Part shown: one piece after another, positions 1-64,000 of the stretch | Position numbering within the stretch: the first letter of the stretch is position 1 | How the letters are laid out: each line of letters begins with the position of its first letter | Source of the DNA: Nonlabens sp. | GTDB taxonomy: Bacteria > Bacteroidota > Bacteroidia > Flavobacteriales > Flavobacteriaceae | Assembly (NCBI RefSeq): GCF_039770275.1 | Contig: NZ_JBDMYO010000012.1 | DNA length: 64,000 nt | Direction: 5' to 3' (one strand) | The notes under the pieces: generated by a model | The model's database searches: none | What the model was told of the DNA's origin: nothing | What the model saw: only the letters and a program-made list of their open reading frames with translations | Program-made: the position numbers and the translations under genes

Positions 1-1955
1 GATGTTGTAGGGGTAAAACCAACTTCAAAATCTTCACTATATGGCGTGGTTTCAGCATCACATTGTGTTATACCACTTATAGGCCCAACAACTGAACTTT
101 CATCACCAGAACCGCAAACTGCGGTAATATAAAAATCATAAGTAGTGTTTTGAGTCAAGCCTGGAACACTAAATGGATTAGTCATTGCATTAACAACTGT
201 CCCGTCACCAGGAAGAAATCCAGTTGCACCATATTCAATATCCCATTCGGTTTCAGTTCCACCAGCTTCCCAAGATAAATCTACAGTAGTAGCTGTAGAT
301 CCATCAACAACAACATCAAAAGGTGTTGGACAAGCAGGAGGCGCAGCACAAGTAACATCTGCGATAAAACCAGCTCGTTGACCAGAACCATCAGAATCAA
401 AAACAAAAGTCAAACAACCAGAAGGAAGCTTTCCAATAAGTGTTTCTCCTGTCAAATCTCCCGTACCAGAAGTGACATCCCAGCACCAGCCTTCATCACC
501 ACCTGGAGTTAAGATGATTGGAGAATTAGTATCAGGACCATCATAAATAGTTAAATCATCCCAACATCCTGCAAATGAATCTTCCAGAATAAATTCTAAA
601 AATTCTACATAGACTACATCTCCTGTGTTATCAGGACACACTGTATAGGTAACTAGTTCGTTTGCTGAATAATTCCCTGTTGGACCACCACTATCTACTA
701 ATTGATCACCGTTACAATAATCTGCTGGTGTCAATACTTCTGCACAAACTGGGGTTGATCTATCTGTAGGTGCACAAACCGCAGTTACACAAATATCATA
801 AGATGTCCCAGACATTAAACCTGTAAGTGTAAAAGGATTAGTGTTAGCGATTACAGTTGTACCTGTACCAGCAGTTAAAGGTGCTGGACCATATTCAATT
901 TCCCATTCAGTTTCTGTTCCTCCATTATCCCATGCGATATCTACAGAGGTCTGATCGATATTACTAAAAACGATATTCTCAATATCTGGACATGATTGTA
1001 AAGTTGAGGCTGTGTAAGGACCTGACCAGCTACTAAAATCACTCATACCGCAATCGTACCTAACGTAGAAAGAATATTCAGTATTAGAAGTTAATCCAGT
1101 TATCTGTGCAAACGTCCCAAAGAAACCTTGAACAGTTTGACCACCTGCATCTCCTTGATTGAAAGGAGCCACACCATAATTAACTTCATAGTTTGTGCTA
1201 CTATTACCATTATCATCCCAAATAAATTGAATTTCAGATGCAGTTTCATCTTGAGAAGCAAAGTTAGTAGGTGCCGGACAAGATTCTGTAGTTGTAAAAT
1301 TAATAGGACCTTGATTACTGCTTATATCGCCCATTCCACAATCTGCTCTTACATAGACATCATATGCTGTTTCTGACATTAATCCATCGATAGTCCATGG
1401 ATTAGAAGTTGCATTATCCGTAATTCCTGTACCAGGAGTAAATCCTACAGGACCATACTCTACTTCCCAGGCTGATTCTGTACCTGTTGCTGTCCAACCA
1501 ATATCAGCACCGGTAGCCGTAATATTATTAGTAGTTAACGTAGTAACTGCAAAACAAGTAGGACAAGTTGCAGTACCAACAAAAAGGTCCATCGCAGATG
1601 CTTGATTTATAGGAGAAGCATAAACCTCTATACCTTCTGAATCAAGAAGCCTGAAACCAGCGTCACCAGGAAAGAATGTCGCACGATAATCAATTTCAAT
1701 CGCATCGCCATCATTAACAGTAATGGTATAATTCTCTACAACTGTTGTTGCTGGTGTGTTTGGAGAAGAGTTTAATACTAAATAGGTAGTTACAACTCCG
1801 TTTATACTTACATCTACACCTGCATTTGCAGCTAAGTTGTCACCTGAATCCCATTCATTACCGAAATTATCGGTGAGCTCTAGCGTGTAGTCACATTGCG
1901 CTATGGACAATGAGGAGACTAAAAACGCTACGATTAGTAGTAATTTTGTTTTCAT
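1..1955 (-). CDS. Large secreted protein with fibronectin type III repeats and a CUB-like domain (5' part only; runs off the window start); probable T9SS cargo/adhesin
   Basis: Not in the ORF track because it has no stop in the window. ATG at 1955; frame spot-checked at both ends. Reads MKTKLLLIVAFLVSSLSIAQC..., with repeated W(E/D)(V/I)EYG..GF.PG.G FN3-type motifs and a CUB-like LTIYDGP...FVFDSDGS segment. Confidence 0.85.
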   Translation of the reverse strand, partial: MKTKLLLIVAFLVSSLSIAQCDYTLELTDNFGNEWDSGDNLAANAGVDVSINGVVTTYLVLNSSPNTPATTVVENYTITVNDGDAIEIDYRATFFPGDAGFRLLDSEGIEVYASPINQASAMDLFVGTATCPTCFAVTTLTTNNITATGADIGWTATGTESAWEVEYGPVGFTPGTGITDNATSNPWTIDGLMSETAYDVYVRADCGMGDISSNQGPINFTTTESCPAPTNFASQDETASEIQFIWDDNGNSSTNYEVNYGVAPFNQGDAGGQTVQGFFGTFAQITGLTSNTEYSFYVRYDCGMSDFSSWSGPYTASTLQSCPDIENIVFSNIDQTSVDIAWDNGGTETEWEIEYGPAPLTAGTGTTVIANTNPFTLTGLMSGTSYDICVTAVCAPTDRSTPVCAEVLTPADYCNGDQLVDSGGPTGNYSANELVTYTVCPDNTGDVVYVEFLEFILEDSFAGCWDDLTIYDGPDTNSPIILTPGGDEGWCWDVTSGTGDLTGETLIGKLPSGCLTFVFDSDGSGQRAGFIADVTCAAPPACPTPFDVVVDGSTATTVDLSWEAGGTETEWDIEYGATGFLPGDGTVVNAMTNPFSVPGLTQNTTYDFYITAVCGSGDESSVVGPISGITQCDAETTPYSEDFEVGFTPTT

Positions 1956-2060
1956 TTCGTTTTGGATTTAATTTTAAAAGCACCAATATAGGATTATTGT
2001 TATAATTAACATTACTTTATAGGTAATATTTACATCTAATCATTACAATTTAACATAATT

Positions 2061-2076
2061 CGCTTTCGCGAAAGCG
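2061..2076. repeat. 16-bp palindrome CGCTTTCGCGAAAGCG (perfect, intergenic)
   Basis: Direct match; extends to TTCG...CGAA. Confidence 0.95.
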
Positions 2077-2086
2077 AAAAAACAAA

Positions 2087-2113
2087 AAAGCCTTGTCACA
2101 ATAACAAGGCTTT
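2087..2113 (-). terminator. Intrinsic terminator downstream of fabI
   Basis: AAAGCCTTGT-N7-ACAAGGCTTT hairpin followed by a T-run on the minus strand. Confidence 0.7.
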
Positions 2114-2139
2114 AAATTAATTATGATTGATGTATTTGA

Positions 2140-2946
2140 TTAAAACTTTTCAATCACTTCTTGGCTTACGCCGGTATTAGAAAAACCACCATCATGGAAG
2201 AGGTTTTGCATAGTGACTTTTTTAGTATAATCAGAAAATAAAGTCATAGTATACTCTGCACAGTCTTGAGCAGTAGCATTCCCCAAAGGACTCATTTTTT
2301 CCGCATAATTAATAAAACCATCAAAACCTTTAACACCACTACCAGCAGTTGTAGGCGTAGGAGATTGCGATATGGTATTTACTCTTACTTTTTTATCCTT
2401 TCCAAAGAAGTAGCCAAAACTACGTGCGATAGATTCTAAATATGCTTTATTATCTGCCATATCATTATAATCAGGAAAAGTTCTCTGTGCAGCCATATAA
2501 GTTAGTGCTACAATACTACCCCATTCATTCATGGCGTCATTTTTATGAAGCGTTTGCATCACCTTATGAAAAGACACTGCACTAACGTCCCAACCCTTTT
2601 CTGTGTATTTATAATTTTGATCTGTATAAGCATTCCCTTTACGCACATTAACACTCATACCTATAGAATGCAAAACAAAATCTAATTTACCACCTAAAAT
2701 CTCTACAGATTTAGTCACTAAGTTTTCAAGATCTTCTACACTAGTTGCATCGGCAGGTATGATCTGACTTCCTGTCTTTTCTGCAAGCTCATTGATTTGC
2801 CCCATACGCATCGCTACAGGAGCATTAGTTAATACAAAGGTTGCTCCTTCATCGTGAGCAAGTTGTGCTGTTTTCCAAGCAATAGAATTTTCATCCAACG
2901 CGCCAAATATTATACCACGTTTTCCTTTTAATAGATTGTAAGCCAT
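2140..2946 (-). CDS. fabI: Enoyl-ACP reductase
   Basis: GKRGIIFGALDENSIAW, LDFVLHSIGMS, Y..M..NKAYLES, RVNTISQSPT motifs. Confidence 0.93.
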   Translation of the reverse strand: MAYNLLKGKRGIIFGALDENSIAWKTAQLAHDEGATFVLTNAPVAMRMGQINELAEKTGSQIIPADATSVEDLENLVTKSVEILGGKLDFVLHSIGMSVNVRKGNAYTDQNYKYTEKGWDVSAVSFHKVMQTLHKNDAMNEWGSIVALTYMAAQRTFPDYNDMADNKAYLESIARSFGYFFGKDKKVRVNTISQSPTPTTAGSGVKGFDGFINYAEKMSPLGNATAQDCAEYTMTLFSDYTKKVTMQNLFHDGGFSNTGVSQEVIEKF

Positions 2947-2977
2947 AGTTCTTGATTAGAATAGCAAATATATAAAA

Positions 2978-4657
2978 CTAATTGAGTAGCGCACGTGCAT
3001 TTTCCCTTGCAGCATCAGAAATTGTTCCACCACTTAACATCTGGGCAATTTCCTCTAGCCTATCGTCTCCATCAAGACGCTGTATAGTACTGTAAGTCAT
3101 TTTTTCATCGGTTTGCTTTTTCACAATTAAATGATCATCTCCAGCTGCTGCGATTTGTGGTAAGTGCGTTATTGCCATCACTTGCATTTCTTTACTCATT
3201 ACCGTCATTATATCTGCCATTTTAGTAGCGATAGCACCACTTACTCCAGTGTCAATTTCGTCAAAAATGATAGTTGGTAATTTTTTACATCTAGAAAGTA
3301 TCGATTTAATAGCTAACATAAGTCTAGAAAGCTCTCCGCCAGAAGCAGCTTTGTCCAGTGGTAATAATTGAGAACCTTTATTTGCTGTAAACGTAAACTG
3401 AATCATATCCTTACCAGAATCAACAAAATGATCCAACGGTAGCAACTCAATTTTAAATTGAGCGTTGGGCATACCTAATTCAATTACTACTTGGATTATT
3501 TCTTGTTCCAAGGATACTTTATGTTTTATCCTTAAGTCGTGTAGTACCTTACTTATTTTAAGTAATGACTTTTCTGACTCTTGTAATAGCTTTTCTTGTG
3601 TTTTAATCTTCTTTTCTAATCCTTGGGAAACAAAAACCTTATCAGCAAGCTCATCTCTCAATTGAATCAATGATGGTACATCAACCGCTTGATGCTTTCT
3701 GTATAGATTCTCAAGAATAGTTAATGATGTATTTATTTGCAACAATCTTTCTGGGTCTGCCTCTACTTTGTCAGCTTCTCGTGAAGATTCTTCATAGACA
3801 TCTTCTAATTCTAATAATACTGAGGATAGCCTCTCTCTTATGGATGCATAATTAGTTGAATAACTACTTATGCTTTGTAACTTATTTTGCAGCTGCCTCA
3901 ATTGATCCAGGATTCCATGATCATCTTCACTCAACGACGTATTAAATTCTGTAAAAACTTCTGTAATAGTTTCTACATTACTTAATTGCTCATTTTCTTC
4001 TTCTAAAGCAGTTTGATCAATTTTATCAAGGTGCACCGATTCTAATTCTTCTAATAAAAAGTTATTATAATCTAATTCTTTAGACAATAAGGCTTCTTGA
4101 GATTGTAATTTTTTAAGCTCTTTTTGAGCATTTTTAAAAACAACCAACTCTCTCTTATAATTATCAAGTATTAATAAAGCAGGTTCTTTAGAATTCTTTG
4201 TAGCCTCGATAATATAAGCATTCAAAACCTCTGCTTGAAAAGTATCTTTAGAAAGCTGTAATGTTTGATGTTGAGAATGTATATCTACAAGACGCTTACC
4301 TATGTTATTCATAACAGCAAGCGTTACTGGCGTATCGTTTATAAAAGCCCTACTTTTTCCAGAAGGCAAGATCTCTCTTCTTAAAAAACTTACATTTTCA
4401 TAATCTAGATCAAACTCTTGAAAAAGATCCTTTAAACCTAAGGACGTTATTTCAAATTGAGCTTCTACTATACATTTACGAGATGTATCCCTAATGGCAC
4501 TTAAATCTGCCCTATTACCCAGAATCAATACTAATGCACCTAATAAAATAGACTTTCCAGCACCGGTTTCACCAGTAATCATGGTCAGATTTTTTTGAAG
4601 ATCTAATTCTAGTGAATCGATCAATGCAAAATTTTCTATTTGAATTTTTTTAAGCAA
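2978..4657 (-). CDS. recN: DNA repair protein RecN
   Basis: ITGETGAGKS Walker A, ASGGELSR signature, IFDEIDTGVSG, coiled-coil middle; TTG start. Confidence 0.96.
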   Translation of the reverse strand: MLKKIQIENFALIDSLELDLQKNLTMITGETGAGKSILLGALVLILGNRADLSAIRDTSRKCIVEAQFEITSLGLKDLFQEFDLDYENVSFLRREILPSGKSRAFINDTPVTLAVMNNIGKRLVDIHSQHQTLQLSKDTFQAEVLNAYIIEATKNSKEPALLILDNYKRELVVFKNAQKELKKLQSQEALLSKELDYNNFLLEELESVHLDKIDQTALEEENEQLSNVETITEVFTEFNTSLSEDDHGILDQLRQLQNKLQSISSYSTNYASIRERLSSVLLELEDVYEESSREADKVEADPERLLQINTSLTILENLYRKHQAVDVPSLIQLRDELADKVFVSQGLEKKIKTQEKLLQESEKSLLKISKVLHDLRIKHKVSLEQEIIQVVIELGMPNAQFKIELLPLDHFVDSGKDMIQFTFTANKGSQLLPLDKAASGGELSRLMLAIKSILSRCKKLPTIIFDEIDTGVSGAIATKMADIMTVMSKEMQVMAITHLPQIAAAGDDHLIVKKQTDEKMTYSTIQRLDGDDRLEEIAQMLSGGTISDAARENARALLN

Positions 4658-4740
4658 CTTGTTTCCAGTATTTAAGCAGCAATAAGGCTGCTAGATTATA
4701 AAGTATAAAGCTAGGTAAAAACTAGATACAAAAAAAGAAG

Positions 4741-5643
4741 CTAAACTTTAATATTACGCCATTTTGAGGACTGATTAGGCGCTAATTTTTGCAGAGACGC
4801 CTTTAAATCTCTAATATCTACCGAAGGACCAGACGAATAAATACTCATAATTTCATCTGCCTTAGCATCAAAAAAAGAGCGTTGTAATAAGCTATTAGGC
4901 CTACGGTCGTTGAGAGCCTCAAATTGTTGTATATATTTCTTTAGAATAATCTTACCAGATTTTGGGTCCTTTGCAAAAACATCAAGCCCCTTTAAATGAT
5001 AGGCATACATGATTTCGCGATACTCTTTATAAGTTTCAGAAAGCATGTCGTCGTTAAGTCTAAATCTAGAGATAAGACCATCGCTCGCTTTCCACCCAAC
5101 AGTTCCCTGAGAGCCTTGAGCCAGGTTCACTATGTTTTGCGCCTCTTCATGAAACTCTTGTCCACCTCTTAGTTCAAAAGTATCTGCGTCGATGCCTAAG
5201 ATGGTATAGGCATAGAAAGATATGAGAGAAATCAAGTTATTCTCATACTGATTCTCATTGTAAAAAAAAGGAGCAAACTCTACATATTCAAACGCAATGT
5301 CATTATCCTTAAAATTAAAGATAGAAGAGGAATAAGAAGAATTAAAAATAGGTCTAGAAGCTGATATTTGAAAATTCCCTCTAAAACGGTCATTATCAAA
5401 AGTGGTTACCACAAATACTAAAGACGCATTGATCTTTTCTTCATCCTTAAACTTTTGATCAGTCCATTTTGTATTATTCAAAAATTCTTGCAATGAAGTT
5501 TCTAAGGTTTTAAAAATGGTCTGATCCGGTTGCGCAACGTTTTGAGCATTGACTTGAACCGAAAAATTAAATTCTTGAGCGCTTACAACACAAACTGTCA
5601 ATAGTGCTATTAACAGACTATAAAATCCTTTTGATAATTTCAT
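4741..5643 (-). CDS. DUF4835 family secreted protein (PorD-like, T9SS-associated)
   Basis: Signal peptide, QEFNFSVQV, FLNNTKWT; conserved position between coaBC and recN in Bacteroidota. Confidence 0.75.
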   Translation of the reverse strand: MKLSKGFYSLLIALLTVCVVSAQEFNFSVQVNAQNVAQPDQTIFKTLETSLQEFLNNTKWTDQKFKDEEKINASLVFVVTTFDNDRFRGNFQISASRPIFNSSYSSSIFNFKDNDIAFEYVEFAPFFYNENQYENNLISLISFYAYTILGIDADTFELRGGQEFHEEAQNIVNLAQGSQGTVGWKASDGLISRFRLNDDMLSETYKEYREIMYAYHLKGLDVFAKDPKSGKIILKKYIQQFEALNDRRPNSLLQRSFFDAKADEIMSIYSSGPSVDIRDLKASLQKLAPNQSSKWRNIKV

Positions 5644-6829
5644 TAATTATATCTTTTGCTACCTCTGTTTTGGGTTTAGTTTCAAATGTAGAGGTGTTTT
5701 TATCCTTATCTATAATCGTAATTTTATTGGTATCAACACCAAAACCAGCACCTTTATCTCGCATAGAATTTAAAATAAGTAAATCGGTCTGTTTTTTCTC
5801 TACTTTCGCGAAAGCGTGCTCCAATTCATTATCTGTTTCTAAAGCAAAGCCTACTAAAAACGGCTTCTTTTCCATTGCTCCTACACTTGCTAATATATCG
5901 GGATTTTTTACCAACTTTATAGTTAACGTATCTGACTTCTTTTTTATTTTCTGGTCAGCAGGATTTGACGGTCTATAATCTGCAACCGCTGCGCTAAAGA
6001 TAGCAACATCTACCACATTAATGATTTCATGAACTGCATCATACATTTGCTGTGCACTTTTTATATTGACTCGATCAATCAATTCATGCTGACAAACAAC
6101 ATGGCTGGGACCCATGATTAAATGAACTCTAGCTCCTTGAGTTGCTAACTCCATTGCAATTGCAGCACCCATTTTACCGCTACTATGATTTCCTATAAAA
6201 CGCACAGGATCAATAGCCTCGTACGTTGGTCCTGCCGTTATGAGACAGGTTTTCCCTCGTAAGGGAAGCTGACTTTCTATATGCTGTTCTATAAATTGAA
6301 TAATCTCTTCTGGCTCTGCCATACGACCTTTACCAGAAAGCCCACTTGCTAATTCTCCATCTCCTGCAGGAATCATAAGATTGCCGTATGAAGCTAGTTT
6401 ATCGAAGTTTGCTGTTGTGGATGGATGTTTGTACATGTCTAGGTCCATCGCTGGAGCAAAATAGACAGAACATTTTGCGCTACAATAAGTGGCTAGAAGT
6501 AGATTATCAATCGTACCATTCACCATTTTACTGATGGTGTTTGCCGTTGCAGGGGCAATAATTATTAAATCTGCCCAAAGACCTAATTCTACATGATTGT
6601 TCCATGTATCATTTTCATCTTCTTCATTAGTGAAATGAGTAAGAACTGGGTGCTTAGAAAGTGTGGATAATGTGAGTGGCGTAACAAAATCCCTTGCAGC
6701 AGGAGTCATTACCACTTTAACAGTTGCGCCTGCTTTAATAAGCAGGCGCACAAGATAAGTTGTTTTGTAAGCAGCAATACCACCGGTTACACCTAGCAAT
6801 ATTTTCTTACCACTTAAAACTGATATCAT
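5618..6829 (-). CDS. coaBC: Phosphopantothenoylcysteine decarboxylase/ligase
   Basis: KKILLGVTGGIAAYK, PATANTISK, APAMD, ITAGPTYEAIDPVRFIGNHSSGKMG. Start re-assigned to ATG 6829 (MISVLSGKK); the ORF-track extension overlaps rpoZ. Confidence 0.95.
   Translation of the reverse strand: MISVLSGKKILLGVTGGIAAYKTTYLVRLLIKAGATVKVVMTPAARDFVTPLTLSTLSKHPVLTHFTNEEDENDTWNNHVELGLWADLIIIAPATANTISKMVNGTIDNLLLATYCSAKCSVYFAPAMDLDMYKHPSTTANFDKLASYGNLMIPAGDGELASGLSGKGRMAEPEEIIQFIEQHIESQLPLRGKTCLITAGPTYEAIDPVRFIGNHSSGKMGAAIAMELATQGARVHLIMGPSHVVCQHELIDRVNIKSAQQMYDAVHEIINVVDVAIFSAAVADYRPSNPADQKIKKKSDTLTIKLVKNPDILASVGAMEKKPFLVGFALETDNELEHAFAKVEKKQTDLLILNSMRDKGAGFGVDTNKITIIDKDKNTSTFETKPKTEVAKDIINEIIKRIL
5801..5816. 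repeat. Palindrome copy (2 mismatches) inside coaBC, encodes AFAKV
   Basis: TACTTTCGCGAAAGCG. Confidence 0.75.
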
Positions 6830-6839
6830 TTTATAAGAT

Positions 6840-7166
6840 TTACTCTTCAGCAGCGCCAGTGTCTCTGAAGTATATTTTACCTTGTAACCATTCTTCAACA
6901 GCAATTGCTGCAGGCTTAGGTAAACGCTCGTAAAATTTAGAAACCTCAATTTGCTCTTTGTTCTCAAAAATTTCTTCAAGAGAATCATTATAAGTAGCAA
7001 ATTCTTCTAGCTTTTCTATAAGCTCTTCTTTAACGTCTGTATTAATTTGCTCAGCACGTTTTGCTATAATAGAAATTGCTTCATACATGTTTCCTGTAGG
7101 AGCAGTTAAAGCATCTCTATTATACGTAATAGTCGTGTTAGGAGCTGTAAGATTTTTAGTATCCAT
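6840..7166 (-). CDS. rpoZ: RNA polymerase omega subunit (Bacteroidota type)
   Basis: GNMYEAISIIAKRAEQIN, EIFENKEQIEVSKFYERLPKP. Confidence 0.9.
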   Translation of the reverse strand: MDTKNLTAPNTTITYNRDALTAPTGNMYEAISIIAKRAEQINTDVKEELIEKLEEFATYNDSLEEIFENKEQIEVSKFYERLPKPAAIAVEEWLQGKIYFRDTGAAEE

Positions 7167-7171
7167 TGTTC

Positions 7172-7981
7172 TTATTTACTTGTATTCTTAGAATTATAAT
7201 CCTCTATTTTAGCGAGTATGTAGTCTGCATCTTCTTTATATTCACTATTAGGATATCGTTTTGCAAAGGTATCATAATATTCTTTAGCTTTTGCTAGTCT
7301 TTCAGCAACTAATTGAGGAAAGCTATTGATACCGTATTCATATTGAGATTCTAATAAATAAAATTGCGCGTCATCTTGATAATCAGATCCTGGATGATCT
7401 AAAATAAAGTTCTCAAAGGCACTTATCGCATTAATATATCCACCTCTAAAGTTTCCAAAGTGATGGTATTGTTTTGCAATCTCGTATGACTTTTTATCTA
7501 ACTTATCTCGCAACTCTTCTACCATTATGTTAGCCTCTGGAGCATAATCCCCAGAAGGGTACACATCAATATATTCTTGTAATTTTGTTAGGGCGATCTT
7601 TGTATCTGTTTGATCTTTGGAGTAAATAGGAGACATTTGATAATGACTCTTTGCCGCCATAAACAAAGCTAGCTGTGCATTCTCATTTTGTGGATGCGAT
7701 TGAATAAATCGCTCATATTGATAGGCACTATTGATATAGCTTTCGTCTTCATACAAAGCTTTAGCATATTTAATTGCCATAGGCGCGGCGCTATCCGTAC
7801 CTCTATACACAGGTATGATCTGATCAAATAAAGCTAGACTTTTGCCATATTTTCCTTTTTCAAAAAGCGTATCTATCATAGCAACTTTTGTAGCATTATC
7901 CTCAGATTTTAAAGCCTTTTGATAAGGACCACAACTTGTAAGGGTAAGAACTAAAATAAATACAATAAGAAGGTTTTTCAT
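7172..7981 (-). CDS. bamD: Outer membrane assembly lipoprotein BamD
   Basis: Lipobox LTSC, TPR-like repeats, typical bamD-rpoZ-coaBC order. Confidence 0.9.
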   Translation of the reverse strand: MKNLLIVFILVLTLTSCGPYQKALKSEDNATKVAMIDTLFEKGKYGKSLALFDQIIPVYRGTDSAAPMAIKYAKALYEDESYINSAYQYERFIQSHPQNENAQLALFMAAKSHYQMSPIYSKDQTDTKIALTKLQEYIDVYPSGDYAPEANIMVEELRDKLDKKSYEIAKQYHHFGNFRGGYINAISAFENFILDHPGSDYQDDAQFYLLESQYEYGINSFPQLVAERLAKAKEYYDTFAKRYPNSEYKEDADYILAKIEDYNSKNTSK

Positions 7982-8059
7982 AAATAATTGTAATGAAGGG
8001 CAAAGGTAACTTTTTCTATGGAAAAAGAAAGAACGTTCACACTGCTTAACGTAAGGATT

Positions 8060-8938
8060 CTAATTCTCGTATTGATCTATAAAAGTTTTTAATCTATCAT
8101 TAAGATTATCATCTATCTTTACTAAAGGTAATCTAACTTCATTGCTGCACAAACCTAGATGATTCAACAATGATTTTATTCCTGCAGGATTTCCTTGCTC
8201 AAAAATCATATCAATACTCGCAGCAATTTTATAATGCAACTCATACGACTCTCCTACATCGCCATTTAACGCATAACGAATCATATCAGAAAAATCTTGC
8301 GCTATCGCTTGACCTATAACTGATATCACTCCGGCTCCACCTGCTAGTGTCATCGCGTTTGCAATCATATCATCTCCCGAAATTACTAGAAAATCCTTTG
8401 GAGTGTATTGAATCATTTTCATGGCTTGAACTAAATCACCAGCAGCTTCTTTGATCCCTACTACATTATCAAATGCCGCAAGCCTTACAACGGTTTCAAC
8501 AGACATATTTGATGCCGTTCTTCCTGGAACATTGTATAGAATCACAGGTAAAGGACTCGCTTCAGAAACTGCTTTAAAATGCTGATAAATTCCTTCTTGA
8601 GAAGGTTTGTTATATGAAGGTGAAACAGACAAAATAGCTGTGAAACCAGATAAATCTGATGTTTTAAGCTCATTAACTACTACTGCCGTATCATTCCCGC
8701 CTACTCCTATTACCATAGGTAAACGGTCACTGTTAGCTATTTTAATAGTCTGGATAACCTCTTGTTTTTCCTGTTTAGTAAGCGTCACACTTTCTCCAGT
8801 CGTACCTAGCACAACTAAATAGTCAATACCATTTTCAACTTGATGGTGCACTACTTTTGTTAACGCATCATGATCAACTACTCCTTGAGCGTTGAAAGGA
8901 GTTACCAGAGCAACACCAGTACCGATTAATTCTTGCAT
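8060..8938 (-). CDS. dapA: 4-hydroxy-tetrahydrodipicolinate synthase
   Basis: [20 protein letters not shown] motifs. Confidence 0.95.
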
Positions 8939-8939
8939 T

Positions 8940-9452
8940 TTATGGATTAAAGATTTTTAAATATTTGGCAATTTCGGAGATAAATAACTCCTGCTTTGTT
9001 AATGGAACGTTAACTGCGAGATCGTAAGTGATTTCTTCATGACTAGCATATCCTACCTTAAGATTACTGTCCATCTTCATCATCACATATTTTATTACCT
9101 TACTAGGTTTATCAAGGTAGTTAATTTGTAAATCATACTTTTTTCCCAATATGGCAGATAGCTTTGGATCTTTTAATCCACCAGCCCATCTTATTGAGTG
9201 ATTATCAAATAAAGTTACACCTTCTATCGCCTTTTTCTTAACATCCCTAGTAAAAGCTACCAACGTCAGACAGTTAAAAGGTATATTTAACTTTTGACAC
9301 CATTCCTCAAAAATAGTTAGATCTATCCATCGATCTGCATCAAAAATGATTACTAGTGATTTAGGCCAGCATTGTTGATGATCTCTAGAACTATTTTCTA
9401 AATTACGAAACTCTTTGCGCAACCATCGCTGCTTTAAAACGTCAAAAATCAT
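8940..9452 (-). CDS. Conserved Flavobacteria protein (DUF6913-like)
   Basis: YDLQINY motif; conserved neighbour of dapA. Confidence 0.6.
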
Positions 9453-9506
9453 GTACTTTTACTACTTAAACGGTTTCACAAAAATAGCACAATAACAAGA
9501 GGCTTT

Positions 9507-10304
9507 ATGAAAAAATATACGATAGAAAAAAGGAAAGGCTTTTTGGGTTATTCCGCTTTCGCGAAAGCGGCAGTAATAACAACCATCCTGCTCGTTTCCT
9601 GTAATCAAAAAGATTACCGACTAGCTAAGGTTACTGGTAGCAAAACAGAGATAGACACCACTATTCAAAGCATCCACGAAATCGATGAATTTATCGCGCC
9701 ATTCAAAAAATCATTAGACGTTCAAATGGACGAAGAATTAAGTTTCAATCCTGTTTCCATGAATAAAAACGATTATAAGTACAATACTCCTTTGGGTAAC
9801 ATGCTGGCCGCAATTGTACTCGAACAAGGAGAACCTATTTATACATCTAGAACTGGCAAAAACATAGATGTAGTTTTATTGAACCATGGTGGCATAAGAG
9901 CAGGATTGCCTGCTGGACCAGTTACCATGAGAAGAGCTTATGAAATCATGCCGTTTGACAATGAAATTATTATCGTTGAACTTACTGGCGAAAAGATGAA
10001 TGAATTGATCAATTACCTTATCGATCGTAAAAGTGCTCACCCATTTAATGGTATGCAAATCATTTTAAATGCAGATAACAGCATTAACAAAGTTTCTATA
10101 CAAAATAAGCCGCTGGATAAAAGTAAAACCTATACCGTAGCAACTAGTGATTATCTATACAGTGGTGGTGATAACATGAGCTTTTTTAAGGAAGCACCGA
10201 TGGTAAAAATAGATTATAAAATACGTAATGCAACAATCGATTATTTTAAGAAAGTAGATACTATTAGATTTGAACGCGACAACCGATTTGAGGTTCTAGA
10301 TTAA
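9507..10304 (+). CDS. 5'-nucleotidase C-terminal domain lipoprotein
   Basis: Lipobox LLVSC; NHGGIRA, EIMPFDN, TSDYLYSGGD motifs. Confidence 0.88.
   Translation: MKKYTIEKRKGFLGYSAFAKAAVITTILLVSCNQKDYRLAKVTGSKTEIDTTIQSIHEIDEFIAPFKKSLDVQMDEELSFNPVSMNKNDYKYNTPLGNMLAAIVLEQGEPIYTSRTGKNIDVVLLNHGGIRAGLPAGPVTMRRAYEIMPFDNEIIIVELTGEKMNELINYLIDRKSAHPFNGMQIILNADNSINKVSIQNKPLDKSKTYTVATSDYLYSGGDNMSFFKEAPMVKIDYKIRNATIDYFKKVDTIRFERDNRFEVLD
9554..9569. repeat. Palindrome copy (perfect) inside the signal-peptide region of the 5'-nucleotidase gene, encodes SAFAKAA
   Basis: Direct match; extends to CCG...CGG. Confidence 0.95.
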
Positions 10305-10315
10305 AAAGCAAGAAA

Positions 10316-11242
10316 ATGGAAAGAAGAAAATTTATACGCAATACAAGTACTGGCATCATGGCTGGTGCGGCTTTATGGTCCAACTATGCTCTCGCTAATG
10401 GTATTTTCACTGGACCAGAACTAGCACCTGGAACTAAGAAAATTACCATTTTACATACTAATGACACACACTCACACATCGAACCTATTTCTGGAGGTCG
10501 TAATGATGGTCGTGGTGGCGTTGCTCGCAGGGCTGCCATAATTAATAAAGTGCGTTCTGAAAACCCCAGTACTTTATTACTAGATTGTGGCGATATCTTT
10601 CAAGGTACACCATATTTTAACTTCTATGGCGGTGAGCTTGAGATTAAATTAATGTCTATGATGGGATATGATGCTGCGACTATAGGAAATCACGATTTTG
10701 ATAACAGTATAGAAGGCCTGTATAAGCAGTTACCTAATGCAGATTTTGACTTTGTTATATCCAATTATGATTTTTCAAATACAATAATGGATGGACATAC
10801 TAAGCCTTACAAGGTTATGGTTAAAGATGGTGTACGTATCGGACTTTTTGGTGTAGGAATAAAACTTGATGGATTGGTTGACCCAAAAATGTATAAAGAA
10901 ACTATTTACAACGATCCAATAGAGGTAGCAAAAGATCAAATTAAAACACTACGGGAGACTGAAAGATGTGATATCGTTATTTGCATGTCACATTTAGGCT
11001 ATTCCTATAGAAGTGATAAACCATCTGACTTATCGCTTGCGGCAGCAACATCTGGGATAGACCTTATTATAGGTGGGCATACACATACGTTTTTAGATGA
11101 ACCTGTAATTGTTAAAAACGCCTTGGATAAAGAAGTGATGGTAAATCAAGTAGGTTGCTATGGTATCAACCTAGGTCGTATAGATTTTTACCTTAAAGAT
11201 GGTAAATTAGATAAAGGTATGGATGTTGTATATGAAGTTTAA
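10316..11242 (+). CDS. Metallophosphoesterase (5'-nucleotidase N-terminal half), Tat signal
   Basis: MERRKFI twin-arginine motif; HTNDTH, DCGD, GNHDFD, GGHTH metal ligands. Confidence 0.9.
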   Translation: MERRKFIRNTSTGIMAGAALWSNYALANGIFTGPELAPGTKKITILHTNDTHSHIEPISGGRNDGRGGVARRAAIINKVRSENPSTLLLDCGDIFQGTPYFNFYGGELEIKLMSMMGYDAATIGNHDFDNSIEGLYKQLPNADFDFVISNYDFSNTIMDGHTKPYKVMVKDGVRIGLFGVGIKLDGLVDPKMYKETIYNDPIEVAKDQIKTLRETERCDIVICMSHLGYSYRSDKPSDLSLAAATSGIDLIIGGHTHTFLDEPVIVKNALDKEVMVNQVGCYGINLGRIDFYLKDGKLDKGMDVVYEV

Positions 11243-11359
11243 CCCATATTTATTAAGGGTGTTTTTAAATTAAAACACTTAAATAATCAATAAATCCCTA
11301 TAAAAAATAGGGTTGTTTATAAAATAAATTAGTTTTTTACCGATCATACCCTATATTTG
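11242..11359 (+). promoter_or_regulatory. amtB promoter (-7 TATATTTG at 11352-11359) with repeated palindromic operator-like sites
   Basis: ACCCATA-N5-TAAGGGT (11242-11260), TCCCTAT-N5-ATAGGGT (11295-11313) and half-site ACCCTAT (11348-11354), each 53 bp apart; Bacteroidota TAnnTTTG element. Confidence 0.55.
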
Positions 11360-11382
11360 AAAAACAATCAAATAGAATCACA

Positions 11383-12666
11383 ATGGGTAAAAAACTAAAC
11401 TTTCTTGTTCTCGCTTTTTTAGTATTTATCAGTCTTATTTTCAATTCGCCATACACAGAAAATGGTGATATGAGTGCCATAGATAGTGGTGATACGGCGT
11501 GGATGCTTATCGCATCTGCTTTTGTATTGTTGATGACACCAGGACTTGCCTTTTTCTATGGTGGTATGGTGAATAAAAAATCCATGATATCTACTATGTT
11601 GCAAAGTTTTGTAGCCCTAGGGGTCGTAAGTATTTTATGGGTAATTGTTGGGTTCTCACTAGCCTTTGGAGAAAGCTATTATGGAATCATTGGAAATCCC
11701 ATGACTTATTTTAATTTTAAAGATGTAGGTCTTGCTCCTAATCCAGATTTTGCTGGAACGGTACCTTTTTTAGTATTTGCTTTATTTCAATTAAAATTTG
11801 CCATCATAACGCCGGCACTGATCTCTGGAAGTTTTGCAGAACGCGTACGTTTTAGAAGTTACATTCTTTTCATGGTTTTATTTACCATATTTATCTACAC
11901 ACCACTTGCCCACATGACCTGGCATCCAGATGGATTGCTACGCAATCTAGGTGTACTAGATTTTGCTGGTGGAACTGTAGTTCATATGAGTGCTGGTTTT
12001 GCAGCGCTCGCAGGAGCAGTTTATCTAGGAAAACGTAAAAAAATCACACATGATCCCGCAAATGTTCCTTATATCATTTTAGGAACTGGACTGCTGTGGT
12101 TTGGATGGTTCGGTTTTAATGCAGGAAGTGCGCTCGCTGCAAATGCAGATGCCGCTATCGCTTTTGCAAATACTAATATCGCCAGTGCTACCGCCATGAT
12201 CACTTGGATGTTCTACGAACGATTTAGAAATCGTAAAATGAGCGCATTAGGAGCTTGTATAGGCGCCATTGTGGGATTAGTTGCCATCACGCCAGCTGCT
12301 GGGTTTGTAACCATTTCAGAAAGTATATTTATAGGATTTATAGCAGCCATCACTAGTAATCTTGCAATCTCATGGTTTTCTAAAACAGGTATTGATGATA
12401 CGCTAGATGTGTTCCCTAGTCATGGTGTAGGCGGCATGGTAGGTATGATATTAACCGCTGTTTTTGCAAAAGATGTAGGACTCGTAGCTGGTGAAACAGA
12501 AACATTTATGTGGCATATTATTGCGCTAGTTGCGGTAGCCATGTTCACCTTTGGCGGAAGCATACTGTTTTATAAAATCGTAGATGTATTGATTCCTGTT
12601 CGAGTGCGACAAGATCAGGAGGAACGTGGTCTGGATGCTAGTCAGCATGGTGAAGAAGTGAATTAA
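11383..12666 (+). CDS. amtB: Ammonium transporter
   Basis: MTPGLAFFYGG, DFAGGTVVH, WFGWFGFN, DDTLDVFPSHG motifs. Confidence 0.96.
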   Translation: MGKKLNFLVLAFLVFISLIFNSPYTENGDMSAIDSGDTAWMLIASAFVLLMTPGLAFFYGGMVNKKSMISTMLQSFVALGVVSILWVIVGFSLAFGESYYGIIGNPMTYFNFKDVGLAPNPDFAGTVPFLVFALFQLKFAIITPALISGSFAERVRFRSYILFMVLFTIFIYTPLAHMTWHPDGLLRNLGVLDFAGGTVVHMSAGFAALAGAVYLGKRKKITHDPANVPYIILGTGLLWFGWFGFNAGSALAANADAAIAFANTNIASATAMITWMFYERFRNRKMSALGACIGAIVGLVAITPAAGFVTISESIFIGFIAAITSNLAISWFSKTGIDDTLDVFPSHGVGGMVGMILTAVFAKDVGLVAGETETFMWHIIALVAVAMFTFGGSILFYKIVDVLIPVRVRQDQEERGLDASQHGEEVN

Positions 12667-12682
12667 CAAAAATATAATTTTC

Positions 12683-12698
12683 CGCTGTCGCGAAAGCG
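12683..12698. repeat. Palindrome copy (1 mismatch) between convergent amtB and ligA
   Basis: TTTTCCGCTGTCGCGAAAGCGGAAAA (12678-12703), 26-bp imperfect palindrome. Confidence 0.85.
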
Positions 12699-12728
12699 GA
12701 AAATCACGACCCTACCATTAAAATATTA

Positions 12729-15191
<2,463 letters not shown>

Positions 15192-15202
<11 letters not shown>

Positions 15203-15428
15203 TTGCTTCATCTCTATCAAAATCAAACTTACCTACATATTTACCATGCTCTTCAGCAAAATTGAGAAGCTTATCTACAGAGGATTCGTATTTTTTAGGC
15301 TTCCTAACATTGTTTTCTAGAAACTCTCTAATTACTTCGTTAAGAGACTTCCCTTGCTTTTTAGCATATTCTTTACTTGCTTCTATGAGCTGATCTGATA
15401 ATCTGATTGTTAAATTTTTTGTTGCCAT
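15192..15428 (-). CDS. Ribbon-helix-helix antitoxin (DUF6364-like)
   Basis: KNLTIRLSDQLIEASKEYAKKQGKSLNEVIREFL RHH pattern; directly upstream of and overlapping the PIN gene. Confidence 0.85.
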
Positions 15429-15439
15429 GATATTATCTT

Positions 15440-15607
15440 TTATCTCGCGTTTGCTTCTTCTCTATTGAACTTTTTTACACCAAAATATCCAGCATTCTCT
15501 TCTGAAAAGGCAGCTATTTTCTCAGAGGTCGTTAAATACTCCTTAGGCTTTCTAACGTTGTTTTCAAGAAACTCTCTAATTACTTCACTTAAGAAGTTCA
15601 ATTTCAC
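15440..15607 (-). pseudogene. N-terminally truncated paralogue of the antitoxin (55-codon ORF from GTG, or a remnant)
   Basis: Translates (M)KLNFLSEVIREFLENNVRKPKEYLTTSEKIAAFSEENAGYFGVKKFNREEANAR*; 29/50 aa identical to the C-terminal 50 aa of the intact antitoxin; not in the ORF track. Confidence 0.75.
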
Positions 15608-15611
15608 AAAT

Positions 15612-15645
15612 CAAATATACAGTTTGCACAGATGCTGTGCAAACT
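15612..15645 (-). promoter_or_regulatory. TA operon promoter with overlapping inverted-repeat operator
   Basis: Minus strand TTTG-N20-TATATTTG (Bacteroidota -33/-7); perfect IR AGTTTGCACAG-atg-CTGTGCAAACT at 15621-15645 covers the -33 box and spacer. Confidence 0.7.
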
Positions 15646-15715
15646 TGTAAATCTCTTAAATTAGAAACGTTTTAAACAATCAACTTTGTATCTTGAACCC
15701 AAATAAACTTCTTTT

Positions 15716-18013
15716 ATGAAATTACGTCTCGCGATACTTTTTCTAAGCCTTATGTTCATTATCGGTTGTAAGGAACAAGGAGTTCAACTATTAAGTCCAT
15801 CTATCATTCCTGCTCCACAATTTTTAAAAGTAGATGCTAGACACTTCAGCATTGATGCAGCTACCATCATCAGTAATGGGGACGATTTCACACATTCTGT
15901 AGACTTTTTAAAAGCCTTTTTAGAACAAGGAACTGGTCGTAATTGGGAAACTAATTATACCACTGAAAACATTATCACTTTTGAATATGACGGCGCGATT
16001 ACTTCAAAAGAAGGTTACACTATAGAAATTAATGAGCAACAAATCCTCATTAAAGCCAGTACCGATACCGGCGCTTTCTATGCCGCTCAATCTCTTATAC
16101 AATTAATGCCAACAGATTTTTTGGATTCGAAAAACATTTCAGAAATTCACATTCCTGCGGTTACCATAAACGACGAGCCACGTTTTAAATATCGTGGTAT
16201 GCACCTCGATGTATCGCGACATATGTACGATGTGGATTTCATCAAGAAATACATCAACGCGATGGCGATGTTAAAGATGAACAACTTTCACTGGCATCTT
16301 ACAGATGATCAAGGCTGGCGTATCGAGATTAAGAAATATCCGCGATTACAAGAAGTAGCCGCTTATCGTGACAGCACTTTATTGGGTCATTACAACGACA
16401 CACCACATCAATATGACGGTAAAAAGTACGGTGGTTTTTATACACAAGAAGAAGTTCGTGAGGTGATCGCTTTCGCGAAAGCGAGACACATCAACGTCAT
16501 TCCAGAAATAGAACTACCTGGTCACGCACAAGCCGCTATCGCCGCCTATCCAGAATTGGGTTGTACTGGAGAAAATGTCCAAGTTGCCATGAAATGGGGC
16601 GTTTTTGAAGACATCTACTGCCCAAGCGAAGAAACTTTTACATTCCTAGAAAATGTACTGGACGAAGTAATGGAATTATTCCCTTCCAAATACATACACA
16701 TAGGTGGCGATGAAGCGCCTAAAACGCAATGGAAAACCAGTGCTGTCGCGCAACAAGTTATTCAAGAAAACGGCTTAACAGATGAGTATGAATTACAATC
16801 CTATTTTATCCAGCGCATGGAGCGATACCTCAACTCAAAAGGTCGCCAAATCATAGGTTGGGACGAGATTCTAGAAGGTGGACTGGCGCCTAATGCTACC
16901 GTAATGAGCTGGCGTGGTACTCAAGGGGCTGTCGAGGCCGCACAAGCTGGACACGATGTGATTATGACGCCTACGTCGCATGCTTATTTTGACTATTATC
17001 AAAGTGAAAATGATGACGAACCACTTGCCATAGGCGGATTTCTACCTTTAGAAAAAGTATATAATTTCAATCCTATTCCACAAGAACTGACCAAAGAAGA
17101 ATCCAAACATATTCTAGGACCACAAGGAAATGTATGGACAGAATATATGAAGACCAGCGACCAGGTGGAATACATGGCTTTTCCTCGCATGCTGGCCATG
17201 AGCGAAGTTGCATGGACTAACGAAGCAAACAAAGATTACTCTGGCTTTTTAAATAGACTTGAGGCTTTTCACAAACGATTAGATGCACTGGATATCAACT
17301 ATGCAAATCATCTTTATGAAGTGAGCGGCGTTTTAAATGATAGTCTCGCCTACGAATTAAGCACCGTAACCTTAGGAAAAGAAATACGCTACACAACAGA
17401 TGGGACGATACCTGATGCTACTTCTACCTTATATGAAAGAGCTATTCCATTTAACCAAAACCTAGAAATCAACACCACTGTTTTCAAAGATGGTAAAGCG
17501 CTAGGAAAAATGTTTAAACAAGAATTGATCTACCATAAAGGTGTAGGCGCAACCCTAACGATTGATAAAACACCGCACAGCGCTTATGCTGGTAGTGGCG
17601 CTACAGGATTGATTAACGGCATTAAAGGAAGTGATTCCCGTTATGGCGATAGTGAATGGTTGGGATTTTGGGGAGAAGACCTTGAAATTGAAATCGAATT
17701 TGAGGAACCTATTTTAATCTCAGAAATCGAGCTTAGATTTTACAATGCGCCTGGGCAGTGGATTTATGCGCCGAAACAATTTTCGTTTTACTCAAGATTT
17801 GAAAGCGGAGCTCTAGTTGCAGATAAAATTTTACTTAAAAATGAGGCTCAAAGTTCGCTAGTAGATTTTAAGTACGATTTTGGAAAATATAACAAAAGCA
17901 ATAAGTCAAAAAATATAAAATTCATAATCCCAAACTATGGCTTCATCCCAGAAGGCAAACAAGGCGCAGGAAATAAAGCCTGGACTTTTATTGATGAGAT
18001 TGTAATTAGGTGA
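15716..18013 (+). CDS. Beta-N-acetylhexosaminidase (GH20), lipoprotein with C-terminal accessory domains
   Basis: RGMHLDVSRH, FHWHLTDDQGWR, HIGGDE catalytic motif, IGWDEI; lipobox IIGC. Confidence 0.93.
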   Translation: MKLRLAILFLSLMFIIGCKEQGVQLLSPSIIPAPQFLKVDARHFSIDAATIISNGDDFTHSVDFLKAFLEQGTGRNWETNYTTENIITFEYDGAITSKEGYTIEINEQQILIKASTDTGAFYAAQSLIQLMPTDFLDSKNISEIHIPAVTINDEPRFKYRGMHLDVSRHMYDVDFIKKYINAMAMLKMNNFHWHLTDDQGWRIEIKKYPRLQEVAAYRDSTLLGHYNDTPHQYDGKKYGGFYTQEEVREVIAFAKARHINVIPEIELPGHAQAAIAAYPELGCTGENVQVAMKWGVFEDIYCPSEETFTFLENVLDEVMELFPSKYIHIGGDEAPKTQWKTSAVAQQVIQENGLTDEYELQSYFIQRMERYLNSKGRQIIGWDEILEGGLAPNATVMSWRGTQGAVEAAQAGHDVIMTPTSHAYFDYYQSENDDEPLAIGGFLPLEKVYNFNPIPQELTKEESKHILGPQGNVWTEYMKTSDQVEYMAFPRMLAMSEVAWTNEANKDYSGFLNRLEAFHKRLDALDINYANHLYEVSGVLNDSLAYELSTVTLGKEIRYTTDGTIPDATSTLYERAIPFNQNLEINTTVFKDGKALGKMFKQELIYHKGVGATLTIDKTPHSAYAGSGATGLINGIKGSDSRYGDSEWLGFWGEDLEIEIEFEEPILISEIELRFYNAPGQWIYAPKQFSFYSRFESGALVADKILLKNEAQSSLVDFKYDFGKYNKSNKSKNIKFIIPNYGFIPEGKQGAGNKAWTFIDEIVIR
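16468..16483. repeat. Palindrome copy (perfect) inside the GH20 gene, encodes IAFAKAR
   Basis: Direct match. Confidence 0.95.
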
Positions 18014-18080
18014 TTAGTATCAAATACAAAACCTTTTCCCAGCCCTAAAGGGTGAGGTTTCTAACATTTCGCTTAATATT

Positions 18081-18122
18081 CCAGTTACAGTTTCAAATTC
18101 AGTTTAGATTTAAGTTTAAGTT
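18081..18122 (+). repeat. Degenerate hexamer tandem tract (NNAGTT)n
   Basis: ccagtt acagtt tcaaat tcagtt tagatt taagtt taagtt. Confidence 0.5.
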
Positions 18123-18163
18123 TAAAAAACGATTATCGTAAATTCAACCATTAAAAATTAAAA

Positions 18164-18895
18164 ATGTTACTAGAAATCTGCGCATCCAATTATCAGAGCG
18201 CCATAAACGCTCAAAAAGCTGGCGCACATCGTATAGAATTATGCAGTGAATTAGGCACTGGTGGCATTACACCTAGTTATGGACTACTCAAAAAAGTAAT
18301 GCAAGAACTGACCATTCCAGTCATGGTATTGATTCGTCCACGATCTGGGAATTTTGTTTACAGCGCTGCCGATTTTGATATCATGAAACGTGATATAGAA
18401 TTGTGTAAAGAACTAGGTTGTGCAGGAATAGTTTCTGGTGTTTTGACTGCTGATTTTAAAATAGACATCAAGCTTACGAGCGAGTTGATTGAACTATCAC
18501 GACCATTACCTTTTACCTTTCACAGAGCTTTTGATCATGTGGTTAATCCAGAACAAGCGGTGATGGATTTGGTGAATTTAGGCGCGCAACGTATCCTTAC
18601 TTCTGGACAGCAACCTAAAGCTATTGATGGACTAGAAAACTTGAAACGCTATCAAGAAATTGCAGGAGAAGAATTAACGATCATGCCTGGTGGTGGCATA
18701 AATGCTGGTAATTGTTCTGCTTTCGCGAAAGCGAAATTCAAAGAAATTCACGCCAGTGCAACAGAAATCATTACTCAAACTACTATGGAGAAAGTCCCAA
18801 TGAATTCACCTAAATTTCTTCAAGAAAACATAGAAATTATTTCTAGTAAAAACAACATCACTACCCTACTCAAAAATTTAAAAAATGAGGATTAG
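18164..18895 (+). CDS. cutC: CutC-family protein
   Basis: GAHRIELCSEL..GG.TPSYG, IRPRSGNF, TFHRAFD, RILTSG. Confidence 0.93.
   Translation: MLLEICASNYQSAINAQKAGAHRIELCSELGTGGITPSYGLLKKVMQELTIPVMVLIRPRSGNFVYSAADFDIMKRDIELCKELGCAGIVSGVLTADFKIDIKLTSELIELSRPLPFTFHRAFDHVVNPEQAVMDLVNLGAQRILTSGQQPKAIDGLENLKRYQEIAGEELTIMPGGGINAGNCSAFAKAKFKEIHASATEIITQTTMEKVPMNSPKFLQENIEIISSKNNITTLLKNLKNED
18718..18733. repeat. Palindrome copy (1 mismatch) inside cutC, encodes SAFAKAK
   Basis: TGCTTTCGCGAAAGCG. Confidence 0.9.
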
Positions 18896-21413
18896 TTTAT
18901 TTATAATTTTAGCTATTCTCATAAGCTCTTGTAAAGAAGAACGTCCTAATAAAGAACGACAGTTTATAGAAAGCAACTGGTCGCTTTATCAAGACGATCA
19001 TCACATGGTTTCTGATACTTTGACGATTCCTTTAACTGTTCACAGTGCTTACTTACCTCAACTTAATCATCCATTTATAGGTAACAATGAAGACAGTTTG
19101 CAATGGATGACTGAATTAGATTGGACTTACGAAACGGTTTTCACAGTTGATAAAGCAACACTTGCCAAAGAATATACTACCTTAAATTTTGAAGGAATAG
19201 ATACCTATGCTAGCATTGAACTTAATGGTCATGAGATTCTTGAAACAGATAATGCATTTTTACATTGGGAAGTAGATGTAAAGTCTATTTTAAAGAAAGA
19301 AAACAAACTAGTAGTAAAAATAAAATCACCTTTAGAAATAGAAGCACAAAAAGCACTTGCAAATCCCTATACCTTACCAGAAGGAAATAGGGTTTACACT
19401 CGTAAAGCACAATATCAATACGGTTGGGATTGGGGTCCGAAGCTCAATACCATGGGAATATGGAAACCTGTTTATCTTGAGGCTTACAACGATTTTAAAA
19501 TCAAAGATATTTATATCAAACAAAATTTTGTACAAGATTCTACAGCAAATCTTACCGCGCAGATTAAGTTATCGCAGCCTCTAGAAGAAAAGGTTACCTA
19601 TCAAATTAAGGTAAATGACAGCCTATATCCATTTAAGATTACTGACTCTTTATCGGTTTACAATAAAGACGCTACACAAGAAATCCATTTTGAAATCCCG
19701 CAAGTGCAACTATGGTGGCCGCACAATATAGGCGATCCTTATTTATATGAAATCGAAGTTTTAGTTTTAAAAGATCAAAAAGTTATTGATTCTAAAAAGT
19801 TGAAAAGAGGAATACGCACCATAGAATTAGTGAATGAGCCTGATGAACATGGAACAACCTTCTATTTTATAGTGAACAATGTGCCTGTTTACATGAAAGG
19901 CGCTAATTATATTCCGCAAAACTCGATGCAGGATCTGGTTACTGATGATCATTATGAAAAATTGCTGAGTGATGTCAAGGAAGCTAACATGAACATGCTA
20001 CGTGTTTGGGGCGGCGGCATTTATGAGAACGATATTTTTTATGAGAAGTGCGATGAAAAAGGAATATTGGTTTGGCAAGACTTTATGTTTGCTTGTGCGA
20101 TGTATCCTGGTGATGCACGCTTTCACGAAAGCGTAACCAACGAAATCAAACAGCAAATTACCAGATTGCGTAATCATAGTAGTATTGCCTTGTGGTGCGG
20201 TAATAATGAAACCAGTGAGGCGTGGCACAATTGGGGCTGGCAAGAAGGAAGATCGCAAGCAGAGCGCGATAGTATCTGGGAAGATTATCGTGCTGTTTTT
20301 CAAATCGCTATGCCTAAATATGTGAGCGAACTCACCAAAGAACCCTACTGGGAAAGCTCGCCAGAATACGGTCGTGGCAATCCCAAATATGAGTTTGAAG
20401 GTGATGCGCACGACTGGCGCGTGTGGCATGATGCCTATCCGTTTGAGCATTTTGAAGAACATGTACCACGATTTATGAGTGAATTTGGTTTTCAATCGCA
20501 TCCATCTTATGAGGCGATACGGTATATTAATGAAGACGGAAGAATTAACATCCAGTCAGATGATTATGCCTCGCATCAAAAACACGCTCGTGGAAATGAA
20601 TTGATACGAGAATATATGGAACATGATTTTCCAGTTCCTACTAGCGATGAAGATTATGTTTATGTAAGTCAACTACTGCAAGCCTATGGAATGTCTAAAG
20701 GAATTCAATCACATCGTAGAGCCAGACCGTATAATATGGGAACGCTATACTGGCAACTCAACGATTGCTGGCCTGCAGTAAGCTGGTCCAGTATCGATTA
20801 TTTCGGTAACTGGAAAGCCTTGCATTATCAAGTGAAACGTGATTTTGAAAATGTGTTGATTAGTAATGTGGTAGAGAATGATATTTTAAAAACTCACATA
20901 GTAAACGACAACCAAGAAACCGTTGTGGCAGATTTTAAAATTGAAATTATTGATTTTAAAGGAAAAGTAATTTATCGAGATATGATTGATAGTAGTGTCG
21001 CTTATGTAAAACCAAATTATAGCGAGGTCATTCATTCACTTCAACTGAAAGATCTGGTTTTTAATCGATCAAATGTTTATATCAAAACTAGTTATGGTTC
21101 TCTTGAGAAGATTTCATTTTTTAAAAAGCCTAAAGAGCTGAATTTGTTAAAAGTAGACTTAGCAATGAAAAGTTCAAAAACTAAAAACGGTTACAAAATC
21201 ACATTGAAATCTAATGTTTTTACAAAAGATCTATTTCTATATAGCAATGTAAAAGGTCATTTTTCAGATAATTTTTTCAATTTAGAACCTAACGTTGAAA
21301 AGACACTTTATTTTGAAACTAATAGTGATGAAGGAGCCGTATTAAACATGAAATCATTAAACGAAATGAATTATAAATATGAGCTTATTGAAGATACGGA
21401 ATACTGCTATTAA
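18885..21413 (+). CDS. Beta-mannosidase (GH2), lipoprotein
   Basis: RKAQYQYGWDWGP, NMLRVWGGG, WQDFMFAC, WCGNNE, SEFG, WQLNDCWP motifs; lipobox ISSC. Confidence 0.93.
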   Translation: MRISLFIILAILISSCKEERPNKERQFIESNWSLYQDDHHMVSDTLTIPLTVHSAYLPQLNHPFIGNNEDSLQWMTELDWTYETVFTVDKATLAKEYTTLNFEGIDTYASIELNGHEILETDNAFLHWEVDVKSILKKENKLVVKIKSPLEIEAQKALANPYTLPEGNRVYTRKAQYQYGWDWGPKLNTMGIWKPVYLEAYNDFKIKDIYIKQNFVQDSTANLTAQIKLSQPLEEKVTYQIKVNDSLYPFKITDSLSVYNKDATQEIHFEIPQVQLWWPHNIGDPYLYEIEVLVLKDQKVIDSKKLKRGIRTIELVNEPDEHGTTFYFIVNNVPVYMKGANYIPQNSMQDLVTDDHYEKLLSDVKEANMNMLRVWGGGIYENDIFYEKCDEKGILVWQDFMFACAMYPGDARFHESVTNEIKQQITRLRNHSSIALWCGNNETSEAWHNWGWQEGRSQAERDSIWEDYRAVFQIAMPKYVSELTKEPYWESSPEYGRGNPKYEFEGDAHDWRVWHDAYPFEHFEEHVPRFMSEFGFQSHPSYEAIRYINEDGRINIQSDDYASHQKHARGNELIREYMEHDFPVPTSDEDYVYVSQLLQAYGMSKGIQSHRRARPYNMGTLYWQLNDCWPAVSWSSIDYFGNWKALHYQVKRDFENVLISNVVENDILKTHIVNDNQETVVADFKIEIIDFKGKVIYRDMIDSSVAYVKPNYSEVIHSLQLKDLVFNRSNVYIKTSYGSLEKISFFKKPKELNLLKVDLAMKSSKTKNGYKITLKSNVFTKDLFLYSNVKGHFSDNFFNLEPNVEKTLYFETNSDEGAVLNMKSLNEMNYKYELIEDTEYCY
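20118..20133. repeat. Palindrome copy (1 mismatch) inside the GH2 gene, encodes RFHES
   Basis: CGCTTTCACGAAAGCG. Confidence 0.8.
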
Positions 21414-21427
21414 ATGAATAGCATATT

Positions 21428-21451
21428 GTCAGTTCAAGCGCAGTCGAGAAC
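21428..21451 (+). repeat. REP-like element (GTCA-tagged)
   Basis: GTCAGTTCAAGCGCAGTCGAGAAC; 22/24 identical to the reverse complement of 22583-22606. Confidence 0.75.
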
Positions 21452-21472
21452 GAATTAAAAAAGTTGAGATTG

Positions 21473-21502
21473 TTAAAGCAGATTCCGCATCGAGTGCGGA
21501 AT
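21473..21502. repeat. REP-like hairpin, direct repeat of 22618-22646
   Basis: TTAAAGCAGATTCCGCATCGAGTGCGGAA, 29 bp identical; stem ATTCCGCA/TGCGGAAT. Confidence 0.8.
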
Positions 21503-21538
21503 TTCAAGTTCAAGTTCAAGTTCGAGTTCAAGTTCAAT
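21503..21538 (+). repeat. Hexamer tandem repeat (TTCAAG)6
   Basis: ttcaag ttcaag ttcaag ttcgag ttcaag ttcaat; overlaps the prmC stop codon. Confidence 0.8.
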
Positions 21539-22379
21539 TTCTCACGCACTTCATCATTCTATAATTACCGTTCAAATCTTGGAAAATCTCAGAATCAAAA
21601 CCTAGTCCTTGAGCTAATTTTCTCATTTCTTCTGGCAAATATTGGTTGATTTCAAGATATAGTGTTCCTTCAGGTTTTAACGCTTTTTGAGCTAGTTTTA
21701 AAATCTTAGAGTAAAATATTAGTGGATCATGATCTTCTACAAATAATGCAAGGTGTGGTTCATGTTCTAATACATTAGAATGAATTTCTTCTTTCTCCAT
21801 GTTCCTCACATACGGTGGATTACTTACTATGATCTCATATTTCTCAGGCAATTCATCTAAAGTCAAGACATCTTGTAAAATAGTTTTTACAGGAGTTTTC
21901 AAATGATTTGCATTTGATTGAGCAGTGGCGAGCGCTTCTTCAGAAACATCCATTAGTGTAACGATACAATCAGGCTTTAATGCTTTAAGAGATAATCCTA
22001 TACAGCCAGTTCCTGTTCCTATGTCGATAATATTCAAATAAGATGCTGCTTTATGATCCTTGATGATCATATCGACCAGTTCTTCTGTTTCTTGTCTCGG
22101 TATCAACGTATGTTCATTAACAGTAAACTCGTGTCCGTAGAAATGGGCTTTTCCGGTTATGTATTGAATTGGTTTTGAAGTGCGCAGTTCTTTTAGAGAC
22201 TTTTGTAAAATTTCTTCTTGAAGATGGGTCAGCTTTTCTCGATCTTTTATTATGAAATCAGATCGTGACCAGTTCAATAAGTCTTCACAAACAATTTGTA
22301 GAATGCTGTGGATCTCATTTTCTGGATAGATTGGTGCGAGTTGTTGTTGGTAAAGGGATTTTACTTGATTTAATGTCAT
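21534..22379 (-). CDS. prmC: Release factor glutamine methyltransferase
   Basis: PIQYITG, LIPRQETEELV, DIGTGTGCI, VSNPPY. Confidence 0.95.
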   Translation of the reverse strand: MTLNQVKSLYQQQLAPIYPENEIHSILQIVCEDLLNWSRSDFIIKDREKLTHLQEEILQKSLKELRTSKPIQYITGKAHFYGHEFTVNEHTLIPRQETEELVDMIIKDHKAASYLNIIDIGTGTGCIGLSLKALKPDCIVTLMDVSEEALATAQSNANHLKTPVKTILQDVLTLDELPEKYEIIVSNPPYVRNMEKEEIHSNVLEHEPHLALFVEDHDPLIFYSKILKLAQKALKPEGTLYLEINQYLPEEMRKLAQGLGFDSEIFQDLNGNYRMMKCVRN

Positions 22380-22582
22380 TTTGTAAAGTTAAATATGATA
22401 TCTGGTATAAAAACATAAATTCAATAATAACAGTTATGTTCCTTTTGCCATTGCCGCAAAAACGAACCAAAAAAGTCTAGGCTGTGGAACACCTGTCTAA
22501 AAATTTCAATATGCTTGCTAAAGAAAATACCTAGGTCTATGAATTAATAGTTAAAAGAATAAGAATGATTGCCTGTGAAACT

Positions 22583-22606
22583 GTTCTCGACTGCGCTCGA
22601 AATGAC
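22583..22606 (-). repeat. REP-like element (GTCA-tagged)
   Basis: Reverse complement GTCATTTCGAGCGCAGTCGAGAAC. Confidence 0.75.
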
Positions 22607-22617
22607 ATTGAGATAAT

Positions 22618-22646
22618 TTAAAGCAGATTCCGCATCGAGTGCGGAA
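22618..22646. repeat. REP-like hairpin, direct repeat of 21473-21501
   Basis: 29-bp identity; lies just downstream of the GNAT stop codon. Confidence 0.8.
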
Positions 22647-22648
22647 AT

Positions 22649-23125
22649 TCAGAATTTTAAAAGCATTTGCACAGGACATGAAAAATGACCTGTATCACCT
22701 AAGGATCCATCGAGTAGTTGAAAACCTACATGTTTATAAAGCCCTTGTGCATCGTACATATTATCCATGGTTTCTAGGTAAACGCTTTCAAATTTTAATT
22801 CTTTGGCATTTTTTAGACACGTCATCATCAATTTCTTACCGTATCCTTTACCTCTAACTTCTGGTTTAAAGTACATTTTTTGAAGTTCGCTTACGTTACC
22901 ATTATAATTGTCTAATGGTGCAATTCCTGCACCACCTAAAACTATTCCATCAATTTCAAGGACATAGTAAGTTCTGCGAGGTTTTTGATACTGCTCATAC
23001 ATGGCTTGCGTCGCTGCATCACTATATGCAGTTCCTATTTTAGGTGCTCCATGCTCCACTATGGAAGCTTGAATAATCTCTTTAATGGCTTGATTATCTT
23101 TGGGAAGTATTTTACGAATTTTCAT
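22649..23125 (-). CDS. GNAT acetyltransferase (YjgM-like)
   Basis: ELQKMYF.PEVRGKGYG acetyl-CoA binding motif, VYLET. Confidence 0.88.
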   Translation of the reverse strand: MKIRKILPKDNQAIKEIIQASIVEHGAPKIGTAYSDAATQAMYEQYQKPRRTYYVLEIDGIVLGGAGIAPLDNYNGNVSELQKMYFKPEVRGKGYGKKLMMTCLKNAKELKFESVYLETMDNMYDAQGLYKHVGFQLLDGSLGDTGHFSCPVQMLLKF

Positions 23126-23190
23126 ATAACAAAGTTAGATATATGAGATTAGAAATTACACTATGAAAAAAATAAATCTAGGTACAAATC

Positions 23191-23213
23191 GACTTCGACA
23201 AGCTCAGTCTGAC
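23191..23213 (-). repeat. REP-like element (GTCA-tagged variant)
   Basis: Reverse complement GTCAGACTGAGCTTGTCGAAGTC; same tag and hairpin plan as 21428 and 22583. Confidence 0.65.
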
Positions 23214-23276
23214 ATCTAGGTTTGTTTTTGAATTTATTTTTGATTTTGGTTTTAATTAGGTCTTACCTTTGTCCAG

Positions 23277-24290
23277 ATGAGTACTTACAAAACATACATG
23301 CAACGTTGCTTGCAATTGGCACAAAATGGTTTAGGAACTACATATCCTAATCCGCTAGTGGGAAGTATGATTGTTTCTGAAAATGACGAAATTCTTGGTG
23401 AAGGATGGCATAGGAAATCTGGAGAACCACATGCTGAGGTAAACGCGGTGCTGGATGCAGAAAAAAAAGGTTATGGTGAAGACGCTTTCGCGAAAGCGAC
23501 ACTATACGTCAACCTAGAACCATGCTCACATACTGGAAAAACGCCTCCTTGTGCATCCATGATTGTGCAAAAAGGCTTTAAAAAAGTAGTCATAGGAACG
23601 CTAGATCCACATGATAAAGTAGCTGGAAAAGGAGTTGCCTTATTAAAAGAAGCTGGAATTGAAGTTGTAGTAGGTATTTTGAAAACTGAATGTAACGCAC
23701 TTAACAAACGTTTCTTTACTTTTCACAAAGATCAACGTCCCTATATTATATTAAAATGGGCCGAAACCGCTGATGGGTTTATAGCACCAGCGACTAAAAA
23801 CAAACAACAACCAGTCTGGATAACCAATAAGTACTCGAGACAATTATCACACCAACTGAGAGCATCAGAAAACGCAATATTAGTAGGCGCTAAAACCATT
23901 CTTGATGACAATCCGTCACTTACTTGTCGCGACTGGTCTGGCAATAATCCTACTAGAGTAGTACTAGATTCTAGAAAAAGCATCACAACAGATTATCGTG
24001 TAATGGATGATACTGCACCTACACTACATTTTAAAATGAGTTCTCATCAACCATTAGAAATAGTCAACCAGCTTTATAAAAATAATATACAATCTGTTAT
24101 CATAGAAGGAGGAACTAGAACTATTCAATCATTTATAGATGCTGGTTTATGGGATGAAGCTTATCAATTTACGGGAACTGAAGTATTATTCTTTAAAGGA
24201 TTAAAAGCACCTATATTAAGTGGCAATTACCATATCGTATCGCGGCAAATCATCGAGAATGATGTGCTTAAAATTTATCGTCATACATGA
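23277..24290 (+). CDS. ribD: Riboflavin biosynthesis deaminase/reductase
   Basis: PNPLVG, HAE, LEPC.H.GKTPPC zinc motif, DNPSLTCR, IEGG. Confidence 0.95.
   Translation: MSTYKTYMQRCLQLAQNGLGTTYPNPLVGSMIVSENDEILGEGWHRKSGEPHAEVNAVLDAEKKGYGEDAFAKATLYVNLEPCSHTGKTPPCASMIVQKGFKKVVIGTLDPHDKVAGKGVALLKEAGIEVVVGILKTECNALNKRFFTFHKDQRPYIILKWAETADGFIAPATKNKQQPVWITNKYSRQLSHQLRASENAILVGAKTILDDNPSLTCRDWSGNNPTRVVLDSRKSITTDYRVMDDTAPTLHFKMSSHQPLEIVNQLYKNNIQSVIIEGGTRTIQSFIDAGLWDEAYQFTGTEVLFFKGLKAPILSGNYHIVSRQIIENDVLKIYRHT
23483..23498. repeat. Palindrome copy (perfect) inside ribD, encodes DAFAKAT
   Basis: Direct match. Confidence 0.95.
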
Positions 24291-25153
24291 TTTGGCTCGT
24301 TTTAAGTATTGTTATTTCCAGTTTTTTGTATGTCATCTTTAAATATTTTCAGGTTTTTAAAGTAAACACCCTACATGCAATCATTGTAAATTACCTCGTT
24401 GCTTGCGCGACTGGTTTTATAGCTTATGGTAGCGTTCCTAATTTAGAAAATATAATAGGTGCGTCCTGGTTGTACTATGCGCTTTTTCTAGGAGCTCTTT
24501 TCATAACCATATTCAATATTATGGCACTTACTAGTCAGAAAAATGGCTTATCTGTTGCTGCTGTATCGAGTAAGATGTCATTAGTAATACCTGTACTAAC
24601 TGGTTTTTGGTTGTATAATGAATCGATAGGCTGGATTAAATTTCTAGGTATATTTCTAGCACTATCATCTGTTTACTTAAGTTCGATTAAATCTAAAAAT
24701 GGTTTAAAACTAGATAAAGGATTATTGATCTTACCGGTTCTGTTATTTTTAGGTAGCGGTATTATTGATACCACCTTAAAATATGCAGAAAAAACTCATG
24801 TTCCCAATGGAGATGAACCTCTTTTCAGCGCTATTTGTTTTGCAACGGCTTTCATCATAGGCTTATGCGTGTTAATATATGAAGCTAGTAAAAAACGATT
24901 TCTTAACTCTACATCAATTATCGCTGGAGTTGCTTTAGGAATACCAAATTACTTTTCTATATTCTTTATTATTAAAGCACTTAAAAGTGGCATAGAGAGC
25001 AGTATTTTGTTTCCTATAAATCATGTAGGAACGGTACTTTTAACAACGGTATTCGGTGTACTTATCTTTAATGAACGACTCATCCCTAAAAACTATTTAG
25101 GCATTGCACTAGCCATGATAGCTATTGTTGTAATCGCTTTCGCGAAAGCGTGA
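24287..25153 (+). CDS. EamA/DMT family transporter
   Basis: About 10 hydrophobic helices in two repeats; ATGA overlap with ribD. Confidence 0.8.
   Translation: MIWLVLSIVISSFLYVIFKYFQVFKVNTLHAIIVNYLVACATGFIAYGSVPNLENIIGASWLYYALFLGALFITIFNIMALTSQKNGLSVAAVSSKMSLVIPVLTGFWLYNESIGWIKFLGIFLALSSVYLSSIKSKNGLKLDKGLLILPVLLFLGSGIIDTTLKYAEKTHVPNGDEPLFSAICFATAFIIGLCVLIYEASKKRFLNSTSIIAGVALGIPNYFSIFFIIKALKSGIESSILFPINHVGTVLLTTVFGVLIFNERLIPKNYLGIALAMIAIVVIAFAKA
25135..25150. repeat. Palindrome copy (perfect) forming the last five codons (AFAKA*) of the EamA gene
   Basis: GCT TTC GCG AAA GCG TGA. Confidence 0.95.
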
Positions 25154-25254
25154 TAAAAAAAGCCTTTCTAAAAAAGCATTTAAAGACTTTTATTAAAAAG
25201 TATTGCTACCACAACTAGATAAAATCATCTAGTTTATTTTTCTTTGTAGCAATC

Positions 25255-25860
25255 ATGAAAGACTCCTATAAAACTATAGTAAAGCCAACGGAGGAAACAC
25301 TCTACAAAGACCGTGGTAGTAAATTCTATGGATATGCGTTTCCTTTAACAACTGACGAAGAAGTAAATGATCTGATAGCACCTTTGCGCAATATCCACCC
25401 TAAGGCTGGTCACCATTGTTATGCCTGGAAACTAGGTCCTGGTGAGGATAATTACAGAGCAAATGACGATGGAGAACCTAGTCATAGCGCTGGAGACCCA
25501 ATCTTAGGCCAGATCAATTCTTATGAGTTGAGCGATGTTCTTGTAGTAGTTTCAAGGATATTTGGTGGTACTAAATTAGGTGTAGGAGGATTGATATCTG
25601 CTTATAGAGAAACGGCTAGAATCGCCCTTAGCAATTCAAAAATTATCACCAGAACTATAACAGCAAGAGTAGAAATTCATTTTGAATATCCACAAATGAG
25701 TCAGGTTATGCGCTTTATAGATGAACATAACTTTAGAATAGAGCATCAAGAGTTAACGACCACCTGTTTTATGACCATTGCTGTACCAAAGTCAAGACAA
25801 AAAGAAGTTGCAGACCTTATAAACACAATGTATCCCATATCAGCAAAAATACGTGCTTAA
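25255..25860 (+). CDS. yigZ: IMPACT/YigZ family protein
   Basis: HHCYAW, DDGEP.HSAG.PIL, VVSRIFGGTKLGVGGL. Confidence 0.9.
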   Translation: MKDSYKTIVKPTEETLYKDRGSKFYGYAFPLTTDEEVNDLIAPLRNIHPKAGHHCYAWKLGPGEDNYRANDDGEPSHSAGDPILGQINSYELSDVLVVVSRIFGGTKLGVGGLISAYRETARIALSNSKIITRTITARVEIHFEYPQMSQVMRFIDEHNFRIEHQELTTTCFMTIAVPKSRQKEVADLINTMYPISAKIRA

Positions 25861-26402
25861 GGTACTATCCATTGTCCTTTCCAGTCGTTTTGGATTTTGA
25901 AGATAGCACGTAAATGATTAGGACGTTTAAGTCTTAAATACTCTACTGCATGTGGAATAAATCTAAAAGGCTTGAAGTGGTTCTCTTTTCTAGCGACATA
26001 CTCTACATCATCAGGGTTTTCAATTGCACTACCAGGTGCTTGTAATGTCGTGTAATCTTTAATCGCTTTCTCAGAAACTTTTTGAAATAATCTTTTTATT
26101 TCATCAGGGTCATCAATTTGCACTAGAATTCCATCTAGTCTTAATTGCATGAGCTTTTTAGGATGGTAAGCAAGTATACAGGCATTTTCATTTGAATTGA
26201 CATCAGATACTTTTACAGATCTTGAGTCTGTAAAAATTATACATTCTAGAGATTCTGAAATTTCCCTCAACACCACAGTTCTTGAACGTGGCGTATTTTG
26301 TTCATTAACCGTTGATAAAGTCACATATTTAAAAGGGTGCTTTTTCTTATGCATCGCAGCTCTTAATTCAAGTTTTAATTCGCTGAATAATTCTTGTAAC
26401 AT
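25857..26402 (-). CDS. Pyridoxamine 5'-phosphate oxidase family (FMN split barrel)
   Basis: HPF..VTLST, PRSRTVVLR, FTDSRSVK. Start placed at ATG 26402; the ORF-track GTG at 26426 is also possible. Confidence 0.8.
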   Translation of the reverse strand: MLQELFSELKLELRAAMHKKKHPFKYVTLSTVNEQNTPRSRTVVLREISESLECIIFTDSRSVKVSDVNSNENACILAYHPKKLMQLRLDGILVQIDDPDEIKRLFQKVSEKAIKDYTTLQAPGSAIENPDDVEYVARKENHFKPFRFIPHAVEYLRLKRPNHLRAIFKIQNDWKGQWIVP

Positions 26403-26428
26403 AGTATTGATAATATTTGTTGACACCT

Positions 26429-26444
26429 CGCTTTCGCGAAAGCG
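26429..26444. repeat. Palindrome copy (perfect, intergenic)
   Basis: Direct match. Confidence 0.95.
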
Positions 26445-26465
26445 GATGTATAAAATTACCCAAAG

Positions 26466-26885
26466 TTAAAATAATCGTTGACATGCTTCTACAAATTCTG
26501 GAATAGGTTTTCTCGGTCTAAAAGTATGAGCATCTGTAAAAACCAAAGTGAGGTCACAAGTAGCACATATTACATCACAATTGTTAACTATTTCATACTC
26601 AAAAACGACTCTTGCTGTAGGTAGTGCCTTTAATCGAACTTTCACCGAGATTACGTCATCAAATTTAATTGGCTTTTTGTACACTATATCGATTTTATAA
26701 ACCGGTAAAAGAATACCTTCTTTTTCCATTTTTTCATAGGAAAAACCTAGGCTGCTTAACCATGCTAATCTCGCTTGCTCCATGTATATCAAGTAGTTAG
26801 AATGATGAATTATACCCATTTGATCTGTTTCTGAGTATCTAGGCGAAATATTAATTTTAAAAAAAGACATAATTTTAGGGTTCAA
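26466..26885 (-). CDS. Acyl-CoA thioesterase (YbgC-like)
   Basis: RYSETDQMGIIHHSNY..YMEQAR hotdog motif. Confidence 0.88.
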   Translation of the reverse strand: MNPKIMSFFKINISPRYSETDQMGIIHHSNYLIYMEQARLAWLSSLGFSYEKMEKEGILLPVYKIDIVYKKPIKFDDVISVKVRLKALPTARVVFEYEIVNNCDVICATCDLTLVFTDAHTFRPRKPIPEFVEACQRLF

Positions 26886-26967
26886 ATATTTGGTTATAAA
26901 TAAAAGAAAAACATTTGCAACTTTTTTTTAAGAAATCAAACTAAAAATAAATTTTTTTTAAGCTTTT

Positions 26968-26976
26968 TTATACACA
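26968..26976 (+). promoter_or_regulatory. DnaA box in the dnaA promoter region
   Basis: TTATACACA matches TTATNCACA; overlaps a near-consensus -7 element (CATATTTG, 26975-26982). Confidence 0.5.
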
Positions 26977-27065
26977 TATTTGTGATCTATTAAAAAGAAG
27001 TATTCCGACTCTGATTTCCACTTTTTTGATAGTACCAACCTTAACATTCAAAATTAATCTGATTT

Positions 27066-28493
27066 ATGGCAGCTACAGCAGCATCGGTATGGGAAAATTG
27101 CCTAGTTTTTATAAAGGATAATATAGCTTTACAAGCATACAAAACCTGGTTCGCTCCAATTAAGCCTGTAAAGCTAACGGATACCGCTCTAAGTATTCAA
27201 GTCCCCAGTCGTTTTTTTTACGAATGGTTAGAAGAGCATTATATTAAGTTATTGAAAGCCGCCCTTACTCGTGAGTTAGGTGAAGGTGCAAAATTAATTT
27301 ATGCGATCAGAATGGAAAACCCTACAAAGGGTATGGAAGCGTTTACTGAAAAAATCCCTAGTAGTAATCGATCTATTAATAATTCACAATCTGTCGACGC
27401 ACCAGTAAGAAGCAAAAGCCCAGAACTTAAAAATCCATTTATAATTCCTGGAATTAGAAATGTAAAGATAGAATCGCAACTTAATCCTTCTTATAATTTT
27501 GAAACTTTTTTAGAAGGAGACTCTAACAGGTTAGCACGTAGTGCAGGAATGGCAGTTGCTAACAAACCTGGTGGCACGTCTTTTAACCCTTTATTGATAT
27601 TTGGTGGTGTAGGTTTAGGAAAAACACACCTTGCCCACGCCATAGGTGTAGGAATTAAAGAAAATTATCCAGACAAGACCGTACTATATATTAGTGCAGA
27701 AAAATTCACACAACAATATATAGAGTCTGTGCGAAAGAATAATAGAAATGATTTTATTCATTTTTATCAAATTGTGGATGTTCTAATTGTAGATGACATT
27801 CAATTCTTTGCTGGTAAAGCAAGTACTCAAGATGTTTTCTTTCATATTTTCAATCATTTGCATCAAAACGGTAAGCAAGTTATACTTACCAGTGATAAGA
27901 AACCTGTCGACATGCAAGACATCGAGCAGCGCTTGTTATCTCGATTTAAATGGGGTCTAAGTGCAGAGCTTAATCATCCGGATTATGAAACTCGTGTTTC
28001 TATAATTCAAAACAAATTATATCGCGATGGTGTAGAAATGGATGAAGATGTCATCCATTACCTTGCTGATAATATTAAAACAAACATTAGAGAACTGGAA
28101 GGAGCCATTATTTCATTAATTGCACACTCTTCATTCAATCGCAAGGACATTACCATAGAACTAGCTCGTAAGATTGTAGAAAATTACGTAAAGAATACAA
28201 AACGAGAAATCTCTATAGATCAAATCCAGCAAGTAGTAAGTGATTACTTCTCTATGGATGTTGAAACACTGCAGTCTAAAACACGTAAACGCCATATCGT
28301 TCAAGCTAGACAACTAGCTATGTACTTTTCTAAAAAGCTCACAAAGGCTTCTCTTGCAAGTATAGGGACGCAAATAGGTAAACGCGATCATGCGACCGTT
28401 TTACACGCTTGTAAAACAGTAGATAATCTAGCAGCAACTGATAAACAATTCAATAAATACGTAGAAGACTTGCGTAAAAAACTATCCAACTAG
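27066..28493 (+). CDS. dnaA: Chromosomal replication initiator DnaA
   Basis: FNPLLIFGGVGLGKTHL, VDDIQF, NIRELEGA, RQLAMY, RDHATVLHA. Confidence 0.98.
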   Translation: MAATAASVWENCLVFIKDNIALQAYKTWFAPIKPVKLTDTALSIQVPSRFFYEWLEEHYIKLLKAALTRELGEGAKLIYAIRMENPTKGMEAFTEKIPSSNRSINNSQSVDAPVRSKSPELKNPFIIPGIRNVKIESQLNPSYNFETFLEGDSNRLARSAGMAVANKPGGTSFNPLLIFGGVGLGKTHLAHAIGVGIKENYPDKTVLYISAEKFTQQYIESVRKNNRNDFIHFYQIVDVLIVDDIQFFAGKASTQDVFFHIFNHLHQNGKQVILTSDKKPVDMQDIEQRLLSRFKWGLSAELNHPDYETRVSIIQNKLYRDGVEMDEDVIHYLADNIKTNIRELEGAIISLIAHSSFNRKDITIELARKIVENYVKNTKREISIDQIQQVVSDYFSMDVETLQSKTRKRHIVQARQLAMYFSKKLTKASLASIGTQIGKRDHATVLHACKTVDNLAATDKQFNKYVEDLRKKLSN

Positions 28494-28500
28494 AGGTAAA

Positions 28501-28956
28501 ATGACGAACATATTAATGATATGTTTAGGTAATATTTGTAGATCTCCACTGGCCGAAGGCTTGATGAGATCTAAGCTCAATTTTACCAAATTTACAATAG
28601 ATAGCGCTGGAACAAGTGGCAGTCACAAGGGACAAGCACCTGATAAAAGATCCATTGAAATTGCAAAAAGTAATGGTCTAGATATTTCCCAACAGCAAAG
28701 TCGCAAACTAGTAAAAGAAGACTTTCAAAAGTTTGACTTTCTTTATGTCATGGATGAATCTAACTATAGGGACGTGCTGGAAATGGCAACAACAGAAGAA
28801 GAAAAGAATAAAGTTGTTAAAATACTTGACGAGCCTTTTCCTGGAGAACATCTAGATGTGCCAGATCCTTATTATGGCGGTTCAAAAGGCTTTGAAAATG
28901 TTTATAAAATGCTAGACACAGCAACTGATGTAATTGCCAAAAAGTTAGGTAATTAA
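28501..28956 (+). CDS. Low molecular weight protein-tyrosine phosphatase
   Basis: CLGNICRSP P-loop, VPDPYYG. Confidence 0.93.
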   Translation: MTNILMICLGNICRSPLAEGLMRSKLNFTKFTIDSAGTSGSHKGQAPDKRSIEIAKSNGLDISQQQSRKLVKEDFQKFDFLYVMDESNYRDVLEMATTEEEKNKVVKILDEPFPGEHLDVPDPYYGGSKGFENVYKMLDTATDVIAKKLGN

Positions 28957-28977
28957 TTTTGAATCGAATTCTGTAAA

Positions 28978-29023
28978 AATAAAGAATCCCATTAAATCGA
29001 TGATTTTAATGGGATTCTTTATT
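28978..29023. terminator. Bidirectional intrinsic terminator
   Basis: AATAAAGAATCCCATTAAA...TTTAATGGGATTCTTTATT between convergent genes. Confidence 0.8.
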
Positions 29024-29049
29024 TGATATAATCAAGGAAGATTAAATAA

Positions 29050-30105
29050 CTAACGATTTTCAGAGAATATTTTTTCTAAGGTTGTGCGTTTATCAATCTT
29101 ACCAGTATGTGTTAAGTTAAATTGATTCACAAAGTAAATTTCTTTAGGGATTTCAAATTTCCCTAATTTTTTAAATGCATGTTGTATCTCTTTTTCTTCT
29201 CCTTCAATAACTAAAATTACTTTTTGACCTAATTCTTCATCTGCTTTGCTTGAAACAAAGAAAGACTCTGTAATATGTTGGGCTAATTTTTCTTCTACTT
29301 GAACCGGATGAACTTTTACAGATCCCGTGTTGATCACATCATCTACTCTACCTAATACTCTAAATTGATTATGATCGATAATTTCAACTAGGTCATTAGT
29401 CGTTAAGGAAGTGTAAGCAAAATCTGGGGCATGAACGATCAGTTTACCTTCTTCATCTTGTTCAATAGTCACGTTCTCAACAGTAGAATAAAACTCTTCG
29501 TAGGTTGGATACAGTTCTCTAACTGCAATATGAGAAGCTGTCTCAGTCATTCCATAGGTATGATAAGCTCTTGTATGTTTACCATTAAGGTCGTTCACTA
29601 GTTTTTGAGAAACAGCGCCACCACCTATAATTACTTTTCTAGTTTTATAAATATTATCTAGTGATTTAGCCAATTGTAATGGAGACATAGCCGTAAAATC
29701 ATATCGCTTATTGGCTTTGACTAATGGCGTTGTGCTGGGTTTAACCAAGTCAAGCTGCCAGCCCAAAGTCATGGCACGCACCAACATCATTTTTCCAGCT
29801 ATATAACTTAAAGGCAAACAACATAGTGCATCTTTTTCAGCACCTATTTCAAAACGTTCACCTGTCATTACAGCACTATTGATCATGTGCTGTTTATTCA
29901 GTTTATATTCTTTAGGAATACCAGTAGAACCGCTCGTTCTAACTGTTACCACATCAAAGTTATCTAACCAGCTTAGAAGGAAATCACCTATTTGCTTTTC
30001 CCACTCTTCACCTTCTTTGATATAACTATAAGCAATAATCATGACACCTTCATGATTCAATGAGTGACCGTTTAATTTAAAAGTCGGATGTATTTTTGGG
30101 ATCAT
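29050..30105 (-). CDS. menE: O-succinylbenzoate-CoA ligase (short Bacteroidota type)
   Basis: TSGSTGIPK AMP-binding loop, YGMTETASH, GRVDDVINTG; near menC. Confidence 0.85.
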   Translation of the reverse strand: MIPKIHPTFKLNGHSLNHEGVMIIAYSYIKEGEEWEKQIGDFLLSWLDNFDVVTVRTSGSTGIPKEYKLNKQHMINSAVMTGERFEIGAEKDALCCLPLSYIAGKMMLVRAMTLGWQLDLVKPSTTPLVKANKRYDFTAMSPLQLAKSLDNIYKTRKVIIGGGAVSQKLVNDLNGKHTRAYHTYGMTETASHIAVRELYPTYEEFYSTVENVTIEQDEEGKLIVHAPDFAYTSLTTNDLVEIIDHNQFRVLGRVDDVINTGSVKVHPVQVEEKLAQHITESFFVSSKADEELGQKVILVIEGEEKEIQHAFKKLGKFEIPKEIYFVNQFNLTHTGKIDKRTTLEKIFSENR

Positions 30106-31051
30106 AAGTATTGTTTAAAGCTGGAACTTCTACTATACCAAACAATTTATCTTTCCAATTGTTCCATTTGTACTTCTTTGCAAATAAAAGGATTAAAGCT
30201 GGATAATAGATAAACATAGGGATAAATGTCATCCAGTCTGCTGTTGGGTCAGAGGTGTCAATCAATAGAGAATCTGTTTGGAAAGCCGTCCAGTCTGCGG
30301 TTACTAACAATGCAATAAAAAGATTATTTGCTGCGTGAAAACCTATAGCAAGCTCTGTTCCTTCATCCATTAAAGTAAATGTTCCTAATAAAAACCCAGT
30401 ACCTATGTACCAAATCATTACAATGTAACCCATTTTTGCTATCTCTGGATTGAAAATATGCATCAAACCAAAAATAACAGATGTAAGAATATAAGGAACA
30501 GCTCTATTACCTGTAATAATTCCCAATCCTTGCATCGCATAACTTCTAAAAAATAGTTCTTCCCAAGTAGTTTGGATAGGAACTAAAATGATAGCAATAA
30601 CTGCTAAAATGAAAAAATTAGTTGGATTAAAATTCCATATATAAACATCTGGCTCTAAGTAATAGCCCAAAAAAGTAGTAACTAAAGCAACAGTCCCAAC
30701 TACACCAAAAGCAAAAAACGCTCTGTTCCAATCAAACTTTTCTCGAGAAGTGGTCGCTTCCGTCCACGATAATTTATGAATATACTTTATCCAGATCCAC
30801 CAAGTCAAAGTACCAATAACAAAACTAAACATCAATAAAAAGAAAGTAACATTTTTTGAAAAAGTATTCATCATAGAAGTTTCATCCATAGAAGAAAGAG
30901 CTTGCGTACCGTTAGCTGAAATCTGTTCATAAAATACAGCTATTGTAAAAGGTAAAGCACCTATAAGTTGACATCCTAAAAATATTACGATAGCACCAAT
31001 AATCCATTTCCAGGCATCATGAAAACCATTTGCACCTCTTTTAATAAACAT
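30077..31051 (-). CDS. CPBP (CAAX/Abi) intramembrane metalloprotease
   Basis: EELFFR, FGLMH, H..NN motifs. Confidence 0.88.
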   Translation of the reverse strand: MFIKRGANGFHDAWKWIIGAIVIFLGCQLIGALPFTIAVFYEQISANGTQALSSMDETSMMNTFSKNVTFFLLMFSFVIGTLTWWIWIKYIHKLSWTEATTSREKFDWNRAFFAFGVVGTVALVTTFLGYYLEPDVYIWNFNPTNFFILAVIAIILVPIQTTWEELFFRSYAMQGLGIITGNRAVPYILTSVIFGLMHIFNPEIAKMGYIVMIWYIGTGFLLGTFTLMDEGTELAIGFHAANNLFIALLVTADWTAFQTDSLLIDTSDPTADWMTFIPMFIYYPALILLFAKKYKWNNWKDKLFGIVEVPALNNTYDPKNTSDF

Positions 31052-31053
31052 AT

Positions 31054-32097
31054 TTATAAATTTAAATCATTAGTAGCCCAGCCAGTAGATGTGTTACACC
31101 ATAAATGACCCTTTTTTATCTCTAGTGGCGCATCAATATTATTTGTATAAAGTGATCCTGTTCCCAGTCCTTGAGGCATTTTATTTCCCAACGTATAGGT
31201 AAACTGCGCAATAGCGTTTAAACCTACATTAGACTCTAGTGCGCTGGTCATCCACCAATTTATATTTCTCTCTGTTGCCAGATTAATCCATTCTCTACTA
31301 CTTTGAAAACCACCTACTAAAGCTGGCTTCAAAATAATATATTGCGGTTTTATAGTCTCAAGACATTTCATTTTTTCTTCTCTATCATAAAGACCTATCA
31401 ATTCTTCATCAAGAGCAATATCTAGCGGTGTTTGCTCACAAAGTGCTGCCATTTCTTGCCATTGACCTTGTTTAATAGGTTGCTCGATGCTATGTACTTG
31501 GTATTTTGATATTTCCTCTAGCTTTTGCATTGCATTGTCTGGAGTAAAAGCGCCATTTGCATCTACTCTTATCGTGATTTCGCTTTCGCGAAAGCGAGAA
31601 CGTATCAGTTTTAACAGACTTATTTCTGCATCAAAATCAATCGCGCCTATCTTCATTTTAATACAGTCAAAACCAGCTTTCAGTTTCTCTTCTAGTTGCT
31701 GTATCATAAACTCTTGATCGCCCATCCATACCAATCCATTGATAGAAATAGAATCCTGACCTTCTGTAAACATAGAAGGAAATAAAGTAAAAGGATCACT
31801 AGATTGTAAGGATTTAATTGCCATTTCATAACCAAATAATATGGATGGCCATTCTTTCAATTCTTGCATCATTTCTGCAGGTGAAATGGAAATGTAATTA
31901 CAAGTCCACTGAAGCTTTTCTTCAAAACCAGGTCGGTCATCGATGGAAAGACCTTGAAACATATTGATCTCTCCTATTCCTTTTTTCACACCGTTGTCAA
32001 GAATCAAGAACCACGTGTTTTTAGTTTTAAGTACACCTCTTGAGGTTCCTGCAGGTTGCTTGAAATTAAGGACGTATTTCTGTATCATTGCTTTCAT
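31054..32097 (-). CDS. menC: o-succinylbenzoate synthase
   Basis: KMKIG, RVDANG, IEQP, LDEEL, IILKP enolase-superfamily motifs. Confidence 0.88.
   Translation of the reverse strand: MKAMIQKYVLNFKQPAGTSRGVLKTKNTWFLILDNGVKKGIGEINMFQGLSIDDRPGFEEKLQWTCNYISISPAEMMQELKEWPSILFGYEMAIKSLQSSDPFTLFPSMFTEGQDSISINGLVWMGDQEFMIQQLEEKLKAGFDCIKMKIGAIDFDAEISLLKLIRSRFRESEITIRVDANGAFTPDNAMQKLEEISKYQVHSIEQPIKQGQWQEMAALCEQTPLDIALDEELIGLYDREEKMKCLETIKPQYIILKPALVGGFQSSREWINLATERNINWWMTSALESNVGLNAIAQFTYTLGNKMPQGLGTGSLYTNNIDAPLEIKKGHLWCNTSTGWATNDLNL
31581..31596. repeat. Palindrome copy (perfect) inside menC, encodes RFRES
   Basis: Direct match. Confidence 0.95.
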
Positions 32098-32271
32098 GAG
32101 GTGAAGATAATTACTGAATTGTAAATTATTTAGATATTAACAAAGTTTACGATAGAACTAACAGGTCCCTGAGAAATTTGGAACCTACTCATTTCATTGA
32201 TTAAAATTCTCGAACCAAATTTTCAGAAGTGAGACTGTTCAGTTGACAAACTTGTAGATAGTTTCTAAGAG

Positions 32272-32306
32272 ATTCCAGATGATTTGCTTAGGCAAATTTC
32301 TGGAAT
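32272..32306. terminator. Hairpin downstream of the DUF4442 gene (terminator or decayed REP)
   Basis: ATTCCAGA/TCTGGAAT outer stem and ATTTGC/GCAAAT inner stem. Confidence 0.35.
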
Positions 32307-32312
32307 TAAAAA

Positions 32313-32786
32313 CTACCCTTTCCTCTTCACTGTCCATTCAAACTGGAACTCGCTTACTTGCTCGCCTTCTTCATTTACTCCATTTGATGTCATCCACAAG
32401 GTTTGTCCTTCTCCAGTGTCGATTGTTTTCCTTATGGCTTCTTTTATAGCAAGTCCATCATGGCATTTAAAAGTAATAAGTCCAGTAGCTTTTTTTGTAA
32501 AAGTTGCTTTATTATTTACCACGAGCATAGATACTTTGGCATCACTTTTTTCTATGTAAGACATGACTAATGCACCTGTAGAAAGTTCTGCAGCCATGGC
32601 TTGTACCGCAAAATACATGCTGTTAAATGGATTTTGATTGAACCATTTATGTTTTACAGTTACTGTACAGTTTTTATCATCAATTTGTTGACATCTTACA
32701 CCTGTCCACCAACAACTTGGTAACTTTAAAAAGGTAAAAGCATTGATTTTTTTAGGTGTGATCATAAAATTAAAATTTATTTTCAA
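32313..32786 (-). CDS. DUF4442/PaaI-like thioesterase
   Basis: NQNPFNSMYFAVQAMAAELSTG hotdog motif; true start may be the internal MITPKK ATG. Confidence 0.8.
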   Translation of the reverse strand: MKINFNFMITPKKINAFTFLKLPSCWWTGVRCQQIDDKNCTVTVKHKWFNQNPFNSMYFAVQAMAAELSTGALVMSYIEKSDAKVSMLVVNNKATFTKKATGLITFKCHDGLAIKEAIRKTIDTGEGQTLWMTSNGVNEEGEQVSEFQFEWTVKRKG

Positions 32787-32832
32787 AATATTTTGAGATA
32801 CACAAAAGTAGTGAAAAGGCTTGTATTTATTG

Positions 32833-32848
32833 CGCTTTCGCGAAAGCG
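32833..32848. repeat. Palindrome copy (perfect) in a divergent promoter region
   Basis: Direct match. Confidence 0.95.
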
Positions 32849-32883
32849 AAACTATCTAACAACTGGAGTCAAATAAAAATATT

Positions 32884-32927
32884 TAGTACTTTGTATTGCA
32901 TAATACTATCTTTTAAATATATATTTG
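32884..32927 (+). promoter_or_regulatory. Promoter of the DUF4870-padR-pspC operon with a candidate PadR operator
   Basis: -7 TATATTTG at 32920-32927; IR TAGTA-N15-TACTA at 32884-32908. Confidence 0.35.
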
Positions 32928-32946
32928 CATAAGAAAATAATAGGCT

Positions 32947-33447
32947 ATGGAATCAACAAATCAAAATAATCACCATAATATCGCTACTGGTATTCATTTA
33001 CTGACCTTCGGTAAATGGCTTTTTCCTTTAGGGAATTTTGTGCTGCCCATTCTTTTATGGATGATCAATTCTAAAAAATCTGACTTTATAGATAGACATG
33101 GTAAGCAAGCGATTAACTTTCAAATAAGTATGACACTTTACACCATCATTCTCGCTTTTATAGGCGGTGGAATAATAGTAGGCTCTATGATTTCTGGTGG
33201 TCCTAGTCTTTGGGAAGCGATGGATCATGGCGGTGGTTTTCCATTTTGGAATGATATGGGAATATTTAGCACCATTATCGCCAGTGGAGTCGTTTGTGGT
33301 ACATTAATATTTGCTCTAGGAGTTATAGATCTAGTTTGTACCATTAAAGCGGCAATAAAAGCTCATGATGGTGAGGATTATGATTACCCTTTAACGATAA
33401 ATTTCATACCTCATCACCATGAGGTAGAAACGTCAAATACAAAATAA
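32947..33447 (+). CDS. DUF4870 membrane protein
   Basis: P.GN...P.ILW, HGKQAINFQIS, Y.YPLTI.F. Confidence 0.85.
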   Translation: MESTNQNNHHNIATGIHLLTFGKWLFPLGNFVLPILLWMINSKKSDFIDRHGKQAINFQISMTLYTIILAFIGGGIIVGSMISGGPSLWEAMDHGGGFPFWNDMGIFSTIIASGVVCGTLIFALGVIDLVCTIKAAIKAHDGEDYDYPLTINFIPHHHEVETSNTK

Positions 33448-33448
33448 C

Positions 33449-33790
33449 ATGAAGATAGAAAACACAAAAGCGCAAATGCGCAAAGGCGTACTGGAGTACT
33501 GCATTCTATCCATCTTAAAAGAAGAAGATGCTTATGTAGCAGAGATTCTAGACACTTTAAAAGGTGCAAAAATGTTGGTAGTAGAAGGTACGATTTATCC
33601 TTTACTCACCAGACTTAAAAATGCTGGCCTTCTCAATTACCGATGGGAAGAAAGTACTGGTGGACCACCACGTAAATATTACGGACTTACTGAAACAGGT
33701 AAAATTTTCTTGACCGAACTTACGACTACCTGGGACGATCTTAAAAACGCAGTTAACCTAGTGACCAAATCAAAAACAACAAAATCATGA
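33449..33790 (+). CDS. PadR family transcriptional regulator
   Basis: MRKGVLEYCIL, EGTIYPLLTRL, GPPRKYY. Confidence 0.93.
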   Translation: MKIENTKAQMRKGVLEYCILSILKEEDAYVAEILDTLKGAKMLVVEGTIYPLLTRLKNAGLLNYRWEESTGGPPRKYYGLTETGKIFLTELTTTWDDLKNAVNLVTKSKTTKS

Positions 33791-35541
33791 ACAAGACCAT
33801 CAATATAAACCTAGCTGGGCTGTTCTTCCATATAGATGAAGATGCCTATCAACGACTGCAACGTTATCTAGCGGCGGTGCGTAAATCATTTGCCGGTACG
33901 AGCGGTGCTGACGAGATCATGAGCGATATAGAATCACGTATAGCCGAGCTTTTTCTTGAAAAAAGAGCTAACGATCAACAGGTTATTTCTATAAAGCATG
34001 TTGAGGAAGTGATCAGTATAATGGGGCAGCCTGAAGACTATGAAGTAAATGAAGAGATCTTTGAGGAACAAACCTCTAGAAAAGCTTATCGACCTAATGG
34101 AAAAAACAAGCAATTATTTAGAGATACACAAAACGGTTATGTAGGCGGTGTTTCTAGTGGTTTAGGCTACTATTTAGGCATAGACACTATTTGGGTGCGT
34201 GTAATATGGGTCCTATTAGTGCTTTTTAGTGTGGGATGGGTGATACCTGTTTACATCCTATTATGGATTCTCGTACCTGATGCTGTTACTACAAATCAGC
34301 GTCTCACAATGATGGGTAAAGAGGTGAATATCTCTAACATAGAAGAGAACTTTAAGCAGGGTTTTGAAACTGTGGTTGATGGGCAGACCGACGCCAGCCA
34401 CCATATAGTAGGTCAAAAAGGAAAGCGTGGTTCTATAAAGTTCTTCAGCTTTTTAGGAAGATTGATAAAAGGCTTTTTTAAAGCTTTGATTAAAATAATT
34501 GGACTAGTTGTTTTTCTTGCTGCCACCACTGGACTTATAGGTTTACTAGTATCTATGATTACAGCAAGCTTTATCAATGTGGATGGTCAGAATTTGATTC
34601 ATATCTTTGATCTGGTCGTGCCGCATCATGAAGCTTCATGGATTTTATTAACTGCTATCATATTAGCAGCTGGAATTCCTTTATTCTTACTTGCTATTCT
34701 AGGTCTTAAGTTGTTAGTCAACAATTTAAAATCAATTGGGGTTCCTGCAAAAATTGTTCTTGTAGTACTCTGGATCATATCCGTTATAGTAATTAGCATA
34801 TCTATAGCTAGAATAGCAGCAAGTCAGGCTTATGACGGAAATGTTATTGAGGTACAAGACTTTGAAATAGAGGAAGAAAAAGTATTTGAATTGGAATTAT
34901 TAGATGTTTATGATCTAAATGACCAAGTTTTTGTAAAAACAAATGGTGTTAAATTTATTGATTATAATGGTGAGAAAGCTATTAGAATGAATGAAGTGCG
35001 CGTTGCGATTGCTGAGAGCAGAGACAATAAAGCTCATGTAAATCTTAATTTCAAGGCAAAAGGTGACTCTTTTGAAACCGCTAAAATTAATGCAGAATCC
35101 TTGATTTATGAATATAAAATTACTGACTCTACTTTTATAGCACCGGACTATGTTATTGCTCCAAAGGGCTCTGGACTTTTTAATCAAAAAGTAATTGTTA
35201 CTATTTATTTACCTAAAGGCACAAAAGTGAAAATGAATAAACGATTTGAAAAACGCTATACGACTTGGTATTCTGATGATGCATTACATATGAATGGCAG
35301 TTATGATAATACGTACCAATTGAAAAGTGGCAAAGTAGTATGTTTAGATTGTCCTGTTCCTGAACAAAATAAATCTGACGATATAGATAATAAAGCCCCT
35401 GATTCCACCACAACTACAGATGGTAAATGGAAATATTCTGAATCGCAGTACAAAAAAGAAGCAGTAACGAAATCTAAAGTCGGACCAGTAACGATCACTA
35501 AGACTATTAAAACGGAGCCTAAAAGAGTTCCAATAAAATAG
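33787..35541 (+). CDS. pspC: PspC domain-containing membrane protein
   Basis: MNKTININLAG, DIESRIAELF, GGVSSGLGYYLGID PspC motif. Confidence 0.88.
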   Translation: MNKTININLAGLFFHIDEDAYQRLQRYLAAVRKSFAGTSGADEIMSDIESRIAELFLEKRANDQQVISIKHVEEVISIMGQPEDYEVNEEIFEEQTSRKAYRPNGKNKQLFRDTQNGYVGGVSSGLGYYLGIDTIWVRVIWVLLVLFSVGWVIPVYILLWILVPDAVTTNQRLTMMGKEVNISNIEENFKQGFETVVDGQTDASHHIVGQKGKRGSIKFFSFLGRLIKGFFKALIKIIGLVVFLAATTGLIGLLVSMITASFINVDGQNLIHIFDLVVPHHEASWILLTAIILAAGIPLFLLAILGLKLLVNNLKSIGVPAKIVLVVLWIISVIVISISIARIAASQAYDGNVIEVQDFEIEEEKVFELELLDVYDLNDQVFVKTNGVKFIDYNGEKAIRMNEVRVAIAESRDNKAHVNLNFKAKGDSFETAKINAESLIYEYKITDSTFIAPDYVIAPKGSGLFNQKVIVTIYLPKGTKVKMNKRFEKRYTTWYSDDALHMNGSYDNTYQLKSGKVVCLDCPVPEQNKSDDIDNKAPDSTTTTDGKWKYSESQYKKEAVTKSKVGPVTITKTIKTEPKRVPIK

Positions 35542-35605
35542 GCATTCAACAAGATTGATTTTCAAGTTGACGTTCTACCCTTGTGATTGAGAAGTAGAAC
35601 TCTTA

Positions 35606-35636
35606 GCCGCTCCATTTCATGATGGAGCGGTTTTTG
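35606..35636 (+). terminator. Intrinsic terminator
   Basis: CCGCTCCAT-N6-ATGGAGCGG followed by TTTTT. Confidence 0.75.
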
Positions 35637-35664
35637 CTTTACATTTGTAAACTAAATTATTACA

Positions 35665-36489
35665 ATGAAAAAGATATTACTTTTTGTTTTTGCATTAACA
35701 ATTACAATAACAAGCGCACAGGATTTAATTAAGGTAAAGGGAAATCGCGAGGTAACAACAGAGATCAGTCCTATTGATTCTTTTGAAACACTAGAGATAA
35801 GTGAAGATTATGAAATCACACTTGTACCTGGATCTTCCTCACAAGTAGAAATCACTACAGATTCTAATTTGCATCAATATCTTGCCGTTTCTGTAGTAGG
35901 CGACAAACTAGTAGTAACAACAACCGCAAGAATACGTTCTAAAAAAGAAATGAAATTTAGAATCGTTTACGGACCTGAATTAAAGAAAATTACCGTTAAA
36001 GGAGATGCACAGCTATCTTCTTTAACAAGTCTTGCCTTCGAAGATCTAGAACTAAATATAGAAGAAGATGCAAAGGTCTTTATAACGGCAAACGTAACTA
36101 GATTAATTCTAAACGCTGAAAGAAGTACAACGTCAGAATTAAATCTTTCTGGTAAGAAAGCGGTTATAAATTTAAAAGACAATGCAGACGTAGCAGCATT
36201 GATCAAGTATGACTATTTAGAGTTAAGCATGAAAGATCGTGTTGATGCTAAAATTGAAGGTGATATTAACAATGGTCAACTTAATTTATCTAGTCGTGCA
36301 AATATTGAAGGTAAAAATCTTGTTTTTGATGATTTAGATCTGACTATCAAAAACTATGCAACTGCAGAGATTAATGTGAAAGGAAAACTTACACTTCACT
36401 CTAGTGACGAAGGTGATGTTACACTACACAATACTCCTAAAATAGATATGAAAAACTTTTCTGGAAAATCAGTTTTAGAAAAGCAATAA
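35665..36489 (+). CDS. GIN/DUF2807 (head GIN domain) secreted protein
   Basis: Signal peptide, beta-helix-like repeats; conserved position after pspC; -7 TACATTTG at 35640-35647. Confidence 0.8.
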   Translation: MKKILLFVFALTITITSAQDLIKVKGNREVTTEISPIDSFETLEISEDYEITLVPGSSSQVEITTDSNLHQYLAVSVVGDKLVVTTTARIRSKKEMKFRIVYGPELKKITVKGDAQLSSLTSLAFEDLELNIEEDAKVFITANVTRLILNAERSTTSELNLSGKKAVINLKDNADVAALIKYDYLELSMKDRVDAKIEGDINNGQLNLSSRANIEGKNLVFDDLDLTIKNYATAEINVKGKLTLHSSDEGDVTLHNTPKIDMKNFSGKSVLEKQ

Positions 36490-36515
36490 AACATTTATCT
36501 GAAAATAACGCATTA

Positions 36516-36548
36516 AAAAATCCTCTATGAATTTCATAGAGGATTTTT
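36516..36548. terminator. Bidirectional intrinsic terminator
   Basis: AAAAATCCTCTATGAA-T-TTCATAGAGGATTTTT. Confidence 0.8.
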
Positions 36549-36584
36549 AATTGGAATAAATTCTATTAGAGAAAATAATCTGAT

Positions 36585-37571
36585 TTAATCTATATGATAA
36601 TCTCCAGCTTTTACCTCTTCTACTTCTCCTATATCTGCAAGGTAGCGCTCTGCATCTAGAGCTGCCATACACCCAGTACCTGCAGCGGTAACTGCCTGTC
36701 TATAAATTTTATCTTGCACATCTCCAGAAGCAAAAACACCAGGAAGATTTGTTTTTGTAGATCCTGGAATCGTTTTTAAATATCCATCATCGCCCATGTC
36801 TAATTGACCTTTGAAAATATCTGTATTAGGCTTGTGACCTATTGCGATAAAGATACCTGTGATTTCAATCTCGTGCTTTTCTTGAGTTTGATTGTTTACA
36901 ATACGCAAACCTTCTACCACTTGATCACCTAAAACTTCATCCACTTCAGAGTTATATAACACCTTTATGTTGTCAAGGCTGTTTACTCTGTGTTGCATCG
37001 CCTTAGAAGCACGCATATGATCTTTACGCACTAACATCGTTACACTTTTACAAATTTTGGCCAGGTAGGAAGCTTCTTCAGCGGCAGTATCTCCTGCTCC
37101 TACTATGGCGACATCTTGGTTCTTGTAAAAGAAACCGTCACAAACTGCACAAGCACTCACACCACCACCACGTAAACGTTGTTCACTAGGAATGTTCAAA
37201 TATTTTGCAGATGCTCCTGTAGAAATAATTACCGTATTAGCCTCAACTTTTGTTTTGCCGTCTATAATAGCAGTATGAATACCACCTTTTTCTTTAGCGA
37301 GATGTACTTCAGTAACCATACCTATGCGCACTTGTGTACCAAAACGCTCTGCTTGCTTCTGTAAATCTACCATCATTGCTGGTCCATCTATTCCATCTGC
37401 ATAACCTGGAAAGTTATCTACCTCGGTAGTAGTAGTTAGCTGTCCACCTGGCTCCATTCCTGTATATACGACAGGTTTCATGTCTGCACGAGCCGCATAA
37501 ATAGCTGCTGTATAACCTGCAGGTCCTGAACCTATAATCAAACATTTTATTCTTTCTATATTCTCTGACAT
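36585..37571 (-). CDS. trxB: Thioredoxin reductase
   Basis: GSGPAG, GGQL, CAVCDG, GAGDTA, GDV; start re-assigned to MSENIER (ATG 37571). Confidence 0.96.
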   Translation of the reverse strand: MSENIERIKCLIIGSGPAGYTAAIYAARADMKPVVYTGMEPGGQLTTTTEVDNFPGYADGIDGPAMMVDLQKQAERFGTQVRIGMVTEVHLAKEKGGIHTAIIDGKTKVEANTVIISTGASAKYLNIPSEQRLRGGGVSACAVCDGFFYKNQDVAIVGAGDTAAEEASYLAKICKSVTMLVRKDHMRASKAMQHRVNSLDNIKVLYNSEVDEVLGDQVVEGLRIVNNQTQEKHEIEITGIFIAIGHKPNTDIFKGQLDMGDDGYLKTIPGSTKTNLPGVFASGDVQDKIYRQAVTAAGTGCMAALDAERYLADIGEVEEVKAGDYHID

Positions 37572-37724
37572 AATTCTAAAACTTTGTATGATTCTATCTG
37601 TAAATTTATTTCTCACAAATCTTACACAAATGTAAGAGTATGAAATAGGAAAATCTCATTCTTATGATCACTATTTATTATCTGTTTATTAAGGTTTTCC
37701 ATAAGCAGCAATTATCTTTGAAAA

Positions 37725-38273
37725 ATGCCTCAAGTTTATATAAATCCTATTACAAAAGAAAAAGCTACTATCCTTAAAACAAGTGAGCAAACTAATGGTA
37801 CGTATACCTTAATTGAAGTAAAACTGCAACCAGGCGGCGGTAATCCCATTCATTTTCATGAGCAGTTTACAGAGCATTTTTTTCCACAAGAAGGCATTTT
37901 AGGTGTTCACTATTTAGGAAAAGAGATTTTGTTAAAACCCAATGAAGATTTTAAAGTACCACTCTTAGACGTGCATCGTTTTTATAATCCTAATGATCAA
38001 CCGATTATTTTTAGAGCCAAATTAGAACCAGGACAACCTGATTTTGAAAACTTCATGGCCGTGCTTTTTGGTCTTGTACGCGATGGAAAAACATTTAGCA
38101 AAAATCAAATTCCCTATAATCCATTTCATGCATTCCTTTTATTTGATTGGGGCGACACACAAGTAGATCATTTTATATTTAGATTATTTAAACCTTTGAT
38201 TTCATTGTTAGTAACGCTTTCGCGAAAGCTAGGATATGAAAAACGTCTTCTACAGAAATATAAAAATCAGTAA
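37725..38273 (+). CDS. Cupin domain protein
   Basis: P.HFH...TE.F, HRFYN cupin motifs. Confidence 0.8.
   Translation: MPQVYINPITKEKATILKTSEQTNGTYTLIEVKLQPGGGNPIHFHEQFTEHFFPQEGILGVHYLGKEILLKPNEDFKVPLLDVHRFYNPNDQPIIFRAKLEPGQPDFENFMAVLFGLVRDGKTFSKNQIPYNPFHAFLLFDWGDTQVDHFIFRLFKPLISLLVTLSRKLGYEKRLLQKYKNQ
38215..38230. repeat. Palindrome copy (1 mismatch) inside the cupin gene, encodes TLSRKL
   Basis: CGCTTTCGCGAAAGCT. Confidence 0.9.
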
Positions 38274-38397
38274 TAATATATTTTTTACAAAGACTTACAA
38301 GTAATGTGCGGAAGGCACTTTATAACAGGATTCTAATGTTGATATTTTTTAAACTAATTCGACACTTTTACCTTATTAATGAGTAGATTGATTGTTC

Positions 38398-38413
38398 GGC
38401 TTTCGCAAAAGCG
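38398..38413. repeat. Palindrome copy (2 mismatches, intergenic)
   Basis: GGCTTTCGCAAAAGCG. Confidence 0.7.
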
Positions 38414-38514
38414 ACATAATAACAATTGTTTTTAACAAAAATACCACTGAATTCCAGTTCTGGCTTGGAACTCAAATTTCAAAATCGTAACATTACAGTT
38501 CACCAATTATATTT

Positions 38515-40047
38515 ATGGAAAGCCAAAATATCAATCAAGAAGACGAAAAAATTATTGAAAATCAAGAACTGAATATTTGGGAAGCGTTGATTCCTGTTAT
38601 AGCATTGATAGGAATGCTTGCTTACAATGTTTTTATTTTTGGAGATAGCGCATTAGGAGGAACGAATCAATTTATCCTAATTCTGGGTGGTGCAATCGCT
38701 GCAATTGTCGGTTTTAAAAACAAGGTTTCTTATCAATCCATGGTTGAGGAAGTTGCACAAAATCTAAAATCCACCACTGGCGCAATATTAATACTCTTAA
38801 TGGTAGGAGCACTTGCAGGAACGTGGCTGGTGAGCGGTATCATTCCTACTATGATTTATTATGGACTGGACATTCTCAATCCGACTATATTTCTTGCTGC
38901 ATGCGTTATCATTTGTGCAGTTATATCTGTCGCCACTGGAAGTAGCTGGACGACTAGTGCGACTGTAGGTATTGCGTTAATAGGAATTGCAGGAGCCTTA
39001 GGCATTAGTGCAGGAATGACGGCTGGTGCGGTATTGAGTGGTGCTTATTTTGGTGATAAATTGAGCCCTTTAAGTGATACCACTAACCTCGCTCCTGCTA
39101 TGGCTGGAACAGATTTATTTACACATATCAAGTACATGACGTACACAACCGTACCTACTGTTGCCGTGACTTTGATTGTATTTGTGATATTAGGATTTAC
39201 AAATGATACCACTGGCGCTGCTGATGTTTCTCAATATCAAAATGCTATAGACGCTACATTTAATACGAGTCCATGGTTGTTTGTTGTGCCAGTAGCAGTG
39301 ATTGCTATGATCGTTAAAAAAGTATCCCCTTTAATCGCTTTATTAATAGGTACATTACTCGCTGGAATTTTTGCTCTTATTTTCCAGCCAGATATCGTAC
39401 TAGCTATTTCAGGAGTGAAAGAGTGGAGTTTTGAAGCGGCTTATAAAGGTATTATGAACTCTATTACCATAAAGACAACAGTAAACCCTATATCTGATAA
39501 TCCCAAAATAGTAGAAGAGCTAGCAGGCCTTTTTGAAGGAAAAGGAATGGAATCTATGTTAGGAACTATTTGGTTGATTATTTGCGCAATGGTTTTTGGT
39601 GGTGTGATGGATGCCATAGGCGCTTTAAGCCGTATTTCTCGCAGTTTACTAGATTTATTTAGTAGCACTTTTGGATTGTTCTTTAGTACCGTTGCCAGTT
39701 GTCTTGCTATTAATGTAACTGCAAGTGATCAATACCTAGCACTAGTAGTGCCTGGTAAAATGTATGAAAAAGCCTATCGTGAAAAAGGTCTTGCTCCAGA
39801 AAATCTATCTAGAACACTAGAAGATTCTGGTACAGTAACTTCGGTTCTAATTCCATGGAATACCTGTGGCGCTTATCATAGTAGTACTTTAAGTGTAAGT
39901 GTAGCAGATTATGCACTCTATGCTATTTTCAGCTGGCTTTCTCCTATTATGACCTTAATTTTTGCTGCTTTCAGTATCAAAATAAAACAACTCGTCACTA
40001 AACAACCTACCATGAGCACAATAGGTGAAGATCCATCACAATTATAA
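38515..40047 (+). CDS. nhaC: NhaC family Na+/H+ antiporter
   Basis: GSSWTTSATVG, GAYFGDKLSPLSDTT, RTLEDSGT, PWNTCG. Confidence 0.9.
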   Translation: MESQNINQEDEKIIENQELNIWEALIPVIALIGMLAYNVFIFGDSALGGTNQFILILGGAIAAIVGFKNKVSYQSMVEEVAQNLKSTTGAILILLMVGALAGTWLVSGIIPTMIYYGLDILNPTIFLAACVIICAVISVATGSSWTTSATVGIALIGIAGALGISAGMTAGAVLSGAYFGDKLSPLSDTTNLAPAMAGTDLFTHIKYMTYTTVPTVAVTLIVFVILGFTNDTTGAADVSQYQNAIDATFNTSPWLFVVPVAVIAMIVKKVSPLIALLIGTLLAGIFALIFQPDIVLAISGVKEWSFEAAYKGIMNSITIKTTVNPISDNPKIVEELAGLFEGKGMESMLGTIWLIICAMVFGGVMDAIGALSRISRSLLDLFSSTFGLFFSTVASCLAINVTASDQYLALVVPGKMYEKAYREKGLAPENLSRTLEDSGTVTSVLIPWNTCGAYHSSTLSVSVADYALYAIFSWLSPIMTLIFAAFSIKIKQLVTKQPTMSTIGEDPSQL

Positions 40048-40100
40048 AAGAGATCTTTTTGATACACTAGTATTCTAAATTTACTTTCAAATTAAACAAA

Positions 40101-40979
40101 ATGAAAAGATACTATTTTACTATTCTCTTACTATTACTAGGTATACTAGCCGTTGCTCAAGACAGATTTGAAAATGTAGAAATAACAACTACAAAATTAA
40201 CAGATCGAGTTTTTATGTTACAAGGAGCAGGTGGAAATATTTTGATACAGGTTTCTGAAAATCAGGTAGTCATGATCGATTCACAATTTGCTCCCTTAAG
40301 TGATAAAATTAAAAAAGCGATTGCTACCATAACTGATTTACCTATCTCTTTTTTAATAAACACACATCATCATGCAGATCACACAGGTGGAAATAAGAAT
40401 TTTAACAGTGAAGATGTAACAGTAATTGCTCATAAAAATGTTTTTGTACGACTTGAAAAAGATGGAAAAAAAGAAGTCTTTCTACCAGAAAAAATCATTG
40501 AAGAAGACTATAAACTTTCCTTACCAGATGACAACAATTTAATCATTCATGTACATAACGCTCATACAGATGGTGATAGCTTCATTTACATGACAAAAAG
40601 TAATGTAGTGCATATGGGTGATGTGTTTTTCAATGGACGCTATCCATACATTGATATAGCATCTGGCGGATCTATTACTGGATACATAAATGCTCAAGAA
40701 AAGATATTATCTACTATAAATGAGGAAACAAAAATAGTGCCTGGGCATGGTGCTCTAGCCAGTTATGAAGATCTAGCCAGCTATATTCCTATGCTTAAAG
40801 ATTTAAAGAACCAAATAGAAAAAGCTTTAACTAATGGTAAGTCTCGTGAAGAAGTAGAAAAAGATAAACGAATAACAAAAGTGTACGACAAAAATGGTTT
40901 TGGAGAAGGTTTTATAAGTTCAGAAAAAATAAGAACTACTATTTACGACAGCCTTTTGTTAGAAGCAAAAAGTAAATAA
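40101..40979 (+). CDS. MBL-fold metallo-hydrolase (cyclase-like), secreted
   Basis: THHHADHTGGN, HTDGD, VPGHG. Confidence 0.85.
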   Translation: MKRYYFTILLLLLGILAVAQDRFENVEITTTKLTDRVFMLQGAGGNILIQVSENQVVMIDSQFAPLSDKIKKAIATITDLPISFLINTHHHADHTGGNKNFNSEDVTVIAHKNVFVRLEKDGKKEVFLPEKIIEEDYKLSLPDDNNLIIHVHNAHTDGDSFIYMTKSNVVHMGDVFFNGRYPYIDIASGGSITGYINAQEKILSTINEETKIVPGHGALASYEDLASYIPMLKDLKNQIEKALTNGKSREEVEKDKRITKVYDKNGFGEGFISSEKIRTTIYDSLLLEAKSK

Positions 40980-40986
40980 TACGACT

Positions 40987-41898
40987 ATGAGAGCGCTTGT
41001 TATTTCTGGCGGTGGCAGCAAAGGAGCTTTTGGTGGTGGCGTGGCTCAATATCTTAAAGAAGAATTAGGACATAAGTACGATTTATATATAGGTACATCT
41101 ACAGGCAGTTTATTGATTTCACATCTCGCTTTAGATAGAATAGAAAAAATAAAGGAAGTGTATACCAGTGTCAACCAATCTTCTATTTTTAGTCGTAGAC
41201 CATTTTTAGTAAAAACAGATAAATATGGACAGGATCAAATAAGTATTAATCATTTTAAAGTGTTGCGCAATTTCTTTAGAGGATCTAAAACCTTTGGTGA
41301 AAGTAAAAACTTAAGAAAGCTGATGAAGAAAACGCTTTCTTTAGAAGAATTCAACAAGCTTAAGAATAGTAACATAGATGTAGTGGTTACGGTTTCTAAT
41401 ATTTCTATGAATGAAACCGAATACAAATCTATTAAGGATTTTGATTATGAAGATTTCCTTGATTGGATCTGGATTTCTTGTAATTACATACCTTTTATGA
41501 GCCTAGTTAGAAAAAACGGTTGTGAATATGCAGACGGTGGTTTTGGTAGTATGGTACCGATTAAAGAAGCTATAGATCGAGGCGCTACAGTAGTAGATGT
41601 CATTATTTTAGAAACAGAAGTTGCTTTTTATAATAAAATGCCTTCTAAAAATGTGTTTTCGCTTTTATCTAACTTGCATGAGTTCATGATGGATCGTATT
41701 GAAAAACAAAACATAACCATAGGGAAATATGTAGCAAATAATCACGATGCTATAATCAACTTGTACTACACTCCTACTGTTCTCACGACAAATTCTTTAG
41801 TATTTAAAAAAGAAAAAATGGCACAATGGTGGGAAAGCGGTTATCAATATGCCGCAAGTAAAAATGTAGAGCTCAATGAGATTAAACCAGAAGAATAA
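40987..41898 (+). CDS. Patatin-like phospholipase
   Basis: GGGSKG, GTSTG, DGG motifs. Confidence 0.9.
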   Translation: MRALVISGGGSKGAFGGGVAQYLKEELGHKYDLYIGTSTGSLLISHLALDRIEKIKEVYTSVNQSSIFSRRPFLVKTDKYGQDQISINHFKVLRNFFRGSKTFGESKNLRKLMKKTLSLEEFNKLKNSNIDVVVTVSNISMNETEYKSIKDFDYEDFLDWIWISCNYIPFMSLVRKNGCEYADGGFGSMVPIKEAIDRGATVVDVIILETEVAFYNKMPSKNVFSLLSNLHEFMMDRIEKQNITIGKYVANNHDAIINLYYTPTVLTTNSLVFKKEKMAQWWESGYQYAASKNVELNEIKPEE

Positions 41899-42187
41899 AA
41901 GAGCTCTAATTGAAAAATATTTATACCAATTAGAACGATGGCGCAAAAGAATTTAAAACCTGTAATCTTAAGCTTTGATTAAAGACGATCTCTTTACGAG
42001 AAACAAAAATCTCCCTAACAGATCGGTTATTTATCATAGAAGACCAACTGTAAAACAAATCTTTCTCATCCTAATACAGCAGTTAAAATTATTTTAAACC
42101 ACTCAATTATCAGGACAACCTATCCTTAAAGCTTTATTAAATAAGTAAAAACTATTGTGATATTTACTAATGAGATAGAAATTATTC

Positions 42188-42203
42188 CGCTTTCGCGAAA
42201 GCG
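42188..42203. repeat. Palindrome copy (perfect) in the ahpC promoter region
   Basis: Direct match; extends to CCG...CGG. Confidence 0.95.
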
Positions 42204-42253
42204 GTCACTACTTTTACAACTTGAAAAACAGATTAATTTTTAAATAAAAAAAC

Positions 42254-42889
42254 ATGGCCATAGTAGGTAAACAATTTCCAAATCTAGATGTAGATGCAAT
42301 GAATGAAATGGGAGATACATTTAAATTAAATGTATTTGAAGAAGCTAAGAATAAAGGAAAGAAAGTTCTTTTATTTTGGTACCCAAAAGATTTCACTTTT
42401 GTATGTCCTACAGAATTACATGCTTTTCAAGAAGCTCTAGGTGAGTTTGAAAAAAGAAATACGATCGTAATAGGTGCTTCTTGTGATACTCCAGAAGTAC
42501 ACTTTGCGTGGTTAAATACTCCTAAAGATAATGGAGGAATTGAAGGTGTGACTTATGATATTCTTGCAGATTCTAACCGCAATCTTTCTGGAACACTTGA
42601 TATTCTAGATATAGAAGTAGAATATAATGATGAGATCGAAGACAACATCCTAGTAGGTGATAACGTATCTTATAGAGCAACTTACTTAATCGATGAAGAA
42701 GGAGTAGTATTTCATGAAGGTGTCAACCACATGCCAGTAGGTAGAAACGTAAATGAATTCTTAAGAATGATCGACGCATATACTCACGTACAGAAAAATG
42801 GTGAAGTATGTCCTGCAAACTGGGAAGAAGGAAAAGAAGCAATGAGTGCAAATCGCAACGCTACTGCAGAGTATCTTTCTAAAAACTAA
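42254..42889 (+). CDS. ahpC: Peroxiredoxin (AhpC/Prx1)
   Basis: YPKDFTFVCPTE, GEVCPANW. Confidence 0.94.
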   Translation: MAIVGKQFPNLDVDAMNEMGDTFKLNVFEEAKNKGKKVLLFWYPKDFTFVCPTELHAFQEALGEFEKRNTIVIGASCDTPEVHFAWLNTPKDNGGIEGVTYDILADSNRNLSGTLDILDIEVEYNDEIEDNILVGDNVSYRATYLIDEEGVVFHEGVNHMPVGRNVNEFLRMIDAYTHVQKNGEVCPANWEEGKEAMSANRNATAEYLSKN

Positions 42890-42909
42890 TTAGAAACATA
42901 ATAAATTTA

Positions 42910-42956
42910 AAGAGGAAAGTAGAGAGATATTTCTTTCCAACTTTCCTCTTTTTTTT
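42910..42956 (+). terminator. Terminator-like hairpin between ahpC and the thioredoxin gene
   Basis: AAGAGGAAAGT...ACTTTCCTCTT followed by a T-run. Confidence 0.55.
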
Positions 42957-42972
42957 CACTAAAAATTATACA

Positions 42973-43284
42973 ATGCAAACATTAGATCAAGATAATTTAC
43001 AAGAAATCGTTGCTGGAAATGAAACGGTTGTTGTACAATATATGGCATCATGGTGCGGTAACTGCCGTGTAATGAAGCCTAAGTTTAAAAAACTAGCTTC
43101 AGAAAATGAGAATACGGTTTTCATACTTGCTGATGCCGAGAAATTTCCAGAATCACGCAAACTAGCGACTGTAGATAATTTACCAACGTTTGCCACTTTT
43201 AAAAATGGCGCGTTTGTTAATCAAGTACAGACTAATAAATTTGAAAACTTAAAAGACCTAGTACATGAAGTTACCAGTAATTAG
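42973..43284 (+). CDS. Thioredoxin family protein
   Basis: WCGNC active site. Confidence 0.9.
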   Translation: MQTLDQDNLQEIVAGNETVVVQYMASWCGNCRVMKPKFKKLASENENTVFILADAEKFPESRKLATVDNLPTFATFKNGAFVNQVQTNKFENLKDLVHEVTSN

Positions 43285-43513
43285 ACATTTACAAAAAAAC
43301 GCTAGTCCTGAGTCTCTAGAAGCAACTCTTGAAGTACTAGAAAGCTTTACTGAACACAGATCTGTAACAGATGAAGAAATGGATGTGGTAGGTGAGTTAA
43401 TAACAAATATATGTGGTGCGCTAGAAGTTCACCAGAATGTTGCACAAGGAATGAGTGGTGTAGAAGCTGCTAACGCTTTTGCACAAAAAGTAATGGGGTC
43501 TATAGATCAATAA
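43265..43513 (+). CDS. DUF6952-like conserved small protein
   Basis: MKLPVIRHL, ELITNICGALEV; conserved after ahpC-trx in Bacteroidota. Confidence 0.7.
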   Translation: MKLPVIRHLQKNASPESLEATLEVLESFTEHRSVTDEEMDVVGELITNICGALEVHQNVAQGMSGVEAANAFAQKVMGSIDQ

Positions 43514-43530
43514 AAACAGCCCATTTTAAT

Positions 43531-43568
43531 AAAAAAGCCTTTACTCTTTATAGATTAAAGGCTTTTTT
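43531..43568 (+). terminator. Intrinsic terminator
   Basis: AAAAAAGCCTTT...AAAGGCTTTTTT. Confidence 0.75.
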
Positions 43569-43664
43569 ATGCGCTACTATTAAGATTATTGAATAAAATT
43601 CTTGAAAATTGAGGATTTAATAGATGCTGTGATATATTTTTACGATATAACTAAACTTCTTTTT

Positions 43665-44558
43665 ATGAAATATCAAATTACTTTATTACTAGTTTTTTTA
43701 GGTTTTGGAATAGCATCTGCACAAAACTATCTGGATCTAGCACGTTTAAATTTTGGTAATACCACTTTAGAAGATGAAGATGGAAATCAAGAAACAGACA
43801 TTACCAATGTTAATCTTGAATTTCTTTATCCAACTCCTATCAATGATAAAACGGTTTTGATTACTGGTTTTACAGCAGAAAATACAAGTATAGATTTTGG
43901 TGGTCTAGCTGGGATTACAAATGAAAACCTTACCATGACGCGTTTAAACCTAGGAGCAAAGATTAGCCACTCTAGAAAATGGACAGGAACTTACTTACTG
44001 CTTCCTAAAATAGCGTCTAACTTTGATGATTTAGGTGGCGCTGATTTTCAATTTGGTGCTATTGCTTTGTTAGAATACCGTCACAAAAATAGATTTAGAA
44101 CTAAATACGGTTTGTACAGCTCTTCTGAAGAATTTGGTGCCATTATTACTCCGTTATTAGGAGTTTATTATAGAACACCTAACAGCAAATTCTATATTGA
44201 TGCAGCATTTCCTATAAGAATGGAAGCAAATTATAGCATTACAAAACAATTCAGTTTTGGTGCTGATTTAAGAACTTCTATAAAATCTTATAACCTAGGT
44301 GGTGTAGATACTTATATACAAGAAGAGTCTATAAGATTTGCTCTTTACGCTGGTTACTCTTTTATGAAAGATCAATTGATCGTAAGAGGAAAAGCAGGTC
44401 TAGACACTACTGATTATGGTCTGTACCAAAGCGGCGATACGGTAGGTGCACAAGTACTTACGGTTGCCTTAGGTGGCGATGATAGAACTAGATTGAATAA
44501 CGAGTATGCAAGTGCATTATTTGTAGGCTTTGATGTTATTTATAGGTTAGATCTATAG
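43665..44558 (+). CDS. Outer membrane beta-barrel protein (DUF6268-like)
   Basis: Signal peptide from ATG 43665 (MKYQITLL...ASA-Q), alternating beta-strands, C-terminal YRLDL. Confidence 0.7.
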   Translation: MKYQITLLLVFLGFGIASAQNYLDLARLNFGNTTLEDEDGNQETDITNVNLEFLYPTPINDKTVLITGFTAENTSIDFGGLAGITNENLTMTRLNLGAKISHSRKWTGTYLLLPKIASNFDDLGGADFQFGAIALLEYRHKNRFRTKYGLYSSSEEFGAIITPLLGVYYRTPNSKFYIDAAFPIRMEANYSITKQFSFGADLRTSIKSYNLGGVDTYIQEESIRFALYAGYSFMKDQLIVRGKAGLDTTDYGLYQSGDTVGAQVLTVALGGDDRTRLNNEYASALFVGFDVIYRLDL

Positions 44559-44580
44559 AATTACCTTTTATAAAATTTGA

Positions 44581-44622
44581 AATGCCAATTAGATAATGAC
44601 TTTATCTTGTTGGCATTTTTTT
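44581..44622 (+). terminator. Intrinsic terminator
   Basis: AAATGCCAA...TTGGCATTTTTTT. Confidence 0.6.
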
Positions 44623-44670
44623 GTTTTAGGTAAATGGAATTATGACAGTAGATTAAAGTATTTATGGTTC

Positions 44671-44686
44671 CGCTTTCGCGAAAGCG
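44671..44686. repeat. Palindrome copy (perfect, intergenic between convergent genes)
   Basis: Direct match. Confidence 0.95.
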
Positions 44687-44864
44687 AATTATATAAAAAA
44701 CAGGTTAATAAAATCACCTATATCTGAGTGTAAAAGTACTGACACACCATAGCCTTATAGTTTTATAGAGAAATATTCAAATAGGTTTTAAGTTATCAGA
44801 TCATATTTCTAACAGGCTGAATCTTTCTCTTTCAAATTAAACGATAAATTGCTATACATAATCA

Positions 44865-45425
44865 TTAATCGCTAAAATAGGTCGTTGCAGGACGATCGTC
44901 GCTAATTCTCATGTAAGTAGCAACTACAGTTTCTTCATCTTGGCCTGTATCGTTTTCTAAAAACATGGTATTACTAGACCAACCTTGCGCTAACAACAAA
45001 TCTCCATTTGCATCATTACCCAAAATCGTCTTTTTACTCAGTTTTGAAGTAAGAACAATAAGTGTAAAGAAATGGCTTCCCTTTCTTATTCTAAAATAAT
45101 GATCTTTAGGTTTTCCTGGTAGCGTCATGGTATCTATTAGTCGGCCAAATTGATACAGCTCTGCAATCACCTTATCATCTTCAGTGTATTGCAAAAACAC
45201 TTGATTTCCTTCATTAACGTCATGAACTTTTTTAGGAAAATGAAGACACAAGTCATTCCATAGACTATTTTCCAAATCATCAGGAACTCGATTCTCATAA
45301 AGTCCGGTTAGTAAGGTTTTAGTTAATACCACAGGCTTAGACTCTACTCTATTAGCGAGGCTTTGTGTCGTATAACAGCTGGATAATAAAAAAGAAATAG
45401 CAAGAAATAAAAAGAACTGTTTCAT
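44865..45425 (-). CDS. Hypothetical lipoprotein
   Basis: Lipobox LLSSC; no recognised domain. Confidence 0.65.
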   Translation of the reverse strand: MKQFFLFLAISFLLSSCYTTQSLANRVESKPVVLTKTLLTGLYENRVPDDLENSLWNDLCLHFPKKVHDVNEGNQVFLQYTEDDKVIAELYQFGRLIDTMTLPGKPKDHYFRIRKGSHFFTLIVLTSKLSKKTILGNDANGDLLLAQGWSSNTMFLENDTGQDEETVVATYMRISDDRPATTYFSD

Positions 45426-45535
45426 AGGTCACTAGTTTATAGCATTGATGAATCAAATTTAATACCTATATCATCGTATGTAACATTCTTTTTATAGTAT
45501 CATTTTCTTATACCTTTGGTACAAATATAGTCCCT

Positions 45536-46246
45536 ATGAAAAAGATAACAATAATACTTGTTACTATGATTACTTTAAGTAGCTGCGGTAGTTTGCAGGA
45601 AATAGTAAACAACCTACCACAAGGTGGTGGAGCACTTTCTCAACTAGACATCGGTAATGGTTTGAGACAGGCTTTAGATCAAGGTATCCATAAAGAGGTA
45701 ACAAAATTAATGGGAGAAAACGGCTTTTATAAAAATGAACTTGTAAAAATATTACTTCCAGAAGAGTTACAAAAAGTAGATAGCGGTTTAAGAAAAATAG
45801 GCCTGAGCAGTGTTGCAGATGAAGGATTGAAATTATTAAACCGTGCAGCAGAAGATGCTACAAAAGAAGCACTTCCTATTTTTGTAAATGCTGTGAAGGA
45901 TATCACTTTTGATGACGCAAAAAATATTCTTCTAGGTGATCAACGTGCTGCTACTTCATATTTAGAGACGAGAACACAACAAGAACTTTATTCTAAATTC
46001 TCTCCAGTAATACAGAACAGTCTTGGTAAAGTAGGCGCTACCGATTTATGGGGTAAGGCAATAACAAAATACAACACCATTCCTTTTACTAATTCAGTAA
46101 ATCCAGATTTAACGGATTATGTAACACAAAAAGCACTCGAAGGCGTTTTTAAAATGATTTCTCAGGAAGAAATAGAAATAAGAAATAAAGTTGGTGCAAG
46201 AAGTACAGATCTTTTAAAGAGAGTTTTTGCTTTACAGGATAATTAA
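45536..46246 (+). CDS. DUF4197 lipoprotein
   Basis: Lipobox LSSC; GLRQAL..G, NRAAE.A, DAKNIL.G, YVTQKALEG.F. Confidence 0.88.
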   Translation: MKKITIILVTMITLSSCGSLQEIVNNLPQGGGALSQLDIGNGLRQALDQGIHKEVTKLMGENGFYKNELVKILLPEELQKVDSGLRKIGLSSVADEGLKLLNRAAEDATKEALPIFVNAVKDITFDDAKNILLGDQRAATSYLETRTQQELYSKFSPVIQNSLGKVGATDLWGKAITKYNTIPFTNSVNPDLTDYVTQKALEGVFKMISQEEIEIRNKVGARSTDLLKRVFALQDN

Positions 46247-46316
46247 ACCTTACTTCAAATTCAACTAATTGAATTTGAAAACTCAAAAACGACTGTAAGA
46301 ATTTGTTTATGAATCT

Positions 46317-46352
46317 AAAAGCTACCGACAGAAATTGTCGGTAGCTTTTTTT
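46317..46352. terminator. Intrinsic terminator (possibly bidirectional)
   Basis: AAAAGCTACCGACA-GAAAT-TGTCGGTAGCTTTTTTT. Confidence 0.8.
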
Positions 46353-46378
46353 ATAATATTAGAGAGTGATAAATTTAT

Positions 46379-46484
46379 TTCCTGCGAGCGCCATGGCTAC
46401 GCTATTCAAATGGATATATTTAATAGATTTTTAACCTAACAACTTTAAAGGTTAACAATTTGATAGGAGTAGTAAACGCAGGAC
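46379..46484 (+). ncRNA. Structured intergenic RNA, candidate Flavobacteria-type 6S RNA
   Basis: Nested pairings TCCTGCG/CGCAGGA, GCTAC/GTAGT, TATTCAAAT/ATTTGATA and TTAACCT/AGGTTAA give a rod with internal bubbles of about 105 nt; family name and strand are inferred. Confidence 0.5.
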
Positions 46485-46521
46485 TAGAATATTTTTGTAT
46501 TCTGATTTAAGTGATATTACC

Positions 46522-46719
46522 ATGAATTACGAATATTTATCCTACGATGTAGCCTTAGAGAAACTCTATAGACTTGAGAAGCTATACAGTTCTCTAATGA
46601 AACAATCCTTTGATGCTGCGGTAAAGAATAGATTGTATAGCGATAAGCTTAATGAGAAAGCTTTAAACGTAAAAAAGGAAATCAGTAATATTCGTTCTGG
46701 AAAGCTAACGATGGCATAG
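46522..46719 (+). CDS. Small hypothetical protein (65 aa)
   Basis: ATG 46522 with an A/T-rich leader; helical, charged sequence; no recognised family. Confidence 0.5.
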   Translation: MNYEYLSYDVALEKLYRLEKLYSSLMKQSFDAAVKNRLYSDKLNEKALNVKKEISNIRSGKLTMA

Positions 46720-46756
46720 AATAATTATCTATTACCAGATTGTTTTTGCTGTATCT

Positions 46757-47158
46757 TCATAAGATCCAGTATTTTTTTATGTCTTTTTCTCGCAAATGAT
46801 TGACAAGAAATGTATCCAGCCTATTAATTCTAATGATATGTAGAATTTCTTTTTTAATGTAGAAATCAGATAAAAATTTAGCATCTATATCAAGTGTTTC
46901 TCCATTAATCTTCAACTTGAACTGATCTTTTTTAGCCCAGAAAAAAGCATTTTTTCTAGTCTTTTGAAAAATCAAATAAACAAAAGTTAGTAGGTATAAA
47001 AATATCATAATATGCGATATAAAACCGTAATCATCAGAATATCTAAAGAATACTTCTAAGATTCCAACGGTAAAAACTACAACCACTAGACCTGATACCC
47101 ATTTAGGATATTTCCTAAAGTAGTCATTAAAAAAATATATTTTTTTATTACCGTTCAT
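46757..47158 (-). CDS. Hypothetical membrane protein, last gene of the MoxR operon
   Basis: Two TM segments; TAATG overlap with DUF58. Confidence 0.6.
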   Translation of the reverse strand: MNGNKKIYFFNDYFRKYPKWVSGLVVVVFTVGILEVFFRYSDDYGFISHIMIFLYLLTFVYLIFQKTRKNAFFWAKKDQFKLKINGETLDIDAKFLSDFYIKKEILHIIRINRLDTFLVNHLREKDIKKYWIL

Positions 47159-48492
47159 TATAACAATCCTCTTGCTTTTATTTCTAGGTATTTATTAATC
47201 GTGTTTACTGTCAGGTGTTTTGGTTCTGTAAGAATAGTTTGAATACCGTATTTATTTAATTCATTAACGATCAATTTTTTCTCATAGATAAATTTCTCAG
47301 CAATCGTTTTTTGATAAATTTCTTGTGTGGACACCGCAGGTTGTTTTACAAGCTCCTGAAGTTCTGTATTATCAAAAAATATGACCACTAGCAAATGATT
47401 TTTGGCAATCGCTTGAAGATATGGAAGCTGTCTATGCAGTGCATCCATTGTCTCAAAATTAGTATATAGCAACAACAAACTGCGTTGTGTTATCGATCGT
47501 TTAATGTCTATATACAATCTTCCAAAATCGCTTTCTTTAAAGTCTGTATCCAGATTATATAAAGTCTCTAAAATCAAGTTCATTTGAGAAGCTCGTTTTT
47601 GAGCCATTACCTGATTAGAAACTTTATCTGAAAAGCTAAACATTCCTGCTTTGTCTCCTTTTTTAAGAGCGATATTAGAAATAACTAGTGTAGAATTAAT
47701 CGCATAATCTACCAACTTTAGTTCTTCAAAAGGCATTTTCATTACACGACCTTTATCAATTACTGAATATACTGGTTGTGATTTCTCATCCTGAAATTGA
47801 TTGATCATCAACTGGTTGCGTTTGGCACTTGCTTTCCAGTTGATGTTGCGCACATCATCACCTTGAACATAATCTTTGATCTGTTCAAATTCCATGGTAT
47901 GGCCTATTCTTCTTATTTTTTTAAGTCCATAATCTTTTAGTTTATTGGTAAAAGCCATCAACTCATACTTGCGCAATTGTAAAAAAGATGGATAATTAGG
48001 GACCATAGCGTCTTGATCCACAGAGAATTTGCGTTGCGCAAAACCCAAAACTGTACTCACAAAAATTTGCAAGCCACCAAAATGATATTCACCTCTTTCT
48101 GTAGGTCTTACAGAGTAAGGAAAAGTTCTAGATGCGCCACTCTTGATGGTGTCCTTAATTTCAAAATTACGTTCTTGAAATTGTACAGGCAACTCGTCAA
48201 TAATTTTTACGTCTATAGAAGAATTGTAGCGATTTGTCACCAGAATCTCTACAGGGTTTTTGTCACCGTTAGATAACTTATCAGGAAGGTTACGACTTGC
48301 CTTAATCGCATTTTTAGATCGATATAAAAGTAATATATCAAATATGAGCAAACCTATCACTACAAAGAATCCTATTTTGAGGTAATCTACTATACGCTCA
48401 AAAAAGAACGCAAAGACAAATAACACCACTAGAATTCCTAGTGCTATAAAGAAGCGTTGTTGCAGGTATAGGCTTTTAAAGAATTTCTTCAC
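47158..48492 (-). CDS. DUF58 (VWA-like) protein
   Basis: EFEQIKDYVQGDDVRNINWKASA, IDKGRVM; GTG start overlaps the MoxR stop. Confidence 0.9.
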   Translation of the reverse strand: MKKFFKSLYLQQRFFIALGILVVLFVFAFFFERIVDYLKIGFFVVIGLLIFDILLLYRSKNAIKASRNLPDKLSNGDKNPVEILVTNRYNSSIDVKIIDELPVQFQERNFEIKDTIKSGASRTFPYSVRPTERGEYHFGGLQIFVSTVLGFAQRKFSVDQDAMVPNYPSFLQLRKYELMAFTNKLKDYGLKKIRRIGHTMEFEQIKDYVQGDDVRNINWKASAKRNQLMINQFQDEKSQPVYSVIDKGRVMKMPFEELKLVDYAINSTLVISNIALKKGDKAGMFSFSDKVSNQVMAQKRASQMNLILETLYNLDTDFKESDFGRLYIDIKRSITQRSLLLLYTNFETMDALHRQLPYLQAIAKNHLLVVIFFDNTELQELVKQPAVSTQEIYQKTIAEKFIYEKKLIVNELNKYGIQTILTEPKHLTVNTINKYLEIKARGLL

Positions 48493-49652
48493 TATCTAGG
48501 AATCTCGATGTTTTCTAATATTTGTGATACAGCACGATCTGCTGTAAGTCCTTCCATTTCTCTTTCAGGAGTTAATATAATTCTATGACTCATGACCGCA
48601 GTTGCGATATATTTAATGTCATCTGGTGTAACAAAATCACGTCCCATAATAGCTGCATATGCTTTAGAACCGTTCATAATAGCAATAGATGCACGTGGTG
48701 ATGCTCCTAAATAAAGATTAGGGTTGTTACGTGTATCTAAAATTATCTTTGCGATGTACTTGATCAAATTGTTTTCTATCACAATCTCTTTAACCGTTTT
48801 CTGATATTTTGCAATCTCAGTGGCATTCATGATGGCATTAACAGTCGATTCTGCATCGGCGTTTTTACGATCATGATGATCGGTAAGAATCTGGATTTCT
48901 TCTTCCAGATTAGGATAACCTACATTAATTTTAAATAAGAAACGGTCTAATTGCGCTTCTGGCAATCTATATGTTCCTTCTTGTTCTACTGGGTTTTGAG
49001 TAGCAAATACTAAAAACGGAGCATTTAACTCGTATTCCTTACCATCGATGGTTACTTGACGTTCTGCCATAGCTTCAAAAAGAGCTGCTTGCGTTTTTGC
49101 CGGTGCTCTATTAATCTCATCGATCAAAATGATATTTGAAAATATAGGTCCTGGTTTGAATTCGAACTCGTTGTTTTTCATAGAGAAAACAGATGTTCCC
49201 AATATGTCTGATGGCATCAAATCTGGAGTAAATTGTATACGTGAGAAGTCTACCTGGATTGTTTTTGCCAGCAACTTTGCAGTAATTGTTTTTGCAACTC
49301 CAGGAACTCCTTCAATCAAAGAATGACCGTTTGCTAGTATGGAAACGATCAATAAATCGATCATTTCTTCCTGGCCTACGATTACTTTACGCAATTCAGT
49401 CTTTATTTTATAAACCGCCGCACTTAAATGATTCAAATCCAGTCTGTTTTGAAATTGTAAAGATGTAGCTTTATCTTCTACTTGTGGCTGGTCTTGGGGT
49501 GGTATTGTTGATGGTTGTTCCGCTTTCGCGAAAGCGTTATCAATACCAACCTCTTCACTGTTTTGAACAAATTGATCTTGTGCTGGCTCTTGTGGTGGCT
49601 GGCTATTAGATGGATCTTGAGGATTGTTCAAATCGTTATTAGTTTCTTCCAT
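48492..49652 (-). CDS. moxR: MoxR family AAA+ ATPase
   Basis: GVPGVAKT, RIQFTPDLMPSD, DEINRAPAKTQ, ATQNPVEQEGTY.LPEAQLDRF, ASPRAS. Confidence 0.95.
   Translation of the reverse strand: MEETNNDLNNPQDPSNSQPPQEPAQDQFVQNSEEVGIDNAFAKAEQPSTIPPQDQPQVEDKATSLQFQNRLDLNHLSAAVYKIKTELRKVIVGQEEMIDLLIVSILANGHSLIEGVPGVAKTITAKLLAKTIQVDFSRIQFTPDLMPSDILGTSVFSMKNNEFEFKPGPIFSNIILIDEINRAPAKTQAALFEAMAERQVTIDGKEYELNAPFLVFATQNPVEQEGTYRLPEAQLDRFLFKINVGYPNLEEEIQILTDHHDRKNADAESTVNAIMNATEIAKYQKTVKEIVIENNLIKYIAKIILDTRNNPNLYLGASPRASIAIMNGSKAYAAIMGRDFVTPDDIKYIATAVMSHRIILTPEREMEGLTADRAVSQILENIEIPR
49521..49536. repeat. Palindrome copy (perfect) inside the MoxR N-terminal extension, encodes NAFAKAE
   Basis: Direct match. 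Confidence 0.95.
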
Positions 49653-49655
49653 TTC

Positions 49656-50945
49656 TTAATCTTTAAAAAAGGCTTCTATCCTTTTATTGAGTTGTTTTAA
49701 TTCGTGTTCACTATGCACAGGTTTCTTGCGCAGGTGATTGATATATTCTATAGTTTCCTTAGTCTGATCTTGAGAGACACCAGCTTTAACAGCAAGACGC
49801 TTGATAAAAACCTCATCCATTCTCTCTGTATCTACAAAGTATTTAGATCGCAATTTTTGTTGAAAAAAGCTGATCTTCTTATTGATTAATCCAGAAACGT
49901 CCCCATTTTGAAAATATAAATTACCGATGGTCTTAGTAAATTCTACCGTGCTGTTAGCTAATGGTTTTCTTACAGGAATGGCTCTTTGTTCTCGTTTTGC
50001 CTTGAAAATAAAATAAAGGAGTATGGCTAGTAAAGTAATGTACCACGACCATTTAAGAGCATTATTATTAAGCACAAATCGAATAGGAGATGCCACAACA
50101 CGTCTTCCTGATTTACCATAATCATCAAAGAAAACTGGGCCATCATTAAGGTAAGAAAAAACTTCACTCACATATTGCTCTTTACCTTCTTGTAGTAAAT
50201 AATAATTAGTAAATGCTATGGGATTAAGGTGAAAATATATAGCGCCTTCTCCTACTTTAATCTCTACAAAGTTAGCCTGTGGCACTTGCCTAGACTTAGA
50301 TTTCTCAATCGCTTTTTCTACAATGCTTTTTGTAGAATCATTTGCCGACTCCAGATTCTCTCCAAAAACATTTTTAATATAACCTTTTAAAGGTTCAAAG
50401 GGTAAGACTTCACCTAAAACGGTAGTTCTTGTGGTATCATAACTGGTAAAATGACGGTAGCTACTTCCTTTTTTATAGATATAACTGCGGTTTTCAAAAA
50501 CCGGATTGTTAAGTCGTACTCTTACCGTATCTTCCTCATAATAGGTATACTGTTTATTTGAAGCTAACTTTAACGTATCGCCAGCTGCACCAGTAACACT
50601 TTGTGTGGATACAAAAACTTTATTACCTCGCTCTGCAAATTCCAGCATATAATCCAGTTCTGTTTTATCAAAACCTAAATAATTATTAATGAAGATATAA
50701 TTTGCGTTGGTATCTTCTTTATGCTTTTTTAAAAAGCTAACAGGATCTTCTTTGATACTTTCTACTTTTTGATCAAAAAGATCGTCCAGTTGATCATAGA
50801 GAACAAAGGCGCCGTAAGGAATCTTGTCACCGCTAGTATAACTTTCTTCCCAGCTTAATGGTTGTGGTGTGATGACTTCTAGAAAAAGCATCAATGCTAC
50901 CACTCCAAAAATTAAATACAGATATATTTTAGATTTCTTATCCAT
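49656..50945 (-). CDS. DUF4350 domain membrane protein
   Basis: N-terminal TM, DKIPYG..V, FTNY.L, STVEF.KTIG. Confidence 0.8.
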   Translation of the reverse strand: MDKKSKIYLYLIFGVVALMLFLEVITPQPLSWEESYTSGDKIPYGAFVLYDQLDDLFDQKVESIKEDPVSFLKKHKEDTNANYIFINNYLGFDKTELDYMLEFAERGNKVFVSTQSVTGAAGDTLKLASNKQYTYYEEDTVRVRLNNPVFENRSYIYKKGSSYRHFTSYDTTRTTVLGEVLPFEPLKGYIKNVFGENLESANDSTKSIVEKAIEKSKSRQVPQANFVEIKVGEGAIYFHLNPIAFTNYYLLQEGKEQYVSEVFSYLNDGPVFFDDYGKSGRRVVASPIRFVLNNNALKWSWYITLLAILLYFIFKAKREQRAIPVRKPLANSTVEFTKTIGNLYFQNGDVSGLINKKISFFQQKLRSKYFVDTERMDEVFIKRLAVKAGVSQDQTKETIEYINHLRKKPVHSEHELKQLNKRIEAFFKD

Positions 50946-51715
50946 TAGGCTGCTTTAGATTTTATGGATTTGAACTCTTGTACTGCATCCCTGTAAGAGC
51001 TTTCATCAATGGAGAATTCACCATACCAGACATGATCGTATAAATAAGATACTTTTTTAAATTGCTCCTTTGTATCTGGGTTTTTAAGTTCTCTGTAATA
51101 ATCACTATTGGTTTTTTGGAAGTCCCATTCGATTAATTTTCGAGCACTTAAACTTTTAAGCATGGACAGATATTGAAAACGAATAGCGTTTCTATAATTA
51201 CCTTCTTTTTCATTATTTTGAATCAAATTAGTAAAATCAATTTCTTCAATGTGAGTATCTTCAATAGTAACGCTACTTTTTTCTTTAGAAGTTCTACCAA
51301 AAAGTTTTGAAGCGCTTTCATTTCCTACCAGTTTTACGATCATAAAAACAACCACTGCTCCTATCAGAAAATAGAATAAATAAGTAAGTATTTTTATGGT
51401 AAATGGTGATAGCGTAAAACCAAAAATATCCTGAATACCTTCTAAAACCCAACTTAAGAATCTACTGAACAAGTTCTGACTGCTAGTCTGTGAACGTTCA
51501 TAATTAAACTCGCCACTAGAGTATTCTTCATTTAAATCCTGATCAAATTTGCGCACTGTTAGCTCTCTTGTATCATAATTTCTACCTAGCGTATCCACTA
51601 TTTCAACTGGTTGATCTTCAATTTGCTCAATTAAACCTTGCACATCTTGTGCTTTTCCAATGTTTGAAAAAGCTACTAACATCATAAGAAAGAGTATGAA
51701 ATTCTTATTCTGCAT
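50945..51715 (-). CDS. DUF4129 domain protein
   Basis: YR.AIR..YL, KTN.DY, YDHVWYGEF. Confidence 0.8.
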   Translation of the reverse strand: MQNKNFILFLMMLVAFSNIGKAQDVQGLIEQIEDQPVEIVDTLGRNYDTRELTVRKFDQDLNEEYSSGEFNYERSQTSSQNLFSRFLSWVLEGIQDIFGFTLSPFTIKILTYLFYFLIGAVVVFMIVKLVGNESASKLFGRTSKEKSSVTIEDTHIEEIDFTNLIQNNEKEGNYRNAIRFQYLSMLKSLSARKLIEWDFQKTNSDYYRELKNPDTKEQFKKVSYLYDHVWYGEFSIDESSYRDAVQEFKSIKSKAA

Positions 51716-52640
51716 CTTCTACTCCTAATTTTGAAATGCGATTTCTTAAAAAGACATTGTATTTAGTTTCATGTAGATTGAAATAGAGAAATCCCATAAC
51801 TAACATGATCAAAAAGAATGCAAAGATACCAGTGATGCTATTGATCGCATAAAAGAAAAATTCTACAGCTTTGATAAAAATATTGTCTTGCAACTCTAAA
51901 TTATCTTCTGGGCTATTGAACGCATAAAAACCAATAATTAGTCCAGGAACTAACTGAAATAAGATAGAAGTTAAATAAATCAAGATCGTACTTACAAAAG
52001 ATACTCCTATGGCTTTCCAATATTTTGAAAACAACATTTCCCATCCTTTTCCTAAAGCTGCAACTGCATCAAGATTTTCATCATAAGCATAAGAAAACAT
52101 ACTCATTCCTAACCAGGTGAAATAAGAAATCATGATAATAGGGAAAACAAACAAGATCCCTATGATAGGTATAATAGCAGCTATTACAGATACAATAGTT
52201 ACCGGTATCAGGGCGATTCCTCCTATAAATAAGATTAAAAACATTCCACCTAATTTATTTTTGGCAAAATAAAATACCTCTTTAGAGTTGGGATTATTAG
52301 AGCGATCCCTTTCATACAATCGTAAATAAACGCCTGCAAGACTGGCGTTAAGAAGAATTACTAATAAATTCACAATAGCGCTTATAATACTTGCCGCCAG
52401 ACTAGTTTCTAAAGATCCAGCCATTGCTTGATCCATATAAGTGCCGCTAGAAAGTGCTACTAATGCATCGAGACCAGAACTGGATAAATAGTTCGTTAAA
52501 AACAAAATGATGATGAAAATAAAATTATAAGTGATAAACACCTTAAAAATATTTTTATGGTCTCCTTTTAAAAAATCAAAATAGGCGGTAATTACACCAC
52601 CAAAATCCCTACGCAATCGAGGCTCTATGTATTTGCTCAT
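51705..52640 (-). CDS. Conserved membrane protein (MoxR cluster)
   Basis: RDFGGVITAYF.F, multiple TM helices. Confidence 0.7.
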   Translation of the reverse strand: MSKYIEPRLRRDFGGVITAYFDFLKGDHKNIFKVFITYNFIFIIILFLTNYLSSSGLDALVALSSGTYMDQAMAGSLETSLAASIISAIVNLLVILLNASLAGVYLRLYERDRSNNPNSKEVFYFAKNKLGGMFLILFIGGIALIPVTIVSVIAAIIPIIGILFVFPIIMISYFTWLGMSMFSYAYDENLDAVAALGKGWEMLFSKYWKAIGVSFVSTILIYLTSILFQLVPGLIIGFYAFNSPEDNLELQDNIFIKAVEFFFYAINSITGIFAFFLIMLVMGFLYFNLHETKYNVFLRNRISKLGVEDAE

Positions 52641-53595
52641 ATTTGTTTTTAACTATTCTAGGGTATATTCCATAATACCAAATGATCAATGCTGCGCTTC
52701 CTATTACAATAATCCAGTTCACGATTGCTGGCATAAAGGCGTATCTAGTAACAAAACCTTCTATAAAACCTGCAATAATGAATAAAGGTATGGTGCTCAC
52801 CATTACTTTTAAGCCTGCTTTGGCACTTTTTATTAAAGAGTATTTACGTTCATAAGTCTTAGGAAATAGCAATCCATTACCTAAAATAATTCCTGCTGCA
52901 CCACAAACTACAATTATAGAAAGTTCGATAGTACCATGCAGCATGATCACACGCCATGCTTCAATCGTTACTCTTTCATTATAAAACATGGTAAAAAACG
53001 CACCTACCATAACGCCGTTACTAAAAATCACGTATAAAGAACCAATAGATGTTAACATTCCTAATGCAAAACATAACATCCCAACTCTTATGTTATTAAT
53101 AGTAATACCTAAAAACATGCCGCCTTCTCCACTTTGTTGATAAACCGCTGTAGGATTTCCAGCAGCGATATTATCTAAAGTCATATTCACATAAGCATCA
53201 CCTAGAATAAGTCTTACAAAACTATCATCATAAAGTGTACTAATAGTACCGATGAATATAGCTACAAAAAATGCGAGAATAGCAAACAAAAATTCTTTTT
53301 GATATCCAGAAAAAAACAATGGAAAATCTGTTCTAAAGAATCCTACAATGCTATTTTTGCTTTCTTTCTTGTTAACATATATCTTTTGATGTGCCTGACT
53401 AGCGAGCGAATTCAAATACTTAAGGGTATTTGAATTTCTATAATAAGTTTGTGCATAAGCAAGATCGTTAGTAAGATGAATGTACAAATCAGATAAATGA
53501 TCTGGATTGATCTTTACATTTGCATCTAATGCTCTTTCAAAAGCTATCCATTTTTCCTTATTTTGCTTCACAAAAGCAGCTTCGCGCATGGGCAT
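52609..53595 (-). CDS. Stage II sporulation protein M (SpoIIM/DUF95) family membrane protein
   Basis: MREAAFV.QN, TNDLAYAQTYY, ITINNIRV, LHGTIEL, AGFIEGFVT. Confidence 0.88.
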   Translation of the reverse strand: MPMREAAFVKQNKEKWIAFERALDANVKINPDHLSDLYIHLTNDLAYAQTYYRNSNTLKYLNSLASQAHQKIYVNKKESKNSIVGFFRTDFPLFFSGYQKEFLFAILAFFVAIFIGTISTLYDDSFVRLILGDAYVNMTLDNIAAGNPTAVYQQSGEGGMFLGITINNIRVGMLCFALGMLTSIGSLYVIFSNGVMVGAFFTMFYNERVTIEAWRVIMLHGTIELSIIVVCGAAGIILGNGLLFPKTYERKYSLIKSAKAGLKVMVSTIPLFIIAGFIEGFVTRYAFMPAIVNWIIVIGSAALIIWYYGIYPRIVKNKYEQIHRASIA

Positions 53596-53629
53596 TTTTT
53601 TTTTAATAAAGATATAAACTTACAACCGT

Positions 53630-54352
53630 ATGTCAAATACTGCAATTAACACGGCACAAAATGTAAATATTGAATATGAGTTTGCTGGTGTAGGAAAGCG
53701 CATGATTGCTTTTTTACTCGATTTTGTAGTGCTAGCCATTTATATAATAGTGATGAGTTTAACTGTTTACAAAGCCATTGGACTCTTTGATAGTAATAAT
53801 GTCTTAGGAATTAAAGAGTTATCTCTTCTACCCATTTTTTGTTATTCATTAACTCTACATCTTATTTTTAATGGTCGCACAGTAGGTAAATTCATAATGG
53901 GTATCAAAGTAGTTAAGGAAGATGGATCGCCTGCAAACCTATCTGATTTTCTTGTTAGATGGATATTGAGATTGATTGATATTGTATTGTTTTTTGGAAC
54001 CGTAGGCGTTGTCACCATTTTATTTTCTGAAAAAAAGCAACGTTTAGGAGATATTGCTGCAAAAACAATTGTTATCAATACTAAAAAAAGCACTAAAATT
54101 TCTCATACCATACTAGAAGAGCTTGATCCCAATTATCAACCTCAATTTCAAAATGCCTACATCCTATCTGACGCTGTAGTTAATGAGATCAAAGATATCT
54201 ATCGTCTAGCTGGCGAAAGTCGCGATTACATGACTCTTAGAGAATTGCGCAATAGAGTAGAGCAACTATTAAACACTCAATCAGATTTACGAGATGGCGC
54301 ATTTATACGCACAGTTCTTAAAGATTACACTTATTTAACTCAAGGACGATGA
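53630..54352 (+). CDS. RDD family protein
   Basis: R..AFLLD, GRTVGK, RW..R.ID, QRLGD.AA.T. Confidence 0.9.
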   Translation: MSNTAINTAQNVNIEYEFAGVGKRMIAFLLDFVVLAIYIIVMSLTVYKAIGLFDSNNVLGIKELSLLPIFCYSLTLHLIFNGRTVGKFIMGIKVVKEDGSPANLSDFLVRWILRLIDIVLFFGTVGVVTILFSEKKQRLGDIAAKTIVINTKKSTKISHTILEELDPNYQPQFQNAYILSDAVVNEIKDIYRLAGESRDYMTLRELRNRVEQLLNTQSDLRDGAFIRTVLKDYTYLTQGR

Positions 54353-54972
54353 ATTTCATTGAAATTATTGATGTTTTAGGTACTATTGCCTTTGCGATTT
54401 CTGGTGCTCTTGCAGCTTTTTCAAAAAAATTAGATCCATTTGGTATTATAATAATTGCGTTTGTTACTGCTATAGGCGGCGGTACTTTGAGAGATATTTT
54501 AATAGGTGTTGATCCTGTTTCATGGATGCGCAATATGAATACTATTTACATTATTCTTGCTTGCGTTATCATCACTTTTATTTTTAAAACCAAACTATTA
54601 AAACTACGTAAGACGTTATTTTTATTTGACGCTATTGGGATAGGTTTATATACTGTGGTTGGTTTAGAAATGGGAATTGTCGCAGGTTTAAACCCTTTTA
54701 TATGTATCATACTTGGCTGTATGACAGCCTGTTTTGGTGGTGTGATACGTGATATTTTGATCAATGAAATTCCTGTAATTTTCAGAAAAAATATTTATGC
54801 TACTGCTTGCATTGCTGGTGGTATGATTTACTTTTTGCTTTTAGAATTTAATTTATCTAACAATATTGTTTTCATCGTTTCAGCTATAACAGTAATTGCA
54901 ACACGTGTTTTGGCTGTTATTTTTAAATTAAAGCTTCCTTCTCCGTATAGTGATGAAATTATAAAAGAATAA
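54349..54972 (+). CDS. TRIC/UPF0126 (YadS-like) membrane protein
   Basis: AFAISGA, TAIGGGTLRD, FDAIG.G, FGGVIRD. Confidence 0.9.
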   Translation: MNFIEIIDVLGTIAFAISGALAAFSKKLDPFGIIIIAFVTAIGGGTLRDILIGVDPVSWMRNMNTIYIILACVIITFIFKTKLLKLRKTLFLFDAIGIGLYTVVGLEMGIVAGLNPFICIILGCMTACFGGVIRDILINEIPVIFRKNIYATACIAGGMIYFLLLEFNLSNNIVFIVSAITVIATRVLAVIFKLKLPSPYSDEIIKE

Positions 54973-54986
54973 ATCATGTGTGTTTT

Positions 54987-55002
54987 CGCTTTCGCGAAAG
55001 CG
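54987..55002. repeat. Palindrome copy (perfect) between convergent genes
   Basis: Direct match; extends to TTTCG...CGAAA. Confidence 0.95.
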
Positions 55003-55071
55003 AAACAAAACAGCTATCTATGATGATAATTAATATTGTGCTTAATTTTCTAGTACTTAAGTAAGAGTATC

Positions 55072-55974
55072 TTATTCCTTTCCTGCTTTAAAGAGGTAAT
55101 CTTTCTCTGCTTTTGATAGAGATTCATAACCGCTAGAAGAAATCTTATCTAGAATCGCGTCAATCTTTGCTTGATCTGTAGACTTAGCTGAAGTAGTTTT
55201 TCTTGTAGTCGTTTTACCTTTGTATACCGTTTTCATTTTTGCTTTACGCTGGGATTTAGGTTGTTTAGGACTAGACTTAAAAAGGTTTGCAATGTAGTCT
55301 CCTATTTTTGCAAATCCTTCTAAAATATCGATACCAGATTTCATGCGAGTTGCGGCATAATAACCTACGGCTGCACCAGCAAGATGTGCCAGATTACCGC
55401 CTGCATTAACACCTAAAGCTGCTCCTACTATATTTATAGCAAGAAAAAAATAAGCAAAGTATTTTAATTTGATATTAACTATAATCAGTCGATACTCAGA
55501 TTCTGGGAAGTAAGTACATGCAAAAAAGATAAGCGCAAATACACCTGCGCTAGCACCTATTAAACTTGTGCCTTTGAAAAAACTAGGCAATAGGTTTGTA
55601 GCTAAAGCGAAAGAAATTGCTCCTGCAAATACTCCTAAAAAGAACAACGTTAGAAACTGCCTACCTTTAAATATGTTTAGAATATATCTTCCTGCGATAA
55701 AAATACCGAAGGCATTACCTATAAAATGAAGTATACCATCGTGTAAAAAACCATAAGTAATCCAGCTCCATGGTTTTAAAAGCAGTTCAACAAAGGAACG
55801 GTTTGTTAAATCCTCAAAGGTGTAACCATAGGAAAGAGCTAATTGATGATAAGCTGGAGCGTACAAAAAACTTAAAATCCAACCTAAAATAGTGGTTCCT
55901 AATAGTACAGTTATAAGCTTTGCACTTGTATCAAAAGTGGCATACTTTAATTTAAACTGATCCCAAACATTCAT
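55072..55974 (-). CDS. Rhomboid intramembrane serine protease with a C-terminal DUF6576-like tail
   Basis: H..GN, GASAG, AHLAG, IDAILDKIS.SGY.SL. Confidence 0.9.
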   Translation of the reverse strand: MNVWDQFKLKYATFDTSAKLITVLLGTTILGWILSFLYAPAYHQLALSYGYTFEDLTNRSFVELLLKPWSWITYGFLHDGILHFIGNAFGIFIAGRYILNIFKGRQFLTLFFLGVFAGAISFALATNLLPSFFKGTSLIGASAGVFALIFFACTYFPESEYRLIIVNIKLKYFAYFFLAINIVGAALGVNAGGNLAHLAGAAVGYYAATRMKSGIDILEGFAKIGDYIANLFKSSPKQPKSQRKAKMKTVYKGKTTTRKTTSAKSTDQAKIDAILDKISSSGYESLSKAEKDYLFKAGKE

Positions 55975-55976
55975 AA

Positions 55977-56639
55977 TTAATAGATTCTATATTTATCCAT
56001 GTCATTTCTTTTCCAGTACCAAATCATGATAAATCCGAATAATGCGCCACCTATATGAGCCAGGTGAGCAACATTAGCACTACTACCAATAATTCCCAAG
56101 GTAGCAAGTAATTCTTTGATCATATAGAACCCTATCAAATATTTAACTTTTACAGGAATAGGAATAGGAAACAGAACCATAGTACGATTAGGAAACAGCC
56201 ATATAAAAGCAGCCATAACACCATAAACAGCACCACTGGCTCCTACTGAAGGTCGATAATAACCATCACGCATAAAAGCATTTGTATCAAACAAAAAACT
56301 ATAATAATCTACCGCTGTTACGGTCAGAAATGCGCCAATACCGCACATCAAATAAAAGAATAAAAATCTTTTAGATCCCATCCAGTTTTCAATCGATGGT
56401 CCTAGAAATACTAAAAACAGCATATTATAGAGTATGTGCGTATAGCCATCTAGACTATGCATAAACATGTGCGTTACAGGTTGCCAAACTTGAAAATTAG
56501 GATTATCTATAAACCACAATGCAAAAGTATCAAATAGAAAAGGGGCTAAATCTCTGGCTAGAAAAGCCATTCCTAAGTATATGACGACGTTAAGAATCAA
56601 CAAATTCTTAACCATGGGTGATAAATTAAAATTGATCAT
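55977..56639 (-). CDS. Rhomboid intramembrane serine protease
   Basis: WQPVTHMFMH, HILYNM, GASGA, AHIGG. Confidence 0.92.
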   Translation of the reverse strand: MINFNLSPMVKNLLILNVVIYLGMAFLARDLAPFLFDTFALWFIDNPNFQVWQPVTHMFMHSLDGYTHILYNMLFLVFLGPSIENWMGSKRFLFFYLMCGIGAFLTVTAVDYYSFLFDTNAFMRDGYYRPSVGASGAVYGVMAAFIWLFPNRTMVLFPIPIPVKVKYLIGFYMIKELLATLGIIGSSANVAHLAHIGGALFGFIMIWYWKRNDMDKYRIY

Positions 56640-58472
56640 TTAATTAAATTTTGAATTTAAACTGTCACCAGATAAATTGATAAAAATTCTCTTTCCTGCA
56701 GCGGTTATTTCAGGTTCTTTACAGGCAAATAACTCGTCTACTAAGTTCTGCATTGCTTCATTAGTCAATGATTCTCCAGTTTTAATAGACATATTGGCTG
56801 CCATGGTTTGCGCCAGTCTATCTGCCGGAGAGTATGCGTTTTCAGGTAGATCTTGTTGTTCTTTTGCGATCACAGCTTCTAGAACAGCAGGAACATCCTT
56901 TTCCTTAAGTTCTAAAGGAAGGCCTTCTATTTCTACGACGTTATTTTCTAAACTTTTGAATTGAAAACCAGTATGCTCAAGCTCTTCCTGTAAATTGACG
57001 AGAACCGCTACTTCTTCTACAGGCAAATTTATTTTTATAGGAAAAAGCAATTGTTGACTCACTCCATTTTGTACAGTAAGCTGTCTCAATAGCTTTTCAT
57101 ATAAAATACGTTCATGAGCACGTTGTTGATTTACGACTAACAAGCCACTTTTCAAAGTGCTTATGACAAACTTGCGCTGCAACTGAAAAATATTGCGTTG
57201 CTCTACTTCATGTTGTTGAAAAATAGAAGTAGTAGACTCTTCTTGATGTGTTTCATCAACGATTTGCGAAGTTTCTTCTATACCTGTATACAGTGCTTCC
57301 CAAGGCTGTGATGGTGGTTTTTGATAAGAGGTTGTTTGAAATGACTTGCTTGAATTACTTTCTTGCTGAAACGGATTAAAATCTGGATTCACCTCTATTT
57401 TAGGAGCCTGAGTTTGATTGTTTTTGGCCACATCATAAGGAACTTCATATTGCTTTTCCTGCTGAAAATCAATCGAGTTTACAGAAAACTGACCTAATGC
57501 ATGCTTAACACTAGCTCTTAAAATAGCGTACAAACTATGCTCATCATCAAATTTAACCTCGGTTTTTGTTGGGTGTATATTTATATCGACGCTATCTGTA
57601 GGAACTGTGAGGTATAAGAAGTATGCTGGATTTGATTTATCTTTTAAAAGACCTTCAAAAGCACTGACCACTGCGTGATTCAAATAATTATGCTTAATAA
57701 ATCTATCATTCACAAAAAAATATTGAAGACCTCGAGTTTTTCTTGCAAATTCTGGTTTACCGATATAACCTTTAATGGTCATTAACTCTGTTTCTTCTTC
57801 TACAGGAACTAGTTTTTCATTAGTCTTTGCACCCATTATACTAACGATGCGCTGTCTATGTGTACTTCTTATGAGATTAAATAATGAAGTATCGTTATGA
57901 GTAAAACTGATCGCTACTTCTGGATGCACCATGGCTACACGATGAAACTCGTCCGTGATATTTCTTAATTCTACTTGATCAGATTTCAAGAATTTTCTTC
58001 TGGCTGGAACATTGTAGAATAGATTGCGTACACTAATCATAGTTCCTGGAGAAGTTACCACAGGCTCTTGTCTTGTAACTTTACTTCCTTCTATTTCAAG
58101 TAAAGTTCCTAGATCGTCTTCCAGTCTCTTGGACTTTACAACAATCTGAGCAATAGCAGCTACAGAGGCGAGAGCTTCTCCTCTAAAACCTTTAGTTTGA
58201 AGATTAAAAAGATCATCTGCCGTAGATATTTTTGATGTTGCATGACGTTCAAATGCCATACGCGCATCTGTCATACTCATTCCTTTACCATTATCAATGA
58301 CTTGGATGAGCGTTTTACCGGCATCTTTTATGATTAACTGTATTTGAGTAGCACCAGCATCTATAGAATTTTCAAGAAGTTCTTTTACAACACTAGATGG
58401 TCGTTGCACAACTTCACCAGCTGCAATCTGGTTTGCAACATGATCTGGTAATAATTTTATAATATCTGACAT
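56640..58472 (-). CDS. mutL: DNA mismatch repair protein MutL
   Basis: NQIAAGEVVQRP, ENSIDAGA, RHATSK, GFRGEALAS, DINIHPTK, QQRAHERI. Confidence 0.97.
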   Translation of the reverse strand: MSDIIKLLPDHVANQIAAGEVVQRPSSVVKELLENSIDAGATQIQLIIKDAGKTLIQVIDNGKGMSMTDARMAFERHATSKISTADDLFNLQTKGFRGEALASVAAIAQIVVKSKRLEDDLGTLLEIEGSKVTRQEPVVTSPGTMISVRNLFYNVPARRKFLKSDQVELRNITDEFHRVAMVHPEVAISFTHNDTSLFNLIRSTHRQRIVSIMGAKTNEKLVPVEEETELMTIKGYIGKPEFARKTRGLQYFFVNDRFIKHNYLNHAVVSAFEGLLKDKSNPAYFLYLTVPTDSVDINIHPTKTEVKFDDEHSLYAILRASVKHALGQFSVNSIDFQQEKQYEVPYDVAKNNQTQAPKIEVNPDFNPFQQESNSSKSFQTTSYQKPPSQPWEALYTGIEETSQIVDETHQEESTTSIFQQHEVEQRNIFQLQRKFVISTLKSGLLVVNQQRAHERILYEKLLRQLTVQNGVSQQLLFPIKINLPVEEVAVLVNLQEELEHTGFQFKSLENNVVEIEGLPLELKEKDVPAVLEAVIAKEQQDLPENAYSPADRLAQTMAANMSIKTGESLTNEAMQNLVDELFACKEPEITAAGKRIFINLSGDSLNSKFN

Positions 58473-58480
58473 GAAGTCGG

Positions 58481-58762
58481 TTAGAATCTAAAAATGGATA
58501 AATCAAAATCAATAATCCAAAGGAAAATCAAAACAAGAATAGCGATAATGATTAGAAGTCTTCTTTTCACTAAAGCATCAGTTCCTTGTTTAAGGTCTTG
58601 AATTGCATTACCAAATTTTCCTTTGATACCTACATTTTGTACGGTAGAACGTTGATCATCAAATTTGTGTTTGATTTGAAAAGGTTTATCACCAGAACTA
58701 TTTTTATAGTATCGTGGCTCATAATCGTACTTTTTATTTTTTCTGCGACCTATTATTCCCAT
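58481..58762 (-). CDS. Small conserved membrane protein upstream of mutL
   Basis: RKNKKYDYEPRYY, C-terminal TM; conserved upstream of mutL in Flavobacteria. Confidence 0.7.
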   Translation of the reverse strand: MGIIGRRKNKKYDYEPRYYKNSSGDKPFQIKHKFDDQRSTVQNVGIKGKFGNAIQDLKQGTDALVKRRLLIIIAILVLIFLWIIDFDLSIFRF

Positions 58763-58969
58763 AACCCTTGGTATTTTACAAATTTAACGAATACTCGTTA
58801 GAGATTATGCAAAGACTGTTCCTAATAAAAAGTAAAATCAAGAGATGCCATAAAGAATGACCAAATCCCTGAGAAATTGAGAATATGATCAATTCAATCA
58901 ATCACAACACTGTCATCCCATTTTTTTTTGGAATAAATAGAATGGTATGTTAGGTTTCAAAACTACCTA

Positions 58970-60589
58970 CTATACCGTATACATTTTATTCCTTAACTCT
59001 TTAATTTTCTTATCGTCCATATACTCTTCAAAAGTAGTGTAGCGATCAATCACACCATTAGGTGTTAATTCAATCACGCGATTACCTACAGTTTGAGCAA
59101 ACTCATGATCATGAGTAGTTAACATCACAGTCCCTTTAAAATTCTTTAAACTGTTATTTAAAGCTTGGATAGATTCTAGATCTAAGTGATTAGTAGGTTC
59201 ATCAACAACAAGAACATTTGCTCTCTTCATCATCATTTTAGATAGCATACAACGTACTTTTTCTCCTCCAGAAAGAACACGAGCACTTTTCAAAGCCTCT
59301 TCACCAGAAAAAATCATCTTCCCTAAGAAACCTCTAATGTGTACCTCTTCTCTTTCTTCTTCAGTTTGCGCATATTGTCTTAACCAATCTACTAAGTTCA
59401 AGTCTACATCAAAAAACTCTGCATTATCAACTGGTAAATAACTTTGTTCTGTAGTAACACCCCAATTGTATTTTCCGGCATCTGCAGTCGCACGACCCAT
59501 TATAATGTCGTAAAATAAGGAAGTAGCACGACTGTCTTTAGAAAACACCACAACTTTATCTCCTTTTGCAAGATTGATATCTACATCTTTAAAAAGGACT
59601 TCTCCATCTACAGAAGCTGCTAACTTTTCAACATTCAAAATTTGATCTCCAGCTTCACGATCGCGCTCAAATATAATAGCAGGATAACGTCTAGAAGATG
59701 GTTTGATCTCAGATATATCTAATTTATCAATCATCTTCTTACGAGAAGTTGCTTGTTTAGATTTTGCCACGTTTGCACTAAATCGAGCAATAAACTCTTG
59801 AAGCTCTTTTTTCTTCTCTTCGGCCTTTTTATTTGCCTGCTGGCGTTGTCTGGCTGCTAATTGAGAAGACTCATACCAGAAAGTGTAGTTACCAGTGTAT
59901 TGATTAATTTTACCAAAGTCAATATCTGCAATATTAGTACATACCGCATCTAGAAAGTGTCTATCGTGCGATACAACAATAACCGTATTTTCATAGTTAG
60001 CAAGAAAGTGCTCTAACCACGCGATAGTTTCATAATCCAGATCGTTAGTAGGCTCATCCATAACTAATACATCTGGTGTGCCAAAAAGCGCTTGGGTAAG
60101 AAGGACACGCACTTTTAATTTATTATCCATATCACCCATCAACGTGTGATGATATTCTTCACCTATACCCAGATTAGATAGTAAGGAAGCGGCAGCGCTG
60201 TCTGCATTCCAGCCGTCCATTTCTTCAAATGCCACTTGCAACTCGCCTATTCTGTCTGCATTTTCATCACTATAATCTGCATAAAGAGCGTCAATTTCTG
60301 ACTTTAATTTATACAAAGGCTTGTTCCCTTTAAGCACCGTTTCTAAAACAGTATCACCATCATGTGCATTGTGATCTTGCTCTAGAACAGACATTCTCTT
60401 CCCAGCCTCTAGATTCACATGACCACTAGTGGGTTCCATTTTGCCAGTAAGGATTTTTAAGAAGGTAGATTTTCCAGCACCATTTGCACCTATTATACCG
60501 TAGCAATTACTACCACCAAATTTTGCATTTACCTCATCAAATAATACACGCTTACCGAATTGTACCGATAAATTAGAAACCGTTAACAT
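58970..60589 (-). CDS. ABC-F family ATPase (YbiT-like)
   Basis: Two ABC cassettes (GANGAGKST; LSGGEK; DEPTNDLD and DEPTNHLD), no TM; start re-assigned to MLTVSNL (ATG 60589). Confidence 0.92.
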   Translation of the reverse strand: MLTVSNLSVQFGKRVLFDEVNAKFGGSNCYGIIGANGAGKSTFLKILTGKMEPTSGHVNLEAGKRMSVLEQDHNAHDGDTVLETVLKGNKPLYKLKSEIDALYADYSDENADRIGELQVAFEEMDGWNADSAAASLLSNLGIGEEYHHTLMGDMDNKLKVRVLLTQALFGTPDVLVMDEPTNDLDYETIAWLEHFLANYENTVIVVSHDRHFLDAVCTNIADIDFGKINQYTGNYTFWYESSQLAARQRQQANKKAEEKKKELQEFIARFSANVAKSKQATSRKKMIDKLDISEIKPSSRRYPAIIFERDREAGDQILNVEKLAASVDGEVLFKDVDINLAKGDKVVVFSKDSRATSLFYDIIMGRATADAGKYNWGVTTEQSYLPVDNAEFFDVDLNLVDWLRQYAQTEEEREEVHIRGFLGKMIFSGEEALKSARVLSGGEKVRCMLSKMMMKRANVLVVDEPTNHLDLESIQALNNSLKNFKGTVMLTTHDHEFAQTVGNRVIELTPNGVIDRYTTFEEYMDDKKIKELRNKMYTV

Positions 60590-60729
60590 AAATTCATTTT
60601 TGAATTTGCAAAAATACTCAATCTGTAGAGTTTTAGTAGAACTCTTTGCCATCAATTTAACAGTGTATTAACTCGATTTTTAGATCATTAAGCCGTTTTT
60701 TGTTGTTATCTATTATTATTGTTAATTTT

Positions 60730-62190
60730 ATGCTTTTTTATTCCTCGCTTTCGCGAAAGCGTAACTATTATACAGCCCATGTTATCGCCCTACTAACATG
60801 CCTACTGATCATTTGCTCTTGTGAAAAAAAAGATGATGATTCTACATCCCTTTATGTTACTGGAAAAATTATTAATCCAAAAGGGGATTATGTAATTATT
60901 AAAAATTATTCTGGAATCAACGATACACTTGCATTAGATAAAAAAGGCGTTTTTATCAAAGAATATAAAGAGCTAAAACCAGGTCTTTACACATTCACAC
61001 ATCCGACAGAGTATCAATCTATTTATTTAGGTCATGGCGATACTTTGCGTTTAAGATTAAACACAAAGGCATTTGATGAATCCCTTGCTTTTACTGGTGC
61101 AGCAGCAAAAGAAAATAATTATTTAATTAATTTATTTCTAGAGATCGAGGAACAAAATAGATCTCTTTTGAGCGAATATCAAAGAGAGCCTAGTGACTTT
61201 AAAAAAATGATTGATAGCATTAATGAAATTAGAGTTAAAAAACTTAACAAGTTAGCTTCGGCAAATAAATTTCAAGATGAATTTGTGAAAAGCGCTATGA
61301 AAATACTCAATTTCAATTCGTGGTCCCGACTAGAACGCTATGCATCTGCACATTATGGGAAAAATGAAATTCTAAAAAGTGATGTTCTTCCTTCTAATTT
61401 TTATTCCTACAGACGTGATTTAGAAATATGCAGTACAGATTTATTAAACAATTATGCTTACCGCCCTTACATAACAGCACATTTATCTAATCTTGCTCTT
61501 TATAATTGTGCTCTCAAGCATGGAACTGGAAAAACGGTGGATCGCAATGGCCTTGAATACCGTAAAGAAAAACTGAATGTTATAGACAGTCTTTTTACAG
61601 ACGAAGAGTTAAAAGGTCTTTTTGCAGGTATTGAAACTAGAAATTTCATAAGAAGCAGAAAAAACGCTGTTGAAATTAATCAACTGGTTGCAAAATTTCT
61701 AGAAATTTCTCAAGATGAAGAATTGAATAATGAAATCACAAAAATGGCTGCCACCTACATCGACCTAGATCCAGGCAATAAGCTCCCTGATTTTGACCTT
61801 TACAAATTTAATAAAGAAATTACCACACTTTCTTCTCAAGTGAAAGGATTGAGCGTTCTTTTTTACTGGTCCAATAAGAATGAATCCTATGCATTGAGAA
61901 TTCATAGAAAAGTAAATGATTTAAGGATAAAATATCCAGAAATCAATTTTATAGGTGTTAATCTAGACGATCCAAAAAGTAATGTATGGAGTGAAACCAG
62001 CCAGAAATTTGGTTTCAAAAAATCATCAGAATTTCAATTAGTAGATAATCAATCTATAAGTAAACAGCTGGCGTTAAGAAATGACAATCGCAGTATGGTT
62101 ATCGCGCCAGAACTAGTCATATTAGACCCAAACATTAATTTGTTTCATTATCAAATAGAAACCACACTATTAGGTTATTTAAGTAGATAG
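60730..62190 (+). CDS. Lipoprotein with a C-terminal TlpA/thioredoxin-like fold (no CxxC)
   Basis: Lipobox ICSC; C-terminal GNKLPDF..VLFYWS..IGVNLD; start at ATG 60730 inferred. Confidence 0.7.
   Translation: MLFYSSLSRKRNYYTAHVIALLTCLLIICSCEKKDDDSTSLYVTGKIINPKGDYVIIKNYSGINDTLALDKKGVFIKEYKELKPGLYTFTHPTEYQSIYLGHGDTLRLRLNTKAFDESLAFTGAAAKENNYLINLFLEIEEQNRSLLSEYQREPSDFKKMIDSINEIRVKKLNKLASANKFQDEFVKSAMKILNFNSWSRLERYASAHYGKNEILKSDVLPSNFYSYRRDLEICSTDLLNNYAYRPYITAHLSNLALYNCALKHGTGKTVDRNGLEYRKEKLNVIDSLFTDEELKGLFAGIETRNFIRSRKNAVEINQLVAKFLEISQDEELNNEITKMAATYIDLDPGNKLPDFDLYKFNKEITTLSSQVKGLSVLFYWSNKNESYALRIHRKVNDLRIKYPEINFIGVNLDDPKSNVWSETSQKFGFKKSSEFQLVDNQSISKQLALRNDNRSMVIAPELVILDPNINLFHYQIETTLLGYLSR
60746..60761. 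repeat. Palindrome copy (perfect) in the signal-peptide n-region, encodes SLSRKR
   Basis: Direct match. Confidence 0.95.
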
Positions 62191-62200
62191 TGAGCTTAAT

Positions 62201-62234
62201 AAAAAAGGTCTTGATAAAAATCAAGACCTTTTTT
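62201..62234. terminator. Bidirectional intrinsic terminator
   Basis: AAAAAAGGTCTTGA-TAAAAA-TCAAGACCTTTTTT. Confidence 0.8.
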
Positions 62235-62267
62235 GTTTCTCATTTATTACTGATAAGTAATTAAACA

Positions 62268-62924
62268 TTAAGAATTTCCTTTCTTATAGTCTTCAAGAAA
62301 TTTAGCAAGTCCTATATCTGTTAAAGGGTGTTTTAATAATCCTTCAATAGAAGAAAGTGGTCCCGTCATTACATCTGCACCTAATTTTGCACAATCAATA
62401 ACGTGCATAGTATGTCTTACAGATGCGGCAAGAATTTCTGTTTCAAAACCATAATTATCAAAAATCATTCTAATCTCTGCAATAAGGTTCAAACCGTCTG
62501 TGCTGATGTCGTCTAATCTTCCAATAAATGGAGATACATAAGTAGCACCTGCTTTTGCAGCTAATAACGCCTGACCTGCGCTAAAAACAAGAGTAACATT
62601 AGTCTTGATTCCTTTATCAGAAAAATACTTACAAGCTTTAACACCATCCTTAATCATTGGTAATTTTACTACGATCTGATCATTAAGTGCTGCTAGAGCT
62701 TCTCCTTCTCTAACCATACCTTCAAAATCTGTAGAAATCACCTCTGCACTTACATCACCTTCAACAAGGTCACAAATCTTCTTGTAGTGATTGATAATAT
62801 TTTCTTCACCAGTAATGCCTTCTTTGGCCATAAGTGAAGGGTTTGTAGTAACGCCATCAAGAATACCCATATCCTGAGCATCTGCAATTTGATCTAGGTT
62901 TGCTGTGTCAATAAAAAATTTCAT
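62268..62924 (-). CDS. fsa: Transaldolase / fructose-6-phosphate aldolase family
   Basis: MKFFIDTAN, GVTTNPSL, VVKLP, NVTL.FS, YVSPFIGR.DD. Confidence 0.92.
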   Translation of the reverse strand: MKFFIDTANLDQIADAQDMGILDGVTTNPSLMAKEGITGEENIINHYKKICDLVEGDVSAEVISTDFEGMVREGEALAALNDQIVVKLPMIKDGVKACKYFSDKGIKTNVTLVFSAGQALLAAKAGATYVSPFIGRLDDISTDGLNLIAEIRMIFDNYGFETEILAASVRHTMHVIDCAKLGADVMTGPLSSIEGLLKHPLTDIGLAKFLEDYKKGNS

Positions 62925-63040
62925 CGTTTTTTTTCTTTAAGGTAATAGTTATAAATATCTGCAAAAATGGAGTTTACCTTTGTTAATTAAGTATTTTTGC
63001 TAACCTAAATATGATTATTTTTTAACAAATCACTTTAGTT

Positions 63041-63862
63041 ATGAATAGAATTACAAAGTACTCTATTGTAGCTCTTACCATATTACTTATTACTAGCAGC
63101 TGTAGTTTATTTAAACCAGTCAGCTCTACTGACCCATTTATAATAGATCCATCTACTCCGCCAGGGACTATAAAGCTGACAAATGATCTTTATATAGATC
63201 GCGTCCCTGTTACAAATTTAATGTATAACGAGTTTTTAGAGAATATTGAAAACTACTGGTCTTTAGAAAAGCATGAAAAGATGAAGGAATATCCACGTTT
63301 TGGATTAGAAGAAGATAGTGTTTTCACTCCATGGACTGGGAACACTCGTTTGTATATGCAGGTAAATCATCAAAATCCAGAAGAGATGATCACTACAAAA
63401 TTAAATATGGAAAACTATGCCAATAGTCCATTTTTTCAATGGCATCCCGTAGTAAACATTTCTAGAAAACAGGCAGAATTATATTGTTTATGGCGCACTG
63501 ATCTAGCAAATGCAGTTTATGCAATGAAAAGTAAGAATGCTTCAAGACGTTCTATATTTCCATATCAAGTAAAATTTAGATTACCAACGCAAAAAGAAAT
63601 GATAGCTGCTCAAAACAAATTAGAGCGTGAATATAAATTGACTAAGTATCAGGAACAAATTTATGCCTACACCGGTGACTTTGGACTTTTTAGAAGAATG
63701 CAAGACAATAAAGGCCAGATGACTATCTTAGAAATTAAAGAAATTGCAAAAGACACCGTATTTAACGCTATGTTAGATAGACGTTTATCTTATTACGAGC
63801 AAGAAGAGCTTAAGACAGGTTTTAGGTGTATCTGTGAGGTTACTAAGGAACAGAAAAATTAG
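63041..63862 (+). CDS. Lipoprotein with an FGE/SUMF1-like (GldJ/GldK-related) domain
   Basis: Lipobox TSSC; YIDR.PVTN..Y.EF, HPVVNIS..QA..YC.WR, RLPT..E, GFRC. Confidence 0.75.
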   Translation: MNRITKYSIVALTILLITSSCSLFKPVSSTDPFIIDPSTPPGTIKLTNDLYIDRVPVTNLMYNEFLENIENYWSLEKHEKMKEYPRFGLEEDSVFTPWTGNTRLYMQVNHQNPEEMITTKLNMENYANSPFFQWHPVVNISRKQAELYCLWRTDLANAVYAMKSKNASRRSIFPYQVKFRLPTQKEMIAAQNKLEREYKLTKYQEQIYAYTGDFGLFRRMQDNKGQMTILEIKEIAKDTVFNAMLDRRLSYYEQEELKTGFRCICEVTKEQKN

Positions 63863-63872
63863 TATATTATTT

Positions 63873-63888
63873 CGCTTTCGCGAAAGCG
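63873..63888. repeat. Palindrome copy (perfect, intergenic)
   Basis: Direct match. Confidence 0.95.
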
Positions 63889-64000
63889 ACACAACAAAAT
63901 CCTATCAAATAGGTTGAGCAATTATTGATGTTTCATAAATAGTAGAAACCTAATTTTCCCATTTCAAACGAGATTATATAGTTGATCTATACTGGATAAA

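Follow-up and report, generated by a model that had tools for sequence, protein, structure and literature searches.

A clade-restricted 16-bp palindrome of Nonlabens, Dokdonia and a few relatives looks like an undescribed genome-wide recognition signal

The window analyzed here, a 64-kb stretch of Nonlabens sp. DNA (contig NZ_JBDMYO010000012.1), contains 14 perfect and 6 near-perfect copies of the 16-bp palindrome CGCTTTCGCGAAAGCG. The 20 copies of the preliminary description, 14 of them exact and six with 1-2 mismatches, were all borne out in coordinate and sequence, and a further copy with three mismatches was found at 14053. Mismatch classes 0 to 4 hold 14, 4, 2, 1 and 0 copies, and from five mismatches onward the counts return to chance. 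The GC content of the window is 0.32-0.38, and its composition predicts 1.95e-6 exact copies per 64 kb, a value with which the earlier estimate agrees; none of 100 dinucleotide-preserving shuffles reached the observed exact or near-exact counts. TTCGCGAA occurs 17 times in the window, each time within the 16-bp word, and no isolated half-site was found among these occurrences. The 16-bp sequence is a bare word and not part of a longer repeat.

About half of the copies lie within core genes. The CoaBC-like gene (5618-7000, - strand) carries the 2-mismatch copy TACTTTCGCGAAAGCG at 5801-5816, which reads H-A-F-A-K-V and has an orthologous copy in Nonlabens antarcticus (L312). Exact copies read S-A-F-A-K-A in a 5'-nucleotidase-like lipoprotein gene (9507-10304, +; copy at 9554-9569, in the signal-peptide region), I-A-F-A-K-A-R in a GH20 beta-hexosaminidase gene (15716-18013, +; 16468-16483), whose site is also present in five further genomes, D-A-F-A-K-A in ribD (23277-24290, +; 23483-23498), and N-A-F-A-K-A in a MoxR-type AAA ATPase gene (48492-49652, -; 49521-49536). 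The exact copy at 25135-25150 makes up the final five codons of the gene for the EamA transporter (24287-25153, +; ...I-A-F-A-K-A-stop), and this site, the oldest seen, is common to 16 loci, among them L166 and L339, lineages with a GC content of 0.43. In cutC (18164-18895, +), a 1-mismatch copy beginning with TGC (18718-18733) reads S-A-F-A-K-A and is common to L117 and L118; in L123 this place holds a different REP-like element. An enolase-superfamily (MR_MLE) gene (31054-32097, -) contains an exact copy at 31581-31596 that reads R-F-R-E-S and is common to four genomes, and the 1-mismatch copy (central G>A) at 20118-20133 in a GH2 mannosidase-like gene (18885-21413, +) reads R-F-H-E-S, with the exact word at the orthologous position in 4-6 other genomes. 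Close to its 3' end, a cupin gene (37725-38273, +) carries a 1-mismatch copy (38215-38230) that reads L-S-R-K, and the exact copy in the N-terminal region of the ORF at 60700-62190 (+; 60746-60761), common to L060 and L281, reads S-L-S-R-K-R. The additional 3-mismatch copy, CATTTTCGCGCAAGCG (14053-14068), lies within ligA (12729-14783, -) and is possibly a decaying copy.

Between genes, a 1-mismatch copy at 12683-12698 separates the convergent ammonium transporter gene and ligA, whose stops are 16 nt and 30 nt away; here the palindrome reaches 28 bp, and exact orthologous copies are found in L117 and L118. Exact copies also lie between convergent genes at 54987-55002, 14 nt past the stop of 54349-54972 (+) and common to Nonlabens M30B61 (L281), in the convergent region 44559-44864 (44671-44686), in the divergent region 32787-32946 (32833-32848), 10 nt past the stop of 63041-63862 (+; 63873-63888), and 50 nt upstream of a peroxiredoxin gene (42254-42889, +; 42188-42203). 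The 2-mismatch copy GGCTTTCGCAAAAGCG at 38398-38413 is intergenic, 183 nt from the cupin copy. The exact copy at 26429-26444 lies between tandem genes, 21 nt past the thioesterase stop and 26 nt before the PNPOx-like ATG, when the ATG aligning with the start in L265 is taken as the true start, and it is common only to L265, the closest relative. Finally, the exact copy at 2061-2076 lies 63 nt past the stop of an enoyl-ACP reductase-like gene (2140-2946, -), which has its own hairpin and T-tract at 2087-2113, outside the word.

The word is in excess in intergenic DNA (7/18 copies versus 9.4% non-coding sequence, P = 8e-4). Several intergenic copies lie 10-21 nt past stop codons or between convergent genes, and two were flagged as terminator-like, which would suit an element acting in RNA as a transcription terminator or mRNA-stabilizing hairpin. 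However, half of the copies are within ORFs, on either strand the 3' flank is rich in A and poor in T, whereas a terminator tail would be the reverse, and at 2061 the canonical terminator of the gene itself sits between the stop and the word. In addition, the hairpin is weak (-4.3 kcal/mol, z -0.9), compensatory changes are lacking (covariation in 4/38 variants), and Rfam families give no match to the word. We consider an RNA-level role very improbable.

The hard core of the word is the 14-mer GCTTTCGCGAAAGC, and in about 70% of copies its 14 positions are nearly invariant. The soft flanks are symmetric and extend for about 12-20 nt; the preferred full form is TA-core-TA with a T-tract lying about 10 nt to the 5' side and an A-tract about 10 nt to the 3' side. 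Non-coding copies have T at -2 in 85% and A at -1 in 58%. The flanks had been described earlier as often extending toward TTCCG...CGGAA. The TTC...GAA extension is real, but belongs to a minority only, with GAA following 12% of arms, whereas the commoner extension is TA...TA, with TA-N after about 31% of all arms. The window also has a different hairpin repeat, TTCCGCATCGAGTGCGGAA, at 21484-21502 and 22628-22646, and the earlier flank may have been mixed up with it.

Coding copies show a reading-frame bias (83:35:29, P = 2e-8). The peptide A-F-A-K-A is enriched about 150-fold (33.5 versus 0.2 per 100k codons), and it is spelled with the word in 78/87 cases despite codon usages of only 0.20 for TTC and 0.13 for GCG. 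The word dictates the peptide and overrides codon usage, placing rare codons in A-F-A-K-A, and it forces its own codons and peptides (A-F-A-K-A, R-F-R-E-S and L-S-R-K) onto proteins.

Comparison with outgroups revealed how copies arise. The ribD copy has identical codons in seven other Nonlabens-clade loci, while outgroup RibD proteins have LLSKA or LLKKA of equal length at this site, with no indel. RibD of L199 contains an independent second word site, again with no indel, and the terminase of a Mu-like prophage gained the word without an indel relative to Peternella. The word is not an inserted repeat; its copies arise in place, with about 5-9 bases replaced, both within and between genes. 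The preliminary description had kept the word apart from REP and MITE elements and had seen no transposase nearby. The first point agrees with the in-place origin within genes and with orthologous sites kept against background divergence, and the second with our domain scan, in which the window ORFs covered gave no transposase, integrase or RAYT-like domain. A miniature mobile element (REP, REPIN or MITE) spread by a RAYT/IS200-type or other transposase would also be a high-copy palindrome in excess in intergenic DNA, and in one recent intergenic gain the spacer is 13-26 nt longer, the thioesterase/PNPOx-like spacer measuring 62-63 nt with the word versus 37-50 nt without it. However, no sequence is conserved beyond the word, no target duplication is seen, more than half of the copies are in ORFs, where a 16-nt insertion would break reading frames, and word sites are orthologous across species rather than polymorphic. 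Such an element is contradicted for the coding copies, which show no length change against outgroups, and is hardly credible overall. REP/REPIN/BIME/MITE-like repeats resemble the word as palindromic DNA found partly at gene ends, but REPs are strictly extragenic, imperfect, 20-40 nt long, often paired and RAYT-linked, whereas the word is exact.

Carriers of the word are Nonlabens and Dokdonia, both marine flavobacteria, together with a few uncultured relatives whose GC content reaches 0.47, the uncultured Flavobacteriaceae lineages L166 and L199 being counted among them. In the chromosomes and resident prophages of Nonlabens and Dokdonia its density is about 1 per 3-5 kb, within and between genes. 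It is absent from about 1.4 Mb (1.46 Mb) of about 77 other Flavobacteriaceae genomes, with L166, L199 and L219, a Leeuwenhoekiella MAG with one copy, as exceptions; elsewhere only single chance matches occur. The lineage-specific signal proposed earlier is indeed clade-restricted. In a 20-kb block of 77% identity, 7/8 word sites are shared between Nonlabens genomes. There are 49 orthologous site clusters, including Nonlabens-Dokdonia clusters and the GC-0.43/0.47 lineages, and at orthologous sites the core is identical at 316/322 positions (98%) versus 5292/6333 (84%) in the flanks (Fisher P = 4e-17). Copies persist at fixed sites across species and even genera as neighboring synonymous sites diverge.

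In this clade, temperate prophages of the Mu-like and sipho types carry the word at host density, and a Mu-like relative from a motif-free host has 0 copies. DNA that resides long-term in these chromosomes, prophages included, acquires the word at host density. Cultured virulent Nonlabens phages also have 0 copies, an absence that is uninformative on function since zero is the chance expectation too and these phages avoid CGCG anyway (observed/expected 0.21-0.23 versus 0.85 in Peternella). This strong avoidance suggests that the central CGCG of the word is probably methylated in the host.

These observations bear on whether the word might lack a function and be just the by-product of a sequence-specific bias in mutation or repair, in which a methyltransferase with very-short-patch-type repair, or another templated writer, turns near-matches into the word in any resident DNA. 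Copies do arise by substitution in place, all resident DNA acquires them, and the central CGCG is probably a host methylation or restriction site. Moreover, the mismatch spectrum has two modes, between which intermediates with 3-5 mismatches form no visible population, and near-matches with 5-6 mismatches are mildly depleted in carriers (0.79/0.93 of expectation versus 1.11/1.18 in non-bearing relatives). On the contrary, known VSP effects are modest and concern 4-5-mers, and no such bias is known to specify 14 bases. The frame bias and the excess at gene ends point to a filter only and not to a source, and individual sites are conserved across species, which has been used to argue for selection in HIP1 (PMC5861425). 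A pure bias seems improbable.

The best reading is that the word is a duplex-DNA signal with a symmetric protein as its reader, kept through selection or biased fixation. This reader would be a dimer with two-fold symmetry that contacts two 7-8-bp half-sites and might bend or contact the A/T-tract arms, so that its footprint would be about 40 bp. No candidate for the cognate protein was identified, and no published description of the word was found in the literature. The main rival to a mark of self DNA, possible though less likely, is a binding-site array of an abundant chromosomal protein (nucleoid-associated, SMC/condensin-loading, Noc/SlmA/MatP-like or replication-linked), with individually selected sites needed every few kb. 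A perfect 14-16-bp palindrome with symmetric A/T-tract arms is the kind of site typically read by dimeric DNA-bending proteins, individual sites have been kept over long times, resident prophages acquire sites, the density is full beside dnaA, and a role in nucleoid structure has been argued for HIP1 (PMC5861425). Sites in the window are also spaced more evenly than random (CV 0.50, P = 7e-4), but this evenness belongs to one ori-proximal window and was not reproduced in L166, where seven sites in 21 kb have gaps of 0.5-8 kb. The targets of ParB (parS), Noc (NBS), SlmA (SBS) and MatP (matS) are likewise dimer-read 14-16-bp perfect palindromes, and parS and NBS share the TTTC...GAAA layout, although the half-site spacing of the word is 2 bp shorter. 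However, selected protein sites are normally fuzzy, and these sets comprise 10-100 degenerate sites confined to chromosome regions, whereas the nearly invariant word has a copy number an order of magnitude higher, extrapolating to hundreds per genome.

Alternatively, the word could be a Chi-like or defense-related self marker that attenuates or redirects a nuclease (AddAB/RecBCD-type or a defense system), so that word-bearing DNA is spared or recombined and DNA without it degraded. Chi is self-identifying, occurs about once per 5 kb and is missing from many phages; the density of the word, about 1 per 3-5 kb, is similar to that of Chi in E. coli, and the word is present on the chromosome and resident prophages but not on virulent phages. 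A Chi-like contribution has been proposed for HIP1 (bioRxiv 10.1101/2024.09.10.611283). However, known Chi sites are polar, asymmetric 5-8-mers that are recognized on one strand, as single-stranded DNA, and show a skew with replication direction, whereas the word is a long palindrome without polarity whose information far exceeds the need, and its absence from virulent phages equals chance expectation. We regard this marker as rather unlikely.

The word appears to be a genome-wide recognition signal, as yet undescribed, of the kind of HIP1 or the Neisseria/Haemophilus uptake sequences, and the class assignment of the preliminary description stands to this extent, on the grounds of clade restriction, orthologous sites and codon override. 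Neisseria DUS is a 12-mer, and Pasteurellaceae USS has a 9-mer core with AT-rich flanks, a core-plus-AT-tract architecture like that of the word. Both are clade-specific exact words gained by point substitution and conserved among related species, enriched at gene ends and in tolerated frames, and spaced more evenly than random (for context, see PMC7965970). They differ in being asymmetric, shorter and about 3-10 times denser, with demonstrated function and receptor (ComP for DUS), whereas for the word uptake, competence and a receptor are putative. HIP1 (GCGATCGC, cyanobacteria) is also a hyper-abundant palindrome in coding and non-coding DNA, with conserved sites, spread by substitution and not insertion, non-random spacing and a core over a probable methylation site, and its function, long unknown, is now linked to transformation (PMC5861425; PMC4390886; bioRxiv 10.1101/2024.09.10.611283; 10.64898/2026.06.24.733823). 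The two sequences are unrelated: the word has 14-16 bp versus 8 bp and about twice the information, soft A/T-tract flanks, a density of about 1 per 3-10 kb versus up to >1 per kb, and a range of a few genera of Bacteroidota versus a phylum-wide one. Conservation of HIP1 sites holds for those inside ORFs as well as those between them (PMC5861425); HIP1 raises natural transformation in a way that depends on methylation (bioRxiv 10.1101/2024.09.10.611283) and varies together with DNA-uptake machinery (bioRxiv 10.64898/2026.06.24.733823).

We suggest that the word most likely, with a probability of roughly 0.4, is a self-DNA tag for natural transformation and/or the ensuing recombination, although an array of selected binding sites on the chromosome accounts equally well for all the comparative facts. 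The known uptake sequences differ from the word in being asymmetric 9-12-mers that occur about once per kb, and the lack of 3-5-mismatch intermediates is awkward for a purely gradual drive. No documentation of competence in Nonlabens or Dokdonia was found in the literature searched; in Flavobacteriales, natural competence preferring self DNA is known, with no uptake sequence identified (PMC7965970). With such a tag, word-bearing fragments would be preferentially bound, taken up or recombined, and variants nearer the consensus would be preferentially fixed by molecular drive and filtered by protein tolerance, which would explain the near-invariant 14 core positions, the frame bias, the gene-end excess and the fairly even spacing.

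The palindrome CGCTTTCGCGAAAGCG is a clade-specific, ancient and actively maintained signal at the level of DNA. New copies form in place and prevail over codon choice, with protein tolerance acting as a filter, and the word is neither a transposable repeat, nor an RNA structure, nor a by-product of a favoured peptide. When we searched the window, the sequence and the copy positions reported in the preliminary description were recovered, with 14 exact copies and six carrying one or two mismatches. The rarity claimed there also held: base composition (GC about 0.35) predicts 1.95e-6 copies in the window against the 14 exact copies observed, and no copies are expected from dinucleotide-preserving shuffles. 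The word exceeds its compositional expectation by orders of magnitude, as is typical of the class of HIP1, the cyanobacterial palindrome. The mismatch spectrum in the window was sharply bimodal, with 14, 4, 2, 1 and 0 copies at zero to four mismatches (the copy with three lies at 14053), and the five-mismatch class was at chance level (9 observed, 7.2 expected). This lack of sites with three to five mismatches is awkward for a purely gradual drive. The inner 8-mer TTCGCGAA occurred 17 times in the window, every time within the palindrome, and neither lone half-site was found there, indicating that the repeated unit is the whole word.

When one genome per species was scanned for exact matches, the word turned up in Dokdonia, Nonlabens and a few uncultured Flavobacteriaceae (the clade), which among the matches listed held several copies per 8-kb block; the few listed matches elsewhere (Curtobacterium, Planctomycetales and alphaproteobacteria) were single copies. 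In 0.97 Mb of DNA from the clade we counted 184 exact copies, and in 1.46 Mb of other Flavobacteriaceae none. This control set comprised 80 ribD-centred loci minus L199, from an uncultured Flavobacteriaceae, and two mislabelled contigs from outside the family; L219, from a Leeuwenhoekiella MAG, was retained, and L166, from another uncultured Flavobacteriaceae, was counted with the bearing genomes. Copies were present in only three of the 80 loci, L166 (7), L199 (3) and L219 (1), in keeping with the lineage-specific signal proposed in the preliminary description. Extrapolation of 0.1-0.3 copies per kb to about 3.3 Mb, an inferred figure rather than a count, gives about 400-1000 copies per genome. 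When we looked for other repeated palindromic 12-mers ("dialects") in about 77 other Flavobacteriaceae loci, none comparable was found at this depth; the exceptions were a three-copy CCGAAGCTTCGG in one Flavobacterium and one low-complexity word. The five- and six-mismatch classes were mildly depleted in bearing genomes compared with non-bearing relatives, which is compatible with recruitment of near-matches but only suggestive, since the sets compared are neither of the same taxa nor of the same composition.

Conservation of individual sites was examined at two scales. First, in a 20-kb syntenic block, seven of eight window sites were orthologous in four or five Nonlabens genomes with about 77% identity overall, and the core was identical at 316/322 positions compared with 5292/6333 in the 150-nt flanks (P = 4e-17). 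Second, a masked all-against-all comparison of 448 motif-centred segments yielded 49 orthologous site clusters. One of them, with 16 members at the C-terminal site of the EamA gene, reaches lineages of GC 0.43 whose RibD is only 59% identical to that of the window; another cluster has nine Dokdonia members, and at least one pair joins Nonlabens and Dokdonia. A scan for the EamA site with ATYGCTTTCGCGAAAGCGTRA was unspecific, because TA/TAA belongs to the flank consensus, and its matches were kept as extra data for the clustering.

We then examined the anatomy of the site in 318 non-redundant clade copies. The outermost base accounted for nearly all variation (C>T 50, C>A 30); positions 2-8 of the half-site were almost invariant and position 4 did not vary at all, so that the hard core is the 14-mer GCTTTCGCGAAAGC. 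Of 38 multi-mismatch variants, four had a compensating symmetric change, in each case at the degenerate outer position, and the single-strand hairpin was unremarkable (-4.3 kcal/mol, z -0.9). A hairpin as the main constraint was rejected on account of this weak folding energy and the absence of compensatory changes beyond the outer position; the same observations argue for two half-sites that are read independently on duplex DNA. The flank context is soft and mirror-symmetric. Among 57 non-coding copies, T occupied position -2 in 85% and A position -1 in 58%, T made up about 50-55% at -8 to -12, and C was nearly excluded (1-8%) to about -18, with the complementary pattern on the 3' side. Based on this profile, the preferred full site is about 40 bp long and consists of T-tract, TA, core, TA and A-tract. 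The flank pattern may reflect either protein contacts and bending or a mutational footprint. Since the abutting half-sites of 7-8 bp are nearly invariant, do not covary and are framed by symmetric A/T-tract arms, the likely reader is a dimeric protein that would recognise the duplex over a footprint of some 40 bp.

The window belongs to the ordinary core chromosome of a Nonlabens-like flavobacterium, with genes including recN, coaBC, ligA, ribD, mutL and an ABC-F ATPase, and it is probably origin-proximal since it carries dnaA (27066-28493; upstream spacer 26886-27065). No tRNA or Rfam family was found in it. Beside dnaA the palindrome stands at full density, with one copy per 3.2 kb compared with about one per 4-10 kb in random 8-kb blocks from relatives. 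This presence at the origin side would suit a selected array of binding sites for a chromosome-organising protein, the reading that we rank second; the ParB, Noc, SlmA and MatP sets consist of tens of sites that are restricted to a chromosome region or kept out of one, and the extrapolated hundreds of copies do not fit this number. We regard such an array as less probable than a self-DNA tag. A PIN-domain gene on the minus strand (14783-15226), directly upstream of the ligA ORF with a one-base overlap, may encode a nuclease of the toxin type, in an unusual setting.

Of the 20 copies in the window, 11 lie within long ORFs, as do about 148 of 205 copies from the clade. The 11 coding window copies encode A-F-A-K-A (seven), R-F-R/H-E-S (two) or L-S-R-K (two), and coding copies of the clade (n = 147) were split 83:35:29 among the frames (P = 2e-8). 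This bias towards the most innocuous peptide is as expected if protein function filters the persistence of the word. Intergenic copies were over-represented in the window (7/18 versus 9.4% non-coding DNA, P = 8e-4) and preferred gene ends: three of nine convergent spacers were occupied, and several copies lay 10-21 nt after a stop codon. In a separate count of 206 copies, five had a stop codon directly against the palindrome. Gaps between copies in the window were more regular than random placement would give (CV 0.50, P = 7e-4), and the largest measured 5.8 kb (P = 5e-3). Such evenness, which resembles that of the uptake sequences of Neisseria and Pasteurellaceae (DUS/USS), was seen in this one window, and copies in L166 are less regularly spaced. 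The sole close pair in the window consists of degenerate copies with one and two mismatches, 183 nt apart (38215-38413), around the 3' end of a cupin gene.

Action at the RNA level, with the palindrome serving as a terminator, has in its favour that two of the six copies in the 20 kb scanned were flagged as terminator-like. Against this, half of the copies are intragenic, on both strands the sequence after the palindrome is rich in A and poor in T, opposite to what an intrinsic terminator has, and at 2061 the gene's own hairpin and T-tract sit between its stop codon and the palindrome. The terminator was rejected for its wrong flank polarity, and an RNA-level function in general is very improbable. 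As for transcripts, the region was found in one fragmentary metatranscriptome only, which was uninformative. A metatranscriptome contig (run X25) matches the window to the last base of the 44671-44686 copy and diverges at 44687; its likely source is a different locus or strain, with nothing but the word in common.

The mode of propagation can be seen in ribD. The palindrome lies on the same five codons in seven other loci of the Nonlabens clade, where every synonymous position is kept while the flanking codons drift, and Flavobacterium, Polaribacter and a dozen other genera have L-L-(S/K)-K-A of the same length at this site. In L199, an independent copy ten codons upstream turned the conserved S-V-K-D of RibD into V-F-A-K-A with length unchanged. 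Likewise, the terminase of a Mu-like prophage of the clade reads H-I-A-F-A-K-A where Peternella_1, a cultured relative, has H-L-K-A-A-K-Q. Thus the word replaced sequence of equal length at two independent RibD sites and in the terminase. In L166 ribD (10001-10975), the position of the Nonlabens word carries CTTTCAGAAAG, an odd palindrome one base shorter (D-L-S-E-S), and the word would be impossible there without a frameshift. Per 100,000 codons, the pentapeptide A-F-A-K-A is found 33.5 times in DNA of the clade and 0.2 times in other Flavobacteriaceae. The word spells it exactly in 78 of 87 occurrences, although TTC (0.20) and GCG (0.13) are minority codons, from which this spelling is expected at a frequency of about 8e-4. 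Protein-level selection for the peptide was rejected, because it is essentially absent in relatives and is spelled with rare codons.

These same-length replacements also speak against a mobile REP, REPIN or MITE repeat. Such elements are extragenic only, in contrast to the 11 of 20 window copies inside long ORFs, and their insertion signature, a precise indel with target duplication or conserved ends, was not seen: no target duplication or conserved flank was present at the copies. As the preliminary description had noted, there is no obvious transposase nearby; we found no transposase, integrase or RAYT domain in the 64-kb window. No flank sequence is shared among the 20 window copies, so the palindrome is not the core of a longer repeat, and a longer repeat or MITE was rejected because the flanks are unconserved and complementarity ends at ±1-2 nt. 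One recent intergenic gain, at 26429, is common only to the window and its closest relative, L265. The copy is intergenic because the GTG start at 26426 assigned mechanically to the minus-strand ORF 25857-26426 is probably wrong, and alignment with L265 moves it to an ATG at about 26400, 26 nt downstream. The spacer is 62-63 nt long where the word is present and 37-50 nt where it is absent. This could reflect a small insertion, but the case is ambiguous, as the spacers are too diverged to decide. Overall, we consider a REP/MITE origin hardly credible.

The window also contains repeats that are REP-like, unrelated to the palindrome and flank a prmC-like gene: a ~25-nt element CAGTTCAAGCGCAGTCGAGAACG and its reverse complement as inverted copies (21428-21452 and 22583-22609), the hairpin AAAGCAGATTCCGCATCGAGTGCGGAA as two direct copies (21476-21502 and 22620-22646), and CGACTTCGACAAGCTCAGTCTGACA (23190-23220). 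A relative of CGACTTCGACAAGCTCAGTCTGACA in L123 sits where other Nonlabens genomes carry a palindrome copy at cutC. A tandem run of about six TTCAAG/TTCGAG hexamers (21503-21538) abuts the 3' end of the prmC-like gene.

In IMG/VR, 42 stretches carried the palindrome, and the multi-copy contigs (about one copy per 4-5 kb) were real phage genomes of two kinds. One, a recurrent family of sipho-type prophages, encodes integrase, portal, protease, major head protein and tape measure, and palindrome positions in it are kept between relatives only 66-81% identical. This family (L130, L133, L139, L143, L150 and L155) recurs in many metagenomes, some members being about 99% identical, and may be a long-resident or domesticated element of the clade. 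The other is a Mu-like myovirus group of GC 0.45-0.48 with copies within terminase and portal genes. No copy is present in the 39.6 kb of Peternella_1, which encodes Mu-type transposases and whose host, Winogradskyella, is a genus that lacks the word. The cultured Nonlabens siphoviruses P12024S and P12024L, in which no integrase is annotated, have none even when three mismatches are allowed. Since zero is also the chance expectation, their absence means that the word did not accumulate in these virulent phages, and nothing more. Because prophages carry the word and P12024S and P12024L do not, it tracks long-term chromosomal residence rather than mere replication in these cells. Unlike Peternella, both siphoviruses strongly avoid CGCG (observed/expected 0.21-0.23), CCGG (0.06) and TTCGAA (0.12). 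Both also lack TCGCGA; the host window likewise avoids TTCGAA (0.21). This avoidance suggests that Nonlabens hosts have restriction-modification systems acting on CGCG, and likewise CCGG and TTCGAA specificities. Because these phages avoid CGCG, the central CGCG of every host copy may be methylated, and a methyltransferase acting on the CGCG core of the palindrome is hinted at.

Hyper-abundant exact words are rare, and each of the known cases (Chi, DUS/USS and HIP1) has proved, or is proving, to mark self-DNA recognition and the movement or repair of that DNA. HIP1 sites are conserved within and between ORFs and are spaced non-randomly (PMC5861425), and the palindrome matches them point for point, with occurrence within and between ORFs, conservation at orthologous sites and non-random spacing. 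HIP1 has GCGATCGC or a close variant together with GATC/CGATCG methyltransferases, and since the palindrome is unrelated to it in sequence and length, it is an analogue of HIP1 and not a member. It also follows the genomic pattern of DUS/USS, being a clade-specific exact word that is biased towards gene ends and tolerated frames and is common to related species. A Chi-like or defence marker of self is improbable: Chi is an asymmetric 5-8-mer with strand and orientation bias relative to replication, whereas the palindrome is perfect and 14-16 bp long. A sequence-specific repair bias as the source of the word appears about equally improbable. Compared with HIP1, DUS/USS and Chi, the palindrome is twice as long, has structured flanks, belongs to a new phylum and is common to resident temperate phages; it is best filed as a new variant among these words. 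In the literature searched, no description was found of the 16-mer, its 12-mer core or such a repeat in Dokdonia or Nonlabens.

HIP1 is reported to increase natural transformation in a way that depends on methylation (bioRxiv 10.1101/2024.09.10.611283) and to co-vary with the DNA-uptake machinery (bioRxiv 10.64898/2026.06.24.733823). Within Flavobacteriales, Riemerella is competent, and natural competence that favours self DNA occurs in the order with no known uptake sequence (PMC7965970). Based on the HIP1- and DUS/USS-like pattern, these transformation reports and this competence, we rank first, at a probability of roughly 0.4, that the palindrome may serve as a self-DNA tag for uptake and/or recombination. 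More tentatively, Bacteroidota could here have its first signal for the sequence-specific recognition of self DNA, as a tag for uptake and/or recombination. An unusual one, it would be a 14-16-bp palindrome that is probably methylated and read by a dimeric receptor, and two genera and their temperate phages would share it. If this is true, it would be an independent second instance of the role suspected for HIP1, in genetically more tractable marine heterotrophs. The word visibly rewrites proteins, as the source of nearly all A-F-A-K-A in the proteome, and two abundant marine genera of Flavobacteriaceae share it with their prophages. It provides an independent system for finding what such words do and a sharp handle on the reader protein by pull-down with a 20-40-bp duplex. 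As a marker of the host it could further help to place temperate phages and metagenomic contigs in the clade, and should it prove to be a tag for uptake or recombination, it would offer a route to transformable Nonlabens and Dokdonia.

Follow-up and report, generated by a model that had tools for sequence, protein, structure and literature searches.

HIP1 (GCGATCGC) is a hyper-abundant exact palindrome of 8 bp that characterizes one lineage, the cyanobacteria, in which it occupies all gene frames as well as intergenic positions at a reported 300-2,700 copies per Mb. Conservation of its sites across species exceeds the level that codon usage would explain and is due to selection (PMC5861425), extension to longer palindromes is possible and one-off variants are common (PMC4390886), and it raises transformation, with its function debated between nucleoid structure and transformation or recombination (bioRxiv 10.1101/2024.09.10.611283). 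The uptake sequences of Haemophilus (USS) and Neisseria (DUS) are asymmetric 9-12-mers in both orientations that arise by substitution in tolerated frames and poorly conserved residues, and they mould proteomes such that the encoded peptides become more frequent (PMC2817400). Natural competence, with a preference for self DNA, is known from Riemerella, of the same order as Nonlabens (PMC7965970). Chi sequences are 5-8 nt long, asymmetric, skewed by replication strand and read as single-stranded DNA. In E. coli, Chi is present about once per 4.5 kb. The parS and Noc-binding sites are 16 bp perfect palindromes, genic or intergenic, that are read by ParB-family dimers; genomes have from a handful up to a few tens of them, with parS clustered near the origin. 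Rickettsia palindromic elements (RPEs) are insertions of about 100-150 bp within protein-coding genes, and REPs are extragenic imperfect palindromes in clusters.

The window analysed here, the whole of a 64 kb stretch of Nonlabens DNA, contains 14 exact copies of a perfect 16 bp palindrome, CGCTTTCGCGAAAGCG. Its 12-mer core, CTTTCGCGAAAG, has 17 exact occurrences versus 0.00 expected from dinucleotide-preserving shuffles, and at up to three mismatches the full word is present in 21 copies versus 0.08 expected. The word has a firm 14-mer core with weak Y/R extensions, and most decayed copies reflect single transitions, such as CGCG to CACG at 20118. A scan of the window found no half-site GCGAAAGCG outside a palindrome. 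Eleven of the 21 copies are in real genes, nine are intergenic, and one is a weak copy in ligA; per base, the palindrome is about four times commoner in non-coding DNA. The original prediction was that the palindrome is written into eleven proteins in all three frames, and each site that it named was located, with seven reading AFAK(A/V), two RF(R/H)ES and two LSRK; all of its gene names are backed by Pfam. The nine intergenic copies and the weak ligA copy are additional to that list. Although AFAKA has 256 possible encodings, all 17 of the 14-mers that could encode it in the window (any frame, both strands) are the palindrome or a one-off decay of it, and the codons are invariably GCT TTC GCG AAA GC, with every synonymous position fixed.

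The leftmost genic copy, in coaBC (TACTTTCGCGAAAGCG, 5801..5816; gene 5618..7000, minus), has two mismatches at its outer end and encodes AFAKV (residues 396-400), and the orthologous position is exact in N. antarcticus (L085) and in a second locus, L086. An exact copy at 9554..9569 encodes AFAKA (residues 17-21) in the N-terminal signal-peptide region of a 5'-nucleotidase C-domain protein (9507..10304, plus) and has orthologous counterparts in five other Nonlabens loci. The ligA copy (CATTTTCGCGCAAGCG, 14053..14068), with three mismatches, could be a decayed copy, but the case is weak and the match may be due to chance. The GH20 beta-N-acetylhexosaminidase gene (15716..18013, plus) has an exact copy at 16468..16483 (AFAKA, residues 252-256) that is identical in six species, and the cutC copy (TGCTTTCGCGAAAGCG, 18718..18733; gene 18164..18895, plus; AFAKA, residues 186-190) has one mismatch and orthologous copies in four other species. 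In the GH2 beta-mannosidase-like gene (18885..21413, plus) the copy at 20118..20133 (CGCTTTCACGAAAGCG) differs by a central G to A change and reads RFHES; it is exact, reading RFRES, in four other species. The exact copy in ribD (23483..23498; gene 23277..24290, plus; AFAKA, residues 70-74) is found in four lineages and is missing in N. antarcticus and L086. The EamA transporter gene (24287..25153, plus) has an exact copy at 25135..25150, such that its final five codons are AFAKA followed by the stop. A menC/o-succinylbenzoate-synthase-like gene (31054..32097, minus) carries an exact copy at 31581..31596 (RFRES, residues 168-172) with an orthologous copy in N. marinus. The cupin copy (CGCTTTCGCGAAAGCT, 38215..38230; gene 37725..38273, plus; LSRK, residues 165-168) has a last-base mismatch, and N. 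ponticola and N. marinus also have one-mismatch orthologous copies; Leu follows LSRK in all of these proteins, which makes the same last base the probable site of the mismatch. The exact copy in the MoxR AAA+ ATPase gene (49521..49536; gene 48492..49652, minus) encodes AFAKA at residues 40-44, about 70 residues ahead of the AAA_3 domain (starting at residue 110). Lastly, an exact copy at 60746..60761 encodes the N-terminal LSRKR of a thioredoxin-fold (AhpC/TSA) lipoprotein (60700 or 60730..62190, plus), whose signal peptide has SRKR as its basic n-region, followed by ...LLIICSC, the Cys ending the lipobox. The EamA, MoxR and lipoprotein copies lie in tolerant regions (the last five codons, the segment ahead of the AAA domain, and a signal peptide), as had been proposed.

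The first of the intergenic copies (2061..2076, exact) is 64 nt 3' of the stop codon of an enoyl-ACP-reductase-like gene (2140..2946, minus). A copy with one mismatch (CGCTGTCGCGAAAGCG, 12683..12698) is the centre of a 28 bp near-palindrome between the convergent genes amt (ending at 12666) and ligA (ending at 12729). The exact copy at 26429..26444, common to L082, separates PNPOx-like (25857..26426, minus) and 4HBT thioesterase (26466..26885, minus) genes; a 90-residue open reading frame over it overlaps two real genes and is probably spurious and non-coding. An exact copy at 32833..32848, between the divergent DUF4442 (32313..32786, minus) and MamF/MmsF-like (32947..33447, plus) genes, is kept in position in N. 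ponticola and N. marinus, and these species also have an orthologous copy upstream of AhpC, corresponding to the exact copy at 42188..42203, 51 nt upstream of a peroxiredoxin gene (42254..42889). A copy with two mismatches (GGCTTTCGCAAAAGCG, 38398..38413) is located between the cupin gene and a Na+/H+ antiporter gene (38515..40047). Exact copies are present between convergent genes at 44671..44686 (43602..44558, plus, and 44865..45425, minus) and at 54987..55002 (a glycine-transporter family gene, 54349..54972, plus, and a rhomboid gene, 55072..55974, minus), and at 63873..63888, 11 nt after the stop codon of an FGE-sulfatase-like gene (63041..63862, plus).

Seven of the eleven genic sites (GH20, ribD, cutC, GH2, coaBC, menC and cupin), which include all three frames, were aligned to motif-free relatives or solved structures. 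All seven show substitution without an insertion or deletion, as had been predicted, and at six of them the anchor is a pre-existing Phe or Tyr codon. In GH20, six Nonlabens-clade genes have ATC GCT TTC GCG AAA GCG where five outgroup genera have GTT GCY TAT GCN (CAR/AAW) ... in the same columns, giving (A/Q)YA(K/Q)x without an indel. Two deep-branching motif-free Nonlabens have D-F-S-K-A or D-F-A-S-C in ribD, with equal length at the site; AFAKA in cutC corresponds to x-F-(K/R)-x-x in outgroups, RFRES in GH2 to x-F-(L/F)-(N/E)-N, HAFAKV in coaBC to HARAKL (6tgv) and YATKKL (5int), RFRES in menC to SFSPQ (PDB 2pge, no indel), and LSRKL in the cupin to IAQKL, RAVKR and similar peptides, the outgroups having (I/R/L/Q/K)A(Q/V/I)(K/A/I). 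Genic copies occupy places at which the ancestral peptide was already similar to one of the three translations, and copies almost certainly arise and persist by base substitution rather than insertion.

Constraint at the level of DNA is apparent in the six-species GH20 alignment, in which none of the 16 motif columns varies, versus about 27 of 86 flanking columns (hand count). The same silent-site pattern is seen in cutC, radA and asparaginase, of which radA and asparaginase are 0.9-1.2 Mb from the origin. At orthologous sites the 16-mer is identical, third codon positions included, where protein identity is about 62-90%, among them species with orthologues at only 62-77%, and flanking synonymous positions vary, and orthologous positions are kept for coding and intergenic copies alike. 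The expectation that AFAKA would use fixed codons is thereby upheld, with a single encoding in the window and the same codons across species despite variable neighbouring third positions. The conserved object is very probably the DNA word, a DNA-level signal under constraint, rather than the peptide. These data support the earlier suggestion that a DNA signal shapes protein sequence, but the idea itself had already been demonstrated with DNA uptake sequences (PMC2817400) and considered for HIP1 (PMC5861425).

All eight of the Nonlabens lineages sampled (loci L002, L082, L084-L086 and L250-L253) have 6-8 copies per ~21 kb, and no copy was found at ≤2-3 mismatches in 80 loci (79 plus Gillisia, ~1.6 Mb) of non-Nonlabens Bacteroidota. 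Each of the chromosomal regions sampled has a density of about one copy per 3 kb, and extrapolation from the roughly 250 kb of Nonlabens DNA covered suggests that a whole genome of 2.9-3.2 Mb would contain about 800-1,200 copies. Forty-four intervals, from the window and other loci, have a mean of about 3 kb and a longest of 5.8 kb, and only one is below 500 bp; this spacing is evener than random (rough p about 0.001 versus exponential, a hand calculation from loci that are limited in length). The palindrome is missing from P12024S and P12024L, two related lytic Nonlabens phages of 35.7 kb each, compared with about 10 copies per phage expected if their host has the density of the sampled Nonlabens loci. 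A myovirus-like viral contig, probably a temperate phage or prophage, has at least six copies in 37 kb, within portal and terminase genes. The sister genus Psychroserpens has a different word, the asymmetric 9-mer CTTCGGAAA, at similar density.

The palindrome is similar to HIP1 in its hyper-abundance as an exact palindrome within one lineage, its use of all gene frames and intergenic sites, its site conservation, its extensibility and its common one-off variants. It differs in length (16 bp versus 8), sequence and phylum (Bacteroidota), is without a known cognate methyltransferase, and at about 300 per Mb is at the low end of the HIP1 range; because it spans five codons, it alters amino acids far more visibly. 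As with USS and DUS, a genome has roughly a thousand copies, which are restricted to one genus or family, are enriched in intergenic DNA although most lie inside genes, are conserved at orthologous positions, are substituted into tolerated frames and are missing from newly acquired DNA, and the different Psychroserpens word resembles the DUS 'dialects'; unlike them, the Nonlabens word is perfectly palindromic, lacks free half-sites and is at host density in a phage genome. It shares with Chi a similar density, over-representation in the resident genome, embedding in coding sequence and absence from lytic phage, but a palindrome carries no orientation. The format of parS and Noc-binding sites is matched, with a putative dimeric reader, although the sequence is unrelated and the roughly one thousand Nonlabens copies are uniformly distributed. 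The likeness to RPEs, REPs and MITEs is limited to being palindromic repeats, with RPEs also lying within coding genes; nothing has been inserted at the tested Nonlabens sites, and the contrast originally drawn with RPEs is correct.

We lean, on balance, towards describing the Nonlabens element as a genus-specific highly iterated palindrome, a statement judged as a whole and weighted toward those parts that are shown. The absence of half-sites and the conservation of sequence rather than pairing potential make a sequence-specific protein with two-fold symmetry (a homodimer), acting on duplex DNA, the most likely reader of the 16-mer, and such a putative reader probably exists. Given a copy every few kb, confinement to a single lineage and no copies in lytic phage, the palindrome could act as a 'resident chromosome' tag for a genome-wide uptake, recombination or repair-type process, as proposed for USS/DUS, Chi and HIP1, and it would be kept up by selection or by a selection-like drive on graded matches. 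By analogy with those systems, a self-tag for uptake or recombination is possible, and we put it forward tentatively: the known uptake sequences and Chi are shorter and asymmetric, a 16 bp perfect palindrome has more in common with dimeric binding sites, parS and NBS for instance, than with any known uptake signal, and a phage carries the palindrome at host density. In contrast to this motif-rich phage, the Mu-like prophage of H. influenzae has few USS. We know of no report of competence in Nonlabens.

Several other scenarios account for part of these observations. Spread of a mobile mini-element by insertion, adding peptide in the manner of a MITE, REP or RPE, is in keeping with many copies of palindromic form but is refuted for the tested sites, as there is no length difference from motif-free homologues at any of the seven; flanks are unrelated from copy to copy, there are no target-site duplications, and we consider this explanation effectively dismissed. 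Next to no probability attaches to selection of the AFAKA peptide with DNA identity as a side effect. The helix-friendly AFAKA frame is favoured about 5:1 over RFRES and LSRK (15:3:3 at distinct genic sites in the window and other Nonlabens loci, or about 15 of 21), but the same DNA word is also found in both remaining frames and at nine intergenic positions, and its synonymous positions are fixed, which refutes this view, and the host proteins are mutually unrelated. A hairpin in RNA or single-stranded DNA, acting in transcription termination, in RNA stability or processing, or in priming or replication, would fit the location of most of the nine intergenic copies, which lie shortly after a stop codon or separate convergent genes, and each strand contains GCGAAAGC, the sequence of a DNA mini-hairpin described as extraordinarily stable (PMC13037366). 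It is nevertheless very unlikely: the majority of copies are intragenic, where a terminator would harm, no T-run follows the copies, only one of the eight copies at 24.8-44.8 kb has a terminator-like score, the overall number of terminator-like sites does not exceed that in shuffles, the folding energy (-4.3 kcal/mol, z = -0.9) is unremarkable, and the palindrome has no Rfam match. Variants are single asymmetric changes without compensatory partners, and therefore it is sequence and not pairing that is conserved. A functionless by-product of biased repair or methylation, in which a methyltransferase or mismatch-specific nuclease acting at the central TCGCGA/CGCG converts near-matches in a very-short-patch-like manner, is consistent with the prevalence of single transitions among decayed copies and with the presence of the motif in resident DNA, (pro)phage included, and not in lytic phages, whose replication in the host is brief; a repair-linked origin was proposed for HIPs by Elhai (PMC4390886). 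We regard it as improbable, since sixteen specified bases far exceed any known methyltransferase or Vsr context and TCGCGA outside the motif is near expectation (8 seen versus a hand estimate of about 6). New sites such as that in ribD are about 8 of 16 bases off the motif-free state, and therefore one-off mismatch correction cannot create them, and the even spacing and roughly 5:1 frame bias indicate selection on site placement.

Two further explanations concern the chromosome itself. The dnaA gene is within the window (27066..28493, from synteny with gene-called loci), and a 16 bp palindrome could there reflect an origin-proximal, parS-like centromere array, noticed only since the window includes dnaA. 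This is refuted by equal density far away, with six copies at the pheS locus of N. ponticola, 884 kb from the dnaA-side locus (also six), and eight at that of N. marinus, 1.16 Mb from the dnaA locus (also eight), and three metagenome loci with unrelated genes have four exact copies each; such an array is exceedingly improbable. A more general role in chromosome architecture, in which an abundant nucleoid-associated or ParB/Noc-like dimer would bind the palindrome and organise the nucleoid through loop anchors, condensin loading or occlusion, with selection for regular coverage keeping the sites and with no link to uptake or recombination, is unlikely but deserves more weight. A perfect palindrome without half-sites is the format of parS and NBS, the spacing is even with uniform density far from the origin, and orthologous sites are deeply conserved; for HIP1, Xu et al. 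likewise concluded in favour of an architectural role (PMC5861425). However, by eye only 3 of the 8 half-site positions agree with canonical parS, and architecture gives no reason for copies in phage portal and terminase genes and leaves the asymmetric 9-mer of the sister genus, at similar density, unexplained. The density of the palindrome is also about 15 times that of B. subtilis NBS and about 100 times that of parS. The symmetric protein reader is a step common to the architectural explanation and to the iterated palindrome that we favour.

The core CTTTCGCGAAAG is present in 17 exact copies in the window, against 0.00 expected from dinucleotide-preserving shuffles. Comparison of the flanks shows that the full unit is a perfect 16 bp palindrome, CGCTTTCGCGAAAGCG, of which there are 14 exact copies and, allowing up to three mismatches, 21 copies against 0.08 expected; the window is 35% G+C. 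The bases immediately flanking the 16-mer have a weak pyrimidine/purine preference, and farther out the flanks are unrelated among copies. The half-site GCGAAAGCG is never found alone in the window, outside of the palindrome, and a half-site signal is thus rejected.

ORF mapping places seven copies in the AFAK(A/V) frame (in coaBC, the 5'-nucleotidase, GH20, cutC, ribD, EamA and MoxR), two in the LSRK frame (the cupin and the lipoprotein), and copies in the RFRES frame in menC (RFRES) and, as a one-off copy, in GH2 (RFHES). Nine copies are intergenic, and the non-coding portion, roughly one-tenth of the window, holds about nine of the 21 copies. The gene identities of the copy-bearing ORFs agree with Pfam, and the original observation that the palindrome lies within eleven proteins in three frames is confirmed as written. 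Every AFAKA-capable 14-mer in the window is the palindrome itself, and the codons are always GCT TTC GCG AAA GC, as had been anticipated. Some copies do occupy tolerant places such as signal peptides and protein termini: that in the lipoprotein forms the basic n-region of the signal peptide, and that in EamA the final five codons. Arithmetic on the window together with the N. ponticola and N. marinus loci gives 15 distinct genic sites in the AFAKA frame, three in RFRES and three in LSRK. Selection on the peptide is ruled out by the use of three frames, the intergenic copies and the fixed codons.

In GH20, I-AFAKA-R is present in all 27 Nonlabens-clade orthologues, whereas V-(A/Q)-Y-A-(K/Q)-x-R occupies these columns in outgroups (Winogradskyella, Psychroserpens and others). 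In the DNA, ATCGCTTTCGCGAAAGCGAGACA is common to six Nonlabens species, and five outgroup genera have a sequence beginning GTT GCY TAT GCN, aligned without gaps. The ribD gene contains the word in four lineages, but N. antarcticus and a related metagenome-assembled genome (MAG) lack it and encode D-F-S-K-A or D-F-A-S-C over a site of equal length; only about 8 of the 16 bases in these relatives agree with the word, indicating that several substitutions gave rise to the site. Other comparisons are AFAKA with x-F-(K/R)-x-x in cutC, RFRES with x-F-(L/F)-(N/E)-N in GH2, HAFAKV with HARAKL or YATKKL of solved structures in coaBC, RFRES with SFSPQ of 2pge in menC, and LSRKL with IAQKL, RAVKR and similar sequences in the cupin. 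None of these seven sites, which together cover all three frames, differs in length, so that an inserted element of the MITE or Rickettsia palindromic element type is ruled out for them and substitution without indels, as originally proposed, holds at each. Together with the fixed codons, the gap-free sites also support the proposal that a DNA signal is shaping protein sequence. The TTC of the motif occupies the place of an older Phe or Tyr codon in six of the seven cases, and from these sequences new copies appear to grow out of partial matches.

Conservation is greater at the word than around it. In a six-species alignment of GH20 none of the 16 motif columns is variable, compared to about 27 of 86 flanking columns (by hand count), the latter mostly at third positions, and hand counts at sampled loci show the same for orthologous positions generally, both coding and intergenic, where flanking silent sites vary while the 16-mer is identical. 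Copies at orthologous places occur in coaBC, the 5'-nucleotidase, GH20, cutC, GH2 and EamA, in lineages with GH20 proteins that are 62-77% identical, and in N. ponticola and N. marinus additionally in the radA, asparaginase, TPR protein and LPG-synthase genes; conserved intergenic copies include that at 32833 and the one upstream of the peroxiredoxin gene. Decay is lineage-specific: the GH2 copy is changed from CGCG to CACG in the window and is exact in four other species, and the coaBC copy of the window has lost its outer two bases. The cupin copy ends in T in the window because the following codon must be Leu, and since N. ponticola and N. marinus also have a one-mismatch copy and Leu at the same residue, the coding requirement appears to prevail at the outermost base. 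Because 16 bp of identity is too short for homologous gene conversion between copies, each site calls for selection, or for a drive that acts like it. What these comparisons show is a DNA word that is specific to a lineage, is under constraint and has been written over genes through substitution.

The word is spread evenly over the Nonlabens regions sampled. Eight lineages contain 6-8 copies per ~21 kb, about one per 3 kb, while 79 other Bacteroidota loci together with the pheS locus of Gillisia (~1.5-1.6 Mb) contain none, even at 2-3 mismatches. The 79 distant loci, here used as negative controls, and one Nonlabens locus are the listed matches of a general GH20 profile search; the close Nonlabens relatives were gathered separately, via contigs encoding given proteins. 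In N. ponticola six copies are present both at the dnaA-side locus and at pheS, 884 kb away, and in N. marinus loci 1.16 Mb apart, at pheS and dnaA, have eight each. An origin-restricted parS array is rejected by this equal density at 0.9-1.2 Mb from dnaA. By extrapolation there would be roughly 800-1,200 copies per genome. The 44 intervals in the window and the N. ponticola and N. marinus loci average about 3 kb, with the longest 5.8 kb and only one below 500 bp, and are more evenly spaced than an exponential distribution (p about 0.001, a rough hand estimate); the spacing statistics, frame tallies and variable-column counts are all rough hand work from tables. A strain-specific insertion in N. 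ulvanivorans CP136694 (locus L084, 2727-5635), encoding a 678-residue protein with a faint PIN_3 match, an ASCH protein and a small ORF, contains no palindrome and produces the longest inter-site gap of any locus, 6.8 kb, which fits with the idea that recently acquired DNA is without the word. At least 120 metagenome stretches contain the word, and three multi-copy contigs with four exact copies each carry unrelated genes (pheS, hemA and lhr; LysM and M49 peptidase; and a histidine kinase, TonB-dependent receptor and BNR-repeat protein). Its presence in independent NCBI, ENA, JGI and Logan assemblies rejects an assembly artefact.

Phages differ in whether they carry the word. Two lytic siphoviruses of Nonlabens (Persicivirga) that are related to each other, P12024S and P12024L (35.7 kb each), have no copies at up to three mismatches, against an expectation of about ten at the density of the host. 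Among IMG/VR sequences there are 42 stretches with the word, and the 37 kb contig IMGVR_UViG_3300040781_000495 (IMG/VR contig handles L228, L245 and L248) contains at least six copies and encodes portal, large terminase, head protease, major head, tail sheath and baseplate proteins; RFRES is at residues 12-16 of the portal, and frame arithmetic places the terminase copy in the AFAKA frame. Other myovirus-like contigs have the palindrome at host-like density (L213, L215, L216, L224-L226, L233 and L238), and several viral contigs share equal inter-site distances (1760 and 4480 nt), indicating that they belong to one phage family. Some of the UViG identifiers resemble those of isolate genomes by IMG numbering, and would then represent integrated proviruses. 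The contrast suggests that the word is carried by resident or co-evolving DNA, and not by transient lytic DNA.

A role for the palindrome at the RNA level is unlikely. Only one of the eight copies in 24.8-44.8 kb has a terminator-like score and the total is no higher than in shuffles, and with most copies intragenic an intrinsic terminator is rejected; there is no match to a known RNA family, and the stability of the hairpin is not special. Reads are sparse in the sole metatranscriptome containing the organism, too few for transcript ends.

The word shares some features with known systems and lacks others. HIP1-type signals have orphan methyltransferases that recognize the inner bases; as with these, the Nonlabens word is a short exact palindrome occurring orders of magnitude above composition, with sites conserved among genomes both within and between ORFs (by hand counts at sampled loci), but HIP1 is GCGATCGC or a derivative of it and is cyanobacterial, whereas CGCTTTCGCGAAAGCG belongs to Nonlabens within the Flavobacteriaceae. 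Competent cells prefer to take up DNA bearing USS or DUS motifs, and these too have hundreds to thousands of copies in a single lineage and coding copies gained through substitution, in favored frames and tolerant positions. Their core is asymmetric, however, and occurs in both orientations, and the Nonlabens word is perfectly symmetric. Chi is a short asymmetric word with leading-strand skew, and such skew is impossible for a 16 bp palindrome. Sites of the parS/ParB family are also 16 bp palindromes, with the consensus TGTTNCACGTGAAACA and few copies near the origin, but the Nonlabens word is by eye unrelated to this and is not confined in that way. Rickettsia palindromic elements and MITEs lengthen the genes into which they insert, which is seen at none of the seven sites.

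As half-sites are absent, sequence and not pairing is conserved, and the format resembles parS/NBS, the most likely mechanism is that the word would be read as a duplex by a two-fold symmetric protein and would serve a process requiring one site per few kb of resident DNA. The best analogies for such a role are uptake sequences, Chi and HIP1. A role in nucleoid architecture is a serious rival to this reading. A pure by-product of repair or methylation is a less probable origin of the copies, given the length of the word, the many changes that each new site needs, and a spacing and choice of frame that look selected. The finding itself is real, and the word is to be classed with the HIP1 and USS types of genomic signal, from which it is set apart by its length, perfect symmetry, phylum and extent of protein overprinting. 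USS build up by substitution in tolerant frames and change peptide frequencies (PMC2817400), HIP1 sites are held by selection (PMC5861425), and methylated HIP1 gives higher transformation efficiency (bioRxiv 10.1101/2024.09.10.611283). Riemerella, of the same order as Nonlabens, is naturally competent and prefers its own DNA (PMC7965970).

A second word is seen in Psychroserpens luteus (locus L005, 1565-18830), of a genus sister to Nonlabens, in which CTTCGGAAA is present in 11 copies in 22.3 kb, in both orientations, against 0.14 expected, with the extended form TnTCTTCGGAAAT. There are eight copies in 22 kb of Flavobacteriaceae bacterium UBA3611 (locus L013, 1751-21984) and two at most in any other locus retrieved. 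CTTCGGAAA lacks symmetry and looks like an uptake sequence; TTCG(C)GAAA is common to it and the Nonlabens palindrome, hinting at genus-specific 'dialects' within the Flavobacteriaceae. No analogous words were found in Winogradskyella, Corallibacter, Gillisia, Aquimarina or Tenacibaculum loci by a repeat search that is insensitive below 10-12 nt. It is conceivable, although rather doubtful, that Flavobacteriaceae have a hitherto unrecognized system of genus-specific 'self-DNA words' (CGCTTTCGCGAAAGCG in Nonlabens and CTTCGGAAA in Psychroserpens and UBA3611), each with a dedicated protein reader marking resident chromosomes for uptake, recombination or protection, and that this constraint would suffice to rewrite stretches of five codons in hundreds of proteins, some of them in co-evolving temperate phages.

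With a word five codons long and a genus whose proteins range over 62-90% identity, the conflict between DNA signal and coding can be read site by site, with unusually clear examples in GH20 (Tyr to Phe and Val to Ile) and menC (Ser-Phe-Ser-Pro-Gln to Arg-Phe-Arg-Glu-Ser). Highly iterated or uptake-type genomic signals are thereby extended to the Bacteroidota; no description of such a signal emerged from literature searches on the sequence itself, on iterated palindromes of Bacteroidetes and on palindromes of Nonlabens. Nonlabens is marine and cultivable, with complete genomes and isolated phages, and the signal is directly testable there; the reader and function of such signals is a question that has stood for three decades with HIP1. 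For the binning of metagenome contigs the word is also a nearly perfect marker of the genus, and it may aid in assigning temperate phages to Nonlabens hosts.

Three genes of the window, GH20, the cupin and pheS, agree in assigning it to Nonlabens. The GH20 protein of the window has its best matches, 73-77% identical, in Nonlabens MAGs and N. ulvanivorans, gene order is common to the window and other Nonlabens, and the organism was detected only in seawater, oyster and bioreactor metagenomes. Since dnaA is at 27066..28493, the window includes the origin region of the chromosome; no clear G+C-skew switch is visible in its coarse profile.

Among various other features of the window, we note that a decayed copy between the convergent amt and ligA genes is at the center of a 28 bp near-palindrome, ATTTTCCGCTGTCGCGAAAGCGGAAAAT (12676-12703). 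In N. ulvanivorans and two further Nonlabens loci (L082 and L002) the copy corresponding to that at 12683 lies in the 5' end of a gene encoding 267 residues that is missing from the window; a deletion may have ended close to the motif, and the flanks are not convincingly alignable. A 34 nt hairpin, TTAAAGCAGATTCCGCATCGAGTGCGGAATTTCA, is present in two copies that are 97% identical (21473-21506 and 22618-22651), one lying where GH2 and prmC converge and the other directly downstream of a GNAT gene, and these are probably terminators. Between ligA and GH20 (14783-15500) are a PIN-domain toxin gene and a DUF6364/RHH antitoxin-like gene, a pair shared with N. antarcticus and the Nonlabens MAG locus L086 and missing from L082 and N. 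ulvanivorans; a 44 nt repeat is located in the same region, at 15295 and 15543. At the left end of the window (157-1510) a ~130 nt repeat is present three times, 60-70% identical and at spacings of 660 and 564 nt, and probably stems from a gene with repeated domains that continues beyond the edge of the window.

Follow-up and report, generated by a model that had tools for sequence, protein, structure and literature searches.

Type II toxin-antitoxin systems of the VapBC and FitAB kind resemble the locus described here in that the antitoxin gene comes first and overlaps the start of the toxin gene, the antitoxin combines an RHH head with a C-terminal tail, the toxin is a PIN-domain protein and, here, a palindrome lies within the promoter. 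The locus departs from them in that its antitoxin belongs to an uncharacterised family, DUF6364, its matches to the NCBIfam VapB and VapC models fall far below the cut-offs and the operon is fused to ligA; furthermore, the best solved relative of the toxin is PcrIIC1 (8wmm, E 1.6e-7) and not a classical VapC. A literature search found no paper mentioning DUF6364. In layout, the nearest analogy appears to be with the orphan modules of CDI/Rhs loci. In these loci recombination replaces a variable specificity block that lies behind a conserved 5' region, and the displaced, 5'-truncated older modules keep a short conserved stretch and lie downstream, each with a toxin tip and an immunity gene. In the locus analysed here, by contrast, the displaced piece lies upstream, by the promoter, and comprises the antidote part only; moreover, the selective logic differs from that of CDI/Rhs because the toxin acts inside the cell.

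Eroded toxin-antitoxin loci have been described in chromosomes, where truncated remnants persist and the antitoxin outlasts the toxin (Belot et al. 2026, PMC13617665). The present locus is similar in holding what looks like a truncated chromosomal antitoxin remnant and in that the toxin gene of some relatives is knocked out, by a nonsense codon in L033/L003 and by a 1-nt deletion in L016/L017 (numbers with L designate the related loci throughout), in keeping with this order of loss. It differs in that the operon around the remnant is live, an intact pair of another class following immediately downstream, and in that the Nonlabens locus was not lost but refilled repeatedly. Orphan antitoxins, for which degradation of a pair, anti-addiction and cross-talk with active pairs have been offered as candidate explanations (Horesh et al. 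2020, PMC7192599), likewise resemble the antitoxin-derived gene found here, which has no cognate toxin beside it. Unlike them, this gene is headless and stands in tandem with a homologous intact antitoxin with which it shares a promoter, and full-length versions of the tandem occur in relatives, where they are under purifying selection.

The window, i.e. the whole stretch of 64,000 nucleotides of Nonlabens sp. DNA that was analysed, carries the operon on the minus strand. Its promoter/operator region (15612-15645), in which operator function is predicted, contains a -33-like TTTG (15643-15640) located 20 nt upstream of a -7-like box, TATATTTG (15619-15612), and a perfect 11+11-nt palindrome, AGTTTGCACAG-CAT-CTGTGCAAACT (15645-15621), that lies between the TTTG and TATATTTG and overlaps the TTTG coordinates. 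A divergent beta-hexosaminidase gene on the plus strand runs from 15716. Downstream of the promoter, all on the minus strand, follow the 55-codon ORF of the headless antitoxin copy, which we call psiB (15440-15607; GTG at 15607, TAA at 15440), a spacer of 11 nt between its stop and the ATG of the intact antitoxin (15429-15439), the gene of the intact antitoxin (15192-15428), a 78-aa protein with an RHH head and a class-A tail, the gene of a class-A PIN-domain toxin of 139 aa (14783-15202) and ligA, encoding NAD-dependent DNA ligase (12729-14783), which forms the conserved right-hand flank and whose start overlaps the toxin stop (TAATG). The intact antitoxin matched the Pfam families DUF6364 (PF19891) with 41.4 bits (cut-off 27.3) and RHH_1 with 23.1 bits (cut-off 20.5), and the toxin matched the PIN family PF01850 (E 2.2e-17, 64.2 bits against a cut-off of 23.6). 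The toxin ATG (15202) is embedded in the final codons of the intact antitoxin, AAT GAA AGA TAG. An AlphaFold model of the intact antitoxin, of low confidence, places helices at residues 2-24, 29-40, 50-61 and 72-75. Nonlabens MAGs hold proteins 99-100% identical to this antitoxin, and the same 6 kb is present in two NCBI MAG assemblies at 99.7-99.9% identity. By sequence criteria the locus qualifies as a VapBC-like RHH-PIN type II toxin-antitoxin operon, of which toxicity, neutralisation and autorepression are predicted properties.

The initial annotation had described the 55-codon ORF as an in-frame, indel-free paralogue of the last 50 residues of the antitoxin, and the alignment bore this out: compared with the intact gene (15428-15192), the copy keeps an ungapped 248-nt register through the stop codon, with 107/168 nt and 29/50 aa identical. 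A DNA profile built from 16 genes of the family matched window positions 15595-15441 to gene positions 82-236 (nhmmer, E = 6e-23). Homology starts from codon 27 (15595) rather than from the 44-nt block of near-identity that is considered below, and covers codons 27-78; at its start, codons 27-30 have changed from K-S-L-N to N-F-L-S, and the first four codons of the ORF are former 5' leader. Also as annotated, the copy has neither the RHH strand nor the first helix, residues 1-26 being absent, and it retains the helix at 29-40 and the tail. It terminates in AAC GCG AGA TAA and, in agreement with the initial annotation, is without the embedded toxin ATG, having AAC GCG where the intact gene has AAT GAA. 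The GTG was again found 4 nt past the -7-like box, approximately where transcription is expected to start. The ORF gave no Pfam or NCBIfam match up to E = 1 and was not recognised as a member of the family, and protein searches with the peptide of 50-55 aa returned only the peptide itself and the short ORF of the L003 type.

The tail of the copy is unlike the class-A tail of its neighbour and matches a different specificity class, here named B. Metagenome contigs carried a full-length class-B antitoxin together with its own PIN toxin and ligA in the same slot (L003, L019, L033, L043 and L044). The proposal that the ORF is an antitoxin copy of other specificity thus held in so far as its tail belongs to a different class with its own PIN toxin elsewhere, but the copy is not an allele of the neighbouring antitoxin. 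Being a partial homologue of a gene that has full-length relatives (L044, L033, L043), it qualifies as a gene remnant. Between the copy and the full-length class-B gene of L044, 39/48 aa and 79% of the nucleotides are identical, a level typical of the two genomes as a whole, whose ligA genes are 84% identical. In L044 the order is hexosaminidase, promoter, a leader of ~110 nt, full-length class-B antitoxin, toxin and ligA, and aligning the window to it opened a single gap of ~170 nt that corresponds to the leader plus codons 1-26, after which the frame resumes at codon 27. Because this single gap removes leader and codons 1-26, the GTG "start" of the ORF sits in the former leader. From these alignments, L044 would be the best model of the parent of the copy. 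No class-B toxin was found within the window, and none with at least 70% identity in any NCBI genome of the protein collection. Among plasmids a single distant DUF6364 match turned up, on one from an aphid symbiont, and the phages gave none; the ligA slot was the only place where class-B toxins were seen.

To place the copy in context we compared the ligA-adjacent slot across Nonlabens; scans of genome and metagenome collections gave few loci, and most of the locus context comes from exact-protein look-ups. All the Nonlabens loci that were recovered have the operon tightly joined to ligA in the same way, and in 15/15 related loci examined the palindrome core TTGCACA-N5-TGTGCAA stands ahead of the first antitoxin copy. 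The head of the family is nearly invariant (MATKNLTIRLSDQLIEASKEYAKKQGKSLNE.IREFL), and the tails split into distinct classes. Four arrangements of the slot were distinguished. A single antitoxin followed by a toxin is present in L005, L006, L020, L022, L024, L025, L028 and L044. In L004/L038 the class-A pair of the window lies behind an unrelated leader of ~165 nt and there is no copy; of the other species, that of L004/L038 stands nearest to the window, its ligA being 84-87% identical, and it shares the toxin class and an antitoxin protein that is 100% identical. Two full-length antitoxins precede one toxin (A1-A2-PIN-ligA) in Nonlabens sp. YIK11 (L014) and in L015-L018. The fourth arrangement, found in L003/L033/L019/L043, is the mirror image of the window, in that a dead class-A copy lies upstream of an intact class-B antitoxin. 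At the position of the copy, relatives have leaders ranging from 24 to about 165 nt. We also considered whether the long leaders of L004 and L044 are fully decayed copies, and this gained no support, since local alignment scored no better than shuffles and the DNA profile found nothing in them.

Sliding identity across these loci revealed a sharply bounded variable block that begins near nt 120 of the antitoxin gene and ends near codon 85 of the toxin, with identities between classes of 35-60% in the block and 80-100% in the head, the toxin C-terminus and ligA. The block was seen even in the close pair L014 and L024 (ligA 95-100%) and in L033 compared with L028, where the head is 95-97% identical and the toxin 3' end and ligA 5' end are 93-98% identical. 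The block comprises the antitoxin tail and toxin residues ~16-85 and occurs in at least five unrelated-looking versions. For instance, the toxins of the window and of L044 share 10/15 N-terminal, 13/70 middle and 53/54 C-terminal residues. Antitoxin-tail distance co-varies with toxin-middle distance (Mantel r 0.73, p 2e-4). In addition, 100 consecutive nt are identical between the window and L004 over the end of the tail and the start of the toxin, set in sequence that is elsewhere 84-87% identical, and the species of the window and that of L004 are both present in run X8. We infer from these patterns that a matched block of tail and toxin core is exchanged between species by homologous recombination, the head on one side and the toxin C-terminus and ligA on the other serving as anchors.

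Other first-position copies show what may become of such a gene. The full-length first-position antitoxin of YIK11/L015 has an omega of 0.03-0.06, with synonymous sites saturated, and no cognate toxin adjacent to it; it is under strong purifying selection, and therefore first-position copies can be functional. At the other extreme, the class-A first-position copy of L003/L033/L019/L043 carries two in-frame stops in its head, and in L019 the short ORF is without a start codon as well. Between L033 and L043, which have the only orthologous dead copies open to comparison, the head of this copy differs by 6.4%, its tail by 6.3%, the intergenic DNA by 6.9% and the neighbouring toxin gene, which in L033 has the nonsense codon, by 8.4%, equally at all three codon positions. 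Judged by these rates, the dead class-A copies of L033 and L043 are drifting at the neutral rate. The dead copy of L003 is 48% identical to intact genes in the head and 76% in the tail; the idea that its tail is conserved more than its head was discarded, given that since the split of L033 and L043 both parts have changed equally and at the neutral rate. In the window and in L033, the stretch made up of the end of the first copy, the spacer and the start of the second copy is identical at 55/70 positions, which is about the genome-wide level. This identity is compatible with a single old tandem origin followed by block replacement, and also with repeated formation from similar leaders.

Whether the copy is constrained or decaying was approached by counting lineage-specific changes. 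The copy had 8 such amino acid changes, the L044 gene 0 and the L033 gene 4, and 6/8 of those in the copy fell in its last 15 residues, i.e. in the conserved C-terminal motif; changes in the copy also affect S28, N30 and E77, three residues that do not vary among 18 family members. Substitutions in the copy include G63F, G65V, A66K, D70N and E77A. At the nucleotide level the numbers were 22 in the copy, 4 in L044 and 17 in L033. The unique substitutions of the copy are distributed over codon positions 1/2/3 as 3/5/14 (neutrality p 0.0035), and those of the intact class-B gene of L033 as 3/2/12; the two distributions were similar (Fisher p 0.74). The third-position bias indicates that the copy spent most of its history under protein-level selection. 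It would fit a recent truncation as well as continuing constraint on the tail. The open frame was also considered as a sign of function and proved uninformative, given that chance alone kept a frame open in 78% of simulations with 4 neutral substitutions and in 27% of those with 22. There are two lineages with a destroyed head and a tail ORF that is still open. By comparison the copy is dispensable, as L004/L038, in whose leader no remnant could be detected, have an identical antitoxin and a toxin of the same class.

The 55-codon ORF is probably a fairly recent, non-functional relic of locus turnover that lies in the 5' leader of the operon. Its alignment most likely identifies it as the 3' two-thirds (codons 27-78) of a first-position class-B antitoxin that was once full-length. 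The ancestor would have been a tandem in which the class-B antitoxin came first and the class-A antitoxin/toxin pair second, with no class-B toxin. One deletion of ~170 nt would then have taken the leader and codons 1-26 of the first gene and joined the promoter/operator to codon 27. What was left has no ATG and would be unable to form an RHH dimer or to bind DNA; it would be transcribed as the first ~180 nt of the operon mRNA and would be heading for decay as the equivalent copies of L033 and L043 are.

An alternative to the relic is that the ORF encodes a functional headless antitoxin, translated from the GTG at 15607 or from a TTG two codons later, whose tail would neutralise PIN toxins of class B or, to a weak degree, the resident toxin of class A; the peptide would then be a kind of orphan immunity or anti-addiction factor and cushion the arrival, by recombination, of class-B blocks from co-occurring Nonlabens. 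In VapBC and FitAB complexes the C-terminal part of the antitoxin alone contacts and blocks the PIN toxin, which counts in favour of this reading, as do the integrity of the ORF, indel-free across its 52 homologous codons, a third-position bias like that of a functional orthologue, the purifying selection on full-length orphan first-position antitoxins in the YIK11/L015 clade and the exchange of blocks among co-occurring species that the 100-nt run and the joint presence in run X8 point to. However, the ORF has no ATG, and its GTG lies at the predicted transcription start in a U-rich context; it has lost S28, N30 and E77 and has concentrated its unique changes in the conserved C-terminal motif; its counterpart is missing from the sister species (L004); and comparable dead copies (L033/L043) evolve neutrally. 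Class-B toxins, moreover, occur only at this chromosomal slot and never on plasmids or phages, and since they are only chromosomal and PIN toxins are intracellular, selection for standing immunity would be weak. We therefore regard a working headless antitoxin as unlikely, though not far-fetched. The tandems in general raise the further idea that first-position copies, full-length in the YIK11 clade and headless here, are retained as old antidotes that allow survival of an old toxin that lingers or re-invades. We infer that a recombinant keeping the old antitoxin while gaining a new pair would escape the lingering old toxin; retention of the copies for this reason nevertheless seems to us quite unlikely.

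Whatever its origin, the stretch could instead act through its position, as a cis-acting leader or upstream ORF whose translation or RNA structure tunes the antitoxin relative to the toxin and ligA. No promoter or operator is recognisable other than those upstream of the copy, there is no -7-like box between the copy and the intact gene, the stop codon of the copy is 11 nt before the next ATG, and related loci tolerate leaders of widely differing length at this place (24 to about 165 nt). Against such a role, no Rfam family matched the stretch, and the leaders found here in different species are unrelated in sequence, which gives no sign of a conserved function; we hold a regulatory leader to be improbable. 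The initial annotation had further suggested a silent specificity cassette, in which recombination between the 44-nt blocks, or gene conversion, changes the tail of the expressed antitoxin. The block of the copy (15543-15586), which encodes EVIREFLENNVRKPK (second RHH helix), and the matching block within the intact gene (15295-15338) are indeed direct repeats, 248 nt apart, and their near-identity of 41/44 nt was reproduced; a second conserved block of 29 nt at the 3' end is 83% identical, and another lineage has the mirror arrangement, with a class-A remnant upstream and an intact class-B antitoxin. Yet the block in the class-B gene of L044 is identical to that of the copy at 41/44 positions and to that of the intact window gene at 40/44. 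Local gene conversion was accordingly rejected as the source of the identity, a gene of another species being about as similar to both, and by these comparisons the block represents the end of the head domain, which is conserved in the clade, and not a recombination scar. The copy, which holds a tail only, brings no toxin part, and an antitoxin that had received its class-B tail would for this reason mismatch the resident class-A toxin, the variable region of the toxin being identical at only 13/70 aa between classes. Recombination between the direct repeats would remove the sole DNA-binding head, and the mirror arrangement, carrying as it does a different (class-B) toxin, needed DNA from outside the locus. 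In contigs assembled from 12 metagenome runs (seawater, oyster, bioreactor and plankton, from several studies) the arrangement was unchanged, with no joint or deletion between the repeats, although this test is weak because contigs drop rare variants. With identity that is clade-wide and no recombinants seen in these contigs, switching through the shared 44 bp did not stand up, and we consider it extremely improbable.

If first-position copies were nevertheless retained as old antidotes, the locus would resemble polymorphic toxin/immunity loci that carry orphan immunity genes, and the 55-aa peptide would be a DNA-binding-free antidote to the class-B PIN toxins among co-occurring Nonlabens. As the relic of turnover that we think it probably is, the ORF itself is an ordinary by-product of toxin-antitoxin replacement and does not warrant annotation as a new regulator. 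Its interest lies in the slot, which is linked to the essential gene ligA, is never emptied and appears to be refilled with matched blocks of antitoxin tail and toxin core between fixed recombination anchors; sometimes it holds a second antitoxin, which in one clade is under purifying selection. The Nonlabens loci, which offer five or more classes, remnants in reciprocal arrangements and toxin knock-outs that are polymorphic, form a compact natural series suited to two questions, namely how such loci encode and exchange toxin/antitoxin specificity and whether an addictive module is replaced more easily when an antitoxin is already resident.

Comparing the window (14783-15310) with related Nonlabens loci, we found that in all of them the C-terminal tail of the antitoxin and toxin residues ~16-85 together form a variable block, bordered by the conserved RHH head of the antitoxin on one side and by the conserved toxin C-terminus and ligA on the other. 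Even genomes with 95-100% identity in ligA, such as L014 and L024, have entirely different blocks. Alignment of the window with the related locus L004 revealed a run of 100 identical nt (15158-15257; antitoxin nt 172-271) that covers the end of the antitoxin tail and the start of the toxin, with ~85% identity around it. The species of the window and that of L004 are both present in the plankton metagenome run X8. The identical run and this co-occurrence suggest a recent exchange between the two species.

In another Nonlabens lineage than that of the window, an intact class-B antitoxin is preceded by a dead class-A antitoxin copy (L033 2253-2489; L003 296-532; L019 276-512; L043 ~2036-2269); the classes are defined by tail specificity. 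The head of the dead copy carries two in-frame stops and its tail ORF is open. Given that in these loci class A is dead and class B intact, the classes are swapped relative to the window, in which a headless class-B copy (15607-15440, minus strand) precedes an intact class-A antitoxin (15428-15192). The DNA of the dead head (L003 296-421) is only 48% identical to any intact head and that of the dead tail (L003 422-529) is 76% identical to the class-A tail of the window; after the split of L033 and L043, head and tail changed at an equal rate. The tail of the dead copy may have been overwritten later through recombination. The dead copy also contains a 48-nt patch (codons 27-42; L003 374-421) with 21 differences between L003 and L019 (44%), flanked on either side by sequence of only ~6.5% divergence between the two contigs; both versions of the patch are distant from the family consensus.

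Two full-length antitoxin genes in tandem, followed by a single PIN toxin and ligA, are found in Nonlabens sp. YIK11 (L014 4001-4877) and in L015 (4001-4895). The tail of the first antitoxin belongs to a class that, in other genomes, has another toxin as its partner. Between the L014 and L015 species this first antitoxin is under strong purifying selection (omega 0.03-0.06, with synonymous sites saturated).

Natural populations include toxin knock-outs, beside which the antitoxin genes are intact. The class-B toxin of L033/L003 carries a nonsense codon (L033 ~2829; toxin codon 35) and that of L019/L043 is intact, while the toxin of L016/L017 has a 1-nt deletion (L016 ~3103) and is otherwise near-identical to the intact toxin of L015/L018. 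Among solved structures, the window PIN toxin (14783-15202) is closest in sequence to PcrIIC1 (PDB 8wmm, E 1.6e-7) rather than to a classical VapC.

The genus has two promoter layouts (window 15612-15645 vs L014 3960-4000 and L020 2960-3000). In the clade of the window, the palindrome, a putative operator, is followed by a TAnnTTTG box. In the compact loci L014 and L020 only 10-13 nt separate the end of the palindrome from the ATG, and a -7-like box, if there is one, must overlap the left palindrome arm. Short repeated elements occur in the leaders and upstream spacers of L004 (3850-4000), L028 (2780-2940) and L044 (2700-2810), e.g. AGAAACCTCAC.CTTTA...GGGAAAAGGTT.CGGA, present twice in L004, which resemble small intergenic repeat elements.

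In all Nonlabens loci examined, the stop codon of the toxin gene either adjoins the start of ligA or overlaps it (window 14781-14785; L014 4877/4878; L015 4895/4896; L020 3643/3644; L028 3634). Given this junction, the toxin-antitoxin operon and ligA may be transcribed together, which could be the reason that the slot is refilled, not deleted.
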